Assembly: GCA_963662545.2 (NCBI GenBank)
Contig: CAXXLL010000003.1
Span: forward strand, 224,001 to 288,000
Direction of reading: 5' to 3'
DNA: 64,000 bases
Source of the DNA: Gammaproteobacteria bacterium
GTDB taxonomy: Bacteria > Pseudomonadota > Gammaproteobacteria > Ga0077536
Part shown: one piece after another, positions 1 through 64,000 of the stretch
Numbering within the stretch: the first letter of the stretch is position 1
How the letters are laid out: each line of letters begins with the position of its first letter
Translations under genes and position numbers: made by a program
The notes under the pieces: model-generated
The model's database searches: none
Seen by the model: the letters and a program-made list of their open reading frames with translations, nothing else
Told to the model about the DNA's origin: nothing

Positions 1-304
1 CCAGGTGCGGGAAGAGCGCGTTCAAGCGGATCGACAGCGCCGGATCCTTCGCTTCCTTGAGTTGCTTAACGATCCCGATGCAATTGACGACCGCCTCCGG
101 CCGAAAATCCGTAACGGCCCGCTCTACCGTCGATAGTTCTTCCGCACTGACTCTTTCGTAAAGCGGCAGGTCGAGGCGGAGCGCGCTGAGCGGCGACTTC
201 GCAGCGATGGTCCGGATGGTGGCGGCGATCTCCAGTTCGCCCTGCCATCGCTGGATAAGCTTGTGGCCCAGCATTCCCGCGCCGCCTAGGATCAGAACGC
301 GCAT
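1..304 (-). CDS. dTDP-4-dehydrorhamnose reductase-like SDR oxidoreductase (runs off the window edge)
   Basis: Own translation from ATG at 304: MRVLILGGAGMLGHKL...PEAVVNCIGIVKQ...LNALFPHL. It has the Rossmann GxxGxxG and the RmlD-like family motifs. Not in the ORF track because it is open-ended. Confidence 0.85.
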   Translation of the reverse strand, partial: MRVLILGGAGMLGHKLIQRWQGELEIAATIRTIAAKSPLSALRLDLPLYERVSAEELSTVERAVTDFRPEAVVNCIGIVKQLKEAKDPALSIRLNALFPHL

Positions 305-334
305 CGATCAACGTCCGCGATCGCCGGACTCCCG

Positions 335-1723
335 TCATTCACGTTCGTACCAGTAAAGCATGCGCCCTTCTCGGGAGATCTTCTGGGCTTTTTCGATGCG
401 CGCGTGATTGGCGAGCGCCTGTTCGAATACATCCTGAGAATAAGCGTCGAAGATGTCTTCGCGCAATGCGAGCATCTGCTTCACTGTGGTGTCATCTTTC
501 TGCACGAATTCGATGACCCCCCGTGGCGCCTGGCAAACCAGCCATGCCACGACATCCGGCAGCGGTATGTTCCGGCCGATGGCAAGATGGTGTTCGAAGG
601 CGAGGGCCAGAATCGCATCGAATGTGCCGCGTTGTTCGAACCCGAGGCGTTCGGATTGACGCCATCCTTGTGACGGACTCGGGTTTGCCGCATCGAGATA
701 AAGCGGCGTAATTTTGAGGTTTCCGGCGACGGCACGTTGGTATGCCTTTTCAAGCGCGACGCGGTCGTACTCGAAACCGATCACACGCTCGGCACCGGCG
801 CGGCAGGCCAGTTCGGAGAAGGCGCCGGTGTTACAACCGAAATCGCCGACGAGTTTAGCCCCAATCCGCTCGATGAACTCCGCGACAAAACGCTTCTTCG
901 CCTCCATTTCCTCTGTTCCATAAGTATGCGTTTCCGAATAATCGCCCCAGGTGCTTTGACCGACGTCACGCGGGGTTAATTTGGCGATCCAGTTTCGAAG
1001 CTGCTCCATGATCCCGAGATAACCCAGTTTCGACAGCCCACGAGACGTCATTCGCTTTTCCGCCTTAGCGACAGCGCCCTGGTTAGACAGGGCGGCTGCC
1101 TGCATTCGGGCTGGACCGATTACGTGGACGAGTACTCGCCAGGACAGGCGTGAGCGCGCCGGCAGCATCCGACCCAATTCGCCCGCCGGAATGCCTTCTA
1201 ATGAGCCCCGGAACCACGCATTGTGGGGAACACCCAAATAGGCACGCAACAGGAGCGGATTGAGAAACTGCTCGCAAAACTGTCCATAACCTAACCAATA
1301 TTCACCATTTCGATAAGGTCGCAACGATAGCAGGTCGATGAACAGGGGCGCCGAACCGTCAAATTGAATGTTATAGGCGGATGCGTCCGAAAATGCGACG
1401 TCGTGTTCGAGCGCGTCCATTTGCAGATCGAGGTGGAGCAGCGCCGCCGCTTTCAACATGCCGAATGACCATTCGTAGGGGTACGATATGAACGGTAACC
1501 GCTGATGCTCTACGATCGTTTCGCATCCAAGATGCTCCGACAATTCCGGTAGTTCTATTTCGGTGGCGGATACAAAACTTCCATTAGCTACCCACCGCGT
1601 GAGAAATCCCTTCTGCAGGACGAATTCGAAATCGTCCGATGCCCGGTGCGACAGAGATCTGAGGATACGGCCGTCATACTCGAACACCTGACCTCTCGGA
1701 TCGCGAAACGATCCAGGGTTCAA
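335..1723 (-). CDS. Class I SAM-dependent methyltransferase, NoeA-like
   Basis: Motifs GSFRDP, PFISYPYEW, DASAYNIQF and DFGCNTG (SAM motif I). Start is uncertain (TTG 1723 chosen). The track's extension to 2011 overlaps the upstream small gene. Confidence 0.8.
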   Translation of the reverse strand: MNPGSFRDPRGQVFEYDGRILRSLSHRASDDFEFVLQKGFLTRWVANGSFVSATEIELPELSEHLGCETIVEHQRLPFISYPYEWSFGMLKAAALLHLDLQMDALEHDVAFSDASAYNIQFDGSAPLFIDLLSLRPYRNGEYWLGYGQFCEQFLNPLLLRAYLGVPHNAWFRGSLEGIPAGELGRMLPARSRLSWRVLVHVIGPARMQAAALSNQGAVAKAEKRMTSRGLSKLGYLGIMEQLRNWIAKLTPRDVGQSTWGDYSETHTYGTEEMEAKKRFVAEFIERIGAKLVGDFGCNTGAFSELACRAGAERVIGFEYDRVALEKAYQRAVAGNLKITPLYLDAANPSPSQGWRQSERLGFEQRGTFDAILALAFEHHLAIGRNIPLPDVVAWLVCQAPRGVIEFVQKDDTTVKQMLALREDIFDAYSQDVFEQALANHARIEKAQKISREGRMLYWYERE

Positions 1724-1758
1724 AATAATCTCGCTTGCTTTGTCGACCTGCGGCGAAA

Positions 1759-2025
1759 TTACTCTTCCTCCGGTGCAGCCGTATCGGAGACGGTTGCCGC
1801 GCTTGAATCTTCCGGCACAGGTTCTTTGCGCACGACGCGCGCGTACCAAGCCGTGAGTCGTCGCCAGTACAGCTTGATCGCCACAGCCGTCCCGGCGATC
1901 ACCCCGATCAATCCTTGAATGAGCATGCTCCCGGTCACGGGGTCGAGATACGCCTGAACCTGCGGTCCATACACCGTACCGCCTGTAAGCGCTAAGAATA
2001 TCGCCAGCCATTTTCCGTACGTCAT
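1759..2025 (-). CDS. Small membrane protein with YLDPxTGS motif
   Basis: Signal-like N-terminus, then AYLDPVTGSMLIQGLIGVIAG, a TM helix and a basic tail. Sits directly upstream of the NoeA-like gene. Confidence 0.7.
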   Translation of the reverse strand: MTYGKWLAIFLALTGGTVYGPQVQAYLDPVTGSMLIQGLIGVIAGTAVAIKLYWRRLTAWYARVVRKEPVPEDSSAATVSDTAAPEEE

Positions 2026-2144
2026 AGTTCTACCTCAGTTCCGGGCGCTTCCATACCGTCCGCCCCGCTACTCTCTTGTGCAGCCAAAAGTACGCTGCGC
2101 CTCCCGTTCTCCACACTGGCACCATGATAATCCGCACAGCTTTG

Positions 2145-3440
2145 CTATACGGCGCCGACTGCTTCCATAAATGCAGCCGCAGCGTCATCAGGTGAAAAAT
2201 CTCGCGCCGCACAGCGTCTAGCGTTCGTACATATCAACGCACAACGTTCCTGATCCTCGTAGATCGCTTTCAGTACCACCGAGATGTCTTCCGGGCGATC
2301 GCTGGTACACACGAAACCGCAATTATTCGACACCAGGTAATCCACTATGAATGTATCGGCAGGCGCTACCGCGAACACCGGCCTGCCGCTGGCGAGATAG
2401 TCCGCGAGTTTGGCCGTGCCGGAAGTCGCAATTAAAGTCCTGGCCTTCGGATCGAATGTGAAAGGGAGCAGGAGAATATCGGCGTCTTCCTGAATTCTCG
2501 CGATCTCGTACGGCGGCACGTGTTCGTTTAATTCGAGACGCTCATGCGCGTCATCGCCCTTGTCTAGGAACCCGGTTTGCGCAGTATATAAAACCAAACG
2601 CACCTGCGTTTGTTGCAGGCCCTGAACGCCCCGCAGAACGCTTTTAACTGTGCTTTCGTTTACCGCGTACACCGCGCCCGTATACAGCAATGAAATCGGC
2701 TTCGAACCGTCGATTCGCCGGTACGCCCAACTCGCGTTAGAAACGGGCGCGGCTGTCGGATTTCGAACAATTACGCATTCCGATCCGTAGCGGGATTCCA
2801 ATTCACTTGCCATATGCTCGTTGGGGACGACGAGGCCGGCCTTTTTCTCAACGATATACTTTTCGAAGCACCGCGCCATCTGCTCTGCAGCGGGAAACTG
2901 CCACCATTGAGTTACGAAATCATCGAATACGTATAGAACGAACCTGGCTCGAATGGCCCGCGCGGCAACGAATGCGGCCGGCACCTCCACCAGATCCCCG
3001 GTCGTCGCCACAACGGTCTGAACTTTCTCAGCTTCCAGGATCCTGGCGAGGCTGTAAGCACGCTGTCCAATCTTCGACAAAATGGTCATCCACTGGCCGA
3101 GTCCGTGGCGGGATGACGGCAAAAATAAACTGCCAGGGACGTGGTGATAGGTTGCAGGTAATTTCGGAATGAAATCGTCCTCTTCCCGTCTGGAATACGC
3201 TAACCGCGAAACCAGGCAATACGTCCCCGTCGGAACTCTGCTCAAGATCCGACTGAGGACGATGGCGCCACCGGACCAGGCTGGTGGCAGATAATACGAA
3301 ACGATTGCGAATATTTTTGCGCTGCTTGGCGGAATTGAAATCTTGCGTAACCGGAACCGTAGAAGACCGCGGCAGACCAGAATAAAAAAGGTTTCCGCAA
3401 TGTGAAAGATTGCCCTTATCATAATGCTCTTTCTTTGCAC
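2145..3440 (-). CDS. Glycosyltransferase (GT-B, family 4-like)
   Basis: YYLPPAWSGG near the N-terminus; C-terminal ADILLLP...KLADYLASGRPV. Confidence 0.8.
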   Translation of the reverse strand: MQRKSIMIRAIFHIAETFFILVCRGLLRFRLRKISIPPSSAKIFAIVSYYLPPAWSGGAIVLSRILSRVPTGTYCLVSRLAYSRREEDDFIPKLPATYHHVPGSLFLPSSRHGLGQWMTILSKIGQRAYSLARILEAEKVQTVVATTGDLVEVPAAFVAARAIRARFVLYVFDDFVTQWWQFPAAEQMARCFEKYIVEKKAGLVVPNEHMASELESRYGSECVIVRNPTAAPVSNASWAYRRIDGSKPISLLYTGAVYAVNESTVKSVLRGVQGLQQTQVRLVLYTAQTGFLDKGDDAHERLELNEHVPPYEIARIQEDADILLLPFTFDPKARTLIATSGTAKLADYLASGRPVFAVAPADTFIVDYLVSNNCGFVCTSDRPEDISVVLKAIYEDQERCALICTNARRCAARDFSPDDAAAAFMEAVGAV

Positions 3441-3505
3441 CGCGATTTCCCTGTGCAGGACAAAGTTACGACTTCTCGTCCATTAACCAGCACGCTCATC
3501 GCGCT

Positions 3506-5224
3506 TCAGTAAACATCCGATCCGAAGTCGACCATATCCACTTTGACCAAGTCCGGCTTATCTTTGATGTTAGCCATTACGGTATGTTCTTTGACGGGCG
3601 GTTCGGTGACTAATGACGGCGTAAGATGCTCGCCAAGCAGCCGTTGCACCGGCGCCATACGCAAATCGATACCTGGGTCAAGACCCGGGGCCCTAATTGA
3701 AAAATGAGTCGCAAAATTGTCAATTAGATCACGCGCGTCCATATCTTCGGCATACTTGGTCTTCGAAATCCTGGAGCCATGGTCGCCCGTTATGACGAAC
3801 GTTGCATCTTTTAAAATAGGATTCGATTCGACCGCTTTAAATAACGTTTCCAATTCCGAATATAGACAGTTGAGTTGCCCGTAATAGCGCTGGTAGCTGT
3901 CGACATACGTACGCTCTACCTCTACGGAATCCTCGATTCTCTCGGCTAGCGCATAGGGATTAACTGCGCCGGGATTCAGCGAACAGTCGTCGTTCAACAT
4001 GTATGGCGCGTGCGGGACGAGAATATGCGCGAAGATTATCGTGCCCGGCTGAGCTTCGAGGATTCGGCCCTTGATCTTCGCAAACCAGCGTAAGAAAACG
4101 TGAACATCAATGCGTAGAGTCAGCTTCGGTAACTCTAACAGCGGCACAATATTTCGTTGCAAGTTTTTGACGAAATAACTATTCTTCGTCGCGTTCAACA
4201 CAGTTGTCAGTGTCAGCAGCGGTTGAGCGCCGCGTTCGACTGGCAGATATTTGGAAAACTGATTGAATGAGTCGAGCGTCGCGCAATAGATCACACCCGG
4301 AATACCACAATAAAACATGATGTCCGCCTGAAACATCTCTATCACATAGCCATTTTCAACGTATTTCTCGAAGATGGCGTTGCCGACTACCTGATTGCGC
4401 ATTGCCCTACCAAAGACATCTTTTTTAGTCTTAGTCCTTTTCAAATAACTTGCCGACAGAGTGGTGCGTTCAAAATCAATATTGAGCATCGCCGGTATCG
4501 ATTGTCGCGTCCAATAGTGCCGGCTGTACGCGTTCGGATAAATACGAAACCCATAGATTTCATGAAAATCGAATACGCGTTGTTTCACGGCGTCCGCCGC
4601 GTCCGGAACTATTCCGTCGGGAAACGCACTCGCCGACATGAGTTCGTCAAATAAAAGGATAACGATGACGGGTTTGCCTTTCGCGCGTTCGTTTTCCGCT
4701 TCCGCTACGACGCTTTCCAATTCTATATACGGTAAATCCATAGTCGCCGTTTCTTGAAAGATCAGTGTGCTCAATAGGATTGCCGAGAAGATCGCGCCAA
4801 AAACGAGGGGTGCGTTGGCTGCGAGCAAATATGCAATGACACTGATTACCGTGGCGGTCGCGACAATGACCAGATAGTGGCCCGAATCCGACGGAATACC
4901 CATCCATTGAAATGAAGTGTCCCAGTGGACGGCGAGACTATTCCCTCCATACGCGACATCGATAAAAACGAGCGAGGGCACGGCAATCATGACTGCCTGG
5001 ACAGGTCTTGGGAGGCGAACGAAAGTAATTGCAAAAATCCCGCCGGCGAGCGCAATGACAAAGAATATCGTTAGCGCTCCCGCATGCAAGAGCGACATTC
5101 TAAGGCTCAGCATCGAATTGCAAATGGGCGCCGCAAACGCGGAAAAGAACAAGATGAAGGCCCAGAATGAACCGGGCCGAAGCTTACGCATATGAATTCT
5201 TGCCGCTTGCAAACAGGTATTCAA
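3506..5224 (-). CDS. Membrane-anchored sulfatase/alkaline-phosphatase-superfamily transferase
   Basis: About 5 N-terminal TM helices, then LLFDE, catalytic-type Thr in HYWTRQS, HILVPHAPY and ITGDHG metal-site motifs. Confidence 0.75.
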   Translation of the reverse strand: MNTCLQAARIHMRKLRPGSFWAFILFFSAFAAPICNSMLSLRMSLLHAGALTIFFVIALAGGIFAITFVRLPRPVQAVMIAVPSLVFIDVAYGGNSLAVHWDTSFQWMGIPSDSGHYLVIVATATVISVIAYLLAANAPLVFGAIFSAILLSTLIFQETATMDLPYIELESVVAEAENERAKGKPVIVILLFDELMSASAFPDGIVPDAADAVKQRVFDFHEIYGFRIYPNAYSRHYWTRQSIPAMLNIDFERTTLSASYLKRTKTKKDVFGRAMRNQVVGNAIFEKYVENGYVIEMFQADIMFYCGIPGVIYCATLDSFNQFSKYLPVERGAQPLLTLTTVLNATKNSYFVKNLQRNIVPLLELPKLTLRIDVHVFLRWFAKIKGRILEAQPGTIIFAHILVPHAPYMLNDDCSLNPGAVNPYALAERIEDSVEVERTYVDSYQRYYGQLNCLYSELETLFKAVESNPILKDATFVITGDHGSRISKTKYAEDMDARDLIDNFATHFSIRAPGLDPGIDLRMAPVQRLLGEHLTPSLVTEPPVKEHTVMANIKDKPDLVKVDMVDFGSDVY

Positions 5225-5260
5225 TTTCCGGCGATCGGGATCGCGCTGCGCAACCAGACC

Positions 5261-6478
5261 TCATGCTCCGTCCTCGCTTACCTGGCCAAGCTCAAAAATC
5301 AAGCCTTTTTCCAAGGCCTCATACATGCGGATCGCACGTTCGCGCACAATATCGGAAGCCAATCGCGCCGTGACCGTTCGTTCATTGATGCGGACCGCGT
5401 TGTCGATGAATTCATCGTCCGTGACCGCTGTCCGGATGCGGTCGGCTATCTCTTCGGCCCGATAGGGTGACACGATGAATCCACCTTCCCCATCGTTGAT
5501 CCACTCGTCGACGCAAGCGGTATTCGCTTGTATCGGGACGGATTTCAATACGAGCGCTTCCAGAAAAGAAGTGCTGATGGCGTCGGATATCCCGATTCCT
5601 ATGGAGACGCGTGCGGCTCCGTGCACGCGCAGGATCGCCTCTCTGGGCGCCGGAAACGCCAGACTGTGAATGTTAAGACCGTAATCAGCCTCGACCAACT
5701 TCACCATGAGTGCGACGTCAGGAGTTACTGCGTATACCTGAATTTCATAATCCTGCAATGCGTCGGCCGCGAGACAAATCGCGTCGAGCGCGGTTAACGC
5801 CCGGCCGGCGAAATGCTGGTACCCCTTGACCGCGATCACGCGGCGACTCGAGGTCTTGCCGGGATCCTTGATGAATTTCCGCATCCACGCTAAATCGAAT
5901 CCGCCGCCATTGGGAAGTACCGGCAGGACTTCTCCGTTAAACCCCCACTCTTTCGCAATCCGGACGTCGCGTTGGCATTCAGCGGAATAATAATCGGCAG
6001 CAAGCAATATGCGTTCGATTTTCTCTCGGTGATCGGACAACCTGCCGAAAAGGTAAATGTCGCTTCCCCAGTTGGTCGCTATCCAAGGCGGGAACTCCGC
6101 GCCCATTCTGTCCCTCGCCTGCAGGGTGAGGTAGCCGGCGGATTGGAACTCCAAGGAATGCACGACGTCAGGTTTGAATCGCCTGATAGCCTGAATCAGC
6201 CAATCTACGCGCCACTCCGCCCCACCGGTTAAGTTCTCAACCATCAGTTCGGCGCGGACCGCGCCCCGCCGAAACGGCCACAAGGACACCAGGTTGACGG
6301 TACCGTCCGCGCACGGCTGCCCGCCCCAAGTTGAAAGGCGTCGGACTTTCTCCAAGTTGTAATGACGCTCCGCTGTGTAGGGAGGAAACAGCAGGATTTC
6401 ATGTCGCGTCTCACTGAGCTGATTGATCCAGCGGGCCGTATGAATACTGTTATGCATTGCGACGAACAGAATGCGCAT
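5261..6478 (-). CDS. Glycosyltransferase family 4
   Basis: SIHTARW, WGSDI and SDAISTSFLEAL (EX7E-like region). Confidence 0.85.
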   Translation of the reverse strand: MRILFVAMHNSIHTARWINQLSETRHEILLFPPYTAERHYNLEKVRRLSTWGGQPCADGTVNLVSLWPFRRGAVRAELMVENLTGGAEWRVDWLIQAIRRFKPDVVHSLEFQSAGYLTLQARDRMGAEFPPWIATNWGSDIYLFGRLSDHREKIERILLAADYYSAECQRDVRIAKEWGFNGEVLPVLPNGGGFDLAWMRKFIKDPGKTSSRRVIAVKGYQHFAGRALTALDAICLAADALQDYEIQVYAVTPDVALMVKLVEADYGLNIHSLAFPAPREAILRVHGAARVSIGIGISDAISTSFLEALVLKSVPIQANTACVDEWINDGEGGFIVSPYRAEEIADRIRTAVTDDEFIDNAVRINERTVTARLASDIVRERAIRMYEALEKGLIFELGQVSEDGA

Positions 6479-6668
6479 GCCTAGCTACTCCGACTCCGCC
6501 GACGGCCCGCGCGGGTGCCAGTCGGACGCCTACCCCCGCCGGCGCTTCGTAATGAAAGATTTGGAGTCATCGTTTTCGCACCATGGTTTGTGATCAAGGC
6601 ACGCTACCGCCCTTCGACACCGCATTTACAGAGTCGCCTAATTAAAATCCCACCAATTCAACAACCGA

Positions 6669-7280
6669 TTATTCGTACTGGCGGAGCAATCCATCCAATA
6701 GATTCGGTACCAGCAATTGACCCTTTTCAAGCCGTTCACTCAACTCGCGATGCAAGGCGTCGGAATTGACAAGCGCCGTAAAAATGCACGTATCAAACGT
6801 CGCCACGTCTCCGAATTCATGCCATACGGGTTTATGCAAAAACTTATCGAGCTCGGAATCCGGATCGTAAGTCCCCGCTAATTCAAGTCGAAAGTCTTGC
6901 GCCCGCAGTGAACCTATTTCAGCAAGTTCGGATACGCCCGCGAAAACAATCGTGCGTGCACCCGCGTCTTTGCACTGATGAAATACAGTGCTGAGCGAAT
7001 CGCCCGCCCTGCGATAAAAGTCGAATGATGACGACAGGTGTGCTTTCGTCAGCCGGGCTTTTTCAGCGAAGCCTCGCGGCGTTAAGTAATACAGATAACG
7101 ATTCGCAGGGGCCTGATGGATCTTGATGAGCCCTTTGCGCGCGCACCTTTTCAAATAGGAATTCGCCATGCCCAAGGCAATTCCAAGCCTGGCAGCGAGA
7201 TGGCGCTGCGTCACATTACTACGCGCCTCTATAGCCTCGAGGATCTCGAGGGTAAGCGCTTCTTCCCGATCCTTGCTCAT
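6669..7280 (-). CDS. EPS-associated MarR-like winged-helix regulator with C-terminal Rossmann-like domain
   Basis: TQRHLAARLGIALGMANSYLKRCARKGLIK...YYLTPRGFAEK. ATG 7280 chosen as start. Confidence 0.85.
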   Translation of the reverse strand: MSKDREEALTLEILEAIEARSNVTQRHLAARLGIALGMANSYLKRCARKGLIKIHQAPANRYLYYLTPRGFAEKARLTKAHLSSSFDFYRRAGDSLSTVFHQCKDAGARTIVFAGVSELAEIGSLRAQDFRLELAGTYDPDSELDKFLHKPVWHEFGDVATFDTCIFTALVNSDALHRELSERLEKGQLLVPNLLDGLLRQYE

Positions 7281-7399
7281 CGGTAGTTCGGTCGGCCCGC
7301 AGGCCTCTGTAATCGTCCCCCAATTTGCCCGTATGCTGCGTGCAAACGACATCCCATCGATGTCCCGGTCTTATCCATACGATTGCTGGTGGAAACTTC

Positions 7400-8611
7400 C
7401 TATTTACGCTTGACCACCAGATCGACGTTTGTGCCGCGGTCGAGCCGTGTCGCCATCAGCCTGAACACGATCCGAAATGGCTCGGTGAGAAACCAATGAA
7501 AGGGAGCACGAATCATTTTGAGTTCCAACTGCATTTCGCGGAACTTCTTATCCGATTTATGGAGCGCCAAATCCCGTGCAAGAAGTTTGTCGTTCCACAT
7601 TCGGGCGTGCAACCGAACCTGCTCTACGGTGCTCTCCATTTCATGTACGCGAATTTTCAACGCCTCGAGTTGCGTATCGAAGGCGAATACACCATCGACT
7701 GGAACGATGTCATAGACTTCACGCGCAAAAGCCGCCAAATCGAACAGGGGCTCAACCGTTCCCGTGTCCGTATTCACCAGCCTCAGCTCCGCCGTCTTCA
7801 GATCGATCTCCTCGTCGACGATCGTGTTTTTGCTGCGTGATACCCTGCGTTTCTCGCTTATCCCGACTACGATGCGATCGCCCAGGCGTGTAATGCCGCG
7901 TGTGTAACCGCCGATCCGAATATCCTTGACGACCTGCCAGGCTCCGTCATCAGCGCGTTCACAGACGTAAACCTTCTCGTCACCGGATTCCGCAAAATAG
8001 AGTTTGCCGTCGAGGATCGTGGGGCTGTGCGGTTGACGAAGCCGCTCGCGAATCGGCGCAAACGGGTCGACGTAGAACAGTCGACCTTTCATTCCCCAGC
8101 TTCCGTCGCCCGTTTTGGGCCCGAAACAGGTCGCTATCAGCCCGTCTTCGGCGGCCGCGATCCCGTTGAGATGAATTTCGTCCGCATCTTGGCCGACCCC
8201 TGGATAGCGCCAATATAATTCCTGTTCGCCCAGTTCCCTGCCGTTTACGGAAACCCGGTGTATTTCATTTGTACCGGTACTCGTTATATAGATGTGGTTC
8301 TGGTAGAAAGCAATTGAATGTGGATCTCTTACGCCCTCCAATTGGATAACTGAAATCGGCTCTGGCGACACAAGGTCCAAAATGGCGAGCAGTGGTGTTT
8401 CCATACTTTGGGTGCATAAGGCGATCGCATCACCGATCCGGCAAACGCCGGCGGTGCCACCGAGATCACGTGTACCCTCATCCGGGATCCAGTCGAGGTT
8501 GACCCACGTGATCCGTCCAGTGCCCGTTTCCAGTATGCACGTAGAGTGCAACAGCGAAGATTTCTGGTTACAGAATGTTAGAAGGACCGTGTCTCTGTTA
8601 GGCTCTTTCAC
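7400..8611 (-). CDS. Beta-propeller protein (DUF4915/TIGR03032-like) with coiled-coil tail
   Basis: Repeated blade motifs DPHSI, HLNGI, QPHSP and GYTRGI. Confidence 0.6.
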   Translation of the reverse strand: MKEPNRDTVLLTFCNQKSSLLHSTCILETGTGRITWVNLDWIPDEGTRDLGGTAGVCRIGDAIALCTQSMETPLLAILDLVSPEPISVIQLEGVRDPHSIAFYQNHIYITSTGTNEIHRVSVNGRELGEQELYWRYPGVGQDADEIHLNGIAAAEDGLIATCFGPKTGDGSWGMKGRLFYVDPFAPIRERLRQPHSPTILDGKLYFAESGDEKVYVCERADDGAWQVVKDIRIGGYTRGITRLGDRIVVGISEKRRVSRSKNTIVDEEIDLKTAELRLVNTDTGTVEPLFDLAAFAREVYDIVPVDGVFAFDTQLEALKIRVHEMESTVEQVRLHARMWNDKLLARDLALHKSDKKFREMQLELKMIRAPFHWFLTEPFRIVFRLMATRLDRGTNVDLVVKRK

Positions 8612-8682
8612 AACCTGTTACCTTGATCGCTTCTTCTTAGAAAGCATCCAAGAACGACCAGGCACCAATTCATTGAGACGCT

Positions 8683-9411
8683 TCATGCACCGGTGACGCG
8701 AATGCCGTAGGTTTCTGAAAGTTCCAGTGCCCGATTCCTTGCGGATGCCACGAGCGCGTAGTCCCTTTCGTGCAAATCTCTGAACCATTCATACGTTTCA
8801 TCCGACACGTTGTAGGCCGCACGCGGGTAGCGCCGCGCAGGGTTCACATTGGTTTCGGAAATTTCAGGCATTTCGCCGGATATACCAAGGATCTTGCCCA
8901 ACAACTCGATTCCGGCTTCGTACCATTCGGTGATCCCAACAAAATCGAAATCGTCGATATCGCACTCCCCGATGAAGACGCGTTGTAAATTCTGAATCGC
9001 GGGGTCTCTTGCGAATCCTTCGAAATTCATCCCCTGCGCCGCGACCCTTTGATAAACCGGGTGATCCGGATTAGGCAAACGGCACCAGTAGTTGAAATGG
9101 GATATCGCCCGCTGAAGCGGATCACGCAACCACACCAGCTTGAGGGTTTCGTCGCATACGCTATCGTACTTTACGGCACTGAAATGTCCGTGTACGCAAT
9201 TCACGAGACGCTCTGACCCATCTACTTTGACGTAGCAATGCTTATCTCTCTCGATGATCGTGGGCGCCGAATTCTTGCCAATGATCGGAATGTCATCGTA
9301 GTCAGCGTAATACTCATCATTGAATATATTGTGCAGAAGGCGATAGAAGCTTGATCCACCAGTCTTCGGTATGTGTACGGAAATAACAAGCATCGGCACG
9401 CGCGGGGCCAA
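8683..9411 (-). CDS. Sulfotransferase family 2
   Basis: 5'-PSB HIPKTGGSS and 3'-PB LRDPLQRAIS. Confidence 0.85.
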   Translation of the reverse strand: MAPRVPMLVISVHIPKTGGSSFYRLLHNIFNDEYYADYDDIPIIGKNSAPTIIERDKHCYVKVDGSERLVNCVHGHFSAVKYDSVCDETLKLVWLRDPLQRAISHFNYWCRLPNPDHPVYQRVAAQGMNFEGFARDPAIQNLQRVFIGECDIDDFDFVGITEWYEAGIELLGKILGISGEMPEISETNVNPARRYPRAAYNVSDETYEWFRDLHERDYALVASARNRALELSETYGIRVTGA

Positions 9412-10812
9412 CTACGGCGCTGCGACACTCAGCTCTGGCATGTAACAGAAATCTACGACGCCCGTGGAAAACACCACGCTTCGCTTATTAACCCGGAACG
9501 CAAGCGCATCAATGATCCGGTGTAGGCTTCGCGCTTCGTGGTTTCGAACGTGGCAATTCATAAAATACACGCCTACGTTTAGTGCGCATTGAAATTCGAA
9601 GGAAATGACCGCTTGCTGTCCATTATGGAACTTGATTCCAGGGGATTCGGAATCAGGATATTGACCTCCGCCCAGATTAATTCCAGATTTCGTTCCAATC
9701 ATCGTATAAAAGTGGACGCTACCGGGATCTTCATCAAAAACGACATCGAAACAGAATCGGTAACGCTCCCCATTTACGAGACAGTTTACCTGCTGTCCGG
9801 ATTTATCCAGCAGTCGGGGATTGCTAATTTCAGCTCCGCTGGGGCGATAAGAAATTGTACTTTTAGACACGAGGTGCGGATCGAAATCTGGTTTGTTGAA
9901 TTTGAAATCGGATTCCGTAAGATCGGAAATGGCATCGCTAAAACTTGGAGTCAAGGACCGCAATTCCCGGCCTTGGACATCCATGTTCTCTACAGCCGGA
10001 CCACTATCGTCGTGCACTGGCGATGCAGCATCCTTTTCACGGATTTCGGCGCAGATTTCGTCATTATATTCGGACGGAGAGTTGATCAACTTTTGGTATA
10101 GACCTATTGCCTCCTTTGGGTTGCCCGTATACAGCCGCTGACCCGAGTGCAGTAGCACTGCGCGGTCGCAAAGTTCGACAACGGCTTTTGGTGAATGAGA
10201 AACGAAAAGGATGGTTCCGTCGCCGCCCCTGATCTGCTCAATGCGCGCATGACACTTGCGCTTGAAAGCCTCGTCACCGACGGCGAGTACTTCGTCCACC
10301 AAAAGAATGTCCGGTTCAACACTAATCGCCACGGCGAACGCCAAACGCGCGTACATGCCACTCGAGTACGTCTTTACCGGTTGATTGATAAAATCTCCAA
10401 TGTCAGCGAACGCTTCAATTTCGGCGAATCTTTCGTTGATCTCGCCCTCCTCATATCCTCGTATCGCGCCGCTCACAAATACGTTTTCGCGCCCTGTAAA
10501 GTGCGGATTGAACCCCGCCCCGAGTTCGAGCAAGGCCGATACCCGGCCGCTGACCATGATTTCGCCTTGCGTTTGAGTTAGGTTTCCGCAGACCAACTGC
10601 AATAGTGTCGATTTACCCGATCCGTTGGCGCCGATGACGCCTACGGTCTCACCCCGCCGGACTTCCAGTGAAACGTCGCGGAGCGCCCAGAAATCGCGGT
10701 AATACTTGCGGCGGCCGCGTAGTAACATCTGTTTGAGCCGGTCTTTCGGCTTGCCGAATAAGGCATAGGCCTTGCTTAGGTCGGTGGCACGGATGGCGAC
10801 TTCAGACGACAT
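9412..10812 (-). CDS. wzt: Polysaccharide ABC exporter ATPase with C-terminal Wzt_C domain
   Basis: Walker A GANGSGKST, YSSGM signature, LLVDEVLAVGD and a C-terminal carbohydrate-binding-type extension. Confidence 0.93.
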   Translation of the reverse strand: MSSEVAIRATDLSKAYALFGKPKDRLKQMLLRGRRKYYRDFWALRDVSLEVRRGETVGVIGANGSGKSTLLQLVCGNLTQTQGEIMVSGRVSALLELGAGFNPHFTGRENVFVSGAIRGYEEGEINERFAEIEAFADIGDFINQPVKTYSSGMYARLAFAVAISVEPDILLVDEVLAVGDEAFKRKCHARIEQIRGGDGTILFVSHSPKAVVELCDRAVLLHSGQRLYTGNPKEAIGLYQKLINSPSEYNDEICAEIREKDAASPVHDDSGPAVENMDVQGRELRSLTPSFSDAISDLTESDFKFNKPDFDPHLVSKSTISYRPSGAEISNPRLLDKSGQQVNCLVNGERYRFCFDVVFDEDPGSVHFYTMIGTKSGINLGGGQYPDSESPGIKFHNGQQAVISFEFQCALNVGVYFMNCHVRNHEARSLHRIIDALAFRVNKRSVVFSTGVVDFCYMPELSVAAP

Positions 10813-11707
10813 CCGCAAATCCCCGCTTGGTTATGGTAAACCACGAGAGCCCTAGCCAAGCGATAACTACGGCGACGACGAGATATACGAACAGGCCCGA
10901 AAAATCGGGCGACAGACCGCGCAGCATAGCGTTACGTGTTTGCTCGATGATGTATGCGAGTGGATTCAAGTACATTAGGCCCTGCAGCTTTTCCGGCAGC
11001 GCCGTCACGGGATAAAAAATGGGGCTCGCAAACAGCATTACCGGGACTATAACCCCCACGATCTGACGAGCATCCATAATGAATACACCGACCGACGACA
11101 GAAACCACATAGCGCCTATCGTCATCAGTGCCAGGGGAAGCAATATGACCGGCAGCCACAAGACGGTTAAGTGGGGCACTCCAACCAGTAGCGAATACGC
11201 GAGAACTAACACGACGCCACTGACTATCGTGTTAAACAGTGCACTGCCCAGGACGACCCAGGGCAAGATCTCCAACGGGAAAACGATACGCTTGATGTAC
11301 GGGACGTTCTCGAGCATCAATCCCGGTGCACGGCTGATACACTCCGAAAACAATTGGAATACAAGAAGCCCGGCGAACAGAACAAGCGCGAATTCCCCGC
11401 GGTTACCCACGCCGACAGCCCACCGCGCCTGGAAGACCACGCTGAATACGAATGTATAGACCGATAACATCAACACAGGCGTCAAGAAAGACCAGGCTAG
11501 GCCAAATATGGATCCGCGGTACCGGCCCACGATTTCGCGCTTGACGAGTCGGTGGATCAACCGACGATCGTTCCACAGCGTCAGGAAGACGTAATGCGGC
11601 CCGTTTTGACCGAAGGAAAGCTGCGGGGGCTCCGATGTGCGGATAACCGTCGGCCGCTGCGAATCTCCCGATACGCGTTGAGCTTCGCTACCTTCCGGCA
11701 GCATCAT
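10802..11707 (-). CDS. wzm: Polysaccharide ABC exporter permease
   Basis: RYRGSIFGLAW, VFPLEILP, PIFYP, NPL, KRGFADVV; overlaps the wzt start. Confidence 0.93.
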   Translation of the reverse strand: MMLPEGSEAQRVSGDSQRPTVIRTSEPPQLSFGQNGPHYVFLTLWNDRRLIHRLVKREIVGRYRGSIFGLAWSFLTPVLMLSVYTFVFSVVFQARWAVGVGNRGEFALVLFAGLLVFQLFSECISRAPGLMLENVPYIKRIVFPLEILPWVVLGSALFNTIVSGVVLVLAYSLLVGVPHLTVLWLPVILLPLALMTIGAMWFLSSVGVFIMDARQIVGVIVPVMLFASPIFYPVTALPEKLQGLMYLNPLAYIIEQTRNAMLRGLSPDFSGLFVYLVVAVVIAWLGLSWFTITKRGFADVV

Positions 11708-11924
11708 AATTCCGGTCCGCGTATCGTAGTTCGCGTACCGATCGCTCCACTCTCGATTATGACGAGTGCACCCGTTTCAATCATTCAATTCTCATGAGAT
11801 TGGTGTGGTTCTATCCGGATGCGGTACGTCTTTAGTCACGACCCTGCGAACTTCACTTAATATCACTTCTATCTCATGCGTCATGCTGCATCCCGTGGAT
11901 GCAGTTCGCGCAATCTCGCTTCGC

Positions 11925-11939
11925 GTTCAGTTTTTGAAC
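11925..11939. promoter_or_regulatory. Palindromic operator candidate GTTCA-N5-TGAAC
   Basis: Perfect dyad (gttca gtttt tgaac) in the divergent intergenic region between wzm and the 12467 operon. Confidence 0.4.
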
Positions 11940-12466
11940 ACTATACAGTGTAGGCAATCGACGCGTCAACCGGCCGATGCATATCCGCACGGCGTCGCTT
12001 CAGAAAAAGATTTCGTTGTCGGACCGTCGGCGCGTGGAACATACCGCATCACGCCACGCATTCCTCGGACAGCCGAAATACCGCGCCCTCGCGATCGCCT
12101 GCGATCAGCAAATCGATCACTCGGCATGACCCTAACAGGTTGGTGAAAAATGTCTTCCTGACATTTTTTTCACCTCGCTTTAACGAAAACGCAGTTTCCG
12201 TTGCGCTCCATCCATCGAGCACTTACGTGCTCGACGGATGCCGGATACGCCCGGAATATTCCGATTGCGCGTTCTGGGAAGTGAGTATCAGCGGATTCTC
12301 AGCGCGCACCACCGAAATGCCAGAGGCGCGCGCTTCCAAGAGTCTGCCCGCCCTTACTCGAACATCAGCTGTACGAACCTTTGTACTTACGATACGCGGC
12401 GGTTATGATCCCGCCGATCTCCAGCCCCCTGATTGACCTTAATTCAAGTAAGAAAACACGCTATCG

Positions 12467-13981
12467 ATGGTCAAGATCCTTGGAATATCGGCGAGTCTTC
12501 GTAACGCTCGATTCGGCGCCGGCGGCACCAAGCTGACAGACGATCTCGCGGCGTTGGAATCGCGTGAAAGTTTTGTGCAATTCCTGTCGGATCAAACGAG
12601 GATCCTCCTCGAGGAGTTTTTTGACCAAGGACGAAGCGAAGGTCTCGACTTCGAATCGATGTACCGGCGGCTCCGCGGTTCTTCCGGAGATCGGGGTCTA
12701 AGCAACTCGGAAGGTACGCTTGCCGCCGCCCTCTGGGGTGCCAGCCGGGAAGGTGCCGAAATCCGCTACCTGGGACTCGGTCATCATTTTCGCGGTGACG
12801 GTTCGGTCGCCAACATCGATGCGGTGCGTGACGCGATCCTGTGGGCCGACGGCATTATCCTCTCAGGACCCGTTTACTTCGGCGACCGTGGCTCGCTCGC
12901 GCAATCCCTAGTCGAGTTTCTCCACGCGGACGCGCGGTGTCGTGCCCATATCCGCAACAAGGTCTACGGCGGCGTGACCGTCGGCGCCAAACGCAATGGG
13001 GGTCAGGAAACGACACTTATTTATCAGCTCGTCGACATGACTAATCTCGGCATGCTCGCGGTCGGCAACGGCAGCGAGACTACCTCGCAGTACGGGGGAA
13101 CTGCCGTCGCGGGGGATGTTGGCACGATCCATCTGGACGACTATGGTATAGAAACCTCGATTAGCACAGGCGCTCGCGTCGCCCGGGTCACGAAACTTTC
13201 CGCCCTGGGAATTGCTGCTCGCATCTCCGATCCCGTACGCATTGGCGTGTGGTTGCTACAAGACAGTCCCGACCATCGTGGACGTGAACTTATCAGCGAA
13301 CTCACAACGTCATGGAGCAGCGAGGGCGATAACGTCGAGTTCGAGATTCTCGATGGCCCGGCGGAACCGATTCACCGATGCATCGCATGCGACATTTGTC
13401 CGATCGACGTCGGGCCACCGGAGGAGTACCGCTGCATTATTAAGAGCAAGGATGATCTGTTCAAAAAGCGACATGTTCAACTGGCGTCCGTTGACGCTCT
13501 GCTGATCGCGGCCTACAGCCCGCGTGATCGGAGGGACATACTCAGCGTTTACCAGACATTTATTGAACGCACGCGCTATTTGCGGAGGGATCATTACCTG
13601 CTGGGGGATCTCTTCGTTGCGCCGCTGGTAATCAGCGAGATCGGCGCCAACCAAAACTTGCACATCCGGATCCTGACGTCCATGGTCCGGCACCACACGA
13701 TCCTTCACCATGCCCTGATCGGCTTTGAACAGGATCGACGTCTGCTCAACCAGCAGGATCTCGAGGAGGGTGGGAAACACTTCGCCAAGCTTGCAGTTCA
13801 AATTACCGCAGGCCGGCTGCGGCAGGCGCAGGCCGCGGGAAAGGACGTCTATCAACCAGTCGGTTATGTGGTGAGCGAAGAGAAGCTTAAAGCGGATCGA
13901 GAAGACGGGAAATTGGAGAAAGCACTCGAAGCGCGCGATGCAGTACGCAAGCGCGATAGGCGACGAATCATTGCCGGATAA
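12467..13981 (+). CDS. Tandem flavodoxin-fold (FMN reductase / iron-sulfur flavoprotein-like) protein
   Basis: Domain 1: KILGISASLR, SNSE, ADGIILSGPVYFG, AKRNGGQETT. Domain 2: CIACDICP...YRC Cys cluster. Confidence 0.75.
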   Translation: MVKILGISASLRNARFGAGGTKLTDDLAALESRESFVQFLSDQTRILLEEFFDQGRSEGLDFESMYRRLRGSSGDRGLSNSEGTLAAALWGASREGAEIRYLGLGHHFRGDGSVANIDAVRDAILWADGIILSGPVYFGDRGSLAQSLVEFLHADARCRAHIRNKVYGGVTVGAKRNGGQETTLIYQLVDMTNLGMLAVGNGSETTSQYGGTAVAGDVGTIHLDDYGIETSISTGARVARVTKLSALGIAARISDPVRIGVWLLQDSPDHRGRELISELTTSWSSEGDNVEFEILDGPAEPIHRCIACDICPIDVGPPEEYRCIIKSKDDLFKKRHVQLASVDALLIAAYSPRDRRDILSVYQTFIERTRYLRRDHYLLGDLFVAPLVISEIGANQNLHIRILTSMVRHHTILHHALIGFEQDRRLLNQQDLEEGGKHFAKLAVQITAGRLRQAQAAGKDVYQPVGYVVSEEKLKADREDGKLEKALEARDAVRKRDRRRIIAG

Positions 13982-14015
13982 GCGCAGCCACAGCGCCGCC
14001 GCCCGATTTCTTCCC

Positions 14016-14144
14016 GTGAGTGCCCGCAACATACTGATGGCGGTAGCATCGGTCGCCGGATGGTTCGTGCTCGAAGGTGCCGTCCTGGTCGCGCTCTACC
14101 TCGCCTCGGTCGACCTCGAGATGTTCCGGTATGCCGGTTTTTGA
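14016..14144 (+). CDS. DltX-like single-TM peptide with C-terminal aromatic/Tyr motif
   Basis: One TM helix ending in FRYAGF-stop, resembling the DltX / AlgI C-terminal hexapeptide. Overlaps the next gene. Alternative start TTG 13971. Confidence 0.7.
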   Translation: MSARNILMAVASVAGWFVLEGAVLVALYLASVDLEMFRYAGF

Positions 14145-15207
14145 GGCTCGCGACGCCGGACAGGGGATCGCTCCGATCCTTGCTGCCGCCGCACTGTGGG
14201 CACTCCTCTGTTGGTGGTTAAACCAGAGTATATCGCTCGACCTGATACGCGGCACGCCGATGGGTCCATGGCTGGCAGACATCAGGGATGACCACACGCG
14301 CATCGCGCACCGACTGGCCAATATGAACTACGAGGAGCCGATGGTACTCATCGTGGGCGGTTCGTCGTTTCGCGAAGCATTTGACTCGGACTGGATTCTA
14401 GAGCGCAGAATGCGGGAAGTGCTCGGTCGCGGAATCAATGTGGAAAAGCTGTGCAGCGCCTCGCAATCGCTGTTTGAAAGTTTCGCGATACTTCTCGAAG
14501 CGATGCGGGACAACCGGCTTGCACCCGGGAGCGTGGCTATAATCGGAATGAATCCGCATCGATACGCATCGGGCCGTGAAGAGGTAATCGCGAAGGTGCG
14601 TGCGCCGTTGATTCCTTTCCTCGATCACCGTGGCGCCGCGGAGCGGGTGATCGAGAACGAATCGATTCCCGGTAGATTTCGCCTGCTGACGCAGAGGGGA
14701 GTTGCGCGGCACTGGATCGAGCAACGTCTCCGCAACAGCCGCAACTGGCTGGACGGCGATTGGCTTGCTCCCCTCCCGTATCTCGAATATGCCTGGCCGG
14801 ACCGCCCCCTGCCGACGAACGAAAAGCATAAACACGCCCATGCCGTAGCATCGTGGCTGGGGAAGGATTTCGAAGGAAGCCACGATTTCGCCCAAAACGT
14901 TGCGCGCCAACTCGTTGCAAGTTTGCGAGATGAAGATATCGAGGTTGTCATGCTTCAATTGCCGCGAGATTCGCGCATCGTGGATGTTTACCAACCGTAT
15001 GCCGAAACGTACGAAACGCATCTGGCCGAACTCTACGAACTAGGCGCACGTCCGTGGGATCTGCGGACACTGGGCTTGGACGACGACGCGTTTTCGGACC
15101 TGTTTCACGTACGGCCTGGCGCGCCCCGCGATGCCCTGACCACCGTATTCATCCAACGCTTGACCCGGCTCCTTGGCGGGTCTGAAGGGACTCCCCTTGG
15201 ACGCTGA
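14131..15207 (+). CDS. DltD/AlgJ-like SGNH-fold acyltransferase, N-terminally membrane-anchored
   Basis: TM helix, block I GGSS, C-terminal DLFH (DxxH); operonic with ACP and MBOAT. Confidence 0.7.
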   Translation: MPVFEARDAGQGIAPILAAAALWALLCWWLNQSISLDLIRGTPMGPWLADIRDDHTRIAHRLANMNYEEPMVLIVGGSSFREAFDSDWILERRMREVLGRGINVEKLCSASQSLFESFAILLEAMRDNRLAPGSVAIIGMNPHRYASGREEVIAKVRAPLIPFLDHRGAAERVIENESIPGRFRLLTQRGVARHWIEQRLRNSRNWLDGDWLAPLPYLEYAWPDRPLPTNEKHKHAHAVASWLGKDFEGSHDFAQNVARQLVASLRDEDIEVVMLQLPRDSRIVDVYQPYAETYETHLAELYELGARPWDLRTLGLDDDAFSDLFHVRPGAPRDALTTVFIQRLTRLLGGSEGTPLGR

Positions 15208-15457
15208 TACGATTCAAAATGAGCTGCGAAAGTTTCTGGTCGATGAACTCGGTATCGAAGAGCGGGAGCTCGACCCGGCCAGCCGCTTGATCACCACCGG
15301 AATCATCGATTCCATGGATATGCTGATGCTTGTTGCATTTGTGGAGAATAATTTCGGTCTCACGATCAAAGCACTCGACGTCAGCGTCGAGGAGTTCGAT
15401 AGTCTCGATAGACTGGCAGAGTTCGTTCTGCATCGTGCCACCGCATCTCTGGGCTGA
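15197..15457 (+). CDS. Acyl carrier protein, DltC-like
   Basis: GIIDSMDML phosphopantetheine motif, acidic, about 86 aa. TTG start overlaps the upstream stop. Confidence 0.9.
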   Translation: MDADTIQNELRKFLVDELGIEERELDPASRLITTGIIDSMDMLMLVAFVENNFGLTIKALDVSVEEFDSLDRLAEFVLHRATASLG

Positions 15458-15488
15458 ACAGTTGCAAACCGGGAGCGTCAACATAGCG

Positions 15489-17165
15489 GTGGATGCAGAA
15501 ACAAAGCCGTCGGCGCCGCAATCGAACACATTGCGGGCGTGGAGTCTCATTGCGCTGCTGTTCATCGTCATCGTGCTACTCGAAGGATTGACTGGCGACC
15601 GCTCCGAACTGCGTTTCCAGGGAGGCAAACCCTCCTTCCCGCTGATCCTGTCGGCAACCGGCGCTCCTCTGGAGATCCATTTCAAATCTGGTCCACGCGA
15701 GGAACTGGTTATTGCGGAGGGCATAGGTACGACGCGACTGCAGCGCGATCCCAGCCGCGCAAAGGACGCGGGGTACGAAGTGCGCAGCCTGGACGACGGT
15801 ACGGTCCGCACGCGTCTTTCCTTTCGACGGTCTCCTACTCAGAAGACGGTTTCACTGCGGCCGCCGTCCGGCATCGAAGCCATGCGCCTCGATTCCTTCG
15901 ACCTTCGAGTGGTCAAATCCACGCGCGCGACTATCGGCGGTTACGAAGCGCTCGGCTGGCTGGTGGTTGTCTGCTTTGCGTGCATTCCTGTCGTCTGCCT
16001 GTTAGGGCGTTCCCCCGTGTTCAGTCAATGGGTGTTTGCTGCCTCCACGCTGACCTGGATGTTGTTTTTTCAGCCGGCGTTCGCGCTTGCGCTGCTCGCT
16101 TTTCTAGTCTTCGTGCACCGGCTTGGGCTCGAGTGTGCACGCAATCATATAACAGGAAAAGGAGCTTCCGCGTGGAACCTACTGCGGCTCGGTGGCGGCA
16201 TGGCGCTGGCATTTCTACTGGTTGGAAAGTACGGCGCCGATGCCGTCGCCGAGCTCTTCGCAAACCCCGGTGGCCTTGCGCTTGCAATGCCACTTGGCAT
16301 TTCATACTTCGTCATCCGAGTTCTCGATACACAGTTGCGCTGGTATCGGGGTGACCTCGTTGACGTAAGCCTGCGCGAATTTCTCGCCTATGTGCTTTTT
16401 CCCGCAACCGTTGCGGCAGGTCCTATTGCGACGCTTCCGGGGTTCCGGAAGGGTTGGCTGGGCCCGGTCAGCCTGTCGGAAATCGGGCCTCCGATACGTC
16501 GTATCCTGCAGGGGATAGCCAAAAAAATCGTATTGGTCCAGATCTTTCTCGGAGGCATGCTGTTCGGCATCGGTCCGGTTGCATTCGATCCCGGGCTCAT
16601 GATTCAGGTGCTGTGGGATCCGATGGGCGTCACCTCCGGACGCATTCTGATGCTGCCATTTCTGATGCTTCTTTATTCCTATCTTGATTTTTCCGCTTAT
16701 AGTGACATAGCGATCGGATTCAGCCGGCTTCTCGGCGTACGAATGGTGGAAAACTTCAACTGGCCAATTCTGGCCAGTGACCTCCAGGAATACTGGCGTC
16801 GATGGCACATGTCGCTATCGGGCTGGTGTCAGCGCAACATCTTCATGCCAGCTACACTGGCGACGCGCAACCAGTTCGTTCCGGCTTATCTCACGATGCT
16901 GGCGGTCGGGCTCTGGCACGCGTTCGCCTTACCTTGGTTTCTATGGGCCTTGCACCATGCGACCGGTCTGATCGTGTTGAGTAAATGGCGGCACCGCCGC
17001 GGGCGCAAACGCGAACTATCGCGCGGGCGAATATGCGCCGGAGTGGGGCTCACCCTGACGTTCGCGGCGGCCGGCTATTCCTTTGCATTCATCGGCGACA
17101 CCGCAACCGCGCTGGCCATATACGGGCGCTTCTGGATCACACTCGTGACACTCGGGCAAATTTAA
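15489..17165 (+). CDS. MBOAT O-acyltransferase (DltB/AlgI-like) with extra N-terminal domain
   Basis: PLGISYF, DFSAYSDIAIG, ENFNWP, YWRRWHMSLS and GLWH (catalytic His). No C-terminal FIYxxF motif. Confidence 0.9.
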   Translation: MDAETKPSAPQSNTLRAWSLIALLFIVIVLLEGLTGDRSELRFQGGKPSFPLILSATGAPLEIHFKSGPREELVIAEGIGTTRLQRDPSRAKDAGYEVRSLDDGTVRTRLSFRRSPTQKTVSLRPPSGIEAMRLDSFDLRVVKSTRATIGGYEALGWLVVVCFACIPVVCLLGRSPVFSQWVFAASTLTWMLFFQPAFALALLAFLVFVHRLGLECARNHITGKGASAWNLLRLGGGMALAFLLVGKYGADAVAELFANPGGLALAMPLGISYFVIRVLDTQLRWYRGDLVDVSLREFLAYVLFPATVAAGPIATLPGFRKGWLGPVSLSEIGPPIRRILQGIAKKIVLVQIFLGGMLFGIGPVAFDPGLMIQVLWDPMGVTSGRILMLPFLMLLYSYLDFSAYSDIAIGFSRLLGVRMVENFNWPILASDLQEYWRRWHMSLSGWCQRNIFMPATLATRNQFVPAYLTMLAVGLWHAFALPWFLWALHHATGLIVLSKWRHRRGRKRELSRGRICAGVGLTLTFAAAGYSFAFIGDTATALAIYGRFWITLVTLGQI

Positions 17166-17181
17166 CGAATCGGCGCCGTCG

Positions 17182-17595
17182 ATGAAGCAAATAATTGCTT
17201 GTGTGATGATTCTGGGCGCGGTCGGTCCCACTTGCGTATCCGCCCGGGCGCTCGATGTCTACATGATTCAGGAAATGCGTATCTGTCGTGTAATCGTCGA
17301 AGCCAGGCCACTTCGGGCCAGCGACTCTGATAGCGATCACCTCGCCCGGTTGCGTTTGGACGTCGTCGACGCCGTGCGCTCAATGCCTCCCGCGGCCTGT
17401 CTACCTGGTACGCGCAGGCTGGCCCACGTGGTCTTGCCGCTCGCCTGGCGTGACAACGGCCTACCTCACTGGCACCGCGTCCGCATTCTCGCGACCTTCA
17501 AGGTACAGCCTGAAACTTGGGCGGCCCTGCTGGAAGTCGCGGCCCAACCGCGGCCGCTGGCGGACGCCCTGCCATGGGCTGACGATCGGTACTGA
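17182..17595 (+). CDS. Hypothetical exported protein
   Basis: Signal-peptide-like N-terminus; TGATG coupling to the next gene. Confidence 0.5.
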   Translation: MKQIIACVMILGAVGPTCVSARALDVYMIQEMRICRVIVEARPLRASDSDSDHLARLRLDVVDAVRSMPPAACLPGTRRLAHVVLPLAWRDNGLPHWHRVRILATFKVQPETWAALLEVAAQPRPLADALPWADDRY

Positions 17596-19055
17596 TGGCG
17601 AAGGACGGGCTTTCCAGGTACCTGCTGGAACTGTTACGTCGACGCGCGGACGAAGATGATTATGCGATTCGGGATCTTGAACGCCAATACAGCGCGACGG
17701 AACTCTTACGCGCGGCCGAGTCGAGCGCAGCTGCGCTTGCGGAATGCGGCCTCGGCCCCGGAGACACGGTCGCCGTAGCTAGCCACAGGGGCCTGGATTT
17801 CGTTGCCGATGCATTGGGTGTCTGGCATTGCGGTGGCGTGCTGGTGCCGTTCGACACGCACTGGAGTGCGCGCCATCAGGAAACAGTGCGGCGCAAATCC
17901 GCCGCAAGCTTTTCAATCGGGTTCGAACTCGACGATGCGGTCCGCGTCCACCCTGGTGACGGTGCAACGAAACCCGTCGTTGATTCCAACGAGTCGGCAA
18001 ACTCCCGCTCCGTCATTCTTTTCACGAGTGGCTCGACCGGAGAGCCGAAGGGCGTGGCCTTAAGCGGTACAGCACTGCTTGGTAACGCACAGGCGGCGGT
18101 GCAACGACTCGGGTACCGCGCAGGCGCGCGTTTCGCGATCGCCACACCGTTCCATTTTACCAGCGCCCTGTGCCATGCGCTCGCCTGCCTGTTAACCGGT
18201 GCGCCTCTAAGCTTGCGCGAGGACGGTCCGGCGCCGGCCGACTTCATCGAATGGCTGGTTGTGGAAGGGGCCGACGGTTTCGGTGGTGCACCTATACAGC
18301 TTGGCTGGCTGGCAGACGGCGGATTGGAGAAGCTTACGGCGATGCGCTGGTTGATGTCGTCCGGGGACCGTCTTCCGGAGAAAACGATCCGCGATCTTCT
18401 GGCGATTCGTCCGGCTGTCGACGTCCATACCGTCTACGGGCTTACCGAATTGGGCGGGCGTTTTTGTACGCTCCCTCCGCACGAATTACCCGAGCATGCG
18501 GGCACCGTCGGACGCCCCATTGAAGGTCTGAGCCTGCGCCTACGCGACGAGCACGGGGTCGAAATGGGGCCCGGAGAGACGGGTGAGGTGTACGCATCCG
18601 GGCGTTACATGATGGAGGAATATGTCGGCGAGCCGGAGGCCACCCGCGCCGCCCTCTCTGCAGGCGAACTGCGCACCGGGGATTTGGGCGAACTCGACGA
18701 TGCCGGACGGCTACGATTACACGGTCGCAGCGATGAGGTCATCAAGGTCGCAGGACAAAAGGTCAGCCTGGTTTCCGTCGAGGATGCGATACGCGAACTC
18801 GGCCTATTCCGGGATTTTTCCGTTCTCCCGTACGCGCATCCCGTGCTCGGGACAACCCCGGCTTTGTTCTACGTCGGACGCGAGGGCGAGGCTTTGCAAA
18901 AGGGCGCGTTGCTCCGTCAGCTTCGCAAGCGCCTGCCCGGTACTCACTTGCCACGAACTCTGATCTCCGTCGACGAAATCCCGCGAACCGGTTCAGGCAA
19001 GGTAGACCGCGCCGCGCTCGTGCAATTCGCGCCACCGGTTTCCGAAAGAAGCTGA
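17595..19055 (+). CDS. Class I adenylate-forming (AMP-binding) ligase, in the DltA position
   Basis: FTSGSTGEPKG, YGLTE, RTGDLG, PRTGSGK. Confidence 0.92.
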   Translation: MAKDGLSRYLLELLRRRADEDDYAIRDLERQYSATELLRAAESSAAALAECGLGPGDTVAVASHRGLDFVADALGVWHCGGVLVPFDTHWSARHQETVRRKSAASFSIGFELDDAVRVHPGDGATKPVVDSNESANSRSVILFTSGSTGEPKGVALSGTALLGNAQAAVQRLGYRAGARFAIATPFHFTSALCHALACLLTGAPLSLREDGPAPADFIEWLVVEGADGFGGAPIQLGWLADGGLEKLTAMRWLMSSGDRLPEKTIRDLLAIRPAVDVHTVYGLTELGGRFCTLPPHELPEHAGTVGRPIEGLSLRLRDEHGVEMGPGETGEVYASGRYMMEEYVGEPEATRAALSAGELRTGDLGELDDAGRLRLHGRSDEVIKVAGQKVSLVSVEDAIRELGLFRDFSVLPYAHPVLGTTPALFYVGREGEALQKGALLRQLRKRLPGTHLPRTLISVDEIPRTGSGKVDRAALVQFAPPVSERS

Positions 19056-19357
19056 GACCATCGCCTACCAAACTAACCCGACGGTTGCCACTCGTCCGGT
19101 GAACTCGCGGGATATGTATGCAGGCAAGTGGTGTTAAACCACCATAACCCAGCTGATCAATGCAATTTCGGCTCCGGAGATTTGGTCTCGCCATTTTTAT
19201 AATAGCGGCCTCAATTCGCACCCACCTCCCCGCCATTCTTTTTGGAAGAAACTACCGGCATGTCACCGTGAATGAGCGATCGCCTGGCGCGAAGACGCCA
19301 TTCGCACTTCTATCGGCGCGACGCCGCTGGTCGATACCGACATCGACCGGAGCTATA

Positions 19358-20365
19358 TCATGATGATCTGACCCGCGTCCGCATCCAAAACGCGGTGGGT
19401 TCGGAGTTCGGATAGTTTTTCCGCATCGCGTCGATTTCTGGGAAAACGGCCAGCATCTTCTCCGCGTGATTGAGCATCACGTGATTGCCGGGCCAGATCA
19501 CCTCGAAGCGATCATTAAATGCAAGAAACGCCTGCAACAGGTACTGCTCGTTCCAGTACCATCCTTCCTCGTAGTAATAGCGCGGATAACGTTTTGGCAG
19601 ACTGATGTCGTGAACGTGCACAAGCACACCGTCACCAAGTCTTGGTAGGAGCTCGAGGTATTCGAACTGAACGTCGTTGCCTTCGCGCAGGACATGGGTC
19701 GAATCGATGAACAACATATCATTAGCTTTGAGTTCGTTAAACAGCGCCAGGTCCACGTCCTGAACTTTGGCCTGGACCAGGTCGAGCCCCGGGATGGCGC
19801 GAAGATATCCCGCCGGGTTCGGCTCGATCGACGTGATTTTACAGGGGTGGTGTTCACGGCCGTTTTCGGCAGTCGCGTCGGCCGCTAATAGGGCCGACAT
19901 CCCCGAACCGATCTCGATGATCCGTGCCGGCTTCAATTCTCGGATCAATGCATAATAGACATGGGCGTCAACGGCCATGTAGACGCGATTCAATAGATAA
20001 AAGCCGGCGAAAGCTTCGTCCGGTATATCGAGGGGATAGCGATTTCTGAATTCTTCCCGCCAGCGCGGGACGACTTCGTCCAGGATCTTCGAATAGGCCT
20101 CCTCGTCGATAGCGATACCCGGCAATTCGCTCTGTTCATCCCAGAATCCCGGCCCGAAATCGCTCGTATCGGGGACCGGTGAATAGTAGTGGCGAACGAC
20201 GAGGTCCATGCCACTTTCGACCGCGATGCGCTCCATCTCGGGTTTCATGTTCATGCGACGGATGGCCCAAAATGCATAGCGAATGATCGGCATGGACAGC
20301 TGCCGAAGAACGAACGACGCCAGTCTGCGAAAACCGTAGTAATAGCGTAGGAACGTCGGATTCAC
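19358..20365 (-). CDS. Class I SAM methyltransferase (Methyltransf_24-like)
   Basis: HYYSPVP, IIEIGSGMS, LFIDSTH, HVHDI, WNEQY. Confidence 0.88.
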   Translation of the reverse strand: MNPTFLRYYYGFRRLASFVLRQLSMPIIRYAFWAIRRMNMKPEMERIAVESGMDLVVRHYYSPVPDTSDFGPGFWDEQSELPGIAIDEEAYSKILDEVVPRWREEFRNRYPLDIPDEAFAGFYLLNRVYMAVDAHVYYALIRELKPARIIEIGSGMSALLAADATAENGREHHPCKITSIEPNPAGYLRAIPGLDLVQAKVQDVDLALFNELKANDMLFIDSTHVLREGNDVQFEYLELLPRLGDGVLVHVHDISLPKRYPRYYYEEGWYWNEQYLLQAFLAFNDRFEVIWPGNHVMLNHAEKMLAVFPEIDAMRKNYPNSEPTAFWMRTRVRSS

Positions 20366-20500
20366 GGTCTCTTCCCGGCTGGCTGCAAGCGCCCAGGCAT
20401 TATAGAGTTAAAGTAAGAATTCCGGTTATCAATCGAAAAGCGGCGATCGGGTAGACCACGCGGACTGCTCCCCTTCATTGGACCGCGGGCGCGGTCTATT

Positions 20501-21184
20501 ATGACGAACGTGAATTTTTTCAGAAAAATATCAGAACTGCTGGCGTCTATCCCGTCGGTTAAAACCGTTTACTTTAATTATCTCTACTTTCCGTTCGAAC
20601 TCGCGCTCAAGCTGCCGGTCGAGGTATCGAACAAAGTGAAATTGGTTCGAATGGAGGGCGAAATCAGAATCAACGGTCCGATACACCGGGGGATGATATC
20701 GATCGGTTATGGCAACGTCCCGATCTTCGACAAGGCACGGGCTCGTACTGTTTGGAACGTCATGGGCACGATCGTTTTTAACGGCCCCGCTCAGATTGGG
20801 CATGGATCGAAGATCTCCGTCGATCCTAAAGGAACGCTGACTGTTGGCAAGAATCTAATAATCACAGCCGAAACCACGATCGTCTGCGGGAAAGAAATTA
20901 CGCTCGGCGATGGCGTCCTGATGGCATGGAATATTCAGATCATGGACACTGATTACCACCATATTCACAAGGACGGAGAACTCATCAATCCTGACGCGAC
21001 CATCACCATCGGTAATCACGTCTGGATCAACAGCCGCGCTACTTTATTGAAAGGAACCGTGATCCCCGACGGCTGTGTAATCGCCGCCGCCGCGCTACTC
21101 AACAAAGCTTATACAGAGCCGGAATGCGTCATCGGCGGCGTCCCTGCGCGCGTGCTTACGTCGGGGATAAGCTGGTCGCATTAA
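20501..21184 (+). CDS. Hexapeptide-repeat (LbetaH) O-acyltransferase
   Basis: DTDYH, ITIGNHVWI, GGVPAR. Confidence 0.88.
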   Translation: MTNVNFFRKISELLASIPSVKTVYFNYLYFPFELALKLPVEVSNKVKLVRMEGEIRINGPIHRGMISIGYGNVPIFDKARARTVWNVMGTIVFNGPAQIGHGSKISVDPKGTLTVGKNLIITAETTIVCGKEITLGDGVLMAWNIQIMDTDYHHIHKDGELINPDATITIGNHVWINSRATLLKGTVIPDGCVIAAAALLNKAYTEPECVIGGVPARVLTSGISWSH

Positions 21185-21197
21185 TTGGCCCCGGCCG

Positions 21198-21968
21198 ATG
21201 GACGAGCTCCCTTCCAATCAGCAAATCGTCCCCTTGAACGAGCAGATCCTGCGGGATCACGGCATTCACCTGGCCCACGATGATTTCATCCTCGATTTCG
21301 GCTGTGGATCGGGCCGACATGTATACGAGCATATCGATCACGGCTTCAATAACGTCTTCGGTTATGACGTCCAGAAATACCTCGATCTTCGGAATCCAGC
21401 CGACGAATTTCGCTTCAAATTTGATGAGGCCGATCGCATCACGCATATTCCTTTCCCGGACGATCATTTCGATTTCATATATTCATATTCGGTTTTCGAG
21501 CACGTGCTCGATCAGGAGAAGGCCTTCCGGGAGATCAAGAGAGTCCTTAAACCAGGCGGCGTGAGCCTGCATAATTTCCCGGCCAAATGGCGTCCACTCG
21601 AACCACATCTTTTCGTTCCATTCGGCGGCGCGTTCCGTTCGTACAACTATTACCGGTTTTGGATATCGCTGGGCATCGGAACCAGGCTTGGAGGTGGTTG
21701 TTCGCGCCACGAGTTGACTGAACGATACGCGGAATTCGGCAAAACAGGCCTGTGTTATCCCGAAGGATACGAAATCGACGAGATGCTGGACCGGTGTTTC
21801 GATCGCTACTCTTACGTGACCACGTCGTTCGTACGCTGGTCACCCGGGCGCTCTCGCTATCTCTACCCGCTCATAAAAACGATGCCACCGGTCGAACGCA
21901 TATTCCGATTCCTCCATACGCGCGTGGTCTTGCTGGAAAAAGCACCACTACGCAACGTCCGCAATTGA
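21198..21968 (+). CDS. Class I SAM methyltransferase
   Basis: LDFGCGSG, PFPDDHFD, VFEH, RVLKPGG. Confidence 0.9.
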   Translation: MDELPSNQQIVPLNEQILRDHGIHLAHDDFILDFGCGSGRHVYEHIDHGFNNVFGYDVQKYLDLRNPADEFRFKFDEADRITHIPFPDDHFDFIYSYSVFEHVLDQEKAFREIKRVLKPGGVSLHNFPAKWRPLEPHLFVPFGGAFRSYNYYRFWISLGIGTRLGGGCSRHELTERYAEFGKTGLCYPEGYEIDEMLDRCFDRYSYVTTSFVRWSPGRSRYLYPLIKTMPPVERIFRFLHTRVVLLEKAPLRNVRN

Positions 21969-21986
21969 TGCGGTGAGTCTTGTTCA

Positions 21987-22685
21987 TTGAACGTTTCTGA
22001 CTATAGATACACCTGGGATCGCGCACGGCATGCCTTGTATCGCTACCGCTTGCGCAACGAAATTGAAAGTATTTACGCCGACCTTATCGCGGGGTTGGAC
22101 GAAGCCGCTTTTACTGCGGCACTCCGGCCATTCTGGAACCCTTTTGCCGGGGCGGGCGCGGCAAAATACCTAGCCGTCGAAGTGTGGTTGCGGGAAGCGG
22201 TATTTCGCTATCTGTTATGCACGGCCGGGCTGAAGCAGACTGGCCCGGTTGTCGATCTGGGTAGCGGCACTGGTTACTTTTTATGGGTTTGCCGTGAACA
22301 CGGACACAAGATCCTTGGCATCGATATCGAAGGAGAACCGCTATATGACGCCTGCTGCAGCTTCCTCGGTATCCCGCGTGTCGAGTATCGTATTGAACCA
22401 CATAAAGCGTTAAGCGATACCGGACACGAACTCTGTATGGTCACGGCATTCATGACATGTTTTGATCGCTTTGAAGACGGCCGCCCTTGGGATGTCGATG
22501 CCTGGCGTTTTTTCCTCGCAGACGTTCGGACGCGATTGAAGTCAGACGGTCGGCTCGTGATCAAGTTCAACGCTCAGGCGGATACCGGTGATCTTTATTC
22601 CCCGGACGTGCATCGTGTGTTCGGATCCACGAACGATTACCGCTTTCGGCCGTTTCTAGACTACGCGATACTCACCGCGCGCTAG
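21987..22685 (+). CDS. Class I SAM methyltransferase
   Basis: VDLGSGTG, GID, LKSDGRL. Confidence 0.8.
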   Translation: MNVSDYRYTWDRARHALYRYRLRNEIESIYADLIAGLDEAAFTAALRPFWNPFAGAGAAKYLAVEVWLREAVFRYLLCTAGLKQTGPVVDLGSGTGYFLWVCREHGHKILGIDIEGEPLYDACCSFLGIPRVEYRIEPHKALSDTGHELCMVTAFMTCFDRFEDGRPWDVDAWRFFLADVRTRLKSDGRLVIKFNAQADTGDLYSPDVHRVFGSTNDYRFRPFLDYAILTAR

Positions 22686-22809
22686 TTTCTACGACAACGC
22701 TCTGCACTTCACCGCAGTGCCACGAGCAATGCTCTGGCGGCGCATTTTTTCTTTCGCATGCCTTCGACGACATCGAGATCCGGTCGCCCGGACAGCCGCT
22801 TCAGCTCCG

Positions 22810-23670
22810 TTAAGTCCGATGTTTCCGCTTTAAGCGTTGCACACTCGCACGATAGTAGTTCAGGAAGACCGTTTCCCATTTCACGTATCCTCCATATATT
22901 TTGTTCCAACGTCGAAAGTTCGCCAGATCCGCCTCATAGTCGTTGCCGTATGCGGCGATTGACGCGGCGAAGAGAGCCTGCGCGAATTGATGGAGTTCCA
23001 GATCTAACGCCTGAGTTTGATTGATCGCAGCGACGACTGCCGCGGTCAGATCCGCTCGATGGGCACTCTGCTTGGTGACATTGAAATTTTCGTAGAATGC
23101 GGTCCGCCATCCGAAGTGCTTTTTCCATAGAAGCATAGCGCCGTCAACCTCTTCACTCAGCCCAACAATCGCAAAGCCATTTTCCAGTGTGTGCTTTGCT
23201 TTCTCCAGATCCTCCGCGCCTAATTCGCCGAACGGTTTTTCGTTAACTGCGCCACGATCGCCGCTGAACAGCCTGGTCTGAAAGTTGTCAATTTCTACAG
23301 TCATGCCACTGAGCAGAAATTGTTCGAAACTCGTATTTTCATCAGCCAGGCGACTATACAGATAGTGTCCAGGCGTGGTCCGCGCATATCGGTAGTAAGA
23401 GCGCATTCTGTCGGCGGGATTCCTGAGAAGTGTGACGTATCGGCTCTCACCGGAAATTGCTTCATGAATCCCATAACCGAAATGCCCCGAAATCGCTCGG
23501 GCGCCGAACGTTGCTGCATCGAACTCCTGCAGTTCCTTCAAGCTTGTCTCGGCTCTGCTCCAGGCATATCGAAGGAATAGCGGTTCATACTTACGTCGCA
23601 GCATTCTAGCGACCGTGCTGCCCGCGGCTTTGGGCACATGCAGGAAAATTATGGTTTTGTTTTCAGGCAT
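22810..23670 (-). CDS. Sulfotransferase family 2
   Basis: FLHVPKAAGST, LRNPADRMRSYY. Confidence 0.87.
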   Translation of the reverse strand: MPENKTIIFLHVPKAAGSTVARMLRRKYEPLFLRYAWSRAETSLKELQEFDAATFGARAISGHFGYGIHEAISGESRYVTLLRNPADRMRSYYRYARTTPGHYLYSRLADENTSFEQFLLSGMTVEIDNFQTRLFSGDRGAVNEKPFGELGAEDLEKAKHTLENGFAIVGLSEEVDGAMLLWKKHFGWRTAFYENFNVTKQSAHRADLTAAVVAAINQTQALDLELHQFAQALFAASIAAYGNDYEADLANFRRWNKIYGGYVKWETVFLNYYRASVQRLKRKHRT

Positions 23671-23676
23671 CTACTT

Positions 23677-25148
23677 TTAATTCGCCACCGCCACGCGCGG
23701 CGCGATTCGTTTAACGGTCTCGATGTCGCCGCTGAAGATAAGGACCGGCCAGTCGCCCCCCCCATACATCTTTAAGTGCCTTTCATTGGATACGCCTCCT
23801 AGAGAATAATTCGAGGACGGGATCAGAGAGCGATAGACCTCCGCGGTTACCGCCGCGATCTTCGGCCAGGTGAAACGTTTGCGCGCTTGCGCGGCATTGC
23901 CGATATGGGCGATCTTCTCGTGCGAATTGAGAAACTCGATGATGGTTCTGGAAAGCGCATTGGCTTCGACGGCTTTGAGAATGATGACGTCACGACCGCT
24001 GATCAGTACGCCCGGTCCGAAGGTGTCGATATTCGATATGCTCAGCACGGGATTCCCCGTGAGCATCGCTTCCCTGCCGGCGATGCCTAGCGAATTCTTG
24101 CCGCCGTCCGCCTGACCGAACCACATGGCCTCGAGTTCCGCCAACGCATGGAAGACCGGGACGTGCATGTGTGGCGGTACGCCGGCAAAGATCATCGTGC
24201 CCTCGAGTCCGAGCTGTCTTACCAGATTGACAGGCCGCTGGTCGCAGACGGCGCCGACGACGACCACTACAACCTCCGGGGAGCGAACACATACCGCCGG
24301 CATGGCACGGATCAGATCCGGACGAGACGGTTGCGCAGCGTATGGACGTGACCTAGCGAGAGAATGACGCGGCGCGCGGCGAGGCCGAATTGTTCCACGA
24401 TCCGGCGCTCGACGCCGGCACCGGAGCGATCCGGAAGGCTGCTGCCGTAAGGTACGAAGTGCCCGTCGTCGCGACCGAAGGCTTCGGCGAGATACGCTTG
24501 TATATTCACGCCCGGGTAGATCACGGCGTCCGCGTGCCGTACTGCGGCGTGCCGCAGAAAGCCGCGATCAGCCGAATACAACAGCAGATTGAAAGCGCGA
24601 ATACTGTGCTTGATGACCGTGTGCAGGGTCAAGGCCACGGTCAGACCGAGCGAACGCTTCAATGACATCCCGGCAAACGCCATGTCGAACATATGATTGT
24701 GAAGGTGCAAAAGATCGATGTCATGACGCTTGATGATGGCTTCCATACGACGCAGCTTGGCCGGCCAGAACGTCCAGTTCAGCCACGGGAAATTCATTGC
24801 AATCGACATTCTGGGCAAGCGTGGCACATGCACGCCGTAGATCTCGAAACCGTCCAAGACCTCGTAATCGGGGATCGATGGATCGACCTGCGCCATGATC
24901 ACCACCACATGATGTCCGAGCGATGCCAGCTCGCGCGAAAATCCGAGGATCTGGGTCGCCGAACCGGTCGTAATGCGGTGAACCAGATTGGTGAGCAAGG
25001 CGATCCGGTGCGGCTGGCCCGCCCTTGTCGGCCTGTTCGTTCCCGGCTGCATAAGCGCCGCTGGATCCGGCGCATCGAGCGTATCGGTGGACGTCGCCTG
25101 CGATGCGGGCTTGCGGACCAGGGTCATGATGAGTTCATAACTGGACAT
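23677..25148 (-). pseudogene. Glycosyltransferase family 4, frameshifted near 24310 and degenerate
   Basis: The N-terminal half (GHHVVVI, HLHNH) and C-terminal half (SLGIAGREAMLTGNPV, FTWPKIA) lie in different frames. Confidence 0.75.
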
Positions 25149-25170
25149 GCCGGCACTGAATTCTACAGAA

Positions 25171-25668
25171 TCAGGTGAGGCGTTGTACCGCATCGCTACG
25201 CGCCACGAGCGCAACATGCCGACCCGCGACTTTCAGCAGCAGCGCGACGCGGTCGCGCCCTCTCAGCTCGGCCACGACGGCCTCATAGCCGGCGAGCGCC
25301 CCCTCGATGATCTCCACGCTGTCGCCGGGGACCAGCGCTTTCTGCATCACCTCGCAGACATCTTCAGCGCTGGCATGCGCCTTCAGTTCATCGATCCATG
25401 CATCCGGTACGCGCGCATACGCCGCGCCGAATCTAATCAGGCGCAACACGCCGACGGTCGATCGGATCGGCCCGAAATTGTCCACGTCCGGACTCAGCTG
25501 GACGAATAAGTACCCCGGAAACAGCGGTTCGATGCGCTCGCTGCGCGGGCGGCGCACTCGCAGCCGCGGCAGCCAGGTGAGGTAGCCCTGGCGCTCTAGG
25601 TTCTCGCGCGCGACGGCTTCACGGCGTGCTTTGGTCTGCAGTAGATACCACTCGCGGGACACGCTCAC
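25171..25668 (-). CDS. rfaH: Transcription antiterminator RfaH
   Basis: WYLLQTKARREAVARENLERQGY, EPLFPGYLF, IRSTVGV and KOW motif GDSVEIIEGALAGYEAV. Confidence 0.9.
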   Translation of the reverse strand: MSVSREWYLLQTKARREAVARENLERQGYLTWLPRLRVRRPRSERIEPLFPGYLFVQLSPDVDNFGPIRSTVGVLRLIRFGAAYARVPDAWIDELKAHASAEDVCEVMQKALVPGDSVEIIEGALAGYEAVVAELRGRDRVALLLKVAGRHVALVARSDAVQRLT

Positions 25669-26708
25669 GGCCGGTCTCCCGCGGGTATTGAGAACGAAAA
25701 ATCACGCGCAAACTCGGACAGTGGAGCCGCTCGCTCCAGCACCCGTGCGATGTCGCGTTCCAGCGAAACGGCAACCTCATTCGTAAAATGCAGCGGATCC
25801 CAATAGTTGGTGTCCGCACGCGTCAGTGGAGATATGTGCATAAAATCCAGTACCGCCACATTATCGAAATTCGGCAACAGCGCTGCAAGCCGGCCCTTGC
25901 ACTCCCTCAGATTAGCGACCCTGCCGGCGACATAATGACTGTGCAGCGGTGGAAACAACAGAATGATTCGCGTCGGTGCCGGCGTTTCGTTCAAGACATC
26001 GCGCAAGACATCGAGCAGTGGGTAATCCCACCCGGGTTGTGTCAAGGTGGGCGCGATCTGTACGTCAGCGACCGGGAGCTGCGCGGTCCCGTAAAGACGC
26101 TCCCTGACCACCGCGAGGTCGTAGGATCCGAAATCAGCCGTGAAATCGCGGTACCCGTCGAGACGATATTTTGGCTCGCGCCTGCCTGTCAAAAGCTCCA
26201 ACATCCGCACCGCGTTCTCCAGCGCCTTGTCGTTGAACAGGTACAGCAGGTCGTTCCAGCGATTCTCGTCGTACATCCATTCGGGAAACGCGCGGAACGT
26301 GTATTGCTTAATCGTGTCGGCACGGTTACACCAAGTCTCGTCGATGCCGAATACGAGGTAGCGCGCGTCGGGATGGTGGCGCACAAATACCTCGTGTATC
26401 CGCGTCTGTTCGTAGGCGGTGGCTGAATTCATCGCGAGATTGACAAACCGGGCGTCGAGCAATTGGCCGAGCCGCGCGGGATCGAGCAGGCGCACGGTTG
26501 AGGTCCCGATGATGGCCCCGTCGAAGTCCGGATCGCGTGCCAGCGCCGGGTAGGCAAAGCGTTGATTCGTGCTGACCGGTGCGCGGTTCAACGCAGGCGA
26601 AAACAGCACGTTCTGGTACGGATCGAGAATCAGGATGAAGGCGTATAGACAGACGCCGATCAGCAGGGTGGCGAACAAAACGAAGCGGGTGAACCGCGGC
26701 CAGGCCAT
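25665..26708 (-). CDS. SGNH-like periplasmic partner of the MBOAT acyltransferase
   Basis: N-terminal TM ending LDPY, IGTST block I, WDPLHF (DxxH). Confidence 0.7.
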   Translation of the reverse strand: MAWPRFTRFVLFATLLIGVCLYAFILILDPYQNVLFSPALNRAPVSTNQRFAYPALARDPDFDGAIIGTSTVRLLDPARLGQLLDARFVNLAMNSATAYEQTRIHEVFVRHHPDARYLVFGIDETWCNRADTIKQYTFRAFPEWMYDENRWNDLLYLFNDKALENAVRMLELLTGRREPKYRLDGYRDFTADFGSYDLAVVRERLYGTAQLPVADVQIAPTLTQPGWDYPLLDVLRDVLNETPAPTRIILLFPPLHSHYVAGRVANLRECKGRLAALLPNFDNVAVLDFMHISPLTRADTNYWDPLHFTNEVAVSLERDIARVLERAAPLSEFARDFSFSIPAGDRP

Positions 26709-26765
26709 CGTCTAATTGAATGTCCCGCATGACAGGACGCTTTGTAGTTTAAAACGGAAAGTTTT

Positions 26766-26825
26766 ATTCGCCCGCAAGCGGGTTCCTACCCGGGCAATGC
26801 TGTAGGAGCCCGCGTGCGGGCGAAT
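26766..26825. repeat. Inverted doublet of GTAG-family REP-like palindromes
   Basis: attcgcccgcaagcgggttcctac ... gtaggagcccgcgtgcgggcgaat: two ~24-bp units in inverted orientation, each internally palindromic. Confidence 0.75.
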
Positions 26826-26856
26826 CGAGAGCGGTCTCGTAATTTGAAACACCTGC

Positions 26857-28233
26857 TTAGAACTGGAAGTAAATGAACTCGAGTCCGCGTCCCTGACCGA
26901 CGCGCATGATGGTCGCGATCATCAGCAGAGCGAGCGGTACGGCAACGAGACGGCGGGCGATCCACCTCATGCGAGACAGGTCGAAATTGGTCGGCCCTAG
27001 CAGCGCGAACCCGAGGCCGATTAAAACCAAGCGCCAAGCTTCGGTGTCCGTCTCGCCATCCCCGCCGAAGCCGAGCATGGCCGCGACGAGGTTCATCGCC
27101 ACGCCGAAATCCGCGGCCCGGAACAAGACCCATCCAATCACGACGAAGAACATGGTAATGGCCCAGCCCGCAAACGCCGGCATGCGCCACGGCGTCGCCA
27201 TCCACAGCCGATTGCAGCAAACCGCGAGGCCGTGCAATCCGCCCCAAGCGATGAAGGTCCAGCCGGCGCCGTGCCACAAGCCGCACAACAGCATCGTGAA
27301 CACCGCGACGGCGACCATGCGCGCGGCGCCCTGGCGACTGCCGCCCAGCGGGATGTAGACGTAGTCCCGCAGAAACCGCGACAAGCTCATGTGCCAACGG
27401 CGCCAGAATTCGCGAATGCTCTTTGCGCGATAGGGATTGTCGAAATTAAGCGGCAGGTCGAATGCGAAGATCGCGGCGAGGCCGAGCGCCATGTCGGAAT
27501 AGCTGGAAAAGTCGAAATAGAGTTGCAGCGAATATGCCAGGGCTGCCTGCCATGCGCCGTCAAAGCCGAGCGCGGTGCCGGCCGCCACCATGGAAAAGCC
27601 TGCATCGGCGATCGGCGCGAGTTCGTCGGCGAAAAACACCTTCTTGACCAGGCCCAGGATGAAGAGCACGAGGCCGCGCGCGATGCGTTCGACCCCGCCG
27701 TCACCCAGCGGGCGGGCGTCGAACTGTGGGATCAATTCGTTGTGGCGCACGATGGGTCCGGCTATCAGCTGTGGGAAAAAGCTCACGAAACAGGCGTACT
27801 CCAGCAGGCCGTAGACCGGTGCCTCACCCCGCTTGAGATCTATGAGGTAGGAGATCTGCTGGAAGGTAAAAAAACTGATCCCCAGTGGAAGAATGATGTT
27901 GAACGCCTGGAATTCGATGCCCGCGAAGCTCAGTACGGATTCAGCAAAGAAATTCGTGTACTTGAAGAAACCGAGCAGTGCGAGATTGAAGGCAATGCCG
28001 CCGATCACGATGGCGCCGCGTTCGAACCGCGCGAACGCGCGCGCGACCAGCCAGTTCACGAGGATGGTCGCGACGAGCAAAGGCAGAAAGCGCACGTCCC
28101 ACCAGGCATAGAAAACCAGGGAGCCGGCCAGCAGCACGGCCAGCCGTAGCGATCGACGGCCGGCCACGGCGTAGTAGGCCGTCACCACCAAGGGCAAGAA
28201 TAGGAGAATGAAGAACTGCGATGAAAACAGCAT
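26857..28233 (-). CDS. MBOAT O-acyltransferase, AlgI-like
   Basis: MLFSS, PLGISFFTFQQISY, FPQLIAGPI, FWRRWHMSLS, GLWHGA and C-terminal FIYFQF. Confidence 0.95.
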   Translation of the reverse strand: MLFSSQFFILLFLPLVVTAYYAVAGRRSLRLAVLLAGSLVFYAWWDVRFLPLLVATILVNWLVARAFARFERGAIVIGGIAFNLALLGFFKYTNFFAESVLSFAGIEFQAFNIILPLGISFFTFQQISYLIDLKRGEAPVYGLLEYACFVSFFPQLIAGPIVRHNELIPQFDARPLGDGGVERIARGLVLFILGLVKKVFFADELAPIADAGFSMVAAGTALGFDGAWQAALAYSLQLYFDFSSYSDMALGLAAIFAFDLPLNFDNPYRAKSIREFWRRWHMSLSRFLRDYVYIPLGGSRQGAARMVAVAVFTMLLCGLWHGAGWTFIAWGGLHGLAVCCNRLWMATPWRMPAFAGWAITMFFVVIGWVLFRAADFGVAMNLVAAMLGFGGDGETDTEAWRLVLIGLGFALLGPTNFDLSRMRWIARRLVAVPLALLMIATIMRVGQGRGLEFIYFQF

Positions 28234-28284
28234 GTCAGCGACGATGCAAACCCACGGGCGAAATGCCTAGGCGTCGCACGCCGC

Positions 28285-28872
28285 TCATACCGCGTTTATT
28301 GCAGCCAGGCTCGCTTCGTTAATTTCGTCTTGCTGCACGGCCTCGAGTATCTCACGCAGTGTCGCTGTACGATACACGCCGAAAGTCAGCGCCTGGTAGT
28401 TGCGGAACTGATCGCGCAGGCGCACCAGCGCATCGCCATCGTCGTTGCTCGGCGAGAAATACTCGATGAACGGGATGTCCATCGCATCCCGCGCGTCCTG
28501 TAAAAACATGAAGCAATAGCCGTGCGCGCAGTGATGGTCCGGCGACCTTTCCAGCATCCGCACCGCCCGACTGATGCGGTCGATAAAGATCAGGTCGTCG
28601 TCCGCGCGGAGCTGGCAATATGCCGTGCCGACGTGCCCCACGCCGTCCAGAAACTTGTCGAATAGATGCGTGTCCTCGGCGTACTCGCGGTATCCGACGT
28701 TGAGCCCCTCCCTGTCGCTTGCGCGGCGGTTGAGGTCGCGATTCCCGGGCTGGCTCGAATCGAGCACGTGGATTGGGAAGCCGGCACCCTTGCGTTCAAG
28801 GTAAGCGAGCAGCGACGCGAGTTGCCCCGGACGGTTGTAGGTCGGTATAAGCAGCGTGTATTCCGGCGGCAT
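28285..28872 (-). pseudogene. GT2 glycosyltransferase (TIGR00180-like), apparently C-terminally truncated
   Basis: LLIPTYNRP, VLDSS, ADDDL. Only 195 aa with an abrupt end. Confidence 0.6.
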
Positions 28873-28887
28873 CGCCGTGTTTCGGGA

Positions 28888-29655
28888 TTATCCGACGCGC
28901 TTTAACCATGCGCTGGGCCAACCGGTAATGACCTTGTCGAGTTGGCTTTCGTTGAACGACCAAGACGGGTACTCGAGCACGAACTCCGGATGTAGAGCGG
29001 CAAATTCCCGGGCGGCGGCCGCCGGATTGTCATCCTTCCAGCCGGGCTCCCCGCGCGGCACGTCGTGCAGGACCTCCATGATGCCGTCGGTCGCGACGAT
29101 GTAGGAGCCGGACGTCACGAAGCCATGGTAGGCCTCTAGCTCCCTTGCAACGTGCGCCTTGCTGTGATCGGAATCGAGCACGATCAGCACGATGTCGCTG
29201 GGCTTGATACCCGCGGTCGCCTGCGCGACGACCTCGGGCGCGGTCGAATCGCCTTCCACCAGCGAGATCATCGGCCACAGTTCGTGCGCTTCGATGGCTG
29301 CGCGATTGCGTGGGCGGATCTCGATGTCGACCCCGACGACGCGTCCGACTCCGATCGATTTCATCAGTGAGGCGATGAACACGAGCGATCCGCCGTGCGC
29401 AACCCCCGTCTCGATGACCACGTCCGGCTTCAGCTTATAAACCACCTCCTGCAGCCTGACGAGATCTTCCGGATGCTGAATGATCGGACGGCCCAGCCAC
29501 GTGAACGTGTAGGGATACTTCTGGTTCCAGCTCATCTTGAGCCAGATGTCGGAGATCAGCTCGAACGCCTCCTTGCCGAAAAGGTCCATACTGCGCTCAG
29601 TGCTACCGTCCTTCACGCGCAGGGTTTTAACTTCTGTATCAATGTCTATTTGCAT
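28888..29655 (-). CDS. CmcI/cephalosporin-hydroxylase-family methyltransferase
   Basis: WLGRPIIQHPED, IETGVAHGGS, LDSDHSKAHV. Confidence 0.9.
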   Translation of the reverse strand: MQIDIDTEVKTLRVKDGSTERSMDLFGKEAFELISDIWLKMSWNQKYPYTFTWLGRPIIQHPEDLVRLQEVVYKLKPDVVIETGVAHGGSLVFIASLMKSIGVGRVVGVDIEIRPRNRAAIEAHELWPMISLVEGDSTAPEVVAQATAGIKPSDIVLIVLDSDHSKAHVARELEAYHGFVTSGSYIVATDGIMEVLHDVPRGEPGWKDDNPAAAAREFAALHPEFVLEYPSWSFNESQLDKVITGWPSAWLKRVG

Positions 29656-30584
29656 GGCTTTCCGTCACGACCTGGGAATCCCCGGTTCCTGATTGCATCG
29701 ATCTCGCGCCGTAGACCCTCCCTGAGCGTGTGCCGGGGATGCCATGACAGCGCCACCGTAAGCTTCGAAATATCGGCGACGATGCAGGGCGGCTCCTGAG
29801 TCGGCGCCTTGCGCGCGCCAAACCTGACCAGCCCGTCACCGCGGCCCGTCAACGCGCCGATTTCTTCGATCACATGCCGCACCGCAACGCCCTCGCCCGA
29901 TCCGATGTTGAACGCGCCTTCGCTCGTGACATCCAGCAGTCCCACAAGCGCACGCGCGACGTCTTCGACGTAGATGAAATCGCGCACCTGCAGCCCGTCG
30001 CTGGTCTCGACCTCCTCGCCCGTGAGCAGAGCGCCGGCCACTGCGGGTACCAGCTTTTCGTGTGGCTCGCCCGGGCCATAGATGAAGAATACCCGTCCCC
30101 ATGCCCAGCCCATACCGTATTCCCGTGCGAGCTTCTCCAGCGACCGGCACGCTTCCAGCTTGCAGCGGCCGTACAGCGTCGCGGGTTCCAGCGGCGTTTC
30201 CTCCTCCCGGCAGACGCCGTCCGTCCAGTCGTATTCCGCGCAGGATCCCACGCCGACGATACGTTCTCCGCCCGCCGCTCCGAAGTGTTCGAACAAACAC
30301 CGGCTGGCGCCCATCCATCGATCGTTATCTGCGCTCGTCCAGAATTCATCGGGCGTCGTGTTCCAGGCGGTATGCAGCAGGTAGCTCGCATTCAGTGTTT
30401 CGAACAGCGCCGATGTGCTCCGCGAGTCGAGCAAATCGACTGCGTGCCACTTGACGTCCGTGTTCGAGGTATCGGGTCGGCGGCACAGTGCGTGCACTTC
30501 GAAATCGTGTCTCAGCAGCTCCCACAGACAGTAGCGTCCGATGAAGCCCGTCGCACCGGTCAGGACTACCCGGCGATTGCGCAT
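29646..30584 (-). CDS. NAD-dependent sugar epimerase/4-ketoreductase
   Basis: TGATGFIG, GSCAEY, YGRCK (YxxxK), RDFIYVED. Confidence 0.9.
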   Translation of the reverse strand: MRNRRVVLTGATGFIGRYCLWELLRHDFEVHALCRRPDTSNTDVKWHAVDLLDSRSTSALFETLNASYLLHTAWNTTPDEFWTSADNDRWMGASRCLFEHFGAAGGERIVGVGSCAEYDWTDGVCREEETPLEPATLYGRCKLEACRSLEKLAREYGMGWAWGRVFFIYGPGEPHEKLVPAVAGALLTGEEVETSDGLQVRDFIYVEDVARALVGLLDVTSEGAFNIGSGEGVAVRHVIEEIGALTGRGDGLVRFGARKAPTQEPPCIVADISKLTVALSWHPRHTLREGLRREIDAIRNRGFPGRDGKPCK

Positions 30585-30594
30585 CCGGCCGCCT

Positions 30595-31821
30595 TCAGAC
30601 CACCCGCACTTCAGGCACGGGCACGATGAAGCGCCCGCCCGAGTCGCGATAGGCGGACTGCTGCTCGAGGATCTCCTCGGCGAAGTTCCAAGTCAGGAGC
30701 AGCACGTAATCGGGTCGCTTATCGAGCAGCGCCTCCGGCGCCAGGATCGGTATATGCGTACCGGGCGTGAAACAACCCTGCTTGACCGTACTGCGGTCGA
30801 CTACGAATTCGATCTCGTCGCCGCCGATCTCGAAGGCATTCATCAGCGTGCTGCCCTTGGCCGAGGCGCCATAGGCCGCGACGCGCTTTTGCTGGGCACC
30901 GAGTTCAGCCAGCAGGGACTTGAGATCGTGCTTGAGTCGCCACACGCGATCGGCAAATTTTTGGTAATAAGGTAAATTGCAGACGCCGGCCTCGCGCTCT
31001 TCACACAACATGGCATCGACGCGCCGGCCGACCTCCATGCCTTCGTGGCCGACGAAATACCGCAGGGTACCGCCGTGGATGGGCACGCGTTCGACATCGA
31101 CGACCGCGAGGCCGTGACGGGCGAACAGATCCGTAGCGGCATGCAGCGAAAAGTAGCTGTAGTGTTCGTGATAGATCGTGTCGAATTCGAGTTGATCGAT
31201 GAAGTCGCGGACGTACGGCGCCTCGATAAGCCCGATGCCGTCGCCTTTGAGCAGCTTTTTCAATCCCGCCGCGAAACGATTCGGATCCGGCACGTGCGCG
31301 AAGACGTTGTGGGCATGAACCAGGTCCGCAGCACGGCCCTCTTTCCGCAGCCGTGCGGCAAGATCATCGTCGAAGAACTTGGACAGCGTCGGCACATGGT
31401 GATCGCGAATCGCCTTCTCCGCCACATTCGCGGCCGGTTCGATGCCGAGCACGGGTATGCCGCGCTGCACGTAATTCTTCAGCAGGTAGCCATCGTTGCT
31501 GGCGATCTCCACCACCAGCGAGTTGCCGTCCAGGCCACGTTCGCCCGTCAGGCGCGAGCAGAGCTCGCGTGCGTGCGTAAGCATCGTTTCGGAGAACGAT
31601 GAGAAATATACGTAGTCCTTGAACAGGATCTCCGGGTCGACGGACTCGGTGATCTGTACGAGGGTACATCCCGGACAGAACACGAGATCGAGCGGATATC
31701 GGTTCTCCTCCGTCGCCAGATCTTGGGTCCTGAGAAGTGCATTGGCCAGCGGCACCTTCCCGAGCGAGAGGATATCGAGCAAGCCGTCGCCACCGCAGGA
31801 CCGGCAGATCGCTGCCTTCAT
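30595..31821 (-). CDS. NDP-hexose C3-methyltransferase
   Basis: Zn-binding [37 protein letters not shown]. Confidence 0.92.
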
Positions 31822-32780
31822 GCGGAGGCCCTGAAGAATTCACGGTACCAGGCAATCGTCTCTTCGAGTCCTTCGCGCATCGTGTACAAGGGTTTCCAGC
31901 CGAGCATTTCGCGCGCTTTTTTCGCGCTCAGGTACTGTTTTTGGATCTCGTTACTGACCTCGTTGAGAATTTTCGGGGCTTGGCTACCCTCCATGGCCTC
32001 GACGATCAGCTCTACCAGTTCCTTCACCGTAAACTGACTCTCGTTCGAAAAATTGAAGGCTTCCCCGGCAAGCTCCGGCCGCGCCGCCAATTGCTGGGCC
32101 AGCATGATGTAGGCGCCCACGGCGTCACCGACATAGATGTAATCGCGCACGTACCCGCCGTCCGAGCGGATGATGGGCGGCGCACCGCGGACGATAGAAC
32201 GGATCGAGCCCGGCACGAGCCGGTTCCAATTGAGATCCCCGCCGCCGAAAAAGTTACCGCAGCGCGTGACGACGACCGCTGTGCCGTATGTGTGCGCATA
32301 AGCCTGCGCGATTAGATCCGAGCACGATTTACTGACGTCGTAAGGGTGGCGCCCGGTGAGCGACATGCTCTCGTCATACGGCAGTTCGTCCTTGTCGCCG
32401 TAGGCCTTGTCTGAGGACGCCGTGATGATCTGCTCTACGCTGGGGCTGCGCCGCGCCGCCTCGAGCAGGCTCCAGGTGCCACCGATATTGGACTCGAAGG
32501 TCTCGACCGGATTACGGTTCGCGACTGTAACAATGGTCTGGGCAGCGAGATGAAACACGGTCCTGACTTCGTAATCCCCGAGCATCCGCTCCAGCAACGC
32601 CTGGTCGCGGATGTCGCCGCGCACGCTTCGCACGCGCTCAATAGTCCCGGACCGCACCAACTCACTCTGCGGAACCCAATCCCGCACCAGGGCGACGACA
32701 TCCGCACCCAGCGCATGCAGCGCGGCCACGAGGCTGCTGCCCACCAGCCCCGAGGCGCCCGTTACGAGGACGGCCTGTCC
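31818..32780 (-). pseudogene. rfbG: CDP-glucose 4,6-dehydratase, 3' part (interrupted by the integrative element)
   Basis: [37 protein letters not shown]. No in-frame start precedes the Rossmann motif; the missing N-terminus is at 56670-56747. Confidence 0.88.
32768..32780 (+). repeat. Left att core GGACGGCCTGTCC
   Basis: Matches 56675-56688 with a one-base indel. Confidence 0.8.
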
Positions 32781-32923
32781 GCGTTCGCAACTTCCACGGT
32801 GTTCTGAGTGATGCCAGACTATTCATAAGATTCAATCTGTTCGGTTGACTCTGGTAGCTTGACACGTCCACTGAGTGCTACTACATTCCCACTCGTTGTG
32901 TGGGATCGAATGAGGGTACGACT

Positions 32924-34114
32924 GTGGCAGCCAGACTGACGGCGAGGTTCGCGGCGACGGTGACGAAGCCGGGCCGGCACGGCGACGGCAATGGCCTCTA
33001 TCTGCTGGTCAAGCCGAGCGGCGCGAAGTCCTGGGTTCTGCGAACCGTCGTGCGCGGGCGGCGGTGCGACATCGGACTCGGCGGCTACCCATTGGTCTCA
33101 CTGGCGGAAGCCCGAACGGCGGCTTTCGAGCATCGCAAGCTGGCTCGTGCCGGTGGCGACCCGCTGGCACGCAAGCGGCGACGGGACATACCGACCTTTG
33201 AAGAAGCCGCTCGCATGGTGATCGAAATCCACACACCGACGTGGCGCCCTGGCGGCAAGTCGGCGGAGCAATGGGAGTCCTCGTTGCGGCAATACGCCTT
33301 TCCGCGTCTCGGAGCCAAGTGCGTGGACACGATCACCACGGCGGACGTGATGGTAGTCCTGGTTCCGATCTGGACCGATAAGGCCGAGACCGCCCGCCGT
33401 GTTCGCCAACGCATCAGTGCGATCATGAAGTGGGCGGTCGCACAAGGGTATCGCGCCGACAATCCCGCCGGCGAGGCGATTGCGGCCGCATTGCCGAGAG
33501 TCGGCGACACGCGTCGGCATCTTCGAGCGGTTTATCACGCCCAGGCCGGTGACGCGGTCAGGGCGGTCAGGGGATCGCAGAGTTCGCTCGCGGCACGGCT
33601 GGCGTTCGAGTTCCTGGTTCTGACCGCGGCACGTTCCGGGGAGGTACGGGGCGCTGTGTGGTCCGAGTTCGATCTGGAGGCGGCGGTATGGACGATACCC
33701 GGCGAGCGGATGAAGGGCGGACGCGATCATCGCGTTCCGCTATCGGACCGGGCGCTGGCGCTCCTCGATGAGGCGCGGGCGCTCGATGACGGAAGCGGCT
33801 TGGTGTTTCCGTCGCCGGTCGGGCGCAAGCCGATGTCCAATTCGATGCTTTCCCAGTTGTTGCGCGAACTCGATATCGATGCCGTTCCGCACGGCTTCCG
33901 TTCGACCTTCCGGGACTGGTGTTCGGAATTCGCGCAGGCGCCTGGCGCAGTTGCCGAAGCCTGCCTCGCCCACGTCGTGAAGGGTGTCGAGGGCGCTTAT
34001 GCCCGCTCGGATCTGTTGGACCGCCGCCGCAATCTGATGGAGCGGTGGGCCGCGTATCTAAATCCCGAGCCGGCAACTGTGGTGTCGCTTGACGTGCGGC
34101 GGACGACAAGTTGA
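32924..34114 (+). CDS. Tyrosine integrase, P4-like, with arm-binding domain
   Basis: GRHGDGNGLYL...KSW arm domain; catalytic R (ARSGE), K (MKGGRDH), HGFR, H (LAH), Y (AYARSD). Confidence 0.95.
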   Translation: MAARLTARFAATVTKPGRHGDGNGLYLLVKPSGAKSWVLRTVVRGRRCDIGLGGYPLVSLAEARTAAFEHRKLARAGGDPLARKRRRDIPTFEEAARMVIEIHTPTWRPGGKSAEQWESSLRQYAFPRLGAKCVDTITTADVMVVLVPIWTDKAETARRVRQRISAIMKWAVAQGYRADNPAGEAIAAALPRVGDTRRHLRAVYHAQAGDAVRAVRGSQSSLAARLAFEFLVLTAARSGEVRGAVWSEFDLEAAVWTIPGERMKGGRDHRVPLSDRALALLDEARALDDGSGLVFPSPVGRKPMSNSMLSQLLRELDIDAVPHGFRSTFRDWCSEFAQAPGAVAEACLAHVVKGVEGAYARSDLLDRRRNLMERWAAYLNPEPATVVSLDVRRTTS

Positions 34115-34260
34115 CGCGGTGGGCAGCGATTACCACCCTCTCCCCGGGTGGGAGGACTTTAACGAATGCCGCACGACGGTCCCGGTGCCGGCGACTCCGG
34201 GCGAACCTGCGGTGAGGCCTGAGCCGTTGCGCCCATTGCCTCCGGCAAAACCGCGCAGAC

Positions 34261-35169
34261 GTGAACAAACCTAACACACCGGACACGAGCGTGCCGGCAG
34301 CGGGTGCGGATTTGGATAGGTTCCTGCTCAAGATAACCGGCTTCGCGGCCTTGACGGATTTGTTCTGTACGGGCATGTCCGAGACCGAATCCGAAAGGCT
34401 ATGTTGGGACGCCCAACATTTCGCCTTTCTGGCTTCTAATTACCGAGAGCGTTTCGAGAATGACAAAATCATCCTAAGGCATGACGAAGCCGTGGAGGCC
34501 TACCGACTCTTATCACCGCTTATACGCGCGTCACAGGACCCAATTGTTTATAGCCGGATGATGGTTTCCCGGCTTCTCGATACCGGAGGCTTGGCCCTTG
34601 ACCCTGGCGCCGTAGAGACGCTTCTCCACGAGCATGAGGATGATGCCTGTTTCGAGGGCAAAGAGGCTTGGGACAGATATATAACCCACGAAGCACTCCT
34701 CCTCTCCGTGGAGCGCATAGACCGCAAGGAGCGCACCGAAGCGATCGATCCCGATTGGCGCTGGTTGCGCGATCAGTGCCGAGACGTACTTGAACGCCGG
34801 CCCGTCACTCGCCCACGCGGCGGGAGGCTCGATCCGCGCATTCGCGAACTGCGCGACGCGCTGGTGAGCGCGTACTTGCAATTGTTCGACGGCTGCGGGC
34901 TTACCGTCACTTCCCGGAACGGTGTCTCACTTGCTAGCGCGATGGCAGAGGCGACGGACATCCCCGAAACCACCATCGACAGCATTTGGCGGCGCGCTGG
35001 CGCTGGGGTTGGAGCATTTCCACCGTATCGTGACGATATGCACTCACGGGAGCGATTCGTTACGTGCGCCGGTTGCGGCGCCCCGGTGCCGAAGATTGAC
35101 GCAGGACTCGACTTTGAGTCTGGGCGAGGCGAGCCGCGTTGCGAGTCGTGCCGCGGCCTTCGGGAATAG
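34261..35169 (+). CDS. Hypothetical protein with HTH-like segment and C-terminal CxxC...CxxC zinc finger
   Basis: CAGC...CESC near the C-terminus; lies between the integrase and alpA. Confidence 0.5.
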   Translation: MNKPNTPDTSVPAAGADLDRFLLKITGFAALTDLFCTGMSETESERLCWDAQHFAFLASNYRERFENDKIILRHDEAVEAYRLLSPLIRASQDPIVYSRMMVSRLLDTGGLALDPGAVETLLHEHEDDACFEGKEAWDRYITHEALLLSVERIDRKERTEAIDPDWRWLRDQCRDVLERRPVTRPRGGRLDPRIRELRDALVSAYLQLFDGCGLTVTSRNGVSLASAMAEATDIPETTIDSIWRRAGAGVGAFPPYRDDMHSRERFVTCAGCGAPVPKIDAGLDFESGRGEPRCESCRGLRE

Positions 35170-35266
35170 CACGACCAATTTTATTCTTCGTACCGCGAGC
35201 CGCGGTTCTTCTGTAATCCTCGCGAGCTAAGCCGGTGCCTGGCCGGTCTGAACGAGGATTTCAAAG

Positions 35267-35488
35267 ATGAACAGATTGTTGCGGCGACCCGAAGTCGAAT
35301 CGATCACCGGACTGTCGAGGGCGAGCATCTACGCCAAGATGCAGAAGGGCGAATTCCCCGCACCGGTGCGACTCGGCACCAACTCCGTAGCTTGGCGTGT
35401 AGTCGATATCGAGGCCTGGATTGAGTCCCTTCCTCCGGCGAGGTTTCACAAAGCCGGTTGTAGCGAATCCCGCAAAGCGGCGGAGTGA
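35267..35488 (+). CDS. alpA: AlpA-family regulator/excisionase
   Basis: LLRRPEVESITGLSRASIY...FPAPVRLG...VAW. Confidence 0.92.
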   Translation: MNRLLRRPEVESITGLSRASIYAKMQKGEFPAPVRLGTNSVAWRVVDIEAWIESLPPARFHKAGCSESRKAAE

Positions 35489-35613
35489 AGCGTGGAATGG
35501 GAGTTGTGCCCGGCCGCGGTGCCTTGGTATCGAGAGTTGTGTCGGCGGTGGGCGCTCTGGCGGCGTGCGTCTGCGGCGATCCGTCGGGCTGTTCACGCCC
35601 TCCGGTGTGCCGT

Positions 35614-36570
35614 ATGACCACGCCACAGTTCGACCGGCACGCGCTGCGGGCTGCGCTGCTTGAACGGCTACCGGAATTCGTGCGCGCCTACGCGCCAGCG
35701 GATACCGTAGTCCGCGAGCATGGCCACGAGATCCGCATCGGCCGCAAGGGCTCCATCGCGATTGCGCGCGACCAGGGTCTCTACTTCGATTTCGAGCATG
35801 GGCGTGGCGGTGACGTGCTCGCACTCGCGGCCGAACTCACCGGCGCCCGCGACTTCCCTTCCACGTTGCGCGCCGTGGCCGCGTTCGTTGGTGGCGTACC
35901 GATGCCGGCATCGCGTGACCGCACGCGGCGAAGCCGGCCGAAGACATCATCGACGAACACGCGGGCGGCAGCGCGAAAAATCTGGAAGGCGACCCGTCCG
36001 ATCGGCGCGACACTCGCCGCCGCGTACCTCGATGCACGTGGTGTCGAACACGTCGCCAGCGCTGCAGCGCTTCGCTTCCATGCGAGCCTCTCGCATCCCA
36101 ATGGACCGGGAGGCTTTCCAGCGCTAGTGGCGGGTGTCCAGGACGTGAGCGGGCGATTCCTTGGTATCCAACGCACGTACCTCCATGGGTCGCATAAGGC
36201 AGCCGTGGAGCCTGTACGCGCTTCGCTCGGAAGCCTCGCCGGTGGTGCGGTGCGGCTTGGCGAGCCGGTAGCGGGCCGGCTGCTGATTGGTGAGGGAATC
36301 GAATCGACGGCGGCGGCGATGCGCGTGCTCGACTGGCAGGGCGGCGCATGGGCGACGCTCGGCACGTCCGGACTGCGCGCCGTAGTATTGTCCGCTGAGA
36401 TTCGTGACGTGGTGATTGTGGCGGATCGCGATGCGAACGGCGCAGGCCAGCTTGCGGCGGCGGCGCTCGCCTGGCGGCTCGAAGCCGAAGGCCGCGTGGT
36501 CGAAATCGTCATTCCGACCGTGATTGGGCATGACTTTGCCGACGAGTTGAAGGCATCCCGCGATGCCTGA
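35614..36570 (+). CDS. Toprim-domain primase-like protein (DUF7146/Toprim_3 type)
   Basis: DFEHGRGGD, YLDARG, GIQRTYL, GEGIES, ADRD, DFAD. Confidence 0.85.
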   Translation: MTTPQFDRHALRAALLERLPEFVRAYAPADTVVREHGHEIRIGRKGSIAIARDQGLYFDFEHGRGGDVLALAAELTGARDFPSTLRAVAAFVGGVPMPASRDRTRRSRPKTSSTNTRAAARKIWKATRPIGATLAAAYLDARGVEHVASAAALRFHASLSHPNGPGGFPALVAGVQDVSGRFLGIQRTYLHGSHKAAVEPVRASLGSLAGGAVRLGEPVAGRLLIGEGIESTAAAMRVLDWQGGAWATLGTSGLRAVVLSAEIRDVVIVADRDANGAGQLAAAALAWRLEAEGRVVEIVIPTVIGHDFADELKASRDA

Positions 36571-38215
36571 ATCCATGAATTCAACCGAAGCCGCCCGCGA
36601 GGGCACGGTTCGCTCGAAGCTCCCGCCCGAAATTCGGGAACTGCTCGACGCGGCACAGACTGACATCGGAGCGCCGTTGGAGCCGCACGCGGCGGAGATA
36701 CTCCGTAAAGCGCGGTCGGAGGACTTGGCGACCTACGAACGATTTCGAGCCGAATATAGGCGTTGCGGGGGACGTATCAGCGCCCTGGACCAGGCGACGG
36801 CACCGACCGATGGTGAGCATGGTGACGGCGGGCAGGGCCGGCCCATCGAGTGGAACGATCCGGACCCATGGCCGGTGCCGGTCGATGGTGCGGCGCTGCT
36901 CAATGCCCTGTTGGCGCTGTTCGAACGTCACGCCAGCCTGCCCGAAGGGGGCGCCGTGGCCGTGGCCTTGTGGGCGCTCTACGCCTGGTGCTTCCGCGCC
37001 TTCGCCGTGTGCCCCAACCTGATGTTAACGGCGCCGGAACGCGAATCCGGCAAGACCCGTGTTACCGAAATTCTGTCTTGGACGGTCCCTAGAGCGAAGC
37101 CGGTCAGCGACGCATCCGCGGCGGCAATCATTCGCGGTATCGAACGCGACGGCCCGACGCTTCTGTTCGATGAAGCGCAACATTTTTTGCGCCGGCGACC
37201 GGGCGATCCGATCCGCGGAATCCTGCTCGCGAGTTTTACGAAGCGCTTCGCCATCGTCGAGCGGTGCGAGGGCGATGCGCATGAAGTTCGCGCCTTCTCA
37301 ACGTTCTGCCCAAAGGCGCTGAATGGGCGCAAGCTCGCGGCAATCGATGACATGCTCACGTCCCGCTCGGTGGTCGTTCCGATGATGAGGGCGACCAGGC
37401 CGCTTCCGGAATTACGGGTGGATCGCGATCCCGCAGGCGAAGACTTGCGACGCCAGTGCGCACGCTGGCGCGACGACCACCTAGCCGAACTCCGAGAAGC
37501 TGACCCCGACACAGGTGGGCGGATTGGGCGCATCGCGCAAGTCTGGCGTCCGTTGTTCGCCGTGGCGGATGCGGCTGGCGGCGAGTGGCCTAAGAAGGCG
37601 CGAGCCGCCGCGGCCGCGCTTGCGGCAATGGCGGCGACCTTTTCAGACGGTGAAACACTCGGACTGATGTTGCTCACCGACGTGCGAGCCGTGTTCGAGG
37701 AGAAGGGCAACCCGCAGCGCATCGCTTCTAAGGAACTCGACGAGGCGTTACGCGACCTTCCCGAACGGCCTTGGGCTTCGATGCCTAAGACCGGCAAGGC
37801 AATCACGGCGCAAGCGCGCGGGCGGATGCTTGCGAACTACGGTGTCAAGGCGGAAACGCTCCGGTTCGACGATGCGAAAGACGCGAAGGGGTATCGGCGC
37901 GACGCGTTCGAGGAAGTTTGGAGCGCCTACCTTCCCGAAGCGGGCGGTAATGGAACCGTTGAACCGTTGACGGGCCCTGAATCAAGGGATTTCGGCGACT
38001 CGCGAACCGTTGACGGTAATGGCAGGGTCAACGATTCGAAGAGCGCGAAAACCCCTGCACCACAAGGGGTGTCAACGGTTCAACGGTTCGAAAACAGGGG
38101 TGCGGAGGGAAAAGGCACGCCGGAACCGTTACACGAACCGCTCACGTTGCGGCAACAACCGCTTGGCAAGCTGACCGCAGCCGAAACATACCGGCGGGCG
38201 AGCCGCGGCGAGTAG
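36563..38215 (+). CDS. DUF3631-type P-loop replication/helicase-like protein
   Basis: DPWPVPVDG, APERESGKT (Walker A), TLLFDE, ERPW, KGYRRDAF..W..YL. Confidence 0.8.
   Translation: MPESMNSTEAAREGTVRSKLPPEIRELLDAAQTDIGAPLEPHAAEILRKARSEDLATYERFRAEYRRCGGRISALDQATAPTDGEHGDGGQGRPIEWNDPDPWPVPVDGAALLNALLALFERHASLPEGGAVAVALWALYAWCFRAFAVCPNLMLTAPERESGKTRVTEILSWTVPRAKPVSDASAAAIIRGIERDGPTLLFDEAQHFLRRRPGDPIRGILLASFTKRFAIVERCEGDAHEVRAFSTFCPKALNGRKLAAIDDMLTSRSVVVPMMRATRPLPELRVDRDPAGEDLRRQCARWRDDHLAELREADPDTGGRIGRIAQVWRPLFAVADAAGGEWPKKARAAAAALAAMAATFSDGETLGLMLLTDVRAVFEEKGNPQRIASKELDEALRDLPERPWASMPKTGKAITAQARGRMLANYGVKAETLRFDDAKDAKGYRRDAFEEVWSAYLPEAGGNGTVEPLTGPESRDFGDSRTVDGNGRVNDSKSAKTPAPQGVSTVQRFENRGAEGKGTPEPLHEPLTLRQQPLGKLTAAETYRRASRGE
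37953..38089. repeat. Nested inverted iteron-like repeats (candidate replication origin)
   Basis: Perfect 19-bp IR GAACCGTTGAACCGTTGAC (37953-37971 / 38071-38089) enclosing a 12-bp IR with one mismatch (38003-38014 / 38027-38038). Confidence 0.75.
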
Positions 38216-38287
38216 ATGACGCCGGTGCGCCACGACGTCGAATCCATCCCGACGGCATACGGTCGGTATACGGTATAGGAGGAATAG

Positions 38288-38542
38288 ATGGCGACACAGA
38301 ACCACGATCGCTTCGAGATATTGGCCCGCGAGTTGGCGACCGGCAAAACCGTCGAGCAAGCCATGTTGGCAGCAGGCTATGCGCCCGAGACAACACGTCA
38401 AGGGCGCGTAGCACGATGGCCGCTTGGTGTCGCCGAACAACCATCCCGAGGTAGCGGCGCGGCTGGCCGGGTTGAACCGTGCTGGCGCGCTGGGCACAAG
38501 AGCGGACTGGCGCACGCTGCCATCAGGAGCAATCGATTATGA
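38288..38542 (+). pseudogene. Small terminase-subunit-like HTH protein, probably frameshifted
   Basis: ARELATGKTVEQAMLAAGYAPET, with HPEVAARL in a neighbouring frame. RBS ggagga upstream. Confidence 0.4.
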
Positions 38543-39057
38543 CGAAAAGGAAACTTGCCAAGGGAAAGGCACCGGCGACCGTCGCCGCCAACGATGGGAA
38601 AGACGGAAGAGGCGCGCTTGCGCGTGTCGGCGGCTCGCAGTCCAACGATTGGAACACCACCATCGCGAATCAAGCGTTGCAGACGCTGTGGTTGAACAAC
38701 TCGGATGATGAGGAACGGGACCGCCAACTGCAGAGGGCCACGCTCGTCGCCTTGGCCGGCATCGGACCGAAGGACGAATTGGAAGGCATGATGGCGGCGC
38801 AGCTGCTCGCCGCACACAACACTGCGATGGAGTGCTACCGCCGGGCCATGCTCGAAGAACAGACCGTCGAGGGACGGCGCGAGAACCTCAATCAGGCGAA
38901 CAAGCTCTCGCGTACTTGGGCGACACTGCTGGAGGCGCTCAACAAGCATCGCGGCAAGGGCCAGCAGAAGGTCACGGTCGAGCACGTCCATGTCCACCCT
39001 GGCGGGCAGGCCGTAGTCGGCAATGTCGAAAGACCGGGGGGTGGGGGTGAGGAGTAA
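38539..39057 (+). CDS. Conserved hypothetical island protein
   Basis: RBS aggag; PKDELEGMMAAQ...LEALNKHRGKGQQKVTVEHVHV..GGQAVVG. The frame stays open after the TAA, to 39243. Confidence 0.75.
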   Translation: MTKRKLAKGKAPATVAANDGKDGRGALARVGGSQSNDWNTTIANQALQTLWLNNSDDEERDRQLQRATLVALAGIGPKDELEGMMAAQLLAAHNTAMECYRRAMLEEQTVEGRRENLNQANKLSRTWATLLEALNKHRGKGQQKVTVEHVHVHPGGQAVVGNVERPGGGGEE

Positions 39058-39073
39058 TTGGAGGAACAACCCC

Positions 39074-39331
39074 ATGCAAAGCAGATTGGCGATGCACCGG
39101 AGTCCTCGATGTGGAGCCCGAACGAGAAAAGGCAACCCATGCCGGTTACCCGCGATGGCGAACGGCCGATGCCGAATGCACGGGGGAAAGTCCCCCGGTG
39201 CACCGCAGGGGAACGTCAACGCTCTGAAGCACGGACGTTATAGTGCCACCGCCATCGCAGAGCGGCGGGAACTGGCAGCACTCATCCGCACCATGCGCGG
39301 TCTGATTAAAGAATGTGACGATCGGAAGTGA
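39074..39331 (+). CDS. HGGxSTG-domain protein
   Basis: CGARTRKGNPC...NGRCRMHGGKSPGAP.GN.NALKHG. Confidence 0.85.
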   Translation: MQSRLAMHRSPRCGARTRKGNPCRLPAMANGRCRMHGGKSPGAPQGNVNALKHGRYSATAIAERRELAALIRTMRGLIKECDDRK

Positions 39332-39693
39332 GGGTTGGTTCGCTCCAACGAGGTTCTCGTGCGCTGACCAGCATGCGGAAAGCGGCGGCGCGAGCCCCAT
39401 TGACATTGATGCCGGACAGTCAACAGGGAATCGTTCTAGCGGAACCCTGCCTCGATCCTGCTGTAGACTTCAATCCCTTCGAAGAGGAGGATAAACAGAA
39501 TGGGAGGTGGCAGCATGTGCGGATGTCGAAATACATGTGACCCACAATCGGCTTCGCGTCTAGTATGCCCGGTTTTCTGAGCCTCTTAAGAGATATCAAG
39601 GCCCTACATAAAGATCATTCAGATGACAGATCATGACGTTGTCTGGTATGCGCTCGCTGGCGTAAGCCTGTTGGTTGGGATTGGCATGATCAT

Positions 39694-40185
39694 ATGGGCT
39701 GGACGCGGATACGCGTACGTCAATTTGGTGTGCCAATACGGGATGCTATCGACCATGTTGTCATGACGTCTCCGCGCTCTTTGTCCAATTCAGAACGCGC
39801 CGAACGACACTTTTTTGAAGTCCTTCATGAGCAGACGTGCTCGGGCGACTTATTGGTAATCGGTAGGAAAGGCAAGACTAATGCGCCCATGCGCATTAGC
39901 GCTCGGAAATGCAAACAACTTAAGCCAATGGAAGTAGTAGTCGGGTGCTCCCCAACTTCGCCTCGCGGGGTGAGGCTTTCGCTATTCGGTGGACAAACTA
40001 GTGAGTTCACCGGGCTGCGCCTTCGCAGCCGAGACCTATATCGGATATGGCCGAAGGATCCTATGCGGCGCTGGATGGAAGAATGCGATGAGGCTCTAGA
40101 ACCCGCCATCGTTATCCATACCGACGGCAGAGAGGAGGAAATTCTCGCCCTCGTCTGCTCACGCCCTATAGAAAGAAGAAATTGA
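39694..40185 (+). CDS. Hypothetical protein
   Basis: 163-aa ORF with no recognised motif. A TM-like segment upstream in another frame suggests a frameshifted 5' end. Confidence 0.35.
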   Translation: MGWTRIRVRQFGVPIRDAIDHVVMTSPRSLSNSERAERHFFEVLHEQTCSGDLLVIGRKGKTNAPMRISARKCKQLKPMEVVVGCSPTSPRGVRLSLFGGQTSEFTGLRLRSRDLYRIWPKDPMRRWMEECDEALEPAIVIHTDGREEEILALVCSRPIERRN

Positions 40186-40535
40186 CCCTATCCGAAGCAC
40201 TTAGAAAATGAAGAACCATCGCTTGGGAGAACGGGCACTGTGAGCGTTTCAACGCACGCTTCCGTGATTCGTTGCCCGACGGGGACATCTTTTACAGCTT
40301 ACGAGAGGCGCAGATTCTGATCGAACCATGAAGGAGGCACTACCACACAAAACGGCCCCACAGCGCTTTGGGCTACCCACTACCGGCCCCGGAGACCATC
40401 GTTTCCATGGGCCAAAGGCCGATCATGCGCTAACAATCAAAATGGCACACCCAATCAGGGCAGGTCAATGGCTTTTAGCAGCTCCCGCCGCATTTCTGCT
40501 CTGTTGATCAACCTGGTTAGCCAAGAACGAACGAA

Positions 40536-41517
40536 ATGCCACAAGTCGGACCTCAAGCAGTACTGGTAGTAGAGGACACGCTCGACGATCTAATGCGCGA
40601 GGTAATGTGTCGAATACTTGATAACGGAGCGCAAATTTCACCTAGCAGAGGTAAGGCTAAAGAACTTGTTGGTGTCCTTCTCCAGCTACGAGATACCCGG
40701 GCTCGGATAAGTCTTACAGAGACTCGCGGGAAGCCGTTTAGTGCGTTAGGAGAGTTTTGCTGGTACCTCGCGGGCTCGCGAGATGCCGATTTCATTAGCT
40801 ATTACGTACCCAAGTATCGAGGTATCAAGAGGATGGACAAATATATGGAGCATATGGTCCGAGACTGTTCGATTGGAAGGATACCAATCAACTGAACAAC
40901 GTAATTCAGTGCCTTAGAACTAGCCCTGATACTCGACGAGCTGTTATACAGCTATACGATGCCGTAGATATTGTCCAGTCGCACAAGGATGTTCCTTGCA
41001 TGTTCCTTGCACGTGCACGATCCAATTTTTGGTACGTGACGGATTGCTCAACGTTTTCACAACGATGCGATCTAATGATGCATATCTCGGGCTGCCGCAC
41101 GACATTTTCTGCTTCACAATGCTACAAGAGGTTGTCGCCAATACGTTGTCGCTTCCTGTGGGGATGTACATGCATGCAGTTGGAAGTCTTCATCTATATG
41201 ACGAACATTCGCCCAACGTCTACAAGTATCTCAACGAAGGATGGCAAAGTAGTTGCCCTATGCCCCCAATGCCCAGCGAGGATCCTTGGGAGGCTTTAAA
41301 AGCACTAAAAGTTTTCGAAGAACAGTTACGGAAAAGTGATTCTGTTGACGGTATGCGAGTTCCGGACATTGCGGAATATTGGAAAGACCTAATGAGGCTA
41401 TTGCTCATATTTAGACTGAAAAATGATGGCAACATTAAGGCGATTCGAGACGAAAGAGACCGGATGTACAGCAACGTTCTTCAGATACACGTTGATAAGC
41501 TCGTGTTAGAGGTCTAG
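40536..41517 (+). pseudogene. Thymidylate-synthase-fold enzyme (dCMP/CMP hydroxymethylase-like), split over three frames
   Basis: EFCWYLAG / YGAYGPRL...DTRRAVI...DVPC / MRSNDAYLGLPHD...GSLHLY. Frameshift near 40820 and an 11-bp tandem duplication at 40989-41010. Confidence 0.88.
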
Positions 41518-41571
41518 CGATTAACAATGTCTTAGTGCCGGTAGGAATCATCAGACGGGTGAATTTGAAGC

Positions 41572-42372
41572 ATGCACGACGCAATTGCGATTTTATTGGA
41601 TCGACTAGAGCGTAAACCAGAGCTATCTACGGGCGTCATTGGGTGGGGTAGCCCTGTACCTTCGTTCGGTGACCTAAGTCGTTCTTTTGTGGCGACGCTA
41701 GGGATCAATCCTAGCAACCGCGAATTTGTCGATAATTCAGGCGAAGAACTGACTGGAACTGGGCGTCGCTTCCATACTCTTCAATCGCTTGGTATTGATT
41801 CGTGGAAGGAAGCAAATGCGCGGCACATCCAATTAATAGTCAACTCTTGCCGAGCATATTTCGAAGGGAATCCTTACGATTTGTGGTTCAAGCGCCTAAA
41901 CAATGTTATCGCTGGATCCGGAGCTTCTTACTACGACCAATTTACGCCAGCATGTCACCTGGATCTGGTTCCATATGCAACTATCGAAAAATGGAGCGCA
42001 CTTGAGAAATCTCATAAAACAAAATTGATTGAGGAGAGCTGCGACATACTCGGAAGACTTTTGCGTGACTCTCGCGTTGAACTGTTAATTTTGAATGGTC
42101 GTTCCGTTGTCGACAGTTTTGAAATGCTTATGGAAGCGAAACTCGAACGGAGCGAAATGCCAGAATGGTCGTTGCCAAGGAGTTCAGGCAATCTGGTAAC
42201 TGGGATTGCGTATTCGGGGGCCATAAGCTGTATTGCTGGATTCGATTTGTGTCGTGACATCCAGGTAGTAGGATTCAATCACAATATTCAAAGTAGCTAC
42301 GGTGTGACGACGGAAGTGTGCGATTCGATTAAGAACTGGATCGCTAATGAAACAGCTTGGCGATCGTGGTGA
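41572..42372 (+). CDS. Hypothetical protein, probable uracil-DNA-glycosylase-like fold
   Basis: PVPSFGD, TLGINPS (UDG motif-A-like), HLDLVPYAT, ILNGR, FNHNIQS (motif-B-like). The fold is inferred. Confidence 0.55.
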   Translation: MHDAIAILLDRLERKPELSTGVIGWGSPVPSFGDLSRSFVATLGINPSNREFVDNSGEELTGTGRRFHTLQSLGIDSWKEANARHIQLIVNSCRAYFEGNPYDLWFKRLNNVIAGSGASYYDQFTPACHLDLVPYATIEKWSALEKSHKTKLIEESCDILGRLLRDSRVELLILNGRSVVDSFEMLMEAKLERSEMPEWSLPRSSGNLVTGIAYSGAISCIAGFDLCRDIQVVGFNHNIQSSYGVTTEVCDSIKNWIANETAWRSW

Positions 42373-43307
42373 GGCCAAAAGATAAAGAATTGGCAGAAGA
42401 ACTTGGGACAGCGCTTGAGTCGTTTGTGACGAATGTCCATCCGCTGCCCGGAATCTCCGCTGCTGATTCGAAGCAGGCTCTGATCGCGCAAATGCTAGAG
42501 AGCTTGCATCGAATAAATTACGTACCAGTTATTTTGAAGCGGGAAATTTCCGAGAAACGGGCGAATCCGGGAAGTGAACTGTTCGATCCGCTAAAGGCTG
42601 CCATTCTCAAAATCCGAACTGGAGATATCGAAGAGGCGTTTTGGCTTACATTTCTGTATGTGCATTTTGGTAAGAACCCCAAAGGCGGATGGAGATATGT
42701 TCGAGAGATCTACGGGGGGCGAAGTGATCGGGTAGTCTGGAATTGGAGCGCTGTAAGCGCGGATTGCGCGGCCTTCAGAACTTGGTTGGATGGGAATCGA
42801 GCATTCTTAGAACGGAAGAACCCTCCGGGTGGCTTTGGCAATCATCGAAAATACGAAAACTTAGATGCAATGGGAGATAATGCTTCCGGTGCCGCAATAG
42901 CAAGCTATGTTAATTGGGTAGCCCCACCGCGGTCGCATCAGCAAATGGTCGCACATGCGGTAGCCCATACGTCGGGAAACAAATTCAATGTATTCGATTA
43001 CCTTTTCCGCTCAATGGAAGCGGTAAGGCGGTTTGGTAGGACCGCTAAGTTCGATTATCTGGCTATGCTCGGGAAGCTCGAGTTAGCTCCTATTGCTCCA
43101 GGATCGGCGTATATGACTGGGGCGACGGGTCCACTATTTGGCGCTCGGCTTTTGTTCCATGGAGGCCGAAACGCAGGTTCTGTCCGCGAACTTGATACGT
43201 TGCTCCTGCGTCTTGATGAATATCTTAAGGTTGGGATGCAGGTAATCGAAGATTCGTTGTGTAACTGGCAGAAGAGCCCGCGTGTGTTTAAAGCCTTCAG
43301 AGGTTAA
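42369..43307 (+). CDS. Alpha-glutamyl/putrescinyl thymine pyrophosphorylase clade-3-like (HhH-glycosylase-fold) protein
   Basis: FDPLKAA, EAFWL.FL..HFG, FGNHRKYE, RFGRTAKFDYL, ATGPL.GARLL, EDSLCNWQKSP. GTGA overlap with the upstream stop. Confidence 0.8.
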   Translation: MRPKDKELAEELGTALESFVTNVHPLPGISAADSKQALIAQMLESLHRINYVPVILKREISEKRANPGSELFDPLKAAILKIRTGDIEEAFWLTFLYVHFGKNPKGGWRYVREIYGGRSDRVVWNWSAVSADCAAFRTWLDGNRAFLERKNPPGGFGNHRKYENLDAMGDNASGAAIASYVNWVAPPRSHQQMVAHAVAHTSGNKFNVFDYLFRSMEAVRRFGRTAKFDYLAMLGKLELAPIAPGSAYMTGATGPLFGARLLFHGGRNAGSVRELDTLLLRLDEYLKVGMQVIEDSLCNWQKSPRVFKAFRG

Positions 43308-43318
43308 CGACCTCTAAC

Positions 43319-44408
43319 TTATGACCAAGCGTATCGGCGTTTAAGTTTATTAAGCTGATCTCTTCTGATTTTTCCCTTGTGTTGGAGTTGTCCAACTACG
43401 ATGCCGGGTGCAATTCCAATACGGATGGAAAAGCGGAGAACTGCTTCGGTATTCGCGCTCAACCTATTGAACTCGTCTCTAGCGTCATCGGGAATCAATA
43501 CGCTTTCGGCGAAAGAGTTTGCTTCGCGTTCTTGGGCCTCGTCGGGTTCCTCACCGTACTCGATAACCGGAGACTTCGTCTTATGCAAAATCAAATGGCC
43601 GGCTTCGTGAAAAAAAGAAAACCAAAAATGATCATCGGATCGGTACCGAAAGCTAAGTAGCAACATCGCTTTCGAATCATTCAGGAACTGTGTGGCACCA
43701 CTAGCGCGGCATCCAGTCGGTTCACGAACAACAACAATCGCAACACCAGCTGCCGCGCAAAGGTCTCGAAGACTCGGTAGAAACTTATCTGGGTCCTTAA
43801 CTTTTGTTAGCTTGCGCGCTGCGTGAAGTTGTTGTGAGTTGTGAGAAAACTTCTGCGTCCCAATTGGCACACTGAATTTCTTCCGCATCAATCTGTCCTT
43901 TTCGGAGCCAAGCTGCGACCGCTTCAGGTGTGGACTCAAACGTTTTTGATGTTCGAAAATTCGTGCTGTTTATTACGTCGCTGTATGTCGCATGCCAGCT
44001 CGGCACATCATGAACATTAAAAAATTTTAAGCAGGCAGATAGCTCTTCAGATGGGAGTGGAGTTCGATCTAACCACTTGTATTGGATCATGTCGTTCAAC
44101 GGAAGGCGTCGAATCCAGTCTCTAGCGCCGCCGTCGATACGTGCGGAAGCTTCTCTGTATTGGTAGTCCCTGGACATCCAAAATTCAACGGGTGCTCCTA
44201 AACAGTCTGAAATCGTGCGTGCCGTATCAAGGGAGATTGTTTCGCGACCTTCTAGGAGGCCGGAAACATAATCCGACGGGAGCCCCGACTGAGCAGAAAA
44301 TTCTTCTGCTGATTGATTGCGTCCGTTTAGAATGTCCTGGATTGTTGCGCCGGGAGGGCAAACCCAGTTTGGCGCAAAATCTTGGTCGCTAGGCTTCAAC
44401 GATGTCAA
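43319..44408 (-). pseudogene. HigA-like HTH antitoxin fused to ImmA/IrrE metallopeptidase, frameshifted
   Basis: PPGATI...FWM HTH; FWFSFFHEAGH (HExxH); EREANSFA. A 7-bp tandem duplication at 43832-43845 shifts the frame. Confidence 0.85.
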
Positions 44409-44712
44409 TCTCCATTATCATGATACGACTAACTCGTTTCCAGTCTACATTACCAGACACGTCAATGGGATTATTTGGGTGATTTGCGCGGAATTTTAGA
44501 GTTCCGTTTGGTGGGAGGGTAATTCTCCGAGCGCCATCCGCATCAATAAGCGTCGATAATCCTACGACGATATCGTTGATTGATGATGCTGCGCGGAGAT
44601 CGGCTAACCGATTAACAAGCTGCTGCCCGATTTCGTTGCCCAACTGATCGGCGGAAACTCGCTCGTCCTCGCACACTGTGCGCAGATCCCTTGTCAGGAA
44701 CGAAATAATCAT
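44389..44712 (-). CDS. HigB/RelE-like toxin (killer-protein family)
   Basis: ISFLTRDLRTVCE...RLADLRAA...DWKRVSRIMIMEI; toxin-first arrangement overlapping the HigA-ImmA start. Confidence 0.75.
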   Translation of the reverse strand: MIISFLTRDLRTVCEDERVSADQLGNEIGQQLVNRLADLRAASSINDIVVGLSTLIDADGARRITLPPNGTLKFRANHPNNPIDVSGNVDWKRVSRIMIMEIDIVEA

Positions 44713-44803
44713 AGTCAGAAGTACTGATAGCTAGTATCGCTGTGTCTAAGTAACAGGGCATCGTGACACTGGCATAGGGTATGCTGTGCCCCCCCCGATA
44801 AAG

Positions 44804-45118
44804 TGTCTGACGTCAGCGCCTTTGGGACAAATTGAGGTAATTGCATAACGGAGGATTTCTGGCTCATCGTAGTAACCGAAGGGAACGAAGATGAGACAGA
44901 AATCGATGGATACAAGAGGCAGCGCCGAACAGACGGTTCGGGATATCCGGCGCAAGACGCGCAAGCAGTATTCGGCTGAGGAGAAGATCCGGATTGTCCT
45001 GGCAGGTGTGCGTGGCGAGGACCGCATTGCCGAGCTATGCCGCCGGGCGGGGATCGCCGAGAGTTTTTACTACAGCGGGTCGAAGGCGTTCCTGGAAGTC
45101 GGCAAGAAACGGCTGGCC
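44804..45118 (+). mobile_element. IS3-family left end and truncated orfA
   Basis: Terminus TGTCTGACGTCAGCGCCTTTGGGAC; orfA from 44891 (DIRRKTRKQYSAEEKIRIVL...IAELCRR). Confidence 0.85.
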
Positions 45119-45140
45119 GACTTTTACGCGGCTGTTGACA
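45113..45140. mobile_element. Orphan IS21-like terminal inverted repeat
   Basis: CTGGCCGACTTTTACGCGGCTGTTGACA resembles IS21-family ends (TGTCAAC...GTAAAA). A similar degenerate end finishes at 54161. Confidence 0.5.
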
Positions 45141-45142
45141 GG

Positions 45143-46585
45143 TCAACGAATCACGCTCCAAAACGAGCTCTTCCTTCCATGCTCGCGGCGTAGCCTGGCT
45201 TCATAAGCGTCGTGTGGTTCGTATACCCCGAAATCCTCGATCGCCGATGCCAGACTCGAACACGCCATGAGATGTCGTGCGGCGTGCTTGTATCGACTGG
45301 AGCGGCGGTGTGTCAGCGCGAAGTCGATCATGGAGCGAAACACCAGCGTCGCGGCCAGCGGATACTTGCCGGCCATCGCGTCGGCCGCCGGGGTCAGTAG
45401 CTCATAGTGATTGCCGTCCAGAGCCGCCGCGCTCCGAATAGTGAGCGCGGATGCTCTGTCCAGGGCAGGCCACAACACCAGGAATGACAACGCCCGGAGC
45501 GGGTTCTCGTAGCTCTGCGCATAATCGAGCGCCCGCTCCTCGGCTTCAAAGTCGTCAAAGTCGGGCAGCCGCCTCAGATAGGCACGTAGATGCGGGATCG
45601 ACAACGCTCGCTCGAAGCACGACCAGCGATCCGCCTGGGCCTCGTCGCCGCGGCCGAGTGCATCGAGCACCTCGATCCGTGCGTCCTCCCACGCGAAGTC
45701 CGGCCAGTCCCAGGCATCGTCCCTGTGCTCGGTAGTGTCGAGCGTCTGCAATGCCTCTTCAGCCCTGTCCGCCGCAAGCAACCGCCGGGCGATCTGCGCG
45801 GCAATATTCGGTATTTTTCTCGTTTGCCCGTCATATTGGGCGATGAATGCATCAACATCACCCTGGGCATCCGCAATCTTGGTCAATGCCTGGCGTACCG
45901 TGCTGGCCCGGGACCGTTCGGCCGGTGCGTCGACGTGGTCCGGGCTCCCCGATCCGTGGGTGGCCGTACACCGCTCCCCATCGGACGACTTGCGAACGGA
46001 TTCTTTAGACAGCGTGATCATGCGCTGCTTCAGATGCTCCAGGCCTGCCTGCCCCAGGGCCGGTGCCAGAACCTGGAGCAGGGAGTCGTACTGACCATAG
46101 CCGTTGTCGATCAGCGCTTGGAACGCGTCGTCGGCAAGCCTTTTCGGAGCGGGCCTTGCGGCTTTCGCAATCTCGCCGAGGTCGTTGGCGGCGTGGTCGA
46201 AGATACCGATCACGGTGCCACTACTGTCATCGCAGCGCTCGAATATTGAGCCGGCCAACGCCATGAAACGCCACATCAGGTCGAGTCCCTCGACCGGATC
46301 GTCCTTGGCCACCTTGTCAACGATGGCGCGGCGTTGCATATCCAGATCGTCGACCAAGGTCCGCCGGTTCCGCCAGTCGACGAACGAGCGCGACCTTGCA
46401 ATCGTCGCCAGCCGTTTGCGGATTTCTCGCGCAACTGCGGCGGGGCTTTCCTCACTGGCGAGCTCCAGCCGGAGACGGCGTTTGGCGGTAGTGTTGCCGG
46501 TGCTGATCTCGATCAACAGCTCGGCAAGCCGCTGGGCGCCCAGCGCCTCGAGGTTCTTTGCGTTCAGTGTCTTCTTTGAAGACCT
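45143..46585 (-). CDS. DUF6880-like all-helical protein (start codon apparently AGG instead of ATG)
   Basis: SSKKTLNAKNLEALGAQRLAELL..., RCDDSSG, LPDFDD, HGRKSSFW. Confidence 0.7.
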   Translation of the reverse strand, partial: RSSKKTLNAKNLEALGAQRLAELLIEISTGNTTAKRRLRLELASEESPAAVAREIRKRLATIARSRSFVDWRNRRTLVDDLDMQRRAIVDKVAKDDPVEGLDLMWRFMALAGSIFERCDDSSGTVIGIFDHAANDLGEIAKAARPAPKRLADDAFQALIDNGYGQYDSLLQVLAPALGQAGLEHLKQRMITLSKESVRKSSDGERCTATHGSGSPDHVDAPAERSRASTVRQALTKIADAQGDVDAFIAQYDGQTRKIPNIAAQIARRLLAADRAEEALQTLDTTEHRDDAWDWPDFAWEDARIEVLDALGRGDEAQADRWSCFERALSIPHLRAYLRRLPDFDDFEAEERALDYAQSYENPLRALSFLVLWPALDRASALTIRSAAALDGNHYELLTPAADAMAGKYPLAATLVFRSMIDFALTHRRSSRYKHAARHLMACSSLASAIEDFGVYEPHDAYEARLRREHGRKSSFWSVIR

Positions 46586-46965
46586 CAGCTAAGCCGCCCC
46601 GTCCCTGTCCGCCCGATCGTATTCTTTGGCCGCCTGTTGCGCACTGCCAGGATCTGTTCCGGCCGGTTGAGTACTCAAGGTTCTCATGTCACTGATCGGG
46701 TCTGGGTAGGTTATTCGGATAGGATGACGCATCGCGCCGGAGCTTCAATATACGCGCGCGTCGTTGTTGGTAGGGATTTCCATCGACCAACGCCACCCTC
46801 TGTTCTCGACGAGCACCACGAACTCGACCATCTCCATCGCCTGCGCGCGTTCAATCCGTTCGACTTCGGCACCTTTGACGGTGAAGGGCATTGTCAGACT
46901 AACTGGGTCGGACCAGTAGAACCAACAGTTTTTGAAAAGAGATCGGGTCGCCGCGGTCGCGTTTG

Positions 46966-47613
46966 CTAAAAGGTGACCTGAACGCCTGCCGTCAAGATGA
47001 AGTCGGTTTCCATTTGCGGGCCATTGAGATCCTGCAGGAGCGGAAATCCCGCTTCTATCGCGATGCGCTTTCCACGCTGTCCAACCAGGTTGACGCCAAA
47101 CAATAGATTGACCATATCGCCGCCGTAGTTGTCCGGGTCCGCTGTTTGCACCGGCGCTGCGATGCGTGGATCAATCCCCTTGATCCTGCCCAGAGATTGG
47201 TACTTCACACGCATCGACGCACTGATGAAGGGTTGCGGTTGGTAGCTCAACCATCCGGTGATCTGGTGCTTGTGACCCCAGCGATAGCCGTTATCACGTT
47301 CGGTACGAATGTCGCCGGCACATTGCCCGCCTCAGCCGAATTGTTGGTGCCCGCCGACGTACGTGATGCCGGAAAGGACATCCACGGTACCGCTGCCAAT
47401 CTGCATGGCGTACGGCAGACGCGGCGAGGGCGTACCACCCATCGACGTGAGAATGGCGTCGGTTTCATCCGTCGATCCGGTCGGCATACTGATCCCGATT
47501 GCGGCATGCGCGCGATGCTTGCCGGTATCGAACAATTTGATGAGCCCGGTGAACTTCGAGTCGCCGATACCGGAAGATTCCGTTGTAAACCCGCCGAGCA
47601 TCGTCGTGCCCAT
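46966..47613 (-). pseudogene. Outer-membrane beta-barrel ('transporter') gene fragment
   Basis: SGIGD, SMPTGS, PYAMQIGSGT, QDLNGPQM, C-terminal Phe. Internal stops; 5' end cut by an IS3 end. Confidence 0.65.
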
Positions 47614-47616
47614 GCC

Positions 47617-48020
47617 TGTCCGTCATCAAAACAAATGGGACTGTTGAGCGTGTTTCATAAGGGAGGATCTGGCTCATCTTTGTTTGATGTTAAGCCGCTT
47701 GGCTTTGATGGTTCAAGCGGCGGTTTTGGGTGGTCAGTTTTTTGATCTTTTTTCTCTTTTCGATGATGGCGGTGTGGCGTCCAAAGTAGGCGTCAGCTGG
47801 AGTTACGTTGCCGATGCTCTGGTGGTAGCGTTGGGTGTTGTAGTGATCGACGAAGGCGCTGATCTGGTTTTCGAGAGCGCCGGGTAGATAATAATTTTCA
47901 AGCAGGATGCGGTTCTTCAGCGTTTGATGCCAGCGCTCGATCTTGCCCTGGGTTTGCGGGTGATACGGTGCGCCCCGAACGTGATCCATACCGTGGTCCT
48001 CGATCCATTCAGCCACATCG
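47617..48020 (-). mobile_element. IS3-family right end with transposase C-terminal fragment
   Basis: PYHPQTQGKIERWHQTLK; terminus TGTCCGTCATCAAAACAAATGGGAC; truncated next to IS6. Confidence 0.85.
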
Positions 48021-48026
48021 CTGGAG

Positions 48027-48824
48027 GGTTCTGTCAGGTTGGCGCCGGATCGCGGACAATTAACGCATGACAGAAGCTCCTAATTATCGCGGATATCGAT
48101 TTCCGCCTGAAATCATCGCGCGGTCGGTGTGGTTGTACCCTCGTTTTACGCTCAGCTTTCGCGATATCGAAGACCTTTTAGCCGAGCGCGGCGTGACGGT
48201 TTCGTATGAAACTATCCGCCAGTGGTGTCTGCCGTTTGGACCCGATTACGCTCGCCGAATTAGGAAACATCAGGGGCCTTGCGGCGACTGTTGGTTTCTC
48301 GATGAGGTCGTCGTCTCAATTCAAGGAAAGCGTCGTTACCTTTGGCGAGCCGTGGACCAAGACGGCGATCTGATTGAGATCCTCGTACAAAAACGCAAGG
48401 ATACTAAAGCCGCTAAGCGCTTCTTTCGAAAGGCGCTACGCTCACAAACAGCCGTTCCTATCGAGATAACAACCCATAAGCTCCGTAGTTACGCCTCAGC
48501 CAAACGCGAGGTAATGCCGTCCGTGCCACACTGCCAAGATCACTATGCGAATAACCGCGCGGAAGTTTCACACGAGCCGACGCGGGAACAAGAAAGGCAG
48601 ATGCGCGGGTTTCGATCGGACGGACACGCGCAGCGCTTTCTAAGCGTCCACGGTCAAGTCAACAATCTGTTTCGCCTCGGTCGTCATCTCCTCAGAGCGA
48701 AGAACTATCGTGAACTACGCTCCAGGGCATTTCTCACTTGGTCGGAGGTGACATGCGCCTGCTGATTGACGATGATTCTACTTGCTCGAAAGATCGGGCC
48801 TGCGCGCAACAACCTGACAAAACC
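48027..48824 (+). mobile_element. IS6-family element (transposase 48067-48765)
   Basis: IRs GGTTCTGTCAGGTT / AACCTGACAAAACC; RFPPEII, WFLDE, YLWRAVDQDG, NNRAE. The second DDE Asp appears to be His (ITTHK). Confidence 0.93.
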
Positions 48825-49023
48825 ACTCCTATATGTACCTTTACACACTAACCCGCACATCCGATGGGGTTCCTTCCGAATTAGCCCACGCACCACGCTA
48901 CGTCACCCTTGTATGAAAATCTAAAGGAACGGTGTTTAACCCGGATAGTAGGGGTAGTAAGCTTTAGGCCAACGAGGTGCCTCAATCTGTCACAAAGTGA
49001 CGGACGAAATAAGGGATCGGAAA

Positions 49024-49719
49024 ATGAAAGTCAGCGCAAAATCTTTGTCCGCAATCCTAATTTTGTTTGCCCTATTTCCCACACCACACGCTGCTGATGA
49101 AGGGTTTTCTACGGACGAGAATTTAAAATGGCTCGGCAATTCAATTGATATAGAAAACAAGGAATTTGTCCCAGGAGAACCAAAGAACGAATTTCAGAAA
49201 GTGATGGGCGAGTTCATGAAAAGTATGATCGAGCAAAACACTAAAACACAGAAAAGCATTGCGCTGATTGGTCCAATCGAGTTCGAGTCAACATCAGATC
49301 TGGCTAACGCCGAGCATATACTGATATTCAGAGAAAATATAACGCAATTCAAAAAAGTCAAAAAATCTCATTACGACACATTGGATATTCTTTTCAAGGA
49401 TGCCAATACCAAAATAGGGAAAACAGATTTAGCAAAAAAACGGCTTGGTGGTAGCGCAGCTTTCTACGAAGAAAAACTGGAATTGTTCTTCCTCTTCGAC
49501 TTAGACAATTATTATAAATTTATCCTCCAAAATCATGACAAGTTCCTTTTCCAAGAAGAGGAAACTATTGTGGCCGACGACAATGTCTTAAAACAATATA
49601 ACGTTTTGAGAGAAAAAATGGTTAGCTCCGCAAACAATATCAATAAGACTCAAGCTCTAAAAAACAATCTGCTCAAAGACAGAATAGATGAACTACAGGA
49701 TTGGGCTAGCGAAAACTAG
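49024..49719 (+). CDS. Hypothetical exported, AT-rich helical protein
   Basis: Signal peptide MKVSAKSLSAILILFALFPTPHA; lies between two IS6 copies. Confidence 0.65.
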   Translation: MKVSAKSLSAILILFALFPTPHAADEGFSTDENLKWLGNSIDIENKEFVPGEPKNEFQKVMGEFMKSMIEQNTKTQKSIALIGPIEFESTSDLANAEHILIFRENITQFKKVKKSHYDTLDILFKDANTKIGKTDLAKKRLGGSAAFYEEKLELFFLFDLDNYYKFILQNHDKFLFQEEETIVADDNVLKQYNVLREKMVSSANNINKTQALKNNLLKDRIDELQDWASEN

Positions 49720-49842
49720 AAACGTTGAAGCAGCAAGGAAAGGGGGTGGGTGTGACAAAGCACATTGGTTCGACAATCGCTCTTGTTTTGGGAATTTTGC
49801 TTGTAGTCGCTGGCCTTAGCCAACTTAACGACAGATTTATAT

Positions 49843-50098
49843 GGTTCTGTCAGGTTGGCGCCGGATCGCGGACAATTAACGCATGACAGAAGCTCCTAAT
49901 TATCGCGGATATCGATTTCCGCCTGAAATCATCGCGCGGTCGGTGTGGTTGTACCCTCGTTTTACGCTCAGCTTTCGCGATATCGAAGACCTTTTAGCCG
50001 AGCGCGGCGTGACGGTTTCGTATGAAACTATCCGCCAGTGGTGTCTGACGTTTGGACCCGATTACGCTCGCCGAATTAGGCAACATCAGGGGCCTTGC
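49843..50098 (+). mobile_element. Truncated second IS6 copy
   Basis: Nearly identical to the sequence from 48027 onwards, then cut by IS256. Confidence 0.9.
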
Positions 50099-51484
50099 GA
50101 GTTATTGTCAAAAGTGGTGTTCAGGCGGTTGAATCAAGCGGCGACCTGATTGACCCTTGTCACCTCGATACCATCTTCAAATTTAACTCCAGTAATCACC
50201 TTGGCCAGGTAGTCGAATCCACGTAGGCGTCGCCAATTCTTCTGCGCACACCGCCCCAGCTTGAACATCATATGGAGCATGCCGTCCCGAGAGAGACCGC
50301 CCTTGGAGCGCCGGGTCCGGTGCCGGATCGTAGCGAAGGTGGATTCAATCGGATTGCTCGTGCGAATGCTTTGCCAATGTGGTGCCGGAAAATCATAGAA
50401 CGCCAGCAACTCCTCACGGTCTTTCTGTAGGCACAGGGTCGCCTTGGGATACTTCGGTTCATAGGTCTTGAGGAACAGCTCGAACGCCTTCTCGGCGTCG
50501 GCCTTTGTCGCGGCCTGCCAGATCGCGTGCAGGGCTTGCTTGGCTTTGGCCTGTGCCGACTTCGGTAGGCAGTTCAGCACGTTCATCGTCTTGTGCATCC
50601 AGCAGCGTTGCTGGCGGGTCTCACCGTAGACTTCCTCCAGTGCGGCCCAGAAGCCCATGGCACCGTCCCCGATCGCCAGCTTGGGAATATTCATCCCGCG
50701 TGACTTCAATTTCAGCAACACCTCGCGCCAGCTCTGCGTGGACTCCCGCACACCATCCTCCATCGCCAAAAAACGCTTCTCGCCTCGCTCATTGACGCCG
50801 ATCACCACCAACGCACACAGCTTCGTGTGCTCCGCCCGCAGGCCACTGTAGACACCGTCCGCCCACACCTACACCCAGCGGTCTTGGTCCAATCGCCCCT
50901 CGCACCAGTCGCGGTATTCTTGCGCCCACACCTGCTTCAAGCGCGACACGGTGCTCGCCGACAGGCCCTTCGCCTGCGGCCCCAACAAAACTTCCAGCGC
51001 AGCGCCCATTTCGCCACTGGAAACGCCCTTCAAATACAGCCACGGCACGGCCGCCTCCAAGGTTCTTGTCTTGCGCACATACGGCGGCACCAGCGCTGAA
51101 CGGAAGGTCACCGGCTCGCCGAGCTTCGAACGAACCTTCGGGATCCTCACCGTCACCGGCCCCAAGCCCGTCTGCAACTGGCGTTCCGGCAAATAGCCGT
51201 TGCGAACCACACCTGCTTTGTCGTCCGCCGTGCGATGTCCTGAATACTGCGCCATATATTCTGCCAGCTCGATTTCAACCGCTCGTTCAATCAGAGCCCG
51301 AGCACCGTTTCTCAAGACCTCCGTCAACGGATCTGGTATTCCTTCTCGACCTGATAATTCAACAACCTTACTCTCTCTCATGGTGGCGTATCCTCTTTGG
51401 TTGGCTTGCTGCTTGGTAACAACATTTCAACCAGATACGCCGCCTTTATTCAATTCGCTCAAACACCAGATTCAGTTATAACTC
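50099..51484 (-). mobile_element. IS256-family element; transposase 50134-51381 with internal TAG at 50869-50871
   Basis: Imperfect IRs GAGTTATTGTCAAAAGTGGTGT / ACACCAGATTCAGTTATAACTC; RNGY, WADGVY, QRCWMHK, RTSNPIES. Confidence 0.93.
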
Positions 51485-51772
51485 GGTCAAGGGGCGAGAG
51501 CGGCTAGCGCATCGGCGGTTCCAGCGGTATCGTTGAAGCGTAACTGGGAGAGATCAAGTGAAATGCTGTTCAGGCACGCTTTTGGCGATTTTCGTCGCGC
51601 TGTCGTCAAATGGTTGCGTCGCGGAAGAGAAAGGACAGACCACCACACCCTTGGGAGCCCCATACGTTCTTGGCGACACATCGTATCCGGCCTATTGGCT
51701 TCGGGTACGTCGTCTACTGGCAGGACTCGCCGACGAAACAGCCCAGCAATATCTGCAGCTAGCGAGAGTGAA

Positions 51773-52342
51773 ATGGAATTTCGGCTGACCTACGCAGGAA
51801 AGTTGCTTTCGCACAAGGGAGGTCGGTCAGGACATGTTCACGACATCCGCCAGAAGTTCCATGAGCAACTCAAAATCCTTTGGCACGAGCATCCGGTTTT
51901 GAAGCGTGGCTATCCCTCAGGGTCAAACATTCCAGATCCCGAAACAATGTGGGGGGAAACCTTCCGCGTGAAAGAATACAACTGGAAGCCAATCGTCGCA
52001 GAAAACAATGGCTTAATTTGCGCACTGAACATTTTGATGCTTCGCAAGGGTCCGCCGGGGAAAGTCCGGACGGACATCGACAACCGTCTCAAGACACTTT
52101 TCGATGCCTTACGCGTTGCGAGTCCTGACCAATTGGGGACGGAATCACCAAAGCCAGGGCAGGATCCGTTTTACGTAGTGTTGCAAGATGACCGTCTCAT
52201 AACCCACGTAGGGGTAACTTCCGATATGTTGCTCGAGCCGGTCGAGGGGGTAGAGCGGGAGGACGATGCGGTACGACTTATGATCGATGTCACCGTTCGG
52301 CCCTACAAGGTCACGTGGGAAAATCTGGACTTTGCTGGCTAG
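51773..52342 (+). CDS. RusA-like endonuclease
   Basis: DIDNRLKTLFDAL matches the RusA DxDNxxKxxxDAL motif, followed by LQDDRLI. Confidence 0.65.
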   Translation: MEFRLTYAGKLLSHKGGRSGHVHDIRQKFHEQLKILWHEHPVLKRGYPSGSNIPDPETMWGETFRVKEYNWKPIVAENNGLICALNILMLRKGPPGKVRTDIDNRLKTLFDALRVASPDQLGTESPKPGQDPFYVVLQDDRLITHVGVTSDMLLEPVEGVEREDDAVRLMIDVTVRPYKVTWENLDFAG

Positions 52343-52346
52343 CTAG

Positions 52347-54041
52347 TGTCCGTCCATAAACAGGCATTTTCTTCGATGGGCACGGAGAAATCGAGGTGTT
52401 GAAAGTAGGTTGTTGGAGCGGTAGCGGCGGTTCGGTGGGGGTCGAAGGGCTCTTCGAGCGTAATTGTGAGTACGTTCGCCGGCCGCAGAGCGCTGCAACC
52501 CAAAGTCGCCCGTTCGACGATATCGAGGAGGTCAGTTAGTGCGAGTGAACGTCGCTATTCGAGTTGATAGCGCGCGAGCAGGCTGAGGTTGTAGGCGACC
52601 ACAGAAGACCACACGTAGGCTTCGAAGTGCGGCAGGCTCTTCCAGGTGCAACGTGCCAATCCGTATGCACGCTTCAGGCAGGAGATACCGGCCTCGATGC
52701 CGGCGCGGAAGTTGCGCAAGCGTCGATAGACCCACTGACTCTTGACCATGTCGGCGATCGCGAGCCCGCGCTTCTTGTGGAAGGCAACGTCTTCGATGCC
52801 TTCTGCTTTCGCCGCCCGGAGATTGTCGAGGCTCGCATAGCCGCCATCGGCGGCGACCTGTCGTGGCATCGTCCCGTAGTGTGTTCGATGCCGTTCGAGC
52901 ATCGGCATGAAGCGCTGACTATCGACCGGATTGCCTCGCTCGATGACCACGTCGAGGATGAGGCCACTGCGCCCCGAAGCCAGATTGATTTTGTGTCCGT
53001 ACTGAACGTCGCGCGCACCCTTTATGATGATGTCGGTATGCGGCTCGAACAAGCTCACGCACTTCTCGCTCGCGGGGACCTTCTCACCGCCGAACACCCG
53101 CCGCTCAGTTTGCGAAATCACCTGCAGAACAAGTGTTTCGTAGTGCGCTACCTGCGCTAGCCAGTCCGGCAGTTCAACGCCGGTGACGCCCGGGCTCAGC
53201 AGCTGCTCACGTACCCTCGCTACCGCTTCCAAGGTTGAACGCGTCGCCCCAATCAAATCGCGATACAGACGTTGGCGTTGCTTCGCACCACGCGCATACC
53301 ACAGCGCCCGCGCACGCTTCTTCGCCAATCGAGTGTGGTTCACGAAGCACAACTCCGGCGCGCCAGGCAACTCGCGCGCCTGTGCGAGCAGACGAACCAC
53401 AACACGCACGCCATCCCACAGCAGATGACTGTCGCTCGGCGCGTGGATGGCACTGTCCGTTACCGTGCTATCAATCCGTACACGCTGTGCCGGCTCAATG
53501 CGCGTCTCTTTCGCCGTCGCCAGCAGGGCGCGATGAATAGACTCCCACGTCGATACCTGGATCGCCGAGACCACCCGCTGTAAGGCAGACTTCTTCGGAC
53601 GTTCATTACCCGGCAACCGGGCGAAGGCCTGAAAGCTCGCCGAGTCCTGCAGGTGAAAGGCCAGCTCCTCGTAACTCAATTGCCGGTGCTGCTTGAGCAC
53701 CGCGCAGCGCAGCACCGACTCCGCCGACAGTCCGCGTCGACCGGTGGGCTTCAAACCCCGCCGACACAGATCGTTCATGACCGGCGTGAGGACCTTGGGG
53801 TGAGCATCGAGCCACTCGGACATGCCCTGCAGCTCTCGCCCCAGGTCATGGTCAGCAAACAGCTCGTATATACTCGCTTGGGCCGTGCGTTTCTGACGCA
53901 TTCCCCCTCCTGTGGTGTCGATGATTGTGTGGAAAATCAGAGGTTTGAAGTTCCATTAGATCACGACCCACCGGAGGTTTCGATCCCTTAAGCGACAAAT
54001 TTTCCTTTTTATTTCAACCGCATCGCGTTTAGGGATGCACA
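52347..54041 (-). mobile_element. ISNCY/IS5-like element, transposase 52555-53901
   Basis: IRs TGTCCGTCCATAAAC / GTTTAGGGATGCACA flanked by CTAGCTAG on both sides; RIDST, ADGGY, RAGIEAGIS.LKR. Confidence 0.9.
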
Positions 54042-54360
54042 CTAGCTAGTCTGCTTGGCGCCTCAGCGCAAAGGTAGCCTACCCCCGAATCGGATAAACC
54101 GAGCTACGCTCCTCGACCCCAAGGGCCGCGGCGGCGGTACATCGTCCCGCCGCTGTTGACACGAGACCGGTGGGAACGAAAATGAGACAGACATCCTCCG
54201 TTATAAAAACCTCTCAGAGTGTCCAATGGACGCTGGCGTCGGACAGGCCGAGGCAACAGGGCCGCTTCACCACGGGTGAACTTCACCGTCCGAGTCGATG
54301 CAGCGTGAACGGCAAACGCGGACGCCAGTCGTGTGCGTGCACCAATGGCAATCGGGTGCC

Positions 54361-55371
54361 TCAGCCTTGCGTCGAATCTTCCAGTTCTTTTTCCAAGAAG
54401 GTGGCTGGAGCCCATCCCGACAAACATGGGGTATACAACTTGTCTAGTCCGAGTGCGTCGCGAATTCGCTTGGGGGTACCTTGTGTAGGCAACCGGTCTG
54501 CCTCGTAATTGGGGCCCCATTTGGGCATACCCACAGTCGGCCAATGGTCACCGTCTCGCTTCATGAGCCATAGCCACCAAAGCTCGGTCTCGGTGTCCAT
54601 CAGGTAAATCTCGTCCGGCACATCCTCGCGGCCCGCCAACAACATGGGCAGCTGTCTACCAATGTGTTCGAAGTTCGTGTGGCCGAGGCCACGGCTCTCG
54701 AGCACCAGTACGGTCCTCGCCCCCTCTGCCCTGCAACGGTCCAGCTTGGGACATTTTTCGGAAAACGCGCGCCTGAGCCTTTCCGCTCGAAGAGGCTCCA
54801 GATCGTCGGGGTAGTTGAACCTGAATCGAAGATCGCCCGGTTTTCGTCGTATCAGGATCGCATTCGGCCAGCGGAGCAGTGCGAATGTACAATCGAACCC
54901 ATCGGGAGTTCCCTGGATACAGTCGTCGGAGAAGCGAGGATTGTGCGCCAGCAAAAACCGACCCAGGGTCCTCTCACGCAAGCATCGCTCGGTCGCGCGA
55001 ACCCATTCGACGAGATTATTCAGGGCTCGGTTGCGCGTAGCCTTCCCGTTAGGCAGAGAGACGTCGCTCTCAAGTTGCAACTCGTAGTACGCTGAGCTTG
55101 GAAATGGATTCGGGATATCGCTCTTCACGTAGCGACTGATTTTCCTGAACGCGACGAGCGCCTTGATTTCGTTCTCGAACGGCTCGATCCGCGTGTGCTC
55201 GATGGCATAGTCCTGCGTGCCCAGCTTCAGGCGACAATCCACGGGTGGACCGTCGCCGTCCCTTTCAGGATGGCGGAGGTCCCTACGTGTGGCGCCCGTC
55301 CATTTCTCAAGGGACTTGACGACGGCGTCGCAGGCCTTGCCTTCGTTGTCCGGGATCAGCATGAGCATCAA
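54361..55371 (-). CDS. Hypothetical protein with PD-(D/E)xK-like nuclease N-terminus
   Basis: E...PPVDC....AIEHT pattern. Confidence 0.5.
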   Translation of the reverse strand: MMLMLIPDNEGKACDAVVKSLEKWTGATRRDLRHPERDGDGPPVDCRLKLGTQDYAIEHTRIEPFENEIKALVAFRKISRYVKSDIPNPFPSSAYYELQLESDVSLPNGKATRNRALNNLVEWVRATERCLRERTLGRFLLAHNPRFSDDCIQGTPDGFDCTFALLRWPNAILIRRKPGDLRFRFNYPDDLEPLRAERLRRAFSEKCPKLDRCRAEGARTVLVLESRGLGHTNFEHIGRQLPMLLAGREDVPDEIYLMDTETELWWLWLMKRDGDHWPTVGMPKWGPNYEADRLPTQGTPKRIRDALGLDKLYTPCLSGWAPATFLEKELEDSTQG

Positions 55372-55812
55372 GCTCCTTGTCGTTTATTGCTTGGGTGCAT
55401 CGAAACAGATCCAAATCTCACCATCCAAAGCCGCTGCTTGAACTGTCAAAAGCAAGCGACTTGACATTAACCAAAGTTCGCCAGATCGTCCATTGAACCA
55501 GCAAGTCAACTGGCCCAAATAGCTTGATGACGGTCGGTATGGACTTCTAGTCAGGTGTAACGCGAACCACCGTCGATAATAATAGCCCCCAGGTGATCAG
55601 CGCGTTTGCTTTCTCCGAGATGCCGGCGTTCTCGCGATCGTCGATGACGGCCCTAGGATGGGACAGCCCCCGCCAGACCTTTAAGCAAGCCGTGAACTCG
55701 ACCACCGCCCTCGCCGATGGTGACCCGGAATAGCACGCGCTCGGCTGGTCCCAGAGCACACCGTCTCCGTTGCCATAGCGCAAAAGGGATAGGCGGGATG
55801 GCCCCACGTGAC

Positions 55813-56340
55813 TGGAGTTGCCCCGTTTCCGTGGACGGTATAGCGCTTGGGTTTCAAGCAGCCTGTTGATAATTATTTTCATAGTTTAGCGGTGATTGCT
55901 GACCGAGGGATGAGTGACGACGGTGCGGGTTGTACCAGCCTTCGATGAACTCGAAGATCGCCATCTTCGCTTCGGCCTGCGTCTTGAAACTGTGGCGGTC
56001 GATGAGTTCGCATTCGAGCGTCGCGAAGAAGCTCTCGGCCATCGCGTTATCGTAGCAATCGCCGACCGATCCCATCGACGGTCGCACACCCATTAACTGG
56101 CAGCGCTTGCCGAAGGCGAACGAAGTGTACTGACAGCCCTGGACTGTGATGGATCACATTCTTCGGTCGACGCTGCCATAGCGCCATATTAAGCGCATCG
56201 AGCACGAGCTCAGTGCGCAGATGCGTCGCCATCGACCAACCGGCCACGCGCCGGCTGAAGGCATCCACGCCACCGCAAAATAGACGAATTCCGCCCAAAT
56301 CAGCACCTAGGTGGCGTCGGCGACCCGCAGCTGATCCGGA
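55813..56340 (-). mobile_element. Degenerate IS3-family right-end remnant
   Basis: GDCYDNAMAESFFATLECE...YNPHRRHSSLG; terminus TGGAGTTGCCCCG; frameshifted upstream. Confidence 0.85.
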
Positions 56341-56669
56341 CATGGCGACACGAACCGACGCTCGACGGAATTCGGTGCCGGTCGGCCGGCACGACTGGCT
56401 AGCGCTCGGGGACATCGAGAACACAAGGGTCAGTGTCGACGTCGCTTCGGCATGATGGCCGGACACACCTATATCTGGTAGGACGAGGCTTTTGAGCGGC
56501 CAAGGTTCCACGCCGAACAAAAGGTAGCACCGTTCATCATAAGTGCGGATTGTCTCCAGAATGCTTTCAACGTCCCACTCGTTCTCGATCACATGGTGGT
56601 AATGAATGTGGGATCGAAAAGGGGTTTCTCAATTAAATACGATAAAAATTAATCATTTATGGATACTTA

Positions 56670-56747
56670 TTAGCGGACCGGCCTGTCCTGCCACAGAGAG
56701 CGATCGCCCACTGCGGAGAGAACGCGGTTCAGGTCCAGAGCCGCCAT
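56670..56747 (-). pseudogene. rfbG: CDP-glucose 4,6-dehydratase, 5' fragment (MAALDLNRVLSAVGDRSLWQDRPV)
   Basis: ATG overlaps the rfbF end. WQDRPV continues in frame into [10 protein letters not shown] at the left junction once the element is removed. Confidence 0.8.
56675..56688 (+). repeat. Right att core GGACCGGCCTGTCC
   Basis: Direct repeat of 32768-32780. Confidence 0.8.
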
Positions 56748-57499
56748 GGCGGTGCGCCGCTTTCCCACAGCCTCTCCAGTAGGTTCTTGTCCCTGAGGGT
56801 ATCCATGCATTGCCAGAAATGTTCGTGCCGGTAGCCAGCGAGCTCGCCGCGCGCCGCCAACTTCTCCAACAGATCGACTTCCAGCACGTCGGTGTCGCCC
56901 TGGAGGTCGTCGAACACGCCCGGCTCGAGCACCATGAATCCGCCGTTGATCCAGCCTTCGCCAATCTGCGGCTTCTCGGTGAATTCGGAGATCATCGCGT
57001 CCTTGAACACCAGCCCACCGAATCGCGCCGGCGGCCGCACCGCCGTGACCGTGGCCTTCTTGCCCTGCGCAGCGTGAAACTCGACCAGCGTCCGGATATC
57101 GATGTTACTGACACCGTCGCCATAGGTCAGCATGAACCTGCTGTCCCGGAGCAGCGGCTCCAGCCGCTTGAGGCGCCCGCCGGTAAGCGTGTCAATCCCT
57201 GTCTCAATCAAGTGAACGACCCAGTCTTCCTTCTGGTGCGCCACGACGCGAAACTCGCCTTTCCGGAAGTCCAGTGTCACGTCCCCCGAAAGATTGTTGT
57301 AATCGTAGAAGTAACGCTTGACCGCGTGGCCTTTGTAACCCAGCGCAATGACGAACTCCGTGTATCCGAACGAGGCATAGTGCTTCATGATGTGCCACAA
57401 AATCGGGTAACCGCCGATCTCGATCATCGGCTTCGGAAGCACGTCGGTCTCTTCACTCAGGCGCGTCCCATAACCGCCCGCTAGAATTACAACCTTCAC
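56729..57499 (-). CDS. rfbF: Glucose-1-phosphate cytidylyltransferase
   Basis: LAGGYGTRLSEET..PKPM, TGGRLKR, LTYGDG, FWQCMDTLRD, APPW. Confidence 0.95.
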   Translation of the reverse strand: MKVVILAGGYGTRLSEETDVLPKPMIEIGGYPILWHIMKHYASFGYTEFVIALGYKGHAVKRYFYDYNNLSGDVTLDFRKGEFRVVAHQKEDWVVHLIETGIDTLTGGRLKRLEPLLRDSRFMLTYGDGVSNIDIRTLVEFHAAQGKKATVTAVRPPARFGGLVFKDAMISEFTEKPQIGEGWINGGFMVLEPGVFDDLQGDTDVLEVDLLEKLAARGELAGYRHEHFWQCMDTLRDKNLLERLWESGAPPWRLWT

Positions 57500-57687
57500 G
57501 TATTCAATTCCCGTTGAGATCCCGAGGGGTATAGCTTGCCGCCGGACTTGTTGATATCACCTCGCCGCTGCGGAGGCCACCGGACGGCGGCCGCCCTCGG
57601 GCCTGCGTGGCGCAGAAGAAGCGCGTTATTATACACTCGAGCGAGCTCTGTCAGGGCAGTGATACCACTTTCGCGCAACATTACACG

Positions 57688-58221
57688 ATGATCTTTTCGC
57701 CACAGTCTCTCGACGGCGTGTTCCTCATTGAGATCGAGAAACTGGCCGACGACCGCGGATTCTTTGCGCGCACATTCGATTTCGAGGATTTTAAGGCACA
57801 TGGCCTCGAATCCCGTTTTCCACAACTTAGCATCTCCCACAACGCTCGGCGTGGAACGCTCCGTGGATTGCATTTTCAAAGCGCGCCGTGTGAAGAAAAC
57901 AAGATTGTACGCTGCACCCGCGGGGCCATTTTCGACGTCGTGGTGGACCTGCGCGTAGATTCTCCCAGTTGCGGACTGTGGCTCTCATTTGAACTTTCCG
58001 ATGAAAACAGCCGCCAAGTGTATATTCCTAAAGGCTGTGCGCATGGTTTTCAGACTCTGACCGACAACTGCGACGTGCAGTACCAGATTTCAGCGCCCTA
58101 CAGCCCCGAACACGCAGACGGTATCCGATGGGACGATGCCGTCATCGGCATCGACTGGCCTCCGGCAAAGCACCGCATCATCTCGGCGCGCGATCTCGCT
58201 CTGCCTGCTTTCCGCGGCTGA
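57688..58221 (+). CDS. rfbC: NDP-4-keto-6-deoxyglucose 3,5-epimerase
   Basis: DDRGFFAR, GTLRGLHFQ, DVVVDLR, AHGFQTL. Confidence 0.93.
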   Translation: MIFSPQSLDGVFLIEIEKLADDRGFFARTFDFEDFKAHGLESRFPQLSISHNARRGTLRGLHFQSAPCEENKIVRCTRGAIFDVVVDLRVDSPSCGLWLSFELSDENSRQVYIPKGCAHGFQTLTDNCDVQYQISAPYSPEHADGIRWDDAVIGIDWPPAKHRIISARDLALPAFRG

Positions 58222-58260
58222 CGGCGGATTCGGAAACGCCAACGTAGGTCGCCCGGTTTC

Positions 58261-58529
58261 GTGTTGACACTCATCGTTCCGACCTCCAACTGTCCGCTCC
58301 TGCTGCAGCGCCTATTGCGTTACATCGAAAAGGCGCGCGTCATTTCCCGTTCTCCTTTTTCAATCCGCGTGTGCGCGCGGATACACCAACCTCGGCTCTG
58401 CAGCGGCGGCAGCAACGCTACGAGCTGCTTCTCGGTGCCGCCGATTTCCGGCGAGCCGATGATGAAAACCGCATGCCAGCGGTGATGCAAACCCACACGC
58501 CACACACTTCGGCGCCGCACGCCCTTCAT
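58261..58529. pseudogene. Two convergent glycosyltransferase 5' remnants (GT2 on +, GT4 on -)
   Basis: Plus strand LTLIVPTSNCPLLLQRLLRY; minus strand FIIGSPEIGGTEKQLVAL. Both end within about 100-200 bp. Confidence 0.55.
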
Positions 58530-59638
58530 GCCGCATATATCGCAGCCAGGGTCGCCTCGATGATTTCGTCCTGCTGCGCGGCCTCGAGAAAGGGGTGCAT
58601 GGGTAAGCTGAACACGCGCTCCGCGGCGCGTTCGGCGACTGGGAAACTGCCTCGACCGACACCGAGATTCATGCTTTCGAATACAGGTTGCAGGTGGAGT
58701 GGTACAGGGTAGTGAACGGCCGTCGGTACGCCCGCAGACTTTAGTTTTTCGACGACCACATCGCGTGCGTCGACCTGTACGGTGTATTGGGCGTAAACAC
58801 TCGTGTTGCGCGGTTCGACATAGGGCGTCGTCAGCTTGTCGCGCGAAGTTTCAAAGCGCTCGGTGTAACGGGCCCCGATCACCGCCCGGGCAGATAATTC
58901 GGCTTCGTAACAGTCGAATTTGGCGAGAAGAATCGCCGCCTGGAGGGTATCCATCCGCCCGTTGAAACCGATCTTAGGGTGGTGATAACGCCGGTCCTGT
59001 CCGTGAACGCGGATCTCGCGCATGCGCTGGGCTAGATCGGCGTCTTGCGTGAAGCACGCGCCGCCATCCCCATAGCAGCCTAGCGGTTTCGATGGATAAA
59101 AGCTGGTACAGCCAATCGTCGATAATCCGCAGGACCGCCGGCCCTTGTAAGTGGCGCCGAAACTCTGCGCCGCATCCTCGATGACGGCCAGTCCGCGTTT
59201 TGATGCAAGCGCGTTGATCTCGTCCATGGCCGCGCATTGCCCGTACAGATTCACCGGCATGATGGCCTTCGTGTTCGGCGTTATCTTTGCCTCCAGCAGG
59301 GACGGATCGATGTTGTAGGTACGCGCATCGATGTCGGCGAACACCGGCGTGGCGCCGATCAAGGCGATCATCTCCGCCGTGGCGATGAACGTAAACGGCG
59401 TCGTGATGACTTCATCCCCCCGCCCGATTCCCAGCGCCATCATCGCGATCATCAGCGCGTCTGTACCGCTCGCCACCGCGATGCCGTGCTCGACGCCGGC
59501 GAAATTTGCAAGCCTTGATTCGAGGTCCGCGATTTCCGGACCCATGATGAAACGGCCGTGCGCGAGTACACCGGCGATGCGCCCGTCGATCGCAGCCTTG
59601 TTTAGAAGGTATTGCTTTTTCAGATCGACGAATTGCAT
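58526..59638 (-). CDS. DegT/DnrJ/EryC1/StrS aminotransferase (WbpE-like)
   Basis: ASGTDAL, EDAAQSFG, SFYPSKPLGCYGDGG (PLP Lys). Confidence 0.95.
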   Translation of the reverse strand: MQFVDLKKQYLLNKAAIDGRIAGVLAHGRFIMGPEIADLESRLANFAGVEHGIAVASGTDALMIAMMALGIGRGDEVITTPFTFIATAEMIALIGATPVFADIDARTYNIDPSLLEAKITPNTKAIMPVNLYGQCAAMDEINALASKRGLAVIEDAAQSFGATYKGRRSCGLSTIGCTSFYPSKPLGCYGDGGACFTQDADLAQRMREIRVHGQDRRYHHPKIGFNGRMDTLQAAILLAKFDCYEAELSARAVIGARYTERFETSRDKLTTPYVEPRNTSVYAQYTVQVDARDVVVEKLKSAGVPTAVHYPVPLHLQPVFESMNLGVGRGSFPVAERAAERVFSLPMHPFLEAAQQDEIIEATLAAIYAA

Positions 59639-59696
59639 AGGTGCTGCGAATCAATCACTTTCAGAAAGGCGGCAGAAACCGTCTTTGAGTACATAA

Positions 59697-59858
59697 GGAA
59701 CCTCTGAATAAGTCATGGTGCATCTGAATGGTTCATGCAATGGTGCAGGTCAAGGCACGAATCGCCGGCCATAGCGGGGACTATGGGCAAGGTTCGTCGG
59801 TTAAGGCTCCGCGATTTCATGGACAAGGCAGATGGGCCATGACTTTTTCAGAGGTTCC
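59697..59858. mobile_element. 162-bp MITE with IS5-like ends
   Basis: 30-bp terminal IRs (GGAACCTCTGAATAAGTCATGGTGCATCTG, 3 mismatches) and ATAA direct repeats at 59693-59696 and 59859-59862. Confidence 0.82.
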
Positions 59859-59950
59859 ATAAGCCTCACCGGTGTCGGGACAGCGATGAGCCGCCGTTTC
59901 GCGCCAGGACCGCGCGGTTAAATTCGGGTCGATATTGGTCCCTGGAAAGT

Positions 59951-61255
59951 TCAACGCCCCACGCAGTGATATTTAAATCCGTGCGACTCGACCGTCGAGC
60001 GTTCGTAGACATTTCGCAGATCGACGAACACGTCGCCCGACATCAAACGCTTCACCCGTGCAAGATCCAGACCACGGTAAGCATTCCATTCGGTCAGGAG
60101 GATGACTGCGTCCGCGCCCTCACAGACGCCATAGGTGTCGTCGCAGTAATGGACTTGTTCCGGCAGCAGGTTCTTGGCTTCATGCATCCCTTGTGGATCG
60201 TGGGCGCGGACCACCGCACCCTTTTCAATCAAAGGCGGCAGAATGGACAGCGCCGGCGCATCGCGCATATCGTCCGTTTCCGGCTTGAAGGTCAGTCCGA
60301 ACACGCCCAGGATCTTCCCCGTTTCCGAATCGCCGAGCGCAGTGCGGATCTTCTTTATCATGCGTGCTTTCTGCGCGGCGTTGACCTCGATCACCGACTC
60401 CACGATGCGGCTGCCGACCCCATGTTCCTGCGCGATTCGCACCAGGGCTTGGGTATCCTTGGGGAAACAGGAACCGCCATAGCCTGGACCCGGATGCAAA
60501 AACTTCGAACCGATGCGTCCGTCCATCCCCATGCCCTTGGCGACGGCGTGAACGTCGGCGCCGACCGATTCACACAAAGTGGAAATCTCATTGATGAAGC
60601 TGATCTTGGTAGCAAGGAAGGCGTTGGCCGCATATTTAATGAGTTCTGCGCTCTCTAGATCGGTAATCAAAATTGGCGTTTCGCGCAGATTTAACGGCCG
60701 GTAGAGTTCGCGTAACCGCTGTTCGGCGCGCTCCGTCTCGACGCCGATCACGACGCGGTCGGGTCGCATGAAATCCGCGATCGCTGCGCCTTCGCGCAGA
60801 AATTCCGGATTCGAGGCCACGTCGAAATTGGCGTCCGGATTGGCTTCGCGCACGATGCGCGCCACGTTACGCGCCGTGCCTACGGGTACGGTCGACTTGT
60901 CCACGATGACGGTATAGCCGTTGAGATGTGCGGCGATCTGTTTCGCGGCTTCGTAGACGAAGCTGAGATCGGCGAATCCCTCGCCGCGCCGGCTCGGCGT
61001 TCCAACCGCAATGAATACCAGATCCGCGGCCGCAACAGCGTCACCCAGGTCGGTCGTGAACCTGAGGCGCCCGCCGCTCACATTGGTTCTGACGAGGTTT
61101 TCCAGGCCGGGCTCGTAGATCGGTAGGGTGCCCCCGTTCAATTGTTGAATCTTAGCCTCATCGACGTCGACGCAAGTGACATTGACGCCGAATTCGGCGA
61201 AGCAGGTCCCGGAAACGAGTCCGACGTAACCGGTACCGATCATCACCACGTTCAT
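59951..61255 (-). CDS. ugd: UDP-glucose 6-dehydrogenase
   Basis: GTGYVG, KSTVPVGT, NPEFLREG, GGSCFPKD, FKPETDDMR. Confidence 0.95.
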   Translation of the reverse strand: MNVVMIGTGYVGLVSGTCFAEFGVNVTCVDVDEAKIQQLNGGTLPIYEPGLENLVRTNVSGGRLRFTTDLGDAVAAADLVFIAVGTPSRRGEGFADLSFVYEAAKQIAAHLNGYTVIVDKSTVPVGTARNVARIVREANPDANFDVASNPEFLREGAAIADFMRPDRVVIGVETERAEQRLRELYRPLNLRETPILITDLESAELIKYAANAFLATKISFINEISTLCESVGADVHAVAKGMGMDGRIGSKFLHPGPGYGGSCFPKDTQALVRIAQEHGVGSRIVESVIEVNAAQKARMIKKIRTALGDSETGKILGVFGLTFKPETDDMRDAPALSILPPLIEKGAVVRAHDPQGMHEAKNLLPEQVHYCDDTYGVCEGADAVILLTEWNAYRGLDLARVKRLMSGDVFVDLRNVYERSTVESHGFKYHCVGR

Positions 61256-61259
61256 CGGA

Positions 61260-62548
61260 TCATAATCTCCAAAGCGAAACCCCCGTTGGAATCCGGTCGC
61301 GATCGAGCTTACCCTTGACGTCGATCACCGCGCCTTTGCCCCCCTCCAGGAAACGTGACATGCCTTCCCAGCCGGAGGCCAGGTAGTGGCGGTGCGGCAC
61401 GGCGAAAATCACTACCTGCGCCGGCTCGAGATCGGCTTCAGACGTGAGCTCGACACCGTACTCCTCGCGCGCTTGTACATCACTGGCATAGGGATCGTGG
61501 ATCTGGACACCGATGCCGTAGGCTGTCAATTCTTCGACGATGTCGATGACCCGGGTGTTGCGCAAATCCGGGACGTCTTCCTTGAAGGTGAACCCCAGGA
61601 CGGTCACCACGCTGCCCTTTACGACGCCGCCGCCCGCGATGAGCTGCCGGATCGCCTGCTGTGCGACGTAGCGCCCCATATCGTCGTTGATGCTGCGGCC
61701 GGCCAGAATGACCTGCGGAATGTACCCCAGAATCGCGGCCTTGTGCGTAAGGTAATACGGGTCGACGCCGATGCAATGCCCGCCGACCAGACCCGGTTCG
61801 AATTTTAAAAAGTTCCACTTGGTGCCGGCCGCAGCAAGGACGTCGCGGGTATCGATATCCATGCGATTAAAGATCAGGGCGAGTTCGTTCATCAAGGAAA
61901 TATTGAGATCGCGCTGGGTGTTTTCGATGACTTTTGCGGCTTCGGCGACCTTGATCGACGACGCCCGGTGGACCCCGGCGGTCACGACGCTTTCGTAGAC
62001 TTTTGCCACGATCTCAAGAATTTCGGCGTTTTGTCCCGCTACGACTTTCGTGATCTTCGTGAAGGTATGCTCCCTGTCACCGGGATTGATGCGCTCGGGG
62101 GAATAGCCGACGTAAAAATCCCTGCCGCAAGTCAGGCCCGAGACGCGTTCCAGTACGGGTACGCAGTCCTCTTCCGTCGCACCCGGATAAACGGTCGACT
62201 CGTAGACGATGATGTCGCCCTTCTTGATATGCGCGCCGATGGTTTCGGAGGCTTTGAGGATCGGTGTCAGATCGGGCCGCTTGGCGTGGTCGATCGGCGT
62301 CGGCACCGCCACGATGTGGAAGTCGGCCCGCCCGATGTCCGCGGGGTCGGAGTAAACTTGATATCCGCGGCCGCGAGTTCGTGCTGTTCGACTTCCAGTG
62401 TACTGTCGTGGCCACCGACGAGCTCCTTGATCCGCGACGAGTTAATGTCGAATCCTATGGTTGGCGCCTGGCGGCCGAAAGCGACGGCTACGGGTAACCC
62501 GACGTAGCCGAGGCCGATCACGGAGATCGTTCGCTTATGCGAGCTCAT
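61260..62548 (-). pseudogene. UDP-HexNAc C6 dehydrogenase (WbpO/TviB-like) with one frameshift near 62350
   Basis: GLGYVGLP, then AVPTP, ESTVYPG, SPERINPGD, GGHCIGVDPYY in another frame. Single-base deletion, possibly a sequencing error. Confidence 0.88.
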
Positions 62549-63558
62549 GAGATTTTGTAATATTCCTTGTACCAGGAAACGAATTTCTCGATGCCGATTT
62601 CGATCGGCGTTGCGGGACGGTAACCGACGTTCTCGACCAGCGCGTCGACCTCCGCGTAGGTATCGGGAACATCCCCCGGCTGCAGCGGCAACATGTTCTT
62701 CTTCGCTTCCAAGCCCAAGCAGGCTTCGAGGGCGCCGATGAAATCCATCAATTCCACGGGCGCATTATTGCCGATGTTGTAGAGCCGGTACGGAGCCCGA
62801 CCGGTGCCGGGATCCGGCCGATCGCTGTCCCACTCGGGATTTGGCTTGGCGATCGTGTCGACGCAGCTGATCACCCCGCCCACGATGTCGTCGATGTAGG
62901 TGAAATCGCGGCGGTGGTTGCCGTAATTGAAGACGTCGATGGGTTCACCGGCCAGGATTTTTTTCGTAAACATGAACAGCGACATGTCCGGCCGGCCCCA
63001 TGGTCCGTAGACGGTGAAAAACCGGAGCCCTGTCGTCGGCAGCCCGTACAGATGACTGTAGGTATGCGCCATCAACTCGTTCGCTTTTTTGGTGGCCGCG
63101 TAGAGCGATACGGGATGATCGACGTTGTCGTGGACCGAGAACGGCATGTGCGTGTTCGCACCGTATACCGAACTCGAAGAAGCGTAGACCAGGTGTTCTA
63201 CGTCGTTATGCCGGCATCCCTCGAGAATGTTGATCGTGCCGACGACATTGGCATCGATATAGGCGTAAGGATTTTCCAGCGAATAGCGCACGCCGGCCTG
63301 CGCCGCCAGATGGATCACCCGCTGCGCGCCCGCTGATGCGAACAGGTCAGCCATCGCGCTTCGATCCTCGATGTCGAGCTTGCGGAATTCGAATCCGTCA
63401 CGGCCTTCCAACAAAGCGAGGCGCGCCTTCTTCAGGGAGACATCGTAATAATCGTTGAGATTGTCGACGCCGACGATTTCGTCGCCGCGTTCGAGCAGCA
63501 GGTCGCACAAACGGGCGCCGATGAAACCGGCCGCGCCCGTAACCAATATCTTCATCAT
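62545..63558 (-). CDS. UDP-glucuronate 4-epimerase-like NAD-dependent epimerase
   Basis: [33 protein letters not shown]. Confidence 0.93.
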
Positions 63559-63682
63559 GGGAAAAGCTGTTCTAAGGTGCGCGTATTCTACCTGTATATC
63601 GGTGCTAATTGTCGCGGCTTTAGCGCCCGTTTTACGACGAATCTGTTAACATGCGTGTCAGTATTGCGCCCGGAGAAAACCC

Positions 63683-64000
63683 ATGGCGGATCAAGAAGGC
63701 ATACCGACCGATGCGGTGTCAGTCGACACCGACAATCTTTACCGCGAGGAATCGATAACCGATCTTCGCGCAGCGACGATTCGCCAGCTCATTCCGATCA
63801 AAGTCGACGGCAGCGAAGATAAATCCCGATCGCGCAAGTTCATCGGCGATACGACTCTGATGACGCAAATGGGGCCGATTCCGGTTCAATTTCCACTCGA
63901 AGCAGAGACCTTGGACAAGGCATTCGATCTATTCCCCGACGGCATCAAAGGCGCGATCGCGCGGCTGAACGAGCGCGCCAAGGAGCTGGCCCGCGAGGAG
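63683..64000 (+). CDS. Conserved hypothetical cytoplasmic protein (partial)
   Basis: RBS ggag, then MADQEG...NLYREESITDLRAATIRQLIP...GPIPVQF; open to the window end. Confidence 0.7.
   Translation, partial: MADQEGIPTDAVSVDTDNLYREESITDLRAATIRQLIPIKVDGSEDKSRSRKFIGDTTLMTQMGPIPVQFPLEAETLDKAFDLFPDGIKGAIARLNERAKELAREE

Follow-up and report, generated by a model that had tools for sequence, protein, structure and literature searches.

A candidate carrier-dependent, Dlt-like acyl relay headed by a putative iron–sulfur flavoprotein in a gammaproteobacterial glycan locus

Introduction

The Dlt pathway attaches D-alanyl esters to (lipo)teichoic acid. Its adenylating enzyme, DltA, is specific for D-alanine and contacts the alpha-amino group through an Asp, DltC is a small carrier with a phosphopantetheine serine, DltB is an MBOAT that has the conserved His but no C-terminal FxYxxF, and DltX is a one-helix membrane microprotein of ~50 aa. 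Several other bacterial systems also decorate glycans outside the cytoplasm, and it is worthwhile setting out how they differ before turning to a new locus.

As the Dlt relay is outlined in PMC12148441, the acyl group passes from DltC to DltB, then to the tyrosine of the FXYXXF motif of DltX, then to the serine of DltD, and finally to the polymer. That motif, with its invariant tyrosine, stands at the C-terminus of DltX (PMC12148441). The same source presents the PatA/PatB, AlgI/AlgJ/AlgX, and WssH/WssI-type systems as diderm O-acetyltransferases in which an MBOAT and an SGNH protein work through an acyl-tyrosine intermediate. Fused-tail MBOAT/SGNH systems, in its description, draw on an acyl-CoA donor in place of a ligase and carrier, and their FxYxxF motif is part of the MBOAT itself, with no DltX-like microprotein (PMC12148441). 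A carrier together with a free DltX microprotein is treated in that account of MBOAT/SGNH acylation as peculiar to teichoic-acid D-alanylation (PMC12148441). In addition, the available description in PMC5541007 places dlt genes in the soft-rot Enterobacteria Dickeya and Pectobacterium, where they are thought to modify LPS.

The operon and its setting

The sequence analyzed here, referred to throughout as the window, is a stretch of 64,000 nt from Gammaproteobacteria bacterium (Ga0077536), assembly GCA_963662545.2, contig CAXXLL010000003.1, positions 224,001-288,000 of the forward strand. A first-pass annotation had proposed a coupled seven-gene operon divergent from wzm/wzt, and the ORFs do lie at exactly the positions assigned to them (Table 1). 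The seven genes, at 12467-19055, are closely packed and share one orientation, every frame is open, and gene starts overlap or abut their neighbors. Their order is flavoprotein, then X-D-C-B-(orf)-A.

Table 1. Features of the operon and of related genes in the window
Feature	Coordinates	Strand	Basis
Two-domain flavodoxin-fold oxidoreductase, 504 aa	12467..13981	+	Pfam FMN_red, AF2 and Foldseek
DltX-like membrane microprotein, 35 aa	14037..14144	+	C-terminal F-R-Y-A-G-F; homologue alignment
Membrane-anchored DltD-like SGNH-fold protein, 358 aa	14131..15207	+	Invariant residues, AF2, Foldseek
Acyl carrier protein	15197..15457 (ORF opens TTG 15173)	+	PP-binding, IDSM serine
Long-form MBOAT	15462..17165 (ORF opens 15330)	+	PF03062
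Orphan 137-aa ORF, hydrophobic signal-peptide-like N-terminus	17182..17595	+	ORF; codon-position GC
ANL-family adenylating ligase	17595..19055	+	AMP-binding and AMP-binding_C
wzm	10802-11707	-	ABC2_membrane
wzt	9412-10818	-	ABC_tran and Wzt_C
Second MBOAT of the window	26857-28233	-	C-terminal FIYFQF
Partner of the second MBOAT	25665-26708		

Upstream, 760 bp away and facing in the opposite direction, wzm and wzt encode a polysaccharide ABC exporter. The window also codes for glycosyltransferases, sulfotransferases, and methyltransferases, which provide a glycan context, and the host genome encodes LpxC, so the host is a diderm. Promoter and terminator scans gave results at chance level, and a search of 40 genomes related to that of the host did not recover the cassette. 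The distance to a mobile element is 14 kb.

Distribution of the cassette

The MBOAT family was followed through 38 genome loci, of which the 14 long-form loci with at least 5 kb on each side are termed “well-flanked.” The operon and its relatives are spread over Gammaproteobacteria, Alphaproteobacteria, Magnetococcus, Desulfovibrionaceae, Gemmatimonadota, and Acidimicrobiales. In all 14 well-flanked long-form loci the MBOAT is accompanied by a carrier, a ligase, an SGNH protein, and a microprotein ending in F-[RK]-Y-x-x-F; the flavoprotein is found in 11 of the 14, and in none of the 11 well-flanked short-form loci. The gene content and order, the motifs, the predicted DltD-like fold described below, and a synteny that spans phyla and includes the flavoprotein are what the analysis shows.

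The surroundings are often glycan-related: WbpM-type dehydratases occur in 6 of 21 related loci, and NeuB, DegT, and CMP-transferases are also present. Wzm/wzt are not regular neighbors of the cassette elsewhere (few other loci, with weak wzt matches only), and the acceptor is therefore a guess from the window locus alone.

The relay proteins

The ORF of the microprotein runs from 13938 to 14144 and ends in EMFRYAGF; its likely start is either ATG 14037, giving 35 aa, or GTG 14016. All 22 aligned homologues keep the F, Y, and F of the C-terminal hexapeptide, the R/K is nearly invariant, and a Pfam search (E <= 10) of these 22 members returned no relevant or DltX-type family for any of them.

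The ATG of the SGNH gene overlaps the final 14 nt of the microprotein gene. The protein itself matched no Pfam or NCBIfam family, 10 of its 40 relatives match Lipase_GDSL_2 weakly, DltD sequence models do not match it, and its profile, searched by sequence against the PDB, finds no DltD. In 40 aligned sequences, S78 (within GGS) and D323-x-x-H326 are invariant. The AF2 model (pLDDT 93.2) has an N-terminal helix at 13-33, and its top 10 Foldseek matches in the PDB are all DltD, at E values of 3.6e-5 to 4.1e-4 and TM-scores of only 0.37-0.46. The features expected of DltD, namely an anchored SGNH fold and a Ser-His-Asp triad, are recognizable here by fold and residues alone, without a sequence-model match.

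The operon MBOAT (PF03062, 62.7 bits) starts with a TM helix, which is followed by an extracytoplasmic domain of ~150 aa and then a DltB-sized core, and it belongs to a family whose relatives have 520-580 aa and 35-43% identity. Its only PDB matches by sequence are the DltB structures 6bug and 8jem (92 bits), with the His of WHMSLS aligned, and within A1 neither H450 nor H487 varies. The protein ends in VTLGQI, and a terminal FxYxxF occurs in 0 of 23 family members. The NCBIfam DltB model (cut-off 375) gives it 131 bits but gives 157 bits to a fused-tail MBOAT in the same window, and so does not discriminate. The first-pass reading of the genes as parts of a Dlt-like relay is supported in the elements that sequence can test: all five Dlt-type roles are present, with an MBOAT of the split type that lacks an FxYxxF of its own.

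Between the MBOAT and the ligase lies an ORF of 137 aa that the same annotation had called an exported protein. It looks coding, with GC1/2/3 of 0.70/0.49/0.69, similar to its neighbors, and its stop overlaps the ligase ATG. No family was found for it in Pfam or NCBIfam, its matches are limited to its own cluster, and a homologue is present in 0 of 38 related loci. This element of the annotation is weaker than first proposed, and the ORF falls outside the conserved cassette.

The carrier and the ligase

The carrier scores 24.8 bits for PP-binding (cut-off 20.8), and the serine of LDS(M/I)D is retained in 17 of 17 cassette carriers. Its TTG at 15197 is preceded by a GAAGGGA stretch. The top NCBIfam match is ACP_for_OlsHI, at 53.9 bits and under the cut-off of 130; on the DltC model the carrier reaches 18.7 bits, where the cut-off is 68.

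The presumed acyl-carrier-protein ligase matches Pfam AMP-binding at 171 bits, along with AMP-binding_C. All of its NCBIfam matches fall under cut-off, DltA models are absent among the best 25 of them, and in the PDB the NRPS A domains come first (LgrA, 143 bits), with DltA 3e7w at 90 bits. Motif A4 reads P-F-H-F-T-S and is acyl-CoA-synthetase-like, with Phe or Thr aligned to the FD Asp of LgrA. At this position an Asp is found in 0 of 17 cassette ligases (that of the window and 16 from long-form loci), and in 10 of 11 ligases adjoining short-form MBOATs, which form a flavoprotein-free sister cassette. As there is no alpha-amino-binding Asp at A4, the substrate is probably not an alpha-amino acid, which upholds the earlier view of this ligase as acyl-CoA-ligase-like rather than a true DltA. 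A beta-amino acid, or another unusual one, may nevertheless be the substrate, because the solved structures closest to the ligase are NRPS domains that activate amino acids.

The flavoprotein

Residues 79-202 match Pfam FMN_red (42.9 bits, over cut-off), and the AF2 model (pLDDT 78.6) has a second alpha/beta domain at the C-terminus. WrbA was the only match in a PDB sequence search (E 1.7e-4), and the best Foldseek matches are flavodoxin 2ark, WrbA, ArsH, and PnpB. Across 14 aligned homologues, C305, C308, C311, and C323 are invariant, giving CxxCxxC-x11-C in domain 2, and GAKRNGGQET and PVYFGDR are likewise invariant. In proteins of the Isf type, a flavodoxin-like fold with an FMN site is joined by a compact set of Cys residues that bind a [4Fe-4S] cluster. 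Judged by its motifs, the protein is a predicted FMN and putative [4Fe-4S] iron–sulfur flavoprotein.

Identity across phyla is 46-56%, a conservation that exceeds that of the ligase or MBOAT. Where the locus lacks the flavoprotein (three genomes), one genome has a copy elsewhere and two, both MAGs whose completeness is not established, have none; with 3 of the 14 loci and 2 cassette genomes lacking it, the relay itself does not need it. Among 80 metagenome loci seeded with the flavoprotein, a ligase or carrier is present in 44, of which 23 have MBOAT-side genes as well. In the flavoprotein tree the clade of the window has 55 rows (SH-aLRT 100), of which 52 lie near ligase, carrier, or MBOAT-side genes. 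Synteny of the flavoprotein, which had been set beforehand as a test able to refute the first-pass account, is thus present both in this clade and in the well-flanked loci.

The neighbors of the sister clade (33 rows, SH-aLRT 97), which occurs in nonulosonic-acid loci, are an ATP-grasp ligase and an enolase-type enzyme. This trio shares with the operon the two-domain putative Fe-S flavoprotein family, a carboxylate-activating neighbor, and surface-glycan loci; it differs in activating by ATP-grasp rather than by an ANL ligase and carrier, and in having no membrane relay. At locus L057 the flavoprotein adjoins a ligase fused to an aminoglycoside-N-acetyltransferase-type domain, an arrangement which suggests that the same supply module also feeds a cytoplasmic sugar acyltransferase. 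Both clades lie in glycan loci next to an enzyme that activates a carboxylate, which acid supply explains better than housekeeping, and we read the flavoprotein as belonging to the supply side, with the ligase and carrier.

Comparison with described systems

The DltXABCD system of Bacillota is the closest in design. The operon has the same five roles, including a tail-less MBOAT, a one-helix FxYxxF microprotein, and an anchored SGNH protein with Ser...DxxH, and its SGNH and MBOAT proteins find their best structural matches and only solved sequence relatives in DltD and DltB, respectively. However, no curated family model places the operon proteins in Dlt by sequence or makes any of them an ortholog; the ligase lacks the amino-binding Asp, the MBOAT adds an N-terminal TM helix and an extracytoplasmic domain, the gene order differs and is headed by a flavoprotein, and the setting is a Wzm/Wzt glycan locus in a diderm with LpxC rather than a teichoic-acid locus. 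The PatA/PatB, AlgI, and WssH types would be comparable in pairing an MBOAT with an SGNH partner that acylates an extracytoplasmic glycan, whereas the operon has a separate microprotein, carrier, and ligase. Similarly, Dickeya and Pectobacterium share a Dlt-type system in a diderm, although by description theirs are dlt genes proper; the operon is not dlt-orthologous by curated models, its ligase is of another kind, and a flavoprotein is added.

Proposed mechanism

We consider it on balance probable that the operon encodes a carrier-dependent Dlt-type acyl relay, made up of a supply module and a relay module, that decorates an exported glycan. Every chemical step, along with the acyl group, the acceptor, and the substrate of the flavoprotein, is something we infer. 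In the cytoplasm, the ligase would adenylate a carboxylic acid, probably a non-alpha-amino one, and load it as a thioester onto the phosphopantetheine arm of the carrier, and the flavoprotein would make or tailor the acid or the carrier-bound acyl group through a redox step. The carrier would then donate this acyl group to the MBOAT, whose conserved His funnel would lead it to Tyr32 in the F-R-Y-A-G-F tail of the microprotein; next would come Ser78 of the DltD-like SGNH protein, itself anchored in the membrane. On the periplasmic side this protein would finally esterify a glycan, the product exported through the neighboring Wzm/Wzt transporter being the likeliest acceptor.

A wider proposal, plausible but somewhat short of probable, is that the Fe-S flavoprotein, ANL ligase, and carrier form a phylum-spanning supply module that makes a redox-tailored, non-amino organic acid as a novel glycan substituent. 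Delivery would be interchangeable, by a Dlt-type tyrosine relay for periplasmic O-acylation (as in the window) or by a fused cytoplasmic N-acyltransferase (as at L057), and the sister flavoprotein clade would serve the ATP-grasp/enolase route in nonulosonic-acid loci.

Alternative explanations

An ordinary dlt operon, moved into a diderm and lowering surface charge by D-alanylating or aminoacylating LPS or another anionic polymer, has a precedent in the role reported for Dickeya and Pectobacterium, and would agree with NRPS adenylation domains being the best solved relatives of the ligase. We think it quite improbable, as the alpha-amino-binding Asp is missing from every cassette ligase and is usual in the sister cassette, DltA is absent from the ligase's best 25 NCBIfam matches and trails LgrA in the PDB, the carrier is far under the DltC cut-off, no DltX or DltD family is matched, and the MBOAT bears an N-terminal domain not in DltB. 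A different doubt concerns the acceptor, which might be lipid A-core, periplasmic glucan, peptidoglycan, a lipid, or a protein, with the relay otherwise as proposed. The scarcity of wzm/wzt homologues near the cassette elsewhere, the ornithine-lipid carrier model as the carrier's top (under cut-off) match, and an N-terminal MBOAT domain of no assigned specificity all leave room for this, but it is rather unlikely given the position of the operon in a glycan locus divergent from wzm/wzt and the sugar-related genes of the related loci; in addition, the characterized bacterial MBOAT/SGNH pairs named in PMC12148441 all acylate glycan polymers.

The flavoprotein might never touch the acyl group, being instead a general-purpose quinone or peroxide reductase similar to WrbA and ArsH, or a partner in electron transfer or regulation, that simply accompanies these loci. 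Its structural neighbors are generic NAD(P)H:quinone oxidoreductases, it is absent from some loci and genomes, and its sister clade accompanies unrelated ATP-grasp and enolase-type enzymes. To this we give limited credence, weighing against it a conservation above that of the ligase or MBOAT, a translationally packed place at the operon head, the close association of its clade with cassette genes, and the carboxylate-activating enzyme that adjoins both clades in glycan loci. That the genes are chance neighbors or decayed, with no working system, is scarcely credible: the empty relatives, the mobile element, and the chance-level scans would suit it, but frames are open, starts are coupled, catalytic residues are intact, and the same gene set recurs in every well-flanked locus across several phyla.

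Significance

The operon and its relatives suggest that a split, carrier-fed design is widespread in other bacteria, probably with a different acyl group. The conserved, linked, putative Fe-S flavoprotein has no described function and points to an unexplored chemistry of surface-glycan decoration, on which one ligase, one carrier, and one flavoprotein offer a concrete handle. The wider supply-module reading, if true, would define a new family of such chemistry, and would reveal carrier-dependent, microprotein-mediated MBOAT relays to be widespread beyond teichoic-acid D-alanylation. It is important to remember that surface decorations of this kind shape recognition by phages, the immune system, and antimicrobial peptides.

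MBOAT tails in the window

The second MBOAT of the window offers an internal contrast: its fused FIYFQF tail is the feature of the fused-tail class, which the operon MBOAT lacks, and with its partner (Table 1) it probably forms a fused-tail MBOAT-SGNH pair. The operon MBOAT family also has, 12-20 residues from its C-terminal end, a half-conserved Y-x-x-F-W motif, whose Y is present in 20 of 23 members and which is a candidate alternative acceptor site.

Organization of the operon

The first-pass annotation had proposed an operon resembling Dlt, the DltXABCD system of teichoic-acid D-alanylation, and this was borne out by the ORF reading of the window: seven ORFs of one orientation fill the interval 12467-19055 (see the table below). 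With regard to gene packing, the SGNH-type gene starts within the final codons of the microprotein gene, its own 3' end is overlapped by the carrier ORF, and the ATG of the ligase is overlapped by the stop of the 137-aa ORF. The seven-gene set stands for the flavoprotein, microprotein, SGNH protein, carrier, MBOAT, and ligase, but not for the 137-aa ORF, listed earlier as an exported protein of the set, which occurs in 0 of 38 related loci and has no relative outside its own cluster.

Glycosyltransferases, two sulfotransferases, and several methyltransferases surround wzm/wzt, and because the genome encodes LpxC, the host is a diderm. Scans for regulatory signals ran at chance (5 promoter-like sites against 2.9 expected, 7 terminator-like sites against 7.7 expected), and the 760-bp leader gave no Rfam matches.

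Features of the operon and the glycan locus around it (window positions)
Feature	Position	Strand	Details
DUF4915 gene	7400-8611	-	Wzm/Wzt locus
Sulfotransferase-family gene	8683-9411	-	Wzm/Wzt locus
wzm / wzt	760 bp from operon	opposite to operon	ABC2_membrane / ABC_tran + Wzt_C
Flavoprotein, 504 aa	first gene of operon	+	N-terminal half Pfam FMN_red, 42.9 bits (NADPH-dependent FMN reductases)
Microprotein (small ORF)	second gene	+	C-terminus ...EMFRYAGF
SGNH-type protein, 358 aa	ATG 14131	+	no Pfam or NCBIfam family
Carrier protein	after SGNH-type gene	+	PP-binding, IDSM
MBOAT	after carrier	+	C-terminus ...VTLGQI, no FxYxxF tail
MBOAT N-terminal region	15462-15960	+	residues ~1-165, the long-form N-terminal region; near-invariant Cys (C118 in A1, the MBOAT alignment)
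137-aa ORF	between MBOAT and ligase	+	sequence reading
Ligase	last gene of operon	+	Pfam AMP-binding
Sulfotransferase-family gene	22810-23670	-	Wzm/Wzt locus
Glycos_transf_1 C-domain ORF	23677-24303	-	half of a GT4-type glycosyltransferase
Glyco_transf_4 N-domain ORF	24312-25217	-	other half; gap 8 nt
347-aa protein	25665-26708	-	after second MBOAT; N-terminal TM helix, GTS and DPLH motifs, no Pfam family
Second MBOAT, 458 aa	26857-28233	-	C-terminus FIYFQF
Phage-type integrase	32900-34114	+	directly after glycan genes
DUF7146+Toprim protein	35485-36570	+	
DUF3631 protein	36563-38215	+	
DDE transposase	52555-53901	-	

Putative relay components and their likeness to Dlt

As described in PMC12148441, the Dlt route starts from D-Ala bound to the carrier DltC. 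Through the MBOAT DltB it reaches the microprotein DltX, at the invariant Tyr of its FXYXXF tail, and the Ser of the SGNH protein DltD then receives it on the way to the polymer. In other MBOAT/SGNH systems the hexapeptide belongs to the MBOAT itself, and carrier and microprotein are both missing. The operon resembles Dlt in having a ligase, a carrier, an MBOAT without a tail, a tailed microprotein, and an SGNH protein of predicted DltD-like fold. It differs from the PatA/AlgI type, in which that source places the tail on the MBOAT, by its separate microprotein, its carrier, and its ligase. For PatA, an acyl-Tyr intermediate has been trapped by MS (PMC12148441). The window provides an internal contrast to the tail-less operon MBOAT, since a second MBOAT of the fused design lies 8 kb from the operon in the same locus; ending in FIYFQF, it carries its own acyl-shuttle tail, and together with the 347-aa protein it is probably an acetyl-CoA-type MBOAT/SGNH-like pair (25665-28233, minus strand) at work in this glycan locus.

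Across 22 aligned sequences, the microprotein tail never varies at F, Y, and F and only rarely at R/K; a Pfam search of the 22 gave no relevant family. For the SGNH protein, a word-based homologue search returned only the protein itself, and an exhaustive HMMER search was needed to collect 117 distant relatives. Among 40 aligned relatives, 10 of which matched Lipase_GDSL_2 weakly, the only invariant residues are G76, S78, P278, D323, and H326, which supply block I (GGS) and block V (DxxH). When the AF2 model of the SGNH protein (pLDDT 93.2, pTM 0.91; N-terminal helix 13-33) was compared with PDB folds, the first ten matches were all DltD (6pfx, 6o93, 3bma, 7dxm; E 3.6e-5 to 4.1e-4, TM 0.37-0.46), followed by generic SGNH esterases and PatB. 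The family profile found no DltD among PDB sequences at E <= 1, and the putative link to DltD comes from fold comparison only.

The only solved sequence relatives of the MBOAT are DltB (6bug, 8jem; 92 bits), and the histidine of WHMSLS falls in register in the alignment. In an uncontrolled two-chain prediction, the core of the MBOAT (residues 165-568, alignment A1) paired with the microprotein (alignment A3) scored 0.01 against a mark of 0.32, which counts neither way. MBOATs of this long form (520-580 aa, compared with ~395 aa for the DltB-sized short form) share a TM helix at the N-terminus and, outside the cytoplasm, a domain of ~150 aa that contains a conserved Cys. This domain has no family match and no counterpart in DltB, and perhaps serves in acceptor binding.

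Although the anatomy is Dlt-like, judged by curated models none of the relay parts, nor the carrier, is an orthologue of a dlt protein. Against the DltB equivalog (cut-off 375 bits), the operon MBOAT scores 131 bits and the fused-tail MBOAT of the window 157 bits, and we therefore rejected the NCBIfam DltB match as a sign of orthology. The carrier reaches 18.7 bits on the DltC model (cut-off 68), the SGNH protein matched DltD neither in curated models nor in the profile search of PDB sequences, and no DltX-type family matched. With matches either below threshold or absent, the operon is Dlt-like in anatomy and not a member of the dlt families.

Distribution of the cassette

The cassette is absent from the host's kin: 40 relatives yielded only generic MBOATs, at ~30% identity. 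A word-based search with the MBOAT recovered an MBOAT family whose members have 520-580 aa and 35-43% identity, none with a terminal FxYxxF. We scanned one genome per species for this family, using two peptide patterns, and obtained 38 loci, 21 of them long-form, of which 14 had at least 5 kb on either side. At all 14 well-flanked long-form loci, a carrier, a ligase, an SGNH-type protein, and a microprotein lie within 7 kb of the MBOAT. Hosts include Gammaproteobacteria, Methylococcaceae, a tubeworm endosymbiont, Magnetococcus, Pseudodesulfovibrio, Gemmatimonadaceae, Rhodospirillales, and Nevskiales. At L022 (14712-14861, minus strand) and L028 (20620-20769, minus strand), a 49-aa ORF (...KKFWLLP...) ending in FIYTIF lies a few kb from the cassette; the two represent another small membrane peptide whose tail is of FxYxxF type but which has no relationship to the FRYxGF microproteins.

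Synteny of the flavoprotein had been set beforehand as a test that could refute the proposed operon, and the proposal came through it, with the flavoprotein present at 11 of the 14 loci. Of the three genomes with a flavoprotein-free locus, one has the flavoprotein elsewhere and two, both MAGs, are without it. Identity to the window's flavoprotein is 46-54% in cassette loci and exceeds the corresponding values of ligase and MBOAT.

The ligase and two types of cassette

NCBIfam models match the ligase only below threshold, the two leading ones being those for long-chain fatty-acid-CoA ligase (199 bits) and for the generic amino-acid adenylation domain (179 bits, cut-off 317). Among solved relatives, NRPS A domains come first (LgrA 143 bits), ahead of DltA (90 bits). 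The A4 F-D motif of A domains contains the Asp that binds the alpha-amino group. The ligase's P-F-H-F-T-S aligns to this motif in LgrA, with Phe or Thr at the place of Asp, and Asp is found there in 0 of 17 ligases (the window's and 16 from long-form loci), which mostly read FHFTSAICHF.

A second group of loci (L037-L050; Rhodobacteraceae, Phycisphaeraceae, Magnetococcales, and others) combines DltB-sized MBOATs with microproteins (FRYxGF/FRYQNF), SGNH proteins, carriers, and ligases. Here the flavoprotein occurs in 0 of 11 well-flanked loci, whereas the F-D motif is kept in 10 of 11 ligases, one of which exceeds the cut-off of the amino-acid adenylation model (334 against 317 bits). This short-form sister cassette probably serves diderms as an aminoacyl Dlt-like system. 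The distributions of the A4 Asp and of the flavoprotein thus separate two cassette types, an amino-acid type without flavoprotein and a non-Asp type with it, and the window's operon is of the latter type. That non-Asp ligases travel with the flavoprotein and Asp ligases without it lends support to the earlier suggestion of an unusual acyl group with a connection to the flavoprotein. An alternative to be weighed against a group that is no amino acid at all is a beta- or otherwise unusual amino acid. Where the flavoprotein is encoded in the locus or elsewhere in the genome, 10 of 12 ligases have a Cys in the A4 region (..AICH..); where it is absent, 2 of 2 have Ser. With numbers too small and rows related, a link between this Cys and the flavoprotein is only a lead.

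The flavoprotein and the proposed supply side

Conserved in 14 aligned flavoprotein homologues are GAKRNGGQET, PVYFGDR, and, in the second domain, C-x2-C-x2-C-x11-C, a motif that we take to resemble those of iron-sulfur flavoproteins. The model (pLDDT 78.6) has a fold like flavodoxin, WrbA, ArsH, and PnpB, which makes the protein a flavodoxin-fold oxidoreductase without a specific solved counterpart; an ESM Atlas search returned only clusters named flavodoxin family or NAD(P)H-dependent oxidoreductase. For genomic context, we took the best 80 of 275 metagenome relatives.

Genes near the flavoprotein in metagenome loci
Context	Of 80 loci	Of 27 loci with at least 3 kb both sides
Ligase/carrier and MBOAT-side genes	23	9
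Ligase/carrier alone	18	4
Enolase-superfamily protein and/or PylC-like ATP-grasp ligase	22	10
Mixed	6	3
Nothing	11 (mostly short contigs)	1

The enolase/ATP-grasp context is found in NeuB/DegT/CMP-transferase loci, for making nonulosonic acids. A tree of 92 flavoproteins, for which a minimum length of 430 aa excluded 2 of the 80 metagenome rows, has two supported sister clades. The window's clade holds 55 rows (SH-aLRT 100): in 52 of them ligase, carrier, or MBOAT-side genes are nearby, and 3 have no such neighbours. Of the 33 rows of its sister (SH-aLRT 97), 21 fall in the enolase/ATP-grasp context, 4 combine both contexts, and 8 have neither. Four ligase-context rows fall outside both clades. 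In two NeuB/DegT loci, the ligase is fused to another domain: at L057 (9541-12303, plus strand), where it follows the flavoprotein, to an Antibiotic_NAT (aminoglycoside-3-N-acetyltransferase-type) domain, and at L072 (13070-14917, plus strand), where it lies beside it, to a PP-binding carrier domain. These fusions suggest that the same supply module N-acylates an amino sugar in the cytoplasm. Contexts, tree, and fusions together place the flavoprotein on the acid-activating side and not in the membrane relay. This is one supply module coupled to different delivery devices, and the window links one flavoprotein family, through its two sister clades, to two activation routes.

Proposed mechanism and novelty

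We infer every chemical step of the following scheme. The flavoprotein, ligase, and carrier would form a cytoplasmic supply module; the MBOAT would pass the acyl group to Tyr32 of the microprotein tail and from there to Ser78 of the DltD-like protein; and a periplasmic glycan, most likely the Wzm/Wzt-exported polysaccharide, would be esterified. This acceptor is assigned from the window's locus alone, because wzm/wzt are not regular neighbours of the cassette elsewhere; related cassette loci are glycan loci too.

Already known are Dlt itself, dlt genes in a few diderms (PMC5541007), and the fused-tail MBOAT/SGNH class (PMC12148441). Our literature search, whose coverage was incomplete and could have missed a survey of DltX-like peptides, found no description of the cassette or of the role of the flavoprotein, nor of a carrier-fed microprotein relay that brings together a long-form MBOAT, a non-amino-acid ligase, and a putative Fe-S flavoprotein of its own.

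The remainder of the glycan locus

Besides its sulfotransferase-family genes, the Wzm/Wzt locus holds at least 5 methyltransferase genes, and the glycan probably carries sulfate and methyl groups in addition to acyl groups. The GT4-type glycosyltransferase at 23677-25217 (minus strand) seems to be split into two ORFs, perhaps by a frameshift or stop. GC falls to 0.47-0.49 at 40-44 kb and 48-50 kb of the window, and DegT and UDP-glucose dehydrogenase genes reappear at 58.5-61.3 kb. Given the integrase, the transposase, the drop in GC, and the resumption of glycan genes, a mobile element may interrupt or border the glycan locus.

Follow-up and report, generated by a model that had tools for sequence, protein, structure and literature searches.

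A 64,000-nucleotide stretch of DNA (here termed 'the window') contains an rfbG-like gene for an NDP-hexose 4,6-dehydratase, encoded on the minus strand, in which a genomic island carrying its own integrase separates codon 30 from codon 31, the break falling exactly at Pro30/Val31. The question raised by this arrangement is whether the island simply landed in rfbG or forms part of a device that turns a surface glycan on and off. An initial annotation of the same sequence had offered both possibilities: insertion at a secondary site that knocked out a sugar branch, or a reversible, excision-controlled switch. The analysis described here favours the first, makes a reversible switch appear unlikely, and lends no support to a dedicated one; in our judgement, the island probably inserted recently, at a secondary site that departs from the consensus, and is polymorphic, and there is no indication that an on/off device has evolved.

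The interrupted gene and its intact allele

The neighbouring gene rfbF (56729-57499, minus strand) encodes a glucose-1-phosphate cytidylyltransferase (NCBIfam TIGR02623, 349.8 bits where the cut-off is 300.25, over positions 1-255 of 255, with an additional Pfam NTP_transferase match); rfbG follows directly, its start overlapped by the rfbF stop. The 5' fragment of rfbG (56679-56768, minus strand), placed behind rfbF at 56747 by the initial annotation and indeed located there, comprises 30 codons when read from a GTG at 56768 and 23 when read from the ATG at 56747, and is identical to residues 1-30 of a public protein, P0123. The GTG, seven codons 5' of the ATG, is the gene-caller start in intact rfbG homologues. 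Read from the ATG, the fragment translates as MAALDLNRVLSAVGDRSLWQDRPVR followed by two stops, its reading frame having entered the island, where it is terminated by a double TAA at 56667-56672. The 3' fragment (31818-32771, minus strand) consists of 317 codons without a stop, displays Pfam Epimerase and GDP_Man_Dehyd matches that begin at profile position 1, and agrees with P0123 at every position of residues 31-347.

Because P0123 (347 aa) exactly concatenates the N fragment (30 aa) and the C fragment (317 aa), with 0/347 mismatches, an intact rfbG allele of identical protein sequence occurs in very close relatives; the protein is present on 5 contigs, the longest of which extends to 5.81 Mb. 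The sequence LWQDRPVLVTG, predicted earlier for the rebuilt junction, is found in this protein, and rfbG orthologues from 3 related genomes (54-57% identity) preserve the same spacing, as FWRGRSVLVTG and FWRDRNVLVTG. The best NCBIfam match of intact P0123 is TIGR02622 (CDP-glucose 4,6-dehydratase), and homologues of about 70% identity carry the same designation as their JGI label; because the score of 215.2 bits falls short of the equivalog cut-off of 278.45, we describe the split gene as an rfbG-like NDP-hexose 4,6-dehydratase and infer its exact substrate. A second rfbG orthologue was not found in the genome, and since the next-best match is only 29% identical, the gene has no back-up.

The island and its contents

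The inserted island, defined as all that must be removed to give an intact P0123 frame, measures 23,907 bp (32772-56678). The 24-kb element of the initial annotation was thus correctly recognized, its proposed limits (32768 and 56688) each lying within 10 bp of the junctions. GC content ranges from 0.41 to 0.52 in the cargo, as compared with about 0.60 in the flanks.

At one end, and preceded by a promoter-like site found in a promoter scan (32859-32887), lies an intact 404-aa P4-type tyrosine integrase (32900-34114, plus strand), in which the arm-binding, central SAM-like and catalytic domains follow one another from N to C terminus (Pfam Arm-DNA-bind_3, PF13356, 5.8e-20; Phage_int_M, PF22022, 8.1e-26; Phage_integrase, PF00589, 1.3e-13). 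With the NCBIfam integrase domain model PRK09692 the protein reaches 157 bits, short of the cut-off of 434. An alignment of 10 integrases shows that the window integrase and a paralog elsewhere in the genome have both retained the catalytic R, K, HxxR, H and Y (the Arg of ARSGE, the Lys of ERMK, HGFRSTFR, LAHV and AYARSD), these residues presumably having the roles that they play elsewhere in the family. The integrase is followed by a 73-aa small DNA-binding protein of the AlpA family (35267-35488, plus strand; PF05930, E 4.5e-19, positions 2-51 of 51), likely an excisionase or regulator; both proteins are intact, as they had looked in the initial annotation. A replication module on the same strand (35485-38215) contains a primase (35485-36570; DUF7146 and Toprim domains in Pfam; PHROG 510, DNA primase, E 3.5e-38) and a DUF3631 protein (36563-38215).

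The remainder is cargo in a decayed state. A low-GC block on the plus strand (40536-43307; Pfam and PHROGs matches) harbors a thymidylate-synthase-like gene broken in two (ORFs at 40536-40895 and 40996-41517), an unknown protein of 266 aa and, at 42357-43307, an aGPT-Pplase3/ADDT thymine-hypermodification enzyme. A minus-strand block (43319-46516), with PD-Lambda-2_B and RmrA-like matches, encodes an M78 peptidase (43319-43939) with its HTH partner (43797-44408) and a DUF6880 protein (45143-46516), together with two small ORFs whose products are unknown. It is followed by a cluster of insertion sequences identified through Pfam matches (48023-54049): an IS6 element (48023-48824), an IS6 fragment (49843-50099), an IS256/Mutator-type element (50099-51484) and a 1.7-kb DDE_Tnp_1 element (52339-54049). 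At least four such insertions are present, all confined to the cargo, and they are recent, given that further copies in the genome match them at 97-100% identity. The AT-rich far arm (56407-56678), which shares 79% identity with the paralogous island's far end, is likely an attP arm. Transfer genes are absent from the island.

This order of arm-binding (Arm-DNA-bind_3), central and catalytic domains, with AlpA and a primase module adjoining the integrase, resembles that of the P4 and CP4-57 islands, and we take the architecture of the window integrase to warrant that family label. The P4 satellite gene set includes psu, sid, delta and epsilon, with capsid-redirecting and helper-control functions. 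When the ORFs of the island were scanned against Pfam and PHROGs, only the integrase, AlpA and the primase module of such a satellite were recovered and none of these four genes, and the absence of psu, sid and delta, together with that of a tRNA or tmRNA target, distinguishes the rfbG island from P4 and CP4-57.

Junction cores and the reading frame

When read on the plus strand, the integrase-side junction core (32766-32782) is GAGGAC-GGCCT-GTCCGC, consisting of a host arm, a 5-bp spacer and an island arm, and the far-side core (56673-56690) is GCGGAC-CGGCCT-GTCCTG, consisting of an island arm, a 6-bp spacer and a host arm. The rebuilt host and element sites are both dyads, as the initial annotation had reported; the 1-bp inequality between the two spacers is an addition to that description. 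It is of consequence for the gene, in that the 6-bp spacer codes for the Arg-Pro of the intact protein and an in-frame rfbG requires the 6-bp version. The earlier proposal that excision rebuilds rfbG is accordingly upheld in part: the gene would be restored only if strands were exchanged on the left-hand side of the extra C, whereas recombination within the 9-bp identity GGCCTGTCC would leave rfbG with a -1 frameshift. Alternatively, the difference between 5 and 6 bp could have arisen through subsequent loss of 1 bp, or be an assembly error at a C/CC homopolymer.

Target sites of related integrases

Integrase-side junctions were compared for six islands: the rfbG island, its 92%-identical paralog, and four relatives from other genomes. 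A 5-bp spacer is found in 6/6, within the pattern G-N-GGA(C/G) / 5 bp / GTCC(G/T)C. The paralog occupies the last codons of coxG, while the four relatives lie 19 nt past the stop of a UDG-family gene (an intergenic position), in IS6 transposase genes (twice) and in an unknown ORF. The closest integrases are thereby shown to occupy dyads of the type G-N-GGAC / 5 bp / G-(T/A/C)-CC at unrelated, non-tRNA targets. For the far ends, the 5-bp rule is based on the far junction of the paralog and on one unoccupied copy of the IS6 site, both with 5-bp spacers; a search for the far ends of the islands in the four foreign relatives did not find them. A 6-bp spacer is seen only at the rfbG site, and 5 bp at all others.

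P4-type integrases characteristically insert at the 3' ends of tRNA or tmRNA genes; neither the window locus nor the paralog locus shows such an insertion, and tRNA genes are absent from the window, from the paralog locus and from all 5 of the closest foreign loci. A same-strand tRNA just upstream of the integrase occurs at 9 of 55 related loci, all of them at 58% identity or less. At none of the 55 does rfbG adjoin the integrase. Consistent use of another site by the relatives, combined with a lack of excision products, had been named in advance as the mark of a one-off insertion; the closest integrases do use other sites.

Probable recent insertion at a secondary site

The site deviates from the clade's spacing (6 rather than 5 bp), and the crossover regions of the two junctions differ correspondingly (5 and 6 bp). 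If, as seems probable, this integrase clade naturally uses sites with a 5-bp spacer, then the rfbG site, with its 6 bp, would be off-consensus and secondary. In the mechanism that we propose, a non-autonomous genomic island would have been integrated by tyrosine-recombinase site-specific recombination at a target dyad that overlies rfbG codons 28-33 by chance. Recombination of a 5-bp attP with a 6-bp attB would create a heteroduplex, and its resolution by replication would explain the presence of 5 bp at the integrase-side junction and 6 bp at the far junction. The event itself appears to be very young, because the rfbG fragments carry no additional mutations relative to the intact allele; the neighbouring pathway genes are likewise free of decay.

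For the host, the insertion would take away the NAD-binding start of the dehydratase and leave five sugar-modification genes further downstream severed from rfbF and any upstream promoter, as a result of which the CDP-6-deoxyhexose branch of a surface glycan should be off in carriers. A knockout of a sugar branch by secondary-site insertion, as envisaged initially, fits the other targets in relatives, the sole 6-bp spacer and the lack of a second orthologue. The island may still excise, returning the frame only if the 6-bp spacer stays in the chromosome, through the position of the exchange or through strand segregation, and otherwise leaving a -1 frameshift.

Two known systems illuminate this behavior. 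ICEBs1 of Bacillus subtilis also uses a tyrosine integrase, short stem-loop-like inverted repeats with a spacer, and look-alike sites inside genes (PMC3715440). As described there, attL and attR of ICEBs1 at secondary sites differ in their crossover regions after replication, giving a heteroduplex on excision and a reduction of excision to 0.04-0.15 or to less than 1e-4. ICEBs1 differs from the rfbG island in being conjugative and in possessing one strongly preferred tRNA site, whereas the closest relatives of the rfbG island have no common primary site; in addition, its sites vary by substitutions, whereas the mismatch at rfbG is a 1-bp difference in length. The second system, the mutS element of Vibrio splendidus 12B01 (PMC5296598), comprises an integrase and variable cargo and interrupts a proteobacterial gene of the housekeeping type within a conserved coding motif, orphaning the 5' start of that gene. 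Its excision is imprecise, with 2 bp leaving with the circle and the gene becoming frameshifted, which parallels the -1 outcome predicted for rfbG. Across hundreds of genomes, mutS elements are found at one and the same motif (a dedicated target), in contrast to 0/55 for rfbG, and their excision was measured, whereas that of the rfbG island is a prediction from sequence.

Occupied and putatively empty alleles, and alternative explanations

Contigs from three public runs (X18, X20 and X21) align with the window up to exactly 32771, with 0-1 differences in the 2,772 nt of flank. In X20 and X21 (two of the three runs), the rfb-side contig continues for 3051 nt beyond that point in sequence unlike the island. 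A contig that crossed an empty site would run from 56679 to 59729 (56679 + 3051 - 1), that is, 35 nt into a repeat of roughly 170 bp (59694-59862) that is present in well over 100 copies, where a contig break would be expected; from this continuation length and from P0123 we infer that these contigs represent the empty rfbG site. The X18 contig terminates exactly at 32771, which speaks against a homopolymer error at the spacer, albeit without proving its absence. Among the contigs listed for the three runs, none crosses the occupied junction. Empty and occupied alleles appear to coexist in public samples.

Such coexistence, with identical flanks and undecayed rfbG fragments, suits ongoing excision equally well, and might be read as a switch of the active-lysogeny type, in which the island leaves and re-enters rfbG, perhaps controlled by AlpA, and only part of the population makes the CDP-sugar glycan as a form of bet-hedging against phages or host recognition. 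In keeping with this reading, the integrase and AlpA are intact, as are both cores, the interrupted ORF is otherwise entire (its fragments match P0123 with 0 mismatches), and the two alleles seem to share single samples. Such switches have been reported for SPbeta in spsM (PMC4191935), for the comK prophage (PMC7397523) and for phiSa3 in hlb (PMC6597384). SPbeta, the model behind the surface-glycan switch suggested initially, likewise interrupts a polysaccharide-synthesis gene of B. subtilis whose frame is rebuilt by excision; however, it is reported to be an active phage with a serine integrase (SprA), a directionality factor and precise, developmentally regulated excision (PMC4191935, PMC5499854), whereas the rfbG island employs a tyrosine integrase. 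We regard such a switch as unlikely, because the pairing of element and target is not conserved (rfbG in 0/55 loci, with the paralog at the coxG end and the four relatives accounting for five other places), the spacing is off-consensus, exchange within the 9-bp identity would frameshift the gene, and the coexisting alleles could simply be two strains.

It is comparably doubtful that the island is an immobilized remnant of a single insertion, its exit blocked by mismatched spacers or IS damage and rfbG permanently dead in the lineage. The spacer mismatch, the insertion sequences and the split thymidylate-synthase-like gene are consistent with that reading, as is the excision of ICEBs1 from poorly matching secondary sites at less than 1e-4 (PMC3715440); against it, no damage is seen in the integrase, in AlpA or in either dyad arm, the insertion sequences are recent and restricted to cargo, and the unmutated rfbG fragments point to a very young event. 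Finally, although the genome is very repeat-rich and includes a 95%-identical 2.7-kb segment of the paralogous island elsewhere, misplacement of the island into rfbG through an assembly misjoin is highly improbable, given matching dyad cores precisely where the frame breaks, the same architecture of the paralog at its own target, independent contigs from three runs whose alignment ends exactly at 32771, and sequence shared with the paralog that starts only at the core and not in the host flank.

Implications

For the organism, a recent insertion at a secondary site means that carriers have a recent, possibly reversible knockout of a surface-sugar gene that is intact in otherwise identical relatives. 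A bolder and rather improbable generalization is that a clade of P4-family integrases, one that is common in IS-rich, metagenome-derived genomes, has exchanged tRNA targets for short G-N-GGAC / 5 bp / GTCC dyads, with the spacer rewritten at each hop by heteroduplex segregation, such that islands of integrase, AlpA and primase roam among coding genes and one of them cycles in and out of rfbG. If true, a natural population would be a mosaic for its surface glycan, through phase variation driven by an island.

Split of an rfbG-like gene by a 23.9-kb island

The inserted DNA (32772-56678; 23,907 bp) lies within an rfbG-like gene, the two fragments of which are now about 23.9 kb apart. The 5' fragment reads from an ATG at 56747 as MAALDLNRVLSAVGDRSLWQDRPVR, followed by two stop codons (in intact homologues, gene callers chose a GTG seven codons further up, at 56768), and the stop of rfbF (56729-57499, minus strand) overlaps its start. 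The 3' fragment is an open frame at 31818-32771 (minus strand) that matches the Pfam Epimerase and GDP_Man_Dehyd models starting at profile position 1; the first 30 codons have therefore been parted from the point at which the Rossmann fold of a sugar-nucleotide 4,6-dehydratase begins. The initial annotation had joined the two across the junctions to read LWQDRPVLVTG, and orthologues from three related genomes (54-57% identity) display the same spacing at the split point (FWRGRSVLVTG or FWRDRNVLVTG).

A search of public proteins led to a 347-residue cluster that includes two informative entries. One of them, P0123, is the exact join of the two fragments, with no mismatches in 30 + 317 residues, and is present on five contigs of up to 5.81 Mb (from NCBI, Logan and ENA). 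The other, P0124 (308 residues, on a contig of 2,974,394 bases), is a truncated gene call from the window's own contig. The division of rfbG by the island, as first proposed, is thus confirmed, and very close relatives carry the gene whole.

Apparent empty and occupied alleles in public sequencing runs

Contigs of three public sequencing runs (X18, X20 and X21) were aligned to positions 30000-36000. In all three the rfb-side contig carries 0-1 differences, and its match stops exactly at 32771. In X20 and X21 (depths 8.6 and 13.3, respectively) the contig runs on for 3051 nt that are unlike the island; if this continuation is the empty site, as its span would suggest, it would end at 59729, 35 nt inside a dispersed repeat of approximately 170 bp (59694-59862) that is present in well over 100 copies, where a short-word assembly graph would break. 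Exact island-specific contigs are found in the same two runs at lower depth (2.0-3.3, contig depths being rough). The X18 contig stops at 32771, which is what a fork between two alleles with different next bases would produce. A search of JGI metagenome contigs with an exact 31-nt host flank gave no matches. Taken with P0123, the contig evidence points to the coexistence of empty and occupied alleles among strains that are almost identical; such coexistence fits excision and the presence of two lineages alike, and does not show which.

The approximately 170-bp repeat, which lies in an rfb intergenic region, looks MITE- or REP-like: its copies, which are roughly 70-95% identical, are spread over both large contigs, and some pairs are inverted. 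Public contigs break within it and within two other short dispersed repeats further left (12130-12244 and 26720-26850). A 128-bp segment also occurs twice in the same orientation (28220-28347 and 58461-58588; 80% identity), flanking the rfb cluster, and one public contig begins at about one of these copies.

Expected effect on the sugar pathway

By its NCBIfam equivalog model, rfbF encodes a glucose-1-phosphate cytidylyltransferase (score 349.8 bits, cut-off 300.25). The best match of the intact dehydratase is the CDP-glucose 4,6-dehydratase model, at 215 bits and hence under the cut-off of 278, so that the gene is named only ‘rfbG-like’; the adjoining rfbF points to a CDP-linked substrate. 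Downstream, full-length frames on the same strand as rfbG encode a sugar C-methyltransferase, an epimerase/reductase, a CmcI/rhamnosyl-O-methyltransferase-family enzyme, a 195-residue protein without assigned function and an MBOAT acyltransferase. A second rfbG orthologue was sought in the genome and not found (the next-best match is 29% identical), and the insertion should therefore abolish the CDP-6-deoxyhexose branch. The island would also appear to cut off the downstream sugar genes from rfbF and from any upstream promoter; a simple promoter scan found none on the minus strand that would lead from the island into the 3' fragment of rfbG.

Content of the island

The end of the island at 32772 carries an intact integration module. 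The integrase (404 residues), which adjoins that end, displays three P4-type integrase domains, conserved catalytic residues and a promoter-like site upstream; close by are a 302-residue protein without assigned function, an AlpA-family protein (PF05930, E 4.5e-19), and a DUF7146-Toprim primase with a DUF3631 protein. The rest is cargo, with a GC content of 41-52% against approximately 60% in the flanks: a thymidylate-synthase-like gene broken into two frames, a 266-residue protein without assigned function and an aGPT-Pplase3/ADDT thymine-hypermodification enzyme (E 1.6e-95), all within 40536-43307; an M78 peptidase with an HTH partner (43319-44408, minus strand); a DUF6880 protein; and four IS-derived segments plus an rve fragment. 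Phage structural, conjugation and P4-satellite genes were looked for in the island and none was found; the island is accordingly non-autonomous, as well as partly decayed. The thymine hypermodification genes (40536-43307) are of phage type and sit on an element free of phage structural genes.

PADLOC returned no complete defence system, its sole match being the M78 peptidase (which resembles PD-Lambda-2_B, RmrA and CapP). The gene for this IrrE-like peptidase overlaps that of the HTH regulator, and no partner effector was recognised nearby. The IS copies of the island are 97-100% identical to many others in a very IS-rich genome, across which IS elements have undergone massive expansion: a 1.7-kb DDE_Tnp_1 element (window copy 52339-54049) occurs in more than 60 near-identical copies, of which some are arranged in tandem, a 1.39-kb IS256/Mutator-type element (50099-51484; transposase in two frames here) has approximately 17, and a 0.8-kb IS6 element (48023-48824) has several.

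Target sites of related integrases

The genome holds a second island of approximately 40.5 kb (C3:2123175-2163732), the left part of which is covered by locus L021. Its integrase is 92% identical to that of the window island, and the two islands share homologous near and far ends. The junctions (GCGGAC-GACGC-GTCCGC and GCGGAC-GACGC-GACCGC) have the same arms as in the window and a different 5-bp spacer. This second island sits in the last codons of coxG (PF06240, E 3e-35), where it swaps the C-terminal residues TA for a nine-residue tail.

A scan of one genome per species yielded 55 related integrase loci. The four closest with a readable junction, whose integrases are 83, 82, 79 and 79% identical to that of the window, all display, equally far upstream of the integrase, G-N-GGA(C/G) and GTCC(G/T)C separated by a 5-bp spacer. 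Their host sides vary: one lies 19 nt past the stop of a UDG-family gene, two interrupt an IS6 transposase gene, each at a position of its own, and one lies inside a frame without assigned function. One of the IS6-inserted islands (L038) is probably immobile, its 79%-identical integrase (6001-7186) being frameshifted, with four stops in straight translation. A candidate far junction in one of these genomes (G043:C1:1119385) turned out to be a complete IS6 copy, and hence an unoccupied site; it reads GAGGAC-AACGC-GCCCTC, again with a 5-bp spacer. The far ends of the relatives' islands were sought in the four genomes that carry L027, L038, L052 and L068: BLAST with the 291 bp at the far end of the window island gave chance-level matches only (best E 0.098), and 12-nt patterns of left arm plus spacer recovered known integrase-side junctions and unoccupied IS6 copies, and no second junction.

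Neither rfbG nor coxG adjoins the integrase at any of the 55 loci, on which ground coxG was rejected as the primary site of the clade, and a same-strand tRNA lies just upstream of the integrase at only nine (all at or below 58% identity). The clade accordingly uses short dyads, with no dedicated target gene. Matches to G-N-GGAC/gap/GTCC on both strands of the genome number 34 (5-bp gap) and 45 (6-bp gap), against 112 and 38 for reversed-pattern controls, so that the sites are shown by these numbers to be rare and nothing more, and are no commoner than chance. Of all the sites seen, that in rfbG alone has a 6-bp spacer.

No close relative of the integrase was found in IMG/VR (best match 31%) or among PLSDB plasmids (best 50.6%). 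Integrases 53-61% identical to it occur at loci L028-L047, L051, L053 and L071, in metagenome-recovered genomes labelled as Gemmatimonadota-type Palauibacter, Bryobacterales/Acidobacteriota, Dehalococcoidia and Gammaproteobacteria, which suggests that the family is spread across phyla.

A one-base mismatch between the junctions

On the plus strand, the integrase-side junction consists of host GAGGAC, spacer GGCCT and island GTCCGC, and the far junction of island GCGGAC, spacer CGGCCT and host GTCCTG. The rebuilt host and island sites are both dyads, in agreement with the initial annotation; the two spacers differ by one C (5 bp versus 6 bp). Only the 6-bp spacer, which encodes Arg-Pro, gives the intact protein. 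Exchange within the 9-bp identity GGCCTGTCC would leave the 5-bp spacer in the chromosome and rfbG with a -1 frameshift; the frame would be regained only through exchange left of the extra C, or through segregation of the right strand after heteroduplex formation. The earlier expectation that excision rebuilds rfbG accordingly holds where the 6-bp spacer is kept, and fails where the 5-bp spacer is kept.

The asymmetry may have arisen at integration. The 6-bp rfbG site could have recombined with an attP whose spacer was 5 bp long, like those of the relatives; staggered strand exchanges by the tyrosine recombinase would have created a heteroduplex in the overlap, and one of the daughters of replication would then have had an island-type spacer on the integrase side and a host-type spacer on the far side. 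The predicted arrangement (5 bp at the integrase side, 6 bp at the far side) is that seen in the window. The same heteroduplex and replication logic is described for ICEBs1 at secondary sites, from which excision drops to 0.04-0.15 of normal or to <1e-4 (PMC3715440); excision of a marine Vibrio element from mutS leaves a 2-bp frameshift (PMC5296598). A later 1-bp deletion remains an alternative source of the asymmetry, as does an assembly error (C/CC), against which the X18 contig end at the allele branch supports the 5-bp spacer of the occupied allele as real.

Knockout or switch

Two explanations had been offered for the island: insertion at a secondary site that knocked out the gene, and a reversible, excision-controlled ‘switch’ of a surface glycan. 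The first is the better supported. Known switches (SPbeta in spsM (PMC4191935), the comK prophage (PMC7397523) and phiSa3 in hlb (PMC6597384)) are marked by a conserved pairing of element and target; in contrast, the window island has no such pairing with rfbG, and its junction spacers are mismatched by 1 bp. A switch is considered improbable.

As an integrase island interrupting a gene, the element is of a kind already known, and if its excision is rare or imprecise, the occupied allele is simply a recent and ordinary loss of function. What deserves follow-up is the clade of P4-type integrases that aims at short dyads inside genes, rather than at tRNA genes, together with the two junctions, in which a mismatched recombination event would have left its trace as a 1-bp difference. 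A shared strain background, once with the 23.9-kb island in rfbG and once without it, offers a clean natural ‘on/off’ pair for one surface-sugar pathway, which would permit a direct test of the role of the glycan (whether as a phage receptor or in host recognition, for instance). More broadly, these observations bear on the drift of integrase target specificity, and on the frequency with which such islands knock out genes, and perhaps restore them, in IS-rich genomes.

Follow-up and report, generated by a model that had tools for sequence, protein, structure and literature searches.

The window, the whole stretch of 64,000 nucleotides analysed here, probably carries a predicted dCMP hydroxymethylase gene at the head of a compact, horizontally mobile hypermodification module, which is inactive in this assembly. 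The module has a conserved order: a thymidylate synthase (TS)-like gene, an optional gene for a UDG-fold protein and a gene for a clade 3 aGPT-Pplase (aGPT-Pplase3), with convergent HigB-like and HTH-ImmA genes. The features concerned are the following.

32900–38215, forward strand: backbone of the cassette-bearing integrative island, with a tyrosine integrase, a DUF7146-Toprim protein and a DUF3631 protein
40536–41517, forward strand: MilA-like gene of the TS superfamily, a predicted dCMP C5-hydroxymethylase, lying in three frames, with pieces that match PF00303
40821–40822, forward strand: first frame break, where the public-run contigs X1, X3 and X4 and the loose end of X6 have one extra base
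40989–41010, forward strand: second frame break, a perfect 11-base tandem duplication that is single copy in the public contigs
41065–41103, forward strand: motif MRSNDAYLGLPHD, comprising the Arg-Ser that binds phosphate, Asn-Asp and, at the ThyA Asn177 position, the specificity Asp
41572–42372, forward strand: intact 266-aa protein with a UDG-superfamily fold (AF2 model and Foldseek)
42357–43307, forward strand: intact 316-aa clade 3 aGPT-Pplase, amino acid:DNA transferase-like (PF18746 and PF18724)
43319–44408, reverse strand: HigA-type HTH fused to an ImmA/IrrE (M78) peptidase (Pfam HTH_3 and Peptidase_M78)
43831–43844, reverse strand: perfect 7-base tandem duplication that splits the regulator, single copy in the public contigs
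44389–44712, reverse strand: small conserved ORF of 107 aa upstream of the regulator, present at 71 of 80 loci

The residue at the ThyA Asn177 position is a major determinant of pyrimidine choice, albeit not the sole one. A preliminary description of this DNA had reported a cytosine-specificity Asp at this position, in a motif placed at 41065-41105. Positions 41065-41103 (+) translate as MRSNDAYLGLPHD, and alignment with ThyA, T4 gp42 and MilA bears the claim out: the final Asp corresponds to ThyA Asn177, T4 gp42 Asp179 and MilA Asp186. This Asp lies opposite Asn in the 'GVPFN' of solved thymidylate synthases, opposite Asp in 1njc and 1njd (entries for the N229D mutant of L. casei) and opposite Asp in the MilA 'GAVSD', while a MAFFT alignment pairs it with the Asp of 'MRSNDVVFGFRND' in T4 gp42 and with the Asn of 'QRSADIFLGIPFN' in the genome's own ThyA. 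Since Asp occupies this column in the window, in 120/120 listed family members and in all 61 metagenome loci with the motif region recovered (19 of 80 loci are without that region), the motif is not a chance occurrence. According to the available portions of PMC5175136, PMC13326640 and PMC8670742, Asp in place of Asn at this position directs the enzyme to cytosine.

As assembled, the TS-like gene runs through three frames (40536 to ~40821, ~40822 to ~40999 and ~41000 to 41517), in keeping with the earlier mention of a 'repaired protein', and no full-length protein can be made from it. The two copies of the 11-base duplication occupy 40989-40999 and 41000-41010, with the catalytic Cys codon at their junction. 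The regulator gene is likewise broken into two overlapping ORFs of 203 and 206 aa, whereas it forms a single ORF of 354-382 aa in 11/11 other loci checked. The module is inactive in this assembly through these two frameshifts in the TS-like gene, of which the second hits the catalytic Cys codon, and that in the regulator. Programmed frameshifting of the TS-like gene was considered and dropped because most copies are intact: a single-frame ORF of at least 300 aa is present at 77 of 80 loci.

There is an appreciable chance, if short of even, that the three breaks are assembly faults and that the organism carries an intact, working cassette. Contigs from 4/4 public runs (2 studies) contain the same 4.5 kb with the cassette intact and differ from the window at exactly these three indels, one of the runs may be the source sample of the window, and three indels with zero substitutions make an odd spectrum for natural decay. 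However, two of the breaks are perfect tandem duplications (11 and 7 bases) and the third lies outside any homopolymer, so they are not typical consensus errors. Nor does the rest of the window bear a comparable indel load: at the rate of the cassette one would predict 28 indels in 42.4 kb, over which the 37 other ORFs of 250 aa or more are all unbroken. Moreover, all three breaks lie in the two genes of a possibly toxic module that, if lost, would leave it silent or deregulated.

Pieces of the window gene match PF00303 at 1.1e-15 (58 bits, above the cut-off of 24.3) and 4.1e-5 (23.3 bits, just below it). The bacterial family to which it belongs has proteins of ~320 aa, and MilA is by far the closest solved structure: the intact relative P0004 finds MilA at 2e-42 and no thymidylate synthase at better than 3e-17, the alignment with MilA covering residues 16-297 and running through a C-terminal extension absent from ThyA. 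Residue counts were taken over the 120 listed family members. The catalytic Cys (ThyA Cys146) is kept in 119 of them, the Glu58-type Glu in 117, the phosphate-binding Arg and Ser in nearly all or all (Arg170 in 119, Ser171 and Arg129 in 120 each), and the equivalents of His207 and Tyr209 in every one (His211 and Tyr213, 120 each). The features of ThyA proper are missing, namely Asn177, a bulky residue at Leu143 and His147, the last replaced by Thr in 120/120; the best scores of P0004 against the NCBIfam ThyA models (74.3 for a cut-off of 174.55, 69.7 for one of 327) and all others are far below threshold. Judged from these matches, residues and scores, the gene is not a thymidylate synthase and belongs to a MilA-related bacterial clade of the TS superfamily.

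A bulky hydrophobic residue at ThyA Leu143 keeps water out, leading to a methyl product. The rules that govern this position, the choice between ribose and deoxyribose and the Asp169 position were taken from the available text of PMC5175136, PMC13326640 and PMC8670742. The preliminary description had proposed dCMP or CMP as substrate and a 5-hydroxymethyl- or 5-methyl-cytidylate as product, and the family residues uphold a cytosine substrate while narrowing both predictions. The MilA Ala176 position is Ser (the window reads MRSND) and the MilA Lys133' position is Arg (the window reads TRR) in 120/120 members, which argues for the deoxyribose type and thus for dCMP rather than CMP. At the Leu143 position, the members have Asp (88), Glu (15), Ser (10), Asn (3), His (3) or Lys (1) and no bulky hydrophobic residue; it is acidic in 103/120, and Asp in the window, which points to a hydroxymethyl rather than a methyl product. 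The ThyA Asp169 position is Asp in the window and in 120/120 members, which argues against a 5-hydroxy-dCMP synthase. All residues of a T4 gp42-type dCMP hydroxymethylase (Asp at the Asn177 position, the Ser169-type and Arg123'-type residues and an acidic Leu143 position) are present, and the family is predicted to convert dCMP to 5-hydroxymethyl-dCMP.

It is rather unlikely that the enzyme is instead a MilA/BcmA-type CMP hydroxymethylase at the start of a pathway to small molecules (a nucleoside or free base), in which the UDG-fold protein would act as N-glycosidase in the manner of MilB and aGPT-Pplase3 would decorate free 5-hydroxymethylcytosine or the nucleotide. MilA and BcmA (mildiomycin and bacimethrin; PDB 5jnh, 5b6d) share with the family the Asp186 residue, Asp at the Leu143 position and motifs of the 'ACT' and 'RxND' types, and the strength of the MilA match through the C-terminal extension favours such an activity. 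An N-glycosidase follows MilA or BcmA in their pathways, as the accessible parts of PMC5175136 and PMC4081090 describe, and the UdgX-dUMP complex 6ajp is among the fold matches of the UDG-like protein. Yet the cassette enzyme has the deoxyribose-type Ser and Arg of T4 gp42 and ThyA in the place of Ala176 and Lys133', on which the preference of MilA for ribose has been shown to depend, and a MilA A176S/K133R mutant loses its CMP activity. The context differs as well, with neither a MilB-type glycosidase nor an antibiotic cluster, and the surroundings of the cassette in 80 genome loci, 21 of which also lack the UDG-like gene, show no conserved transporter gene or further biosynthetic gene. The partner family, in so far as PMC8989533 and PMC11472151 were available, is known to act only on DNA.

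Another C5 product of dCMP is likewise improbable, be it 5-methyl-dCMP, as with ThyA N177D and phage XP12, or 5-hydroxy-dCMP, as with the flavin-dependent RB69 gp48. Asp at the Asn177 position alone makes ThyA a dCMP methylase (Liu and Santi 1992; Hardy and Nalivaika 1992, both as related in part of PMC8670742), and TS homologues combining Asp177 with an acidic residue 143 proved to be 5-hydroxy-dCMP synthases in the available sections of PMC13326640. The first is opposed by the Leu143 position, Asp or Glu in those 103 members and never bulky and hydrophobic; the second by the absence of the diagnostic D169N, the position being Asp throughout, if we follow the rule as given in those sections of PMC13326640; and both by MilA, the nearest characterised relative, being a hydroxymethylase. 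Finally, an ordinary or back-up thymidylate synthase turning dUMP into dTMP, as suggested by the PF00303 match and by RefSeq, where homologues on plasmids and in E. coli bear the name 'thymidylate synthase' and a GO term for dTMP biosynthesis, is very improbable given the changes of Asn177 to Asp, Leu143 to Asp and His147 to Thr, the low NCBIfam equivalog scores, the full canonical thyA elsewhere in the genome (contig C2, 412 bits) and the survey of 60 relatives of this genome, in which 57 have only thyA-grade matches (22-32% identity), 3 have no match and none has a copy of the TS-like family.

The association of the predicted dCMP hydroxymethylase with a family named for thymine hypermodification, pointed out in the preliminary description, is real and near-obligate. 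Of 80 genome loci examined around the TS-like gene, 76 contain aGPT-Pplase3, 74 HTH-ImmA, 71 the small ORF and 59 the UDG-like gene; three of the four contigs lacking aGPT-Pplase3 end too early. Starting from aGPT-Pplase3 in 80 metagenome loci, the TS-like gene was present in 50/50 loci with more than 2 kb upstream and ImmA in 54/54 with more than 1.5 kb downstream. Shadow ORFs aside, neither a kinase nor any other extra family near the cassette was common to more than 6 of the 80 genome loci.

Although the UDG-like protein gave no sequence match in Pfam, NCBIfam or the PDB, its AF2 model (pLDDT 91.8) matched TDG, family 4/5 UDG, UdgX and MUG at the top of a Foldseek search and SMUG1 as well, from E 2.9e-5 with a probability of 1.0 and a TM normalised to the target of 0.5-0.67. 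The ORF contains the motifs GINPS (family consensus GLNPS, with an invariant Asn46) and NHNxQSS, the former of which presumably resembles the MUG/TDG motif GINPG. The model thus gives the ORF at 41572-42372 a UDG alpha/beta fold and makes it a candidate glycosylase. The earlier suggestion of a UDG-like neighbour that might handle the deamination product 5hmU is confirmed for the fold only, and 21 of the 80 genome loci do without the gene.

The aGPT-Pplase clades were reportedly defined by Iyer et al. in 2013. By means of a Cys/Glu pair, clade 2 enzymes attack 5-substituted pyrimidines in DNA at C6. The nucleophile of PaMx11 gp46 is Cys247, as stated in the accessible portion of PMC11472151. 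The window protein matches PF18746 at 1.6e-95 (320 bits) and PF18724 at 2.8e-65 (221 bits) and bears a conserved C-terminal motif, MQxxEDxxCNWQK, whose Glu298 and Cys302 are candidate catalytic residues: E298 is invariant and C302 at least 90% conserved in 20 sequences, and both are at least 95% conserved in 69. This motif aligns with 'IQEVETVLCKW' of M6 gp51 in a weak local match (E 0.045), and Foldseek against BFVD recovered phage AADT-domain proteins at E 3e-4. No meaningful match was obtained by a sequence search of the PDB, none at all by tblastn against 50,697 phage records, and a Foldseek search of the PDB with the model gave nothing below E 0.4 and did not recover PaMx11 gp46. At rank 38 of the latter search stood a 3-methyladenine glycosylase (E 1.8, not significant).

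The regulator matches the HigA model TIGR02607 below threshold. PADLOC recognized only the ImmA part of the cassette (PD-Lambda-2_B, RmrA, capP), its models covering none of the TS-like, UDG-like and aGPT-Pplase3 proteins. The 107-aa ORF gave nothing usable against Pfam and NCBIfam; its nearest ESM Atlas clusters (scores 0.93-0.96) bear the automatic names HigA or RelE/ParE toxin, a lead only, and the protein is possibly HigB/RelE-like.

We propose that release of the HTH-ImmA switch would allow the hydroxymethylase to divert dCMP to 5hm-dCMP, which host kinases and the polymerase would then place as 5hmC into replicating DNA. The AADT-like clade 3 enzyme would derivatise 5hmC at C5 with no dedicated kinase and, where present, the UDG-fold enzyme might excise a related base. 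Characterised AADTs belong to clade 2, act on phosphorylated 5hmU in DNA and need the 5-HMUDK kinase, according to the available text of PMC8989533 and PMC11472151. Because no kinase is conserved near the cassette, the attack on 5hmC would be kinase-free, for which the AADT family offers no precedent. The net role would more likely be anti-phage or abortive DNA poisoning than permanent self-marking.

Taking this further, it is conceivable, though we would not expect it, that clade 3 aGPT-Pplases are kinase-free, 5hmC-directed DNA transferases and in no way thymine enzymes, that the cassette serves bacteria as an immune or abortive module making a cytosine adduct of an undescribed chemical class, and that its triple inactivation in the window is a scar of selection. 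The cassette would then flood replicating DNA with 5hmC and convert it to a bulky or excisable cytosine adduct, while the break in the regulator and the two in the hydroxymethylase would reflect selection against a deregulated, self-toxic module.

To our knowledge, all known hypermodification by aGPT-Pplase/AADT enzymes starts from 5-hydroxymethyluracil, needs a DNA kinase and serves phage counter-defence. The cassette departs from this on each point, with a hydroxymethylase of the cytosine type, no kinase and a location on chromosomes and plasmids of bacteria of many phyla. If the proposal holds, hundreds of 'thymidylate synthase' annotations bearing the dTMP-biosynthesis GO term would need correction, the chemistry of hypermodification would gain a cytosine branch open to testing and a candidate defence system would acquire a mechanism.

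Several known systems resemble parts of the cassette. T4 gp42 and its T-even relatives share with the TS-like family the TS fold, the RSND motif, Asp at the Asn177 position, the Ser169-type and Arg123'-type residues, an acidic residue three positions before the catalytic Cys, Thr after this Cys and the same predicted reaction. However, T4 gp42 is distant (absent from the 60 PDB matches listed for P0004), has 246 aa, lacks the C-terminal helical extension of ~100 aa and is phage-encoded, working with dCTPase, dNMP kinase and glucosyltransferases, none of which is conserved at the cassette. The thymidine hypermodification of phages M6, PaMx11, ViI, SP10 and PhiW-14, which involves a dUMP hydroxymethylase, the 5-HMUDK kinase plus an aGPT-Pplase/AADT of clade 2, likewise combines a TS-family hydroxymethylase with an aGPT-Pplase enzyme bearing a Cys/Glu motif, following the available parts of PMC8989533 and PMC11472151. 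The cassette differs in that its hydroxymethylase is of the cytosine type and the partner of clade 3, in having no conserved kinase, PLP enzyme or radical-SAM enzyme, and in being bacterial, on chromosomes as well as plasmids.

There are also the DefensePredictor systems, in which host-encoded, phage-type nucleotide- or DNA-modifying enzymes are proposed or shown to act in defence (PMC13092281, accessible sections). The legend of Fig. 6F in that paper lists aGPT-Pplase, HTH and UDG domains, and our comparison of this aGPT-Pplase system with the cassette extends to the text and legends of PMC13092281. The validated system described there, composed of TS, dNMP kinase, 5hmdU kinase and NMAD, contains kinases, whereas the cassette has none. 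Brig1 and Brig2, in the available text of PMC11078745 and bioRxiv 10.1101/2025.10.29.685425, employ the UDG-superfamily fold outside repair, against modified pyrimidines in DNA; by that description, on which the likeness is drawn, they act alone on modifications made by phages. The UDG-fold ORF of the cassette would, in contrast, be the optional third gene of an operon making its own modified nucleotide.

The integrative island that carries the cassette is low in GC: the content is 0.47-0.50 over 41-45 kb, versus 0.61-0.67 over 33-39 kb. In the one E. coli region inspected, the cassette adjoins a type I R-M system, a MazG-like gene and IS elements. A sample of 20 flanking ORFs from 11 isolate loci gave 7 Pfam matches (two AraC-type regulators, a catalase, PutA, an AlkZ-like glycosylase, a DJ-1 protein and a C1 peptidase), with no classic defence family among these 7; as the matches are mostly ordinary genes, the sample does not support a defence-island setting. 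An aGPT-Pplase system figures among the unvalidated defence systems that DefensePredictor predicts (PMC13092281, in the sections available). We infer a role of the cassette in defence or self-modification, the case for defence being based on the E. coli region and this machine-learning prediction. In the literature searched, we found no experimental study of the cassette.

The cassette is spread over many bacterial phyla, with 226 matching stretches in a collection holding one genome for each of 185,579 species. It is matched in 235 of 5426 complete E. coli genomes and 10 of 72,556 plasmids. Among phages, the best relative of the TS-like protein is gp319 of Bacillus phage G (30% identity).

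The motif MRSNDAYLGLPHD is encoded at 41065-41103 on the + strand (translation of the window). In phmmer searches against PDB sequences, this stretch was aligned with the segments 'RSADVFLGVPFN' and 'RSADIFLGVPFN' in thymidylate synthases of solved structure, with the Asp of the L. casei N229D mutant entries 1njc and 1njd opposite that of the window, and with 'MRANDAFRGAVSD' of the CMP 5-hydroxymethylase MilA. A MAFFT alignment of the window pieces with T4 gp42 (NC_000866), the genome's own ThyA and three family members placed the same Asp in one column with the Asp of gp42 'MRSNDVVFGFRND' and the Asn of ThyA 'QRSADIFLGIPFN'. The preliminary description, which had claimed a cytosine-type Asp at the position of ThyA Asn177, was correct on both alignments, and the ThyA and gp42 motifs that it gave are borne out by MAFFT; in the comparison with ThyA, T4 gp42 and MilA that it had proposed, the Asp falls at the specificity column.

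A total of 965 longer proteins matched the C-terminal piece of the TS-like gene at E values of 1e-5 or lower; the top 120 have lengths of 311-563 aa and 44-57% identity. P0004, an intact member of this family, matched MilA (5jnh, 5b6d) at 2e-42 over residues 17-287, including a C-terminal extension that ThyA lacks, and the best thymidylate synthase at 3e-17. Its score is far under every NCBIfam ThyA cut-off, a canonical thyA lies on another contig of the same genome (412 bits), and 57 of 60 relatives searched contain thyA-grade matches only (22-32% identity), the other three giving no match to the TS-like protein. Consequently, the TS-like gene is an acquired paralogue rather than the housekeeping enzyme.

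Substrate and product determinants are numbered here as in E. coli ThyA unless stated. According to the published work, position 177 selects uracil when Asn and cytosine when Asp (PMC5175136; PMC13326640; PMC8670742); MilA Ala176 and Lys133' select ribose, Ser and Arg there select deoxyribose, and a MilA A176S/K133R mutant loses CMP activity (PMC5175136). PMC13326640 further assigns a methyl product to a bulky hydrophobic residue at the Leu143 position and a hydroxymethyl product to an acidic one, and describes Asp169 to Asn as the mark of flavin-dependent 5-hydroxy-dCMP synthases.

Residues at the determinant positions (MAFFT alignment of the best 120 of 965 family matches)
Asn177 position: Asp, 120/120
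MilA Ala176 position: Ser, 120/120
MilA Lys133' position: Arg, 120/120
Asp169 position: Asp, 120/120
Leu143 position: Asp 88, Glu 15, Ser 10, Asn 3, His 3, Lys 1
His147 position: Thr, 120/120
Catalytic Cys: Cys, 119/120

The TS-like gene of the window agrees with these columns (KDVPC, TRR, MRSND, PHD). The active-site signature of the family is that of T4 gp42 on a MilA-like scaffold. Judged from these sequences, the predicted reaction is the conversion of dCMP to 5-hydroxymethyl-dCMP.

Scanning one genome for each species with a pattern gave 226 confirmed stretches, of which 80 loci from at least 8 phyla were kept. Five gene families, defined by tblastn and all-against-all ORF clustering, are common to these loci.

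Gene families common to the 80 kept genome loci
TS-like: 80/80
aGPT-Pplase3: 76/80, three misses being contigs that end too early
HTH-ImmA: 74/80
ORF of roughly 110 aa: 71/80
UDG-like ORF: 59/80

Shadow ORFs aside, no other family is common to more than 6 of the 80, and no common kinase, dCTPase, deaminase or glycosyltransferase was found among them. The sole locus with downstream room yet missing aGPT-Pplase3 is L052, from a Verrucomicrobiota MAG (2522-4281), which holds TS-like and UDG-like genes without the ImmA gene or the small ORF; it could be a remnant or an alternative arrangement. In an independent reverse test, metagenome contigs were scanned with an aGPT-Pplase3 alignment. Among the best 80 of 492 confirmed stretches, a TS-like gene was present in 50/50 loci with more than 2 kb upstream, the Asp in 61/61 with the motif region present, and ImmA in 54/54 with more than 1.5 kb downstream; this sample is biased to the UDG-containing form because the loci kept are those most like the window.

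The partner aGPT-Pplase3 (316 aa) matches PF18746 at 1.6e-95 and, at 2.8e-65, the family PF18724 of amino acid:DNA transferases. Its C-terminal motif MQxxEDxxCNWQK is near-invariant and was aligned, in a weak local match, with 'IQEVETVLCKW' of M6 gp51. According to PMC8989533 and PMC11472151, clade-2 enzymes require a Cys with a Glu close to it, and Cys247 of PaMx11 gp46 attacks C6 of the flipped base. The AF2 model (pLDDT 92.2) matched no solved structure and, in BFVD, matched predicted structures of phage AADT-domain proteins (E 3e-4 to 7e-3, probability 1.0, TM 0.4-0.58). No clade-3 gene was found by tblastn in 50,697 phage records.

For the UDG-like protein (266 aa), neither a family match nor a PDB sequence match was found. 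Its model (pLDDT 91.8) matches TDG, family 4/5 UDGs, UdgX, MUG and SMUG1, and it keeps the consensus motif GLNPS with an invariant Asn. The best structural matches include 5hmU-bound TDG, and 5hmU, suggested in the preliminary description, is a possible substrate. The regulator combines a HigA-type HTH and an M78 peptidase in one fusion protein that resembles PD-Lambda-2_B, RmrA and CapP (PADLOC); for the small ORF lying upstream, an ESM Atlas lead points to a possible HigB/RelE-like identity.

According to PMC13326640, a phage TS homologue expressed alone in E. coli was enough for trace incorporation of its product. The most economical reading of the cassette is a regulated pathway placing and modifying 5hmC in DNA: 5hm-dCMP would be made, host kinases and polymerase would put 5hmC into DNA, and the AADT-like enzyme would then act on the hydroxymethyl group. 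Methyltransferase-directed 5hmC derivatisation makes a kinase-free substitution at 5hmC via C6 attack chemically plausible; we know of no precedent in the aGPT-Pplase/AADT family.

The Asp rule is textbook knowledge, and Pfam and now RefSeq carry the partner's family name. No experimental work on the cassette was found in the literature; Iyer et al. 2013 or the DefensePredictor supplements may show the operon. The interest of the finding is at the family level, whereas the window copy is inactive as assembled.

Disrupted genes of the window cassette
40536-41517, + strand: TS-like gene, spread over three frames in this assembly
43319-44408, - strand: HTH-ImmA regulator, broken into two ORFs, 203 and 206 aa long

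Contigs from public runs have one extra base behind 40821 and a single copy of the 11 bases at 40989, which in the window form a perfect tandem duplication on the 'VPC' catalytic Cys codon. A perfect tandem duplication of 7 bases (43831-43844), present as one copy in the public-run contigs, interrupts the convergent regulator gene, which is one ORF of 354-382 aa in 11/11 other loci checked. Logan contigs of 4/4 runs (two studies) differ from the window over 40300-44800 by 0 substitutions and only these three indels; among these, X6 covers the break sites in pieces, its loose end at 40821 starting with the extra base. Because the window may itself derive from one of these runs, and minority variants are not visible in contigs, this comparison fits real mutation and assembly fault alike. 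We consider the three breaks probably real lesions. That they are assembly faults and the organism's cassette is intact is the less probable explanation: at the cassette's indel rate about 28 breaks would be expected over the 42.4 kb of the 37 other non-overlapping ORFs of 250 aa or more, all of which are open, and two of the three lesions are clean duplications. All three indels break frames and are confined to the predicted hydroxymethylase gene and its regulator. No difference from the four public runs falls in the small ORF or in the UDG-like and aGPT-Pplase3 genes. Shortened genes occur in a minority of genome loci (TS-like 3/80, aGPT-Pplase3 5/76, regulators 6/74; L046, L082, L050, L019, L089, L086, L068), so other genomes show cassette decay too.

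The cassette has a GC content of 0.47-0.50, and the island that carries it (32900-56000) is set within polysaccharide-synthesis genes. The first genes of the island, at GC above 0.6, encode an integrase, a DUF7146-Toprim protein and a DUF3631 protein; beyond the cassette come DUF6880 and several IS transposases. The full-length DUF6880 protein (45143-46516, - strand, 589 bits) adjoins the cassette and is outside the set conserved with it in other loci. The IS copies are of the IS240-type DDE, Mutator and DDE_Tnp_1 kinds. The island has a further broken mobile gene, a Mutator-family (IS256-type) transposase at 50134-51381 (- strand) whose two adjacent ORFs match profile positions 165-352 and 24-158. 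Of the sugar-modification and polysaccharide genes around the island, one flank holds an epimerase, CmcI-type and C-methyltransferases and MBOAT, the other a DegT aminotransferase and UDP-glucose dehydrogenase.

Elsewhere, the cassette is carried by 10/72,556 plasmids, one of them a Pantoea record in which a restriction endonuclease and phage genes for head and lysis adjoin it, and by 235/5426 complete E. coli genomes; in the one E. coli region inspected it is flanked by IS elements, a type I R-M system and a MazG-like gene. No defence-like genes were seen among 20 flanking ORFs from other isolates. We lean weakly towards defence or abortive infection over permanent self-marking, because of the protease-repressor switch, the mobility of the cassette, its E. 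coli setting, the unvalidated aGPT-Pplase system listed by DefensePredictor, and the restriction of inactivation here to the cassette.

Hydroxymethylase homologues on RefSeq plasmids and an E. coli chromosome (L096, L097, L179) are annotated 'thymidylate synthase', with dTMP-biosynthesis GO terms in the two plasmid records, which is probably a systematic mis-annotation. In newer records the partner is already called 'alpha-glutamyl/putrescinyl thymine pyrophosphorylase clade 3 protein'. Bacillus phage G gp319 (L094, 5992-7038), also annotated 'thymidylate synthase', has the cytosine and hydroxymethyl signature of the TS-like family (KDVPCT, MRSND, PYD) plus a long C-terminal extension. It lies near the alpha-glucosyltransferase gp313 and the dCMP deaminase gp317, and phage G may therefore make glucosylated 5hmC.
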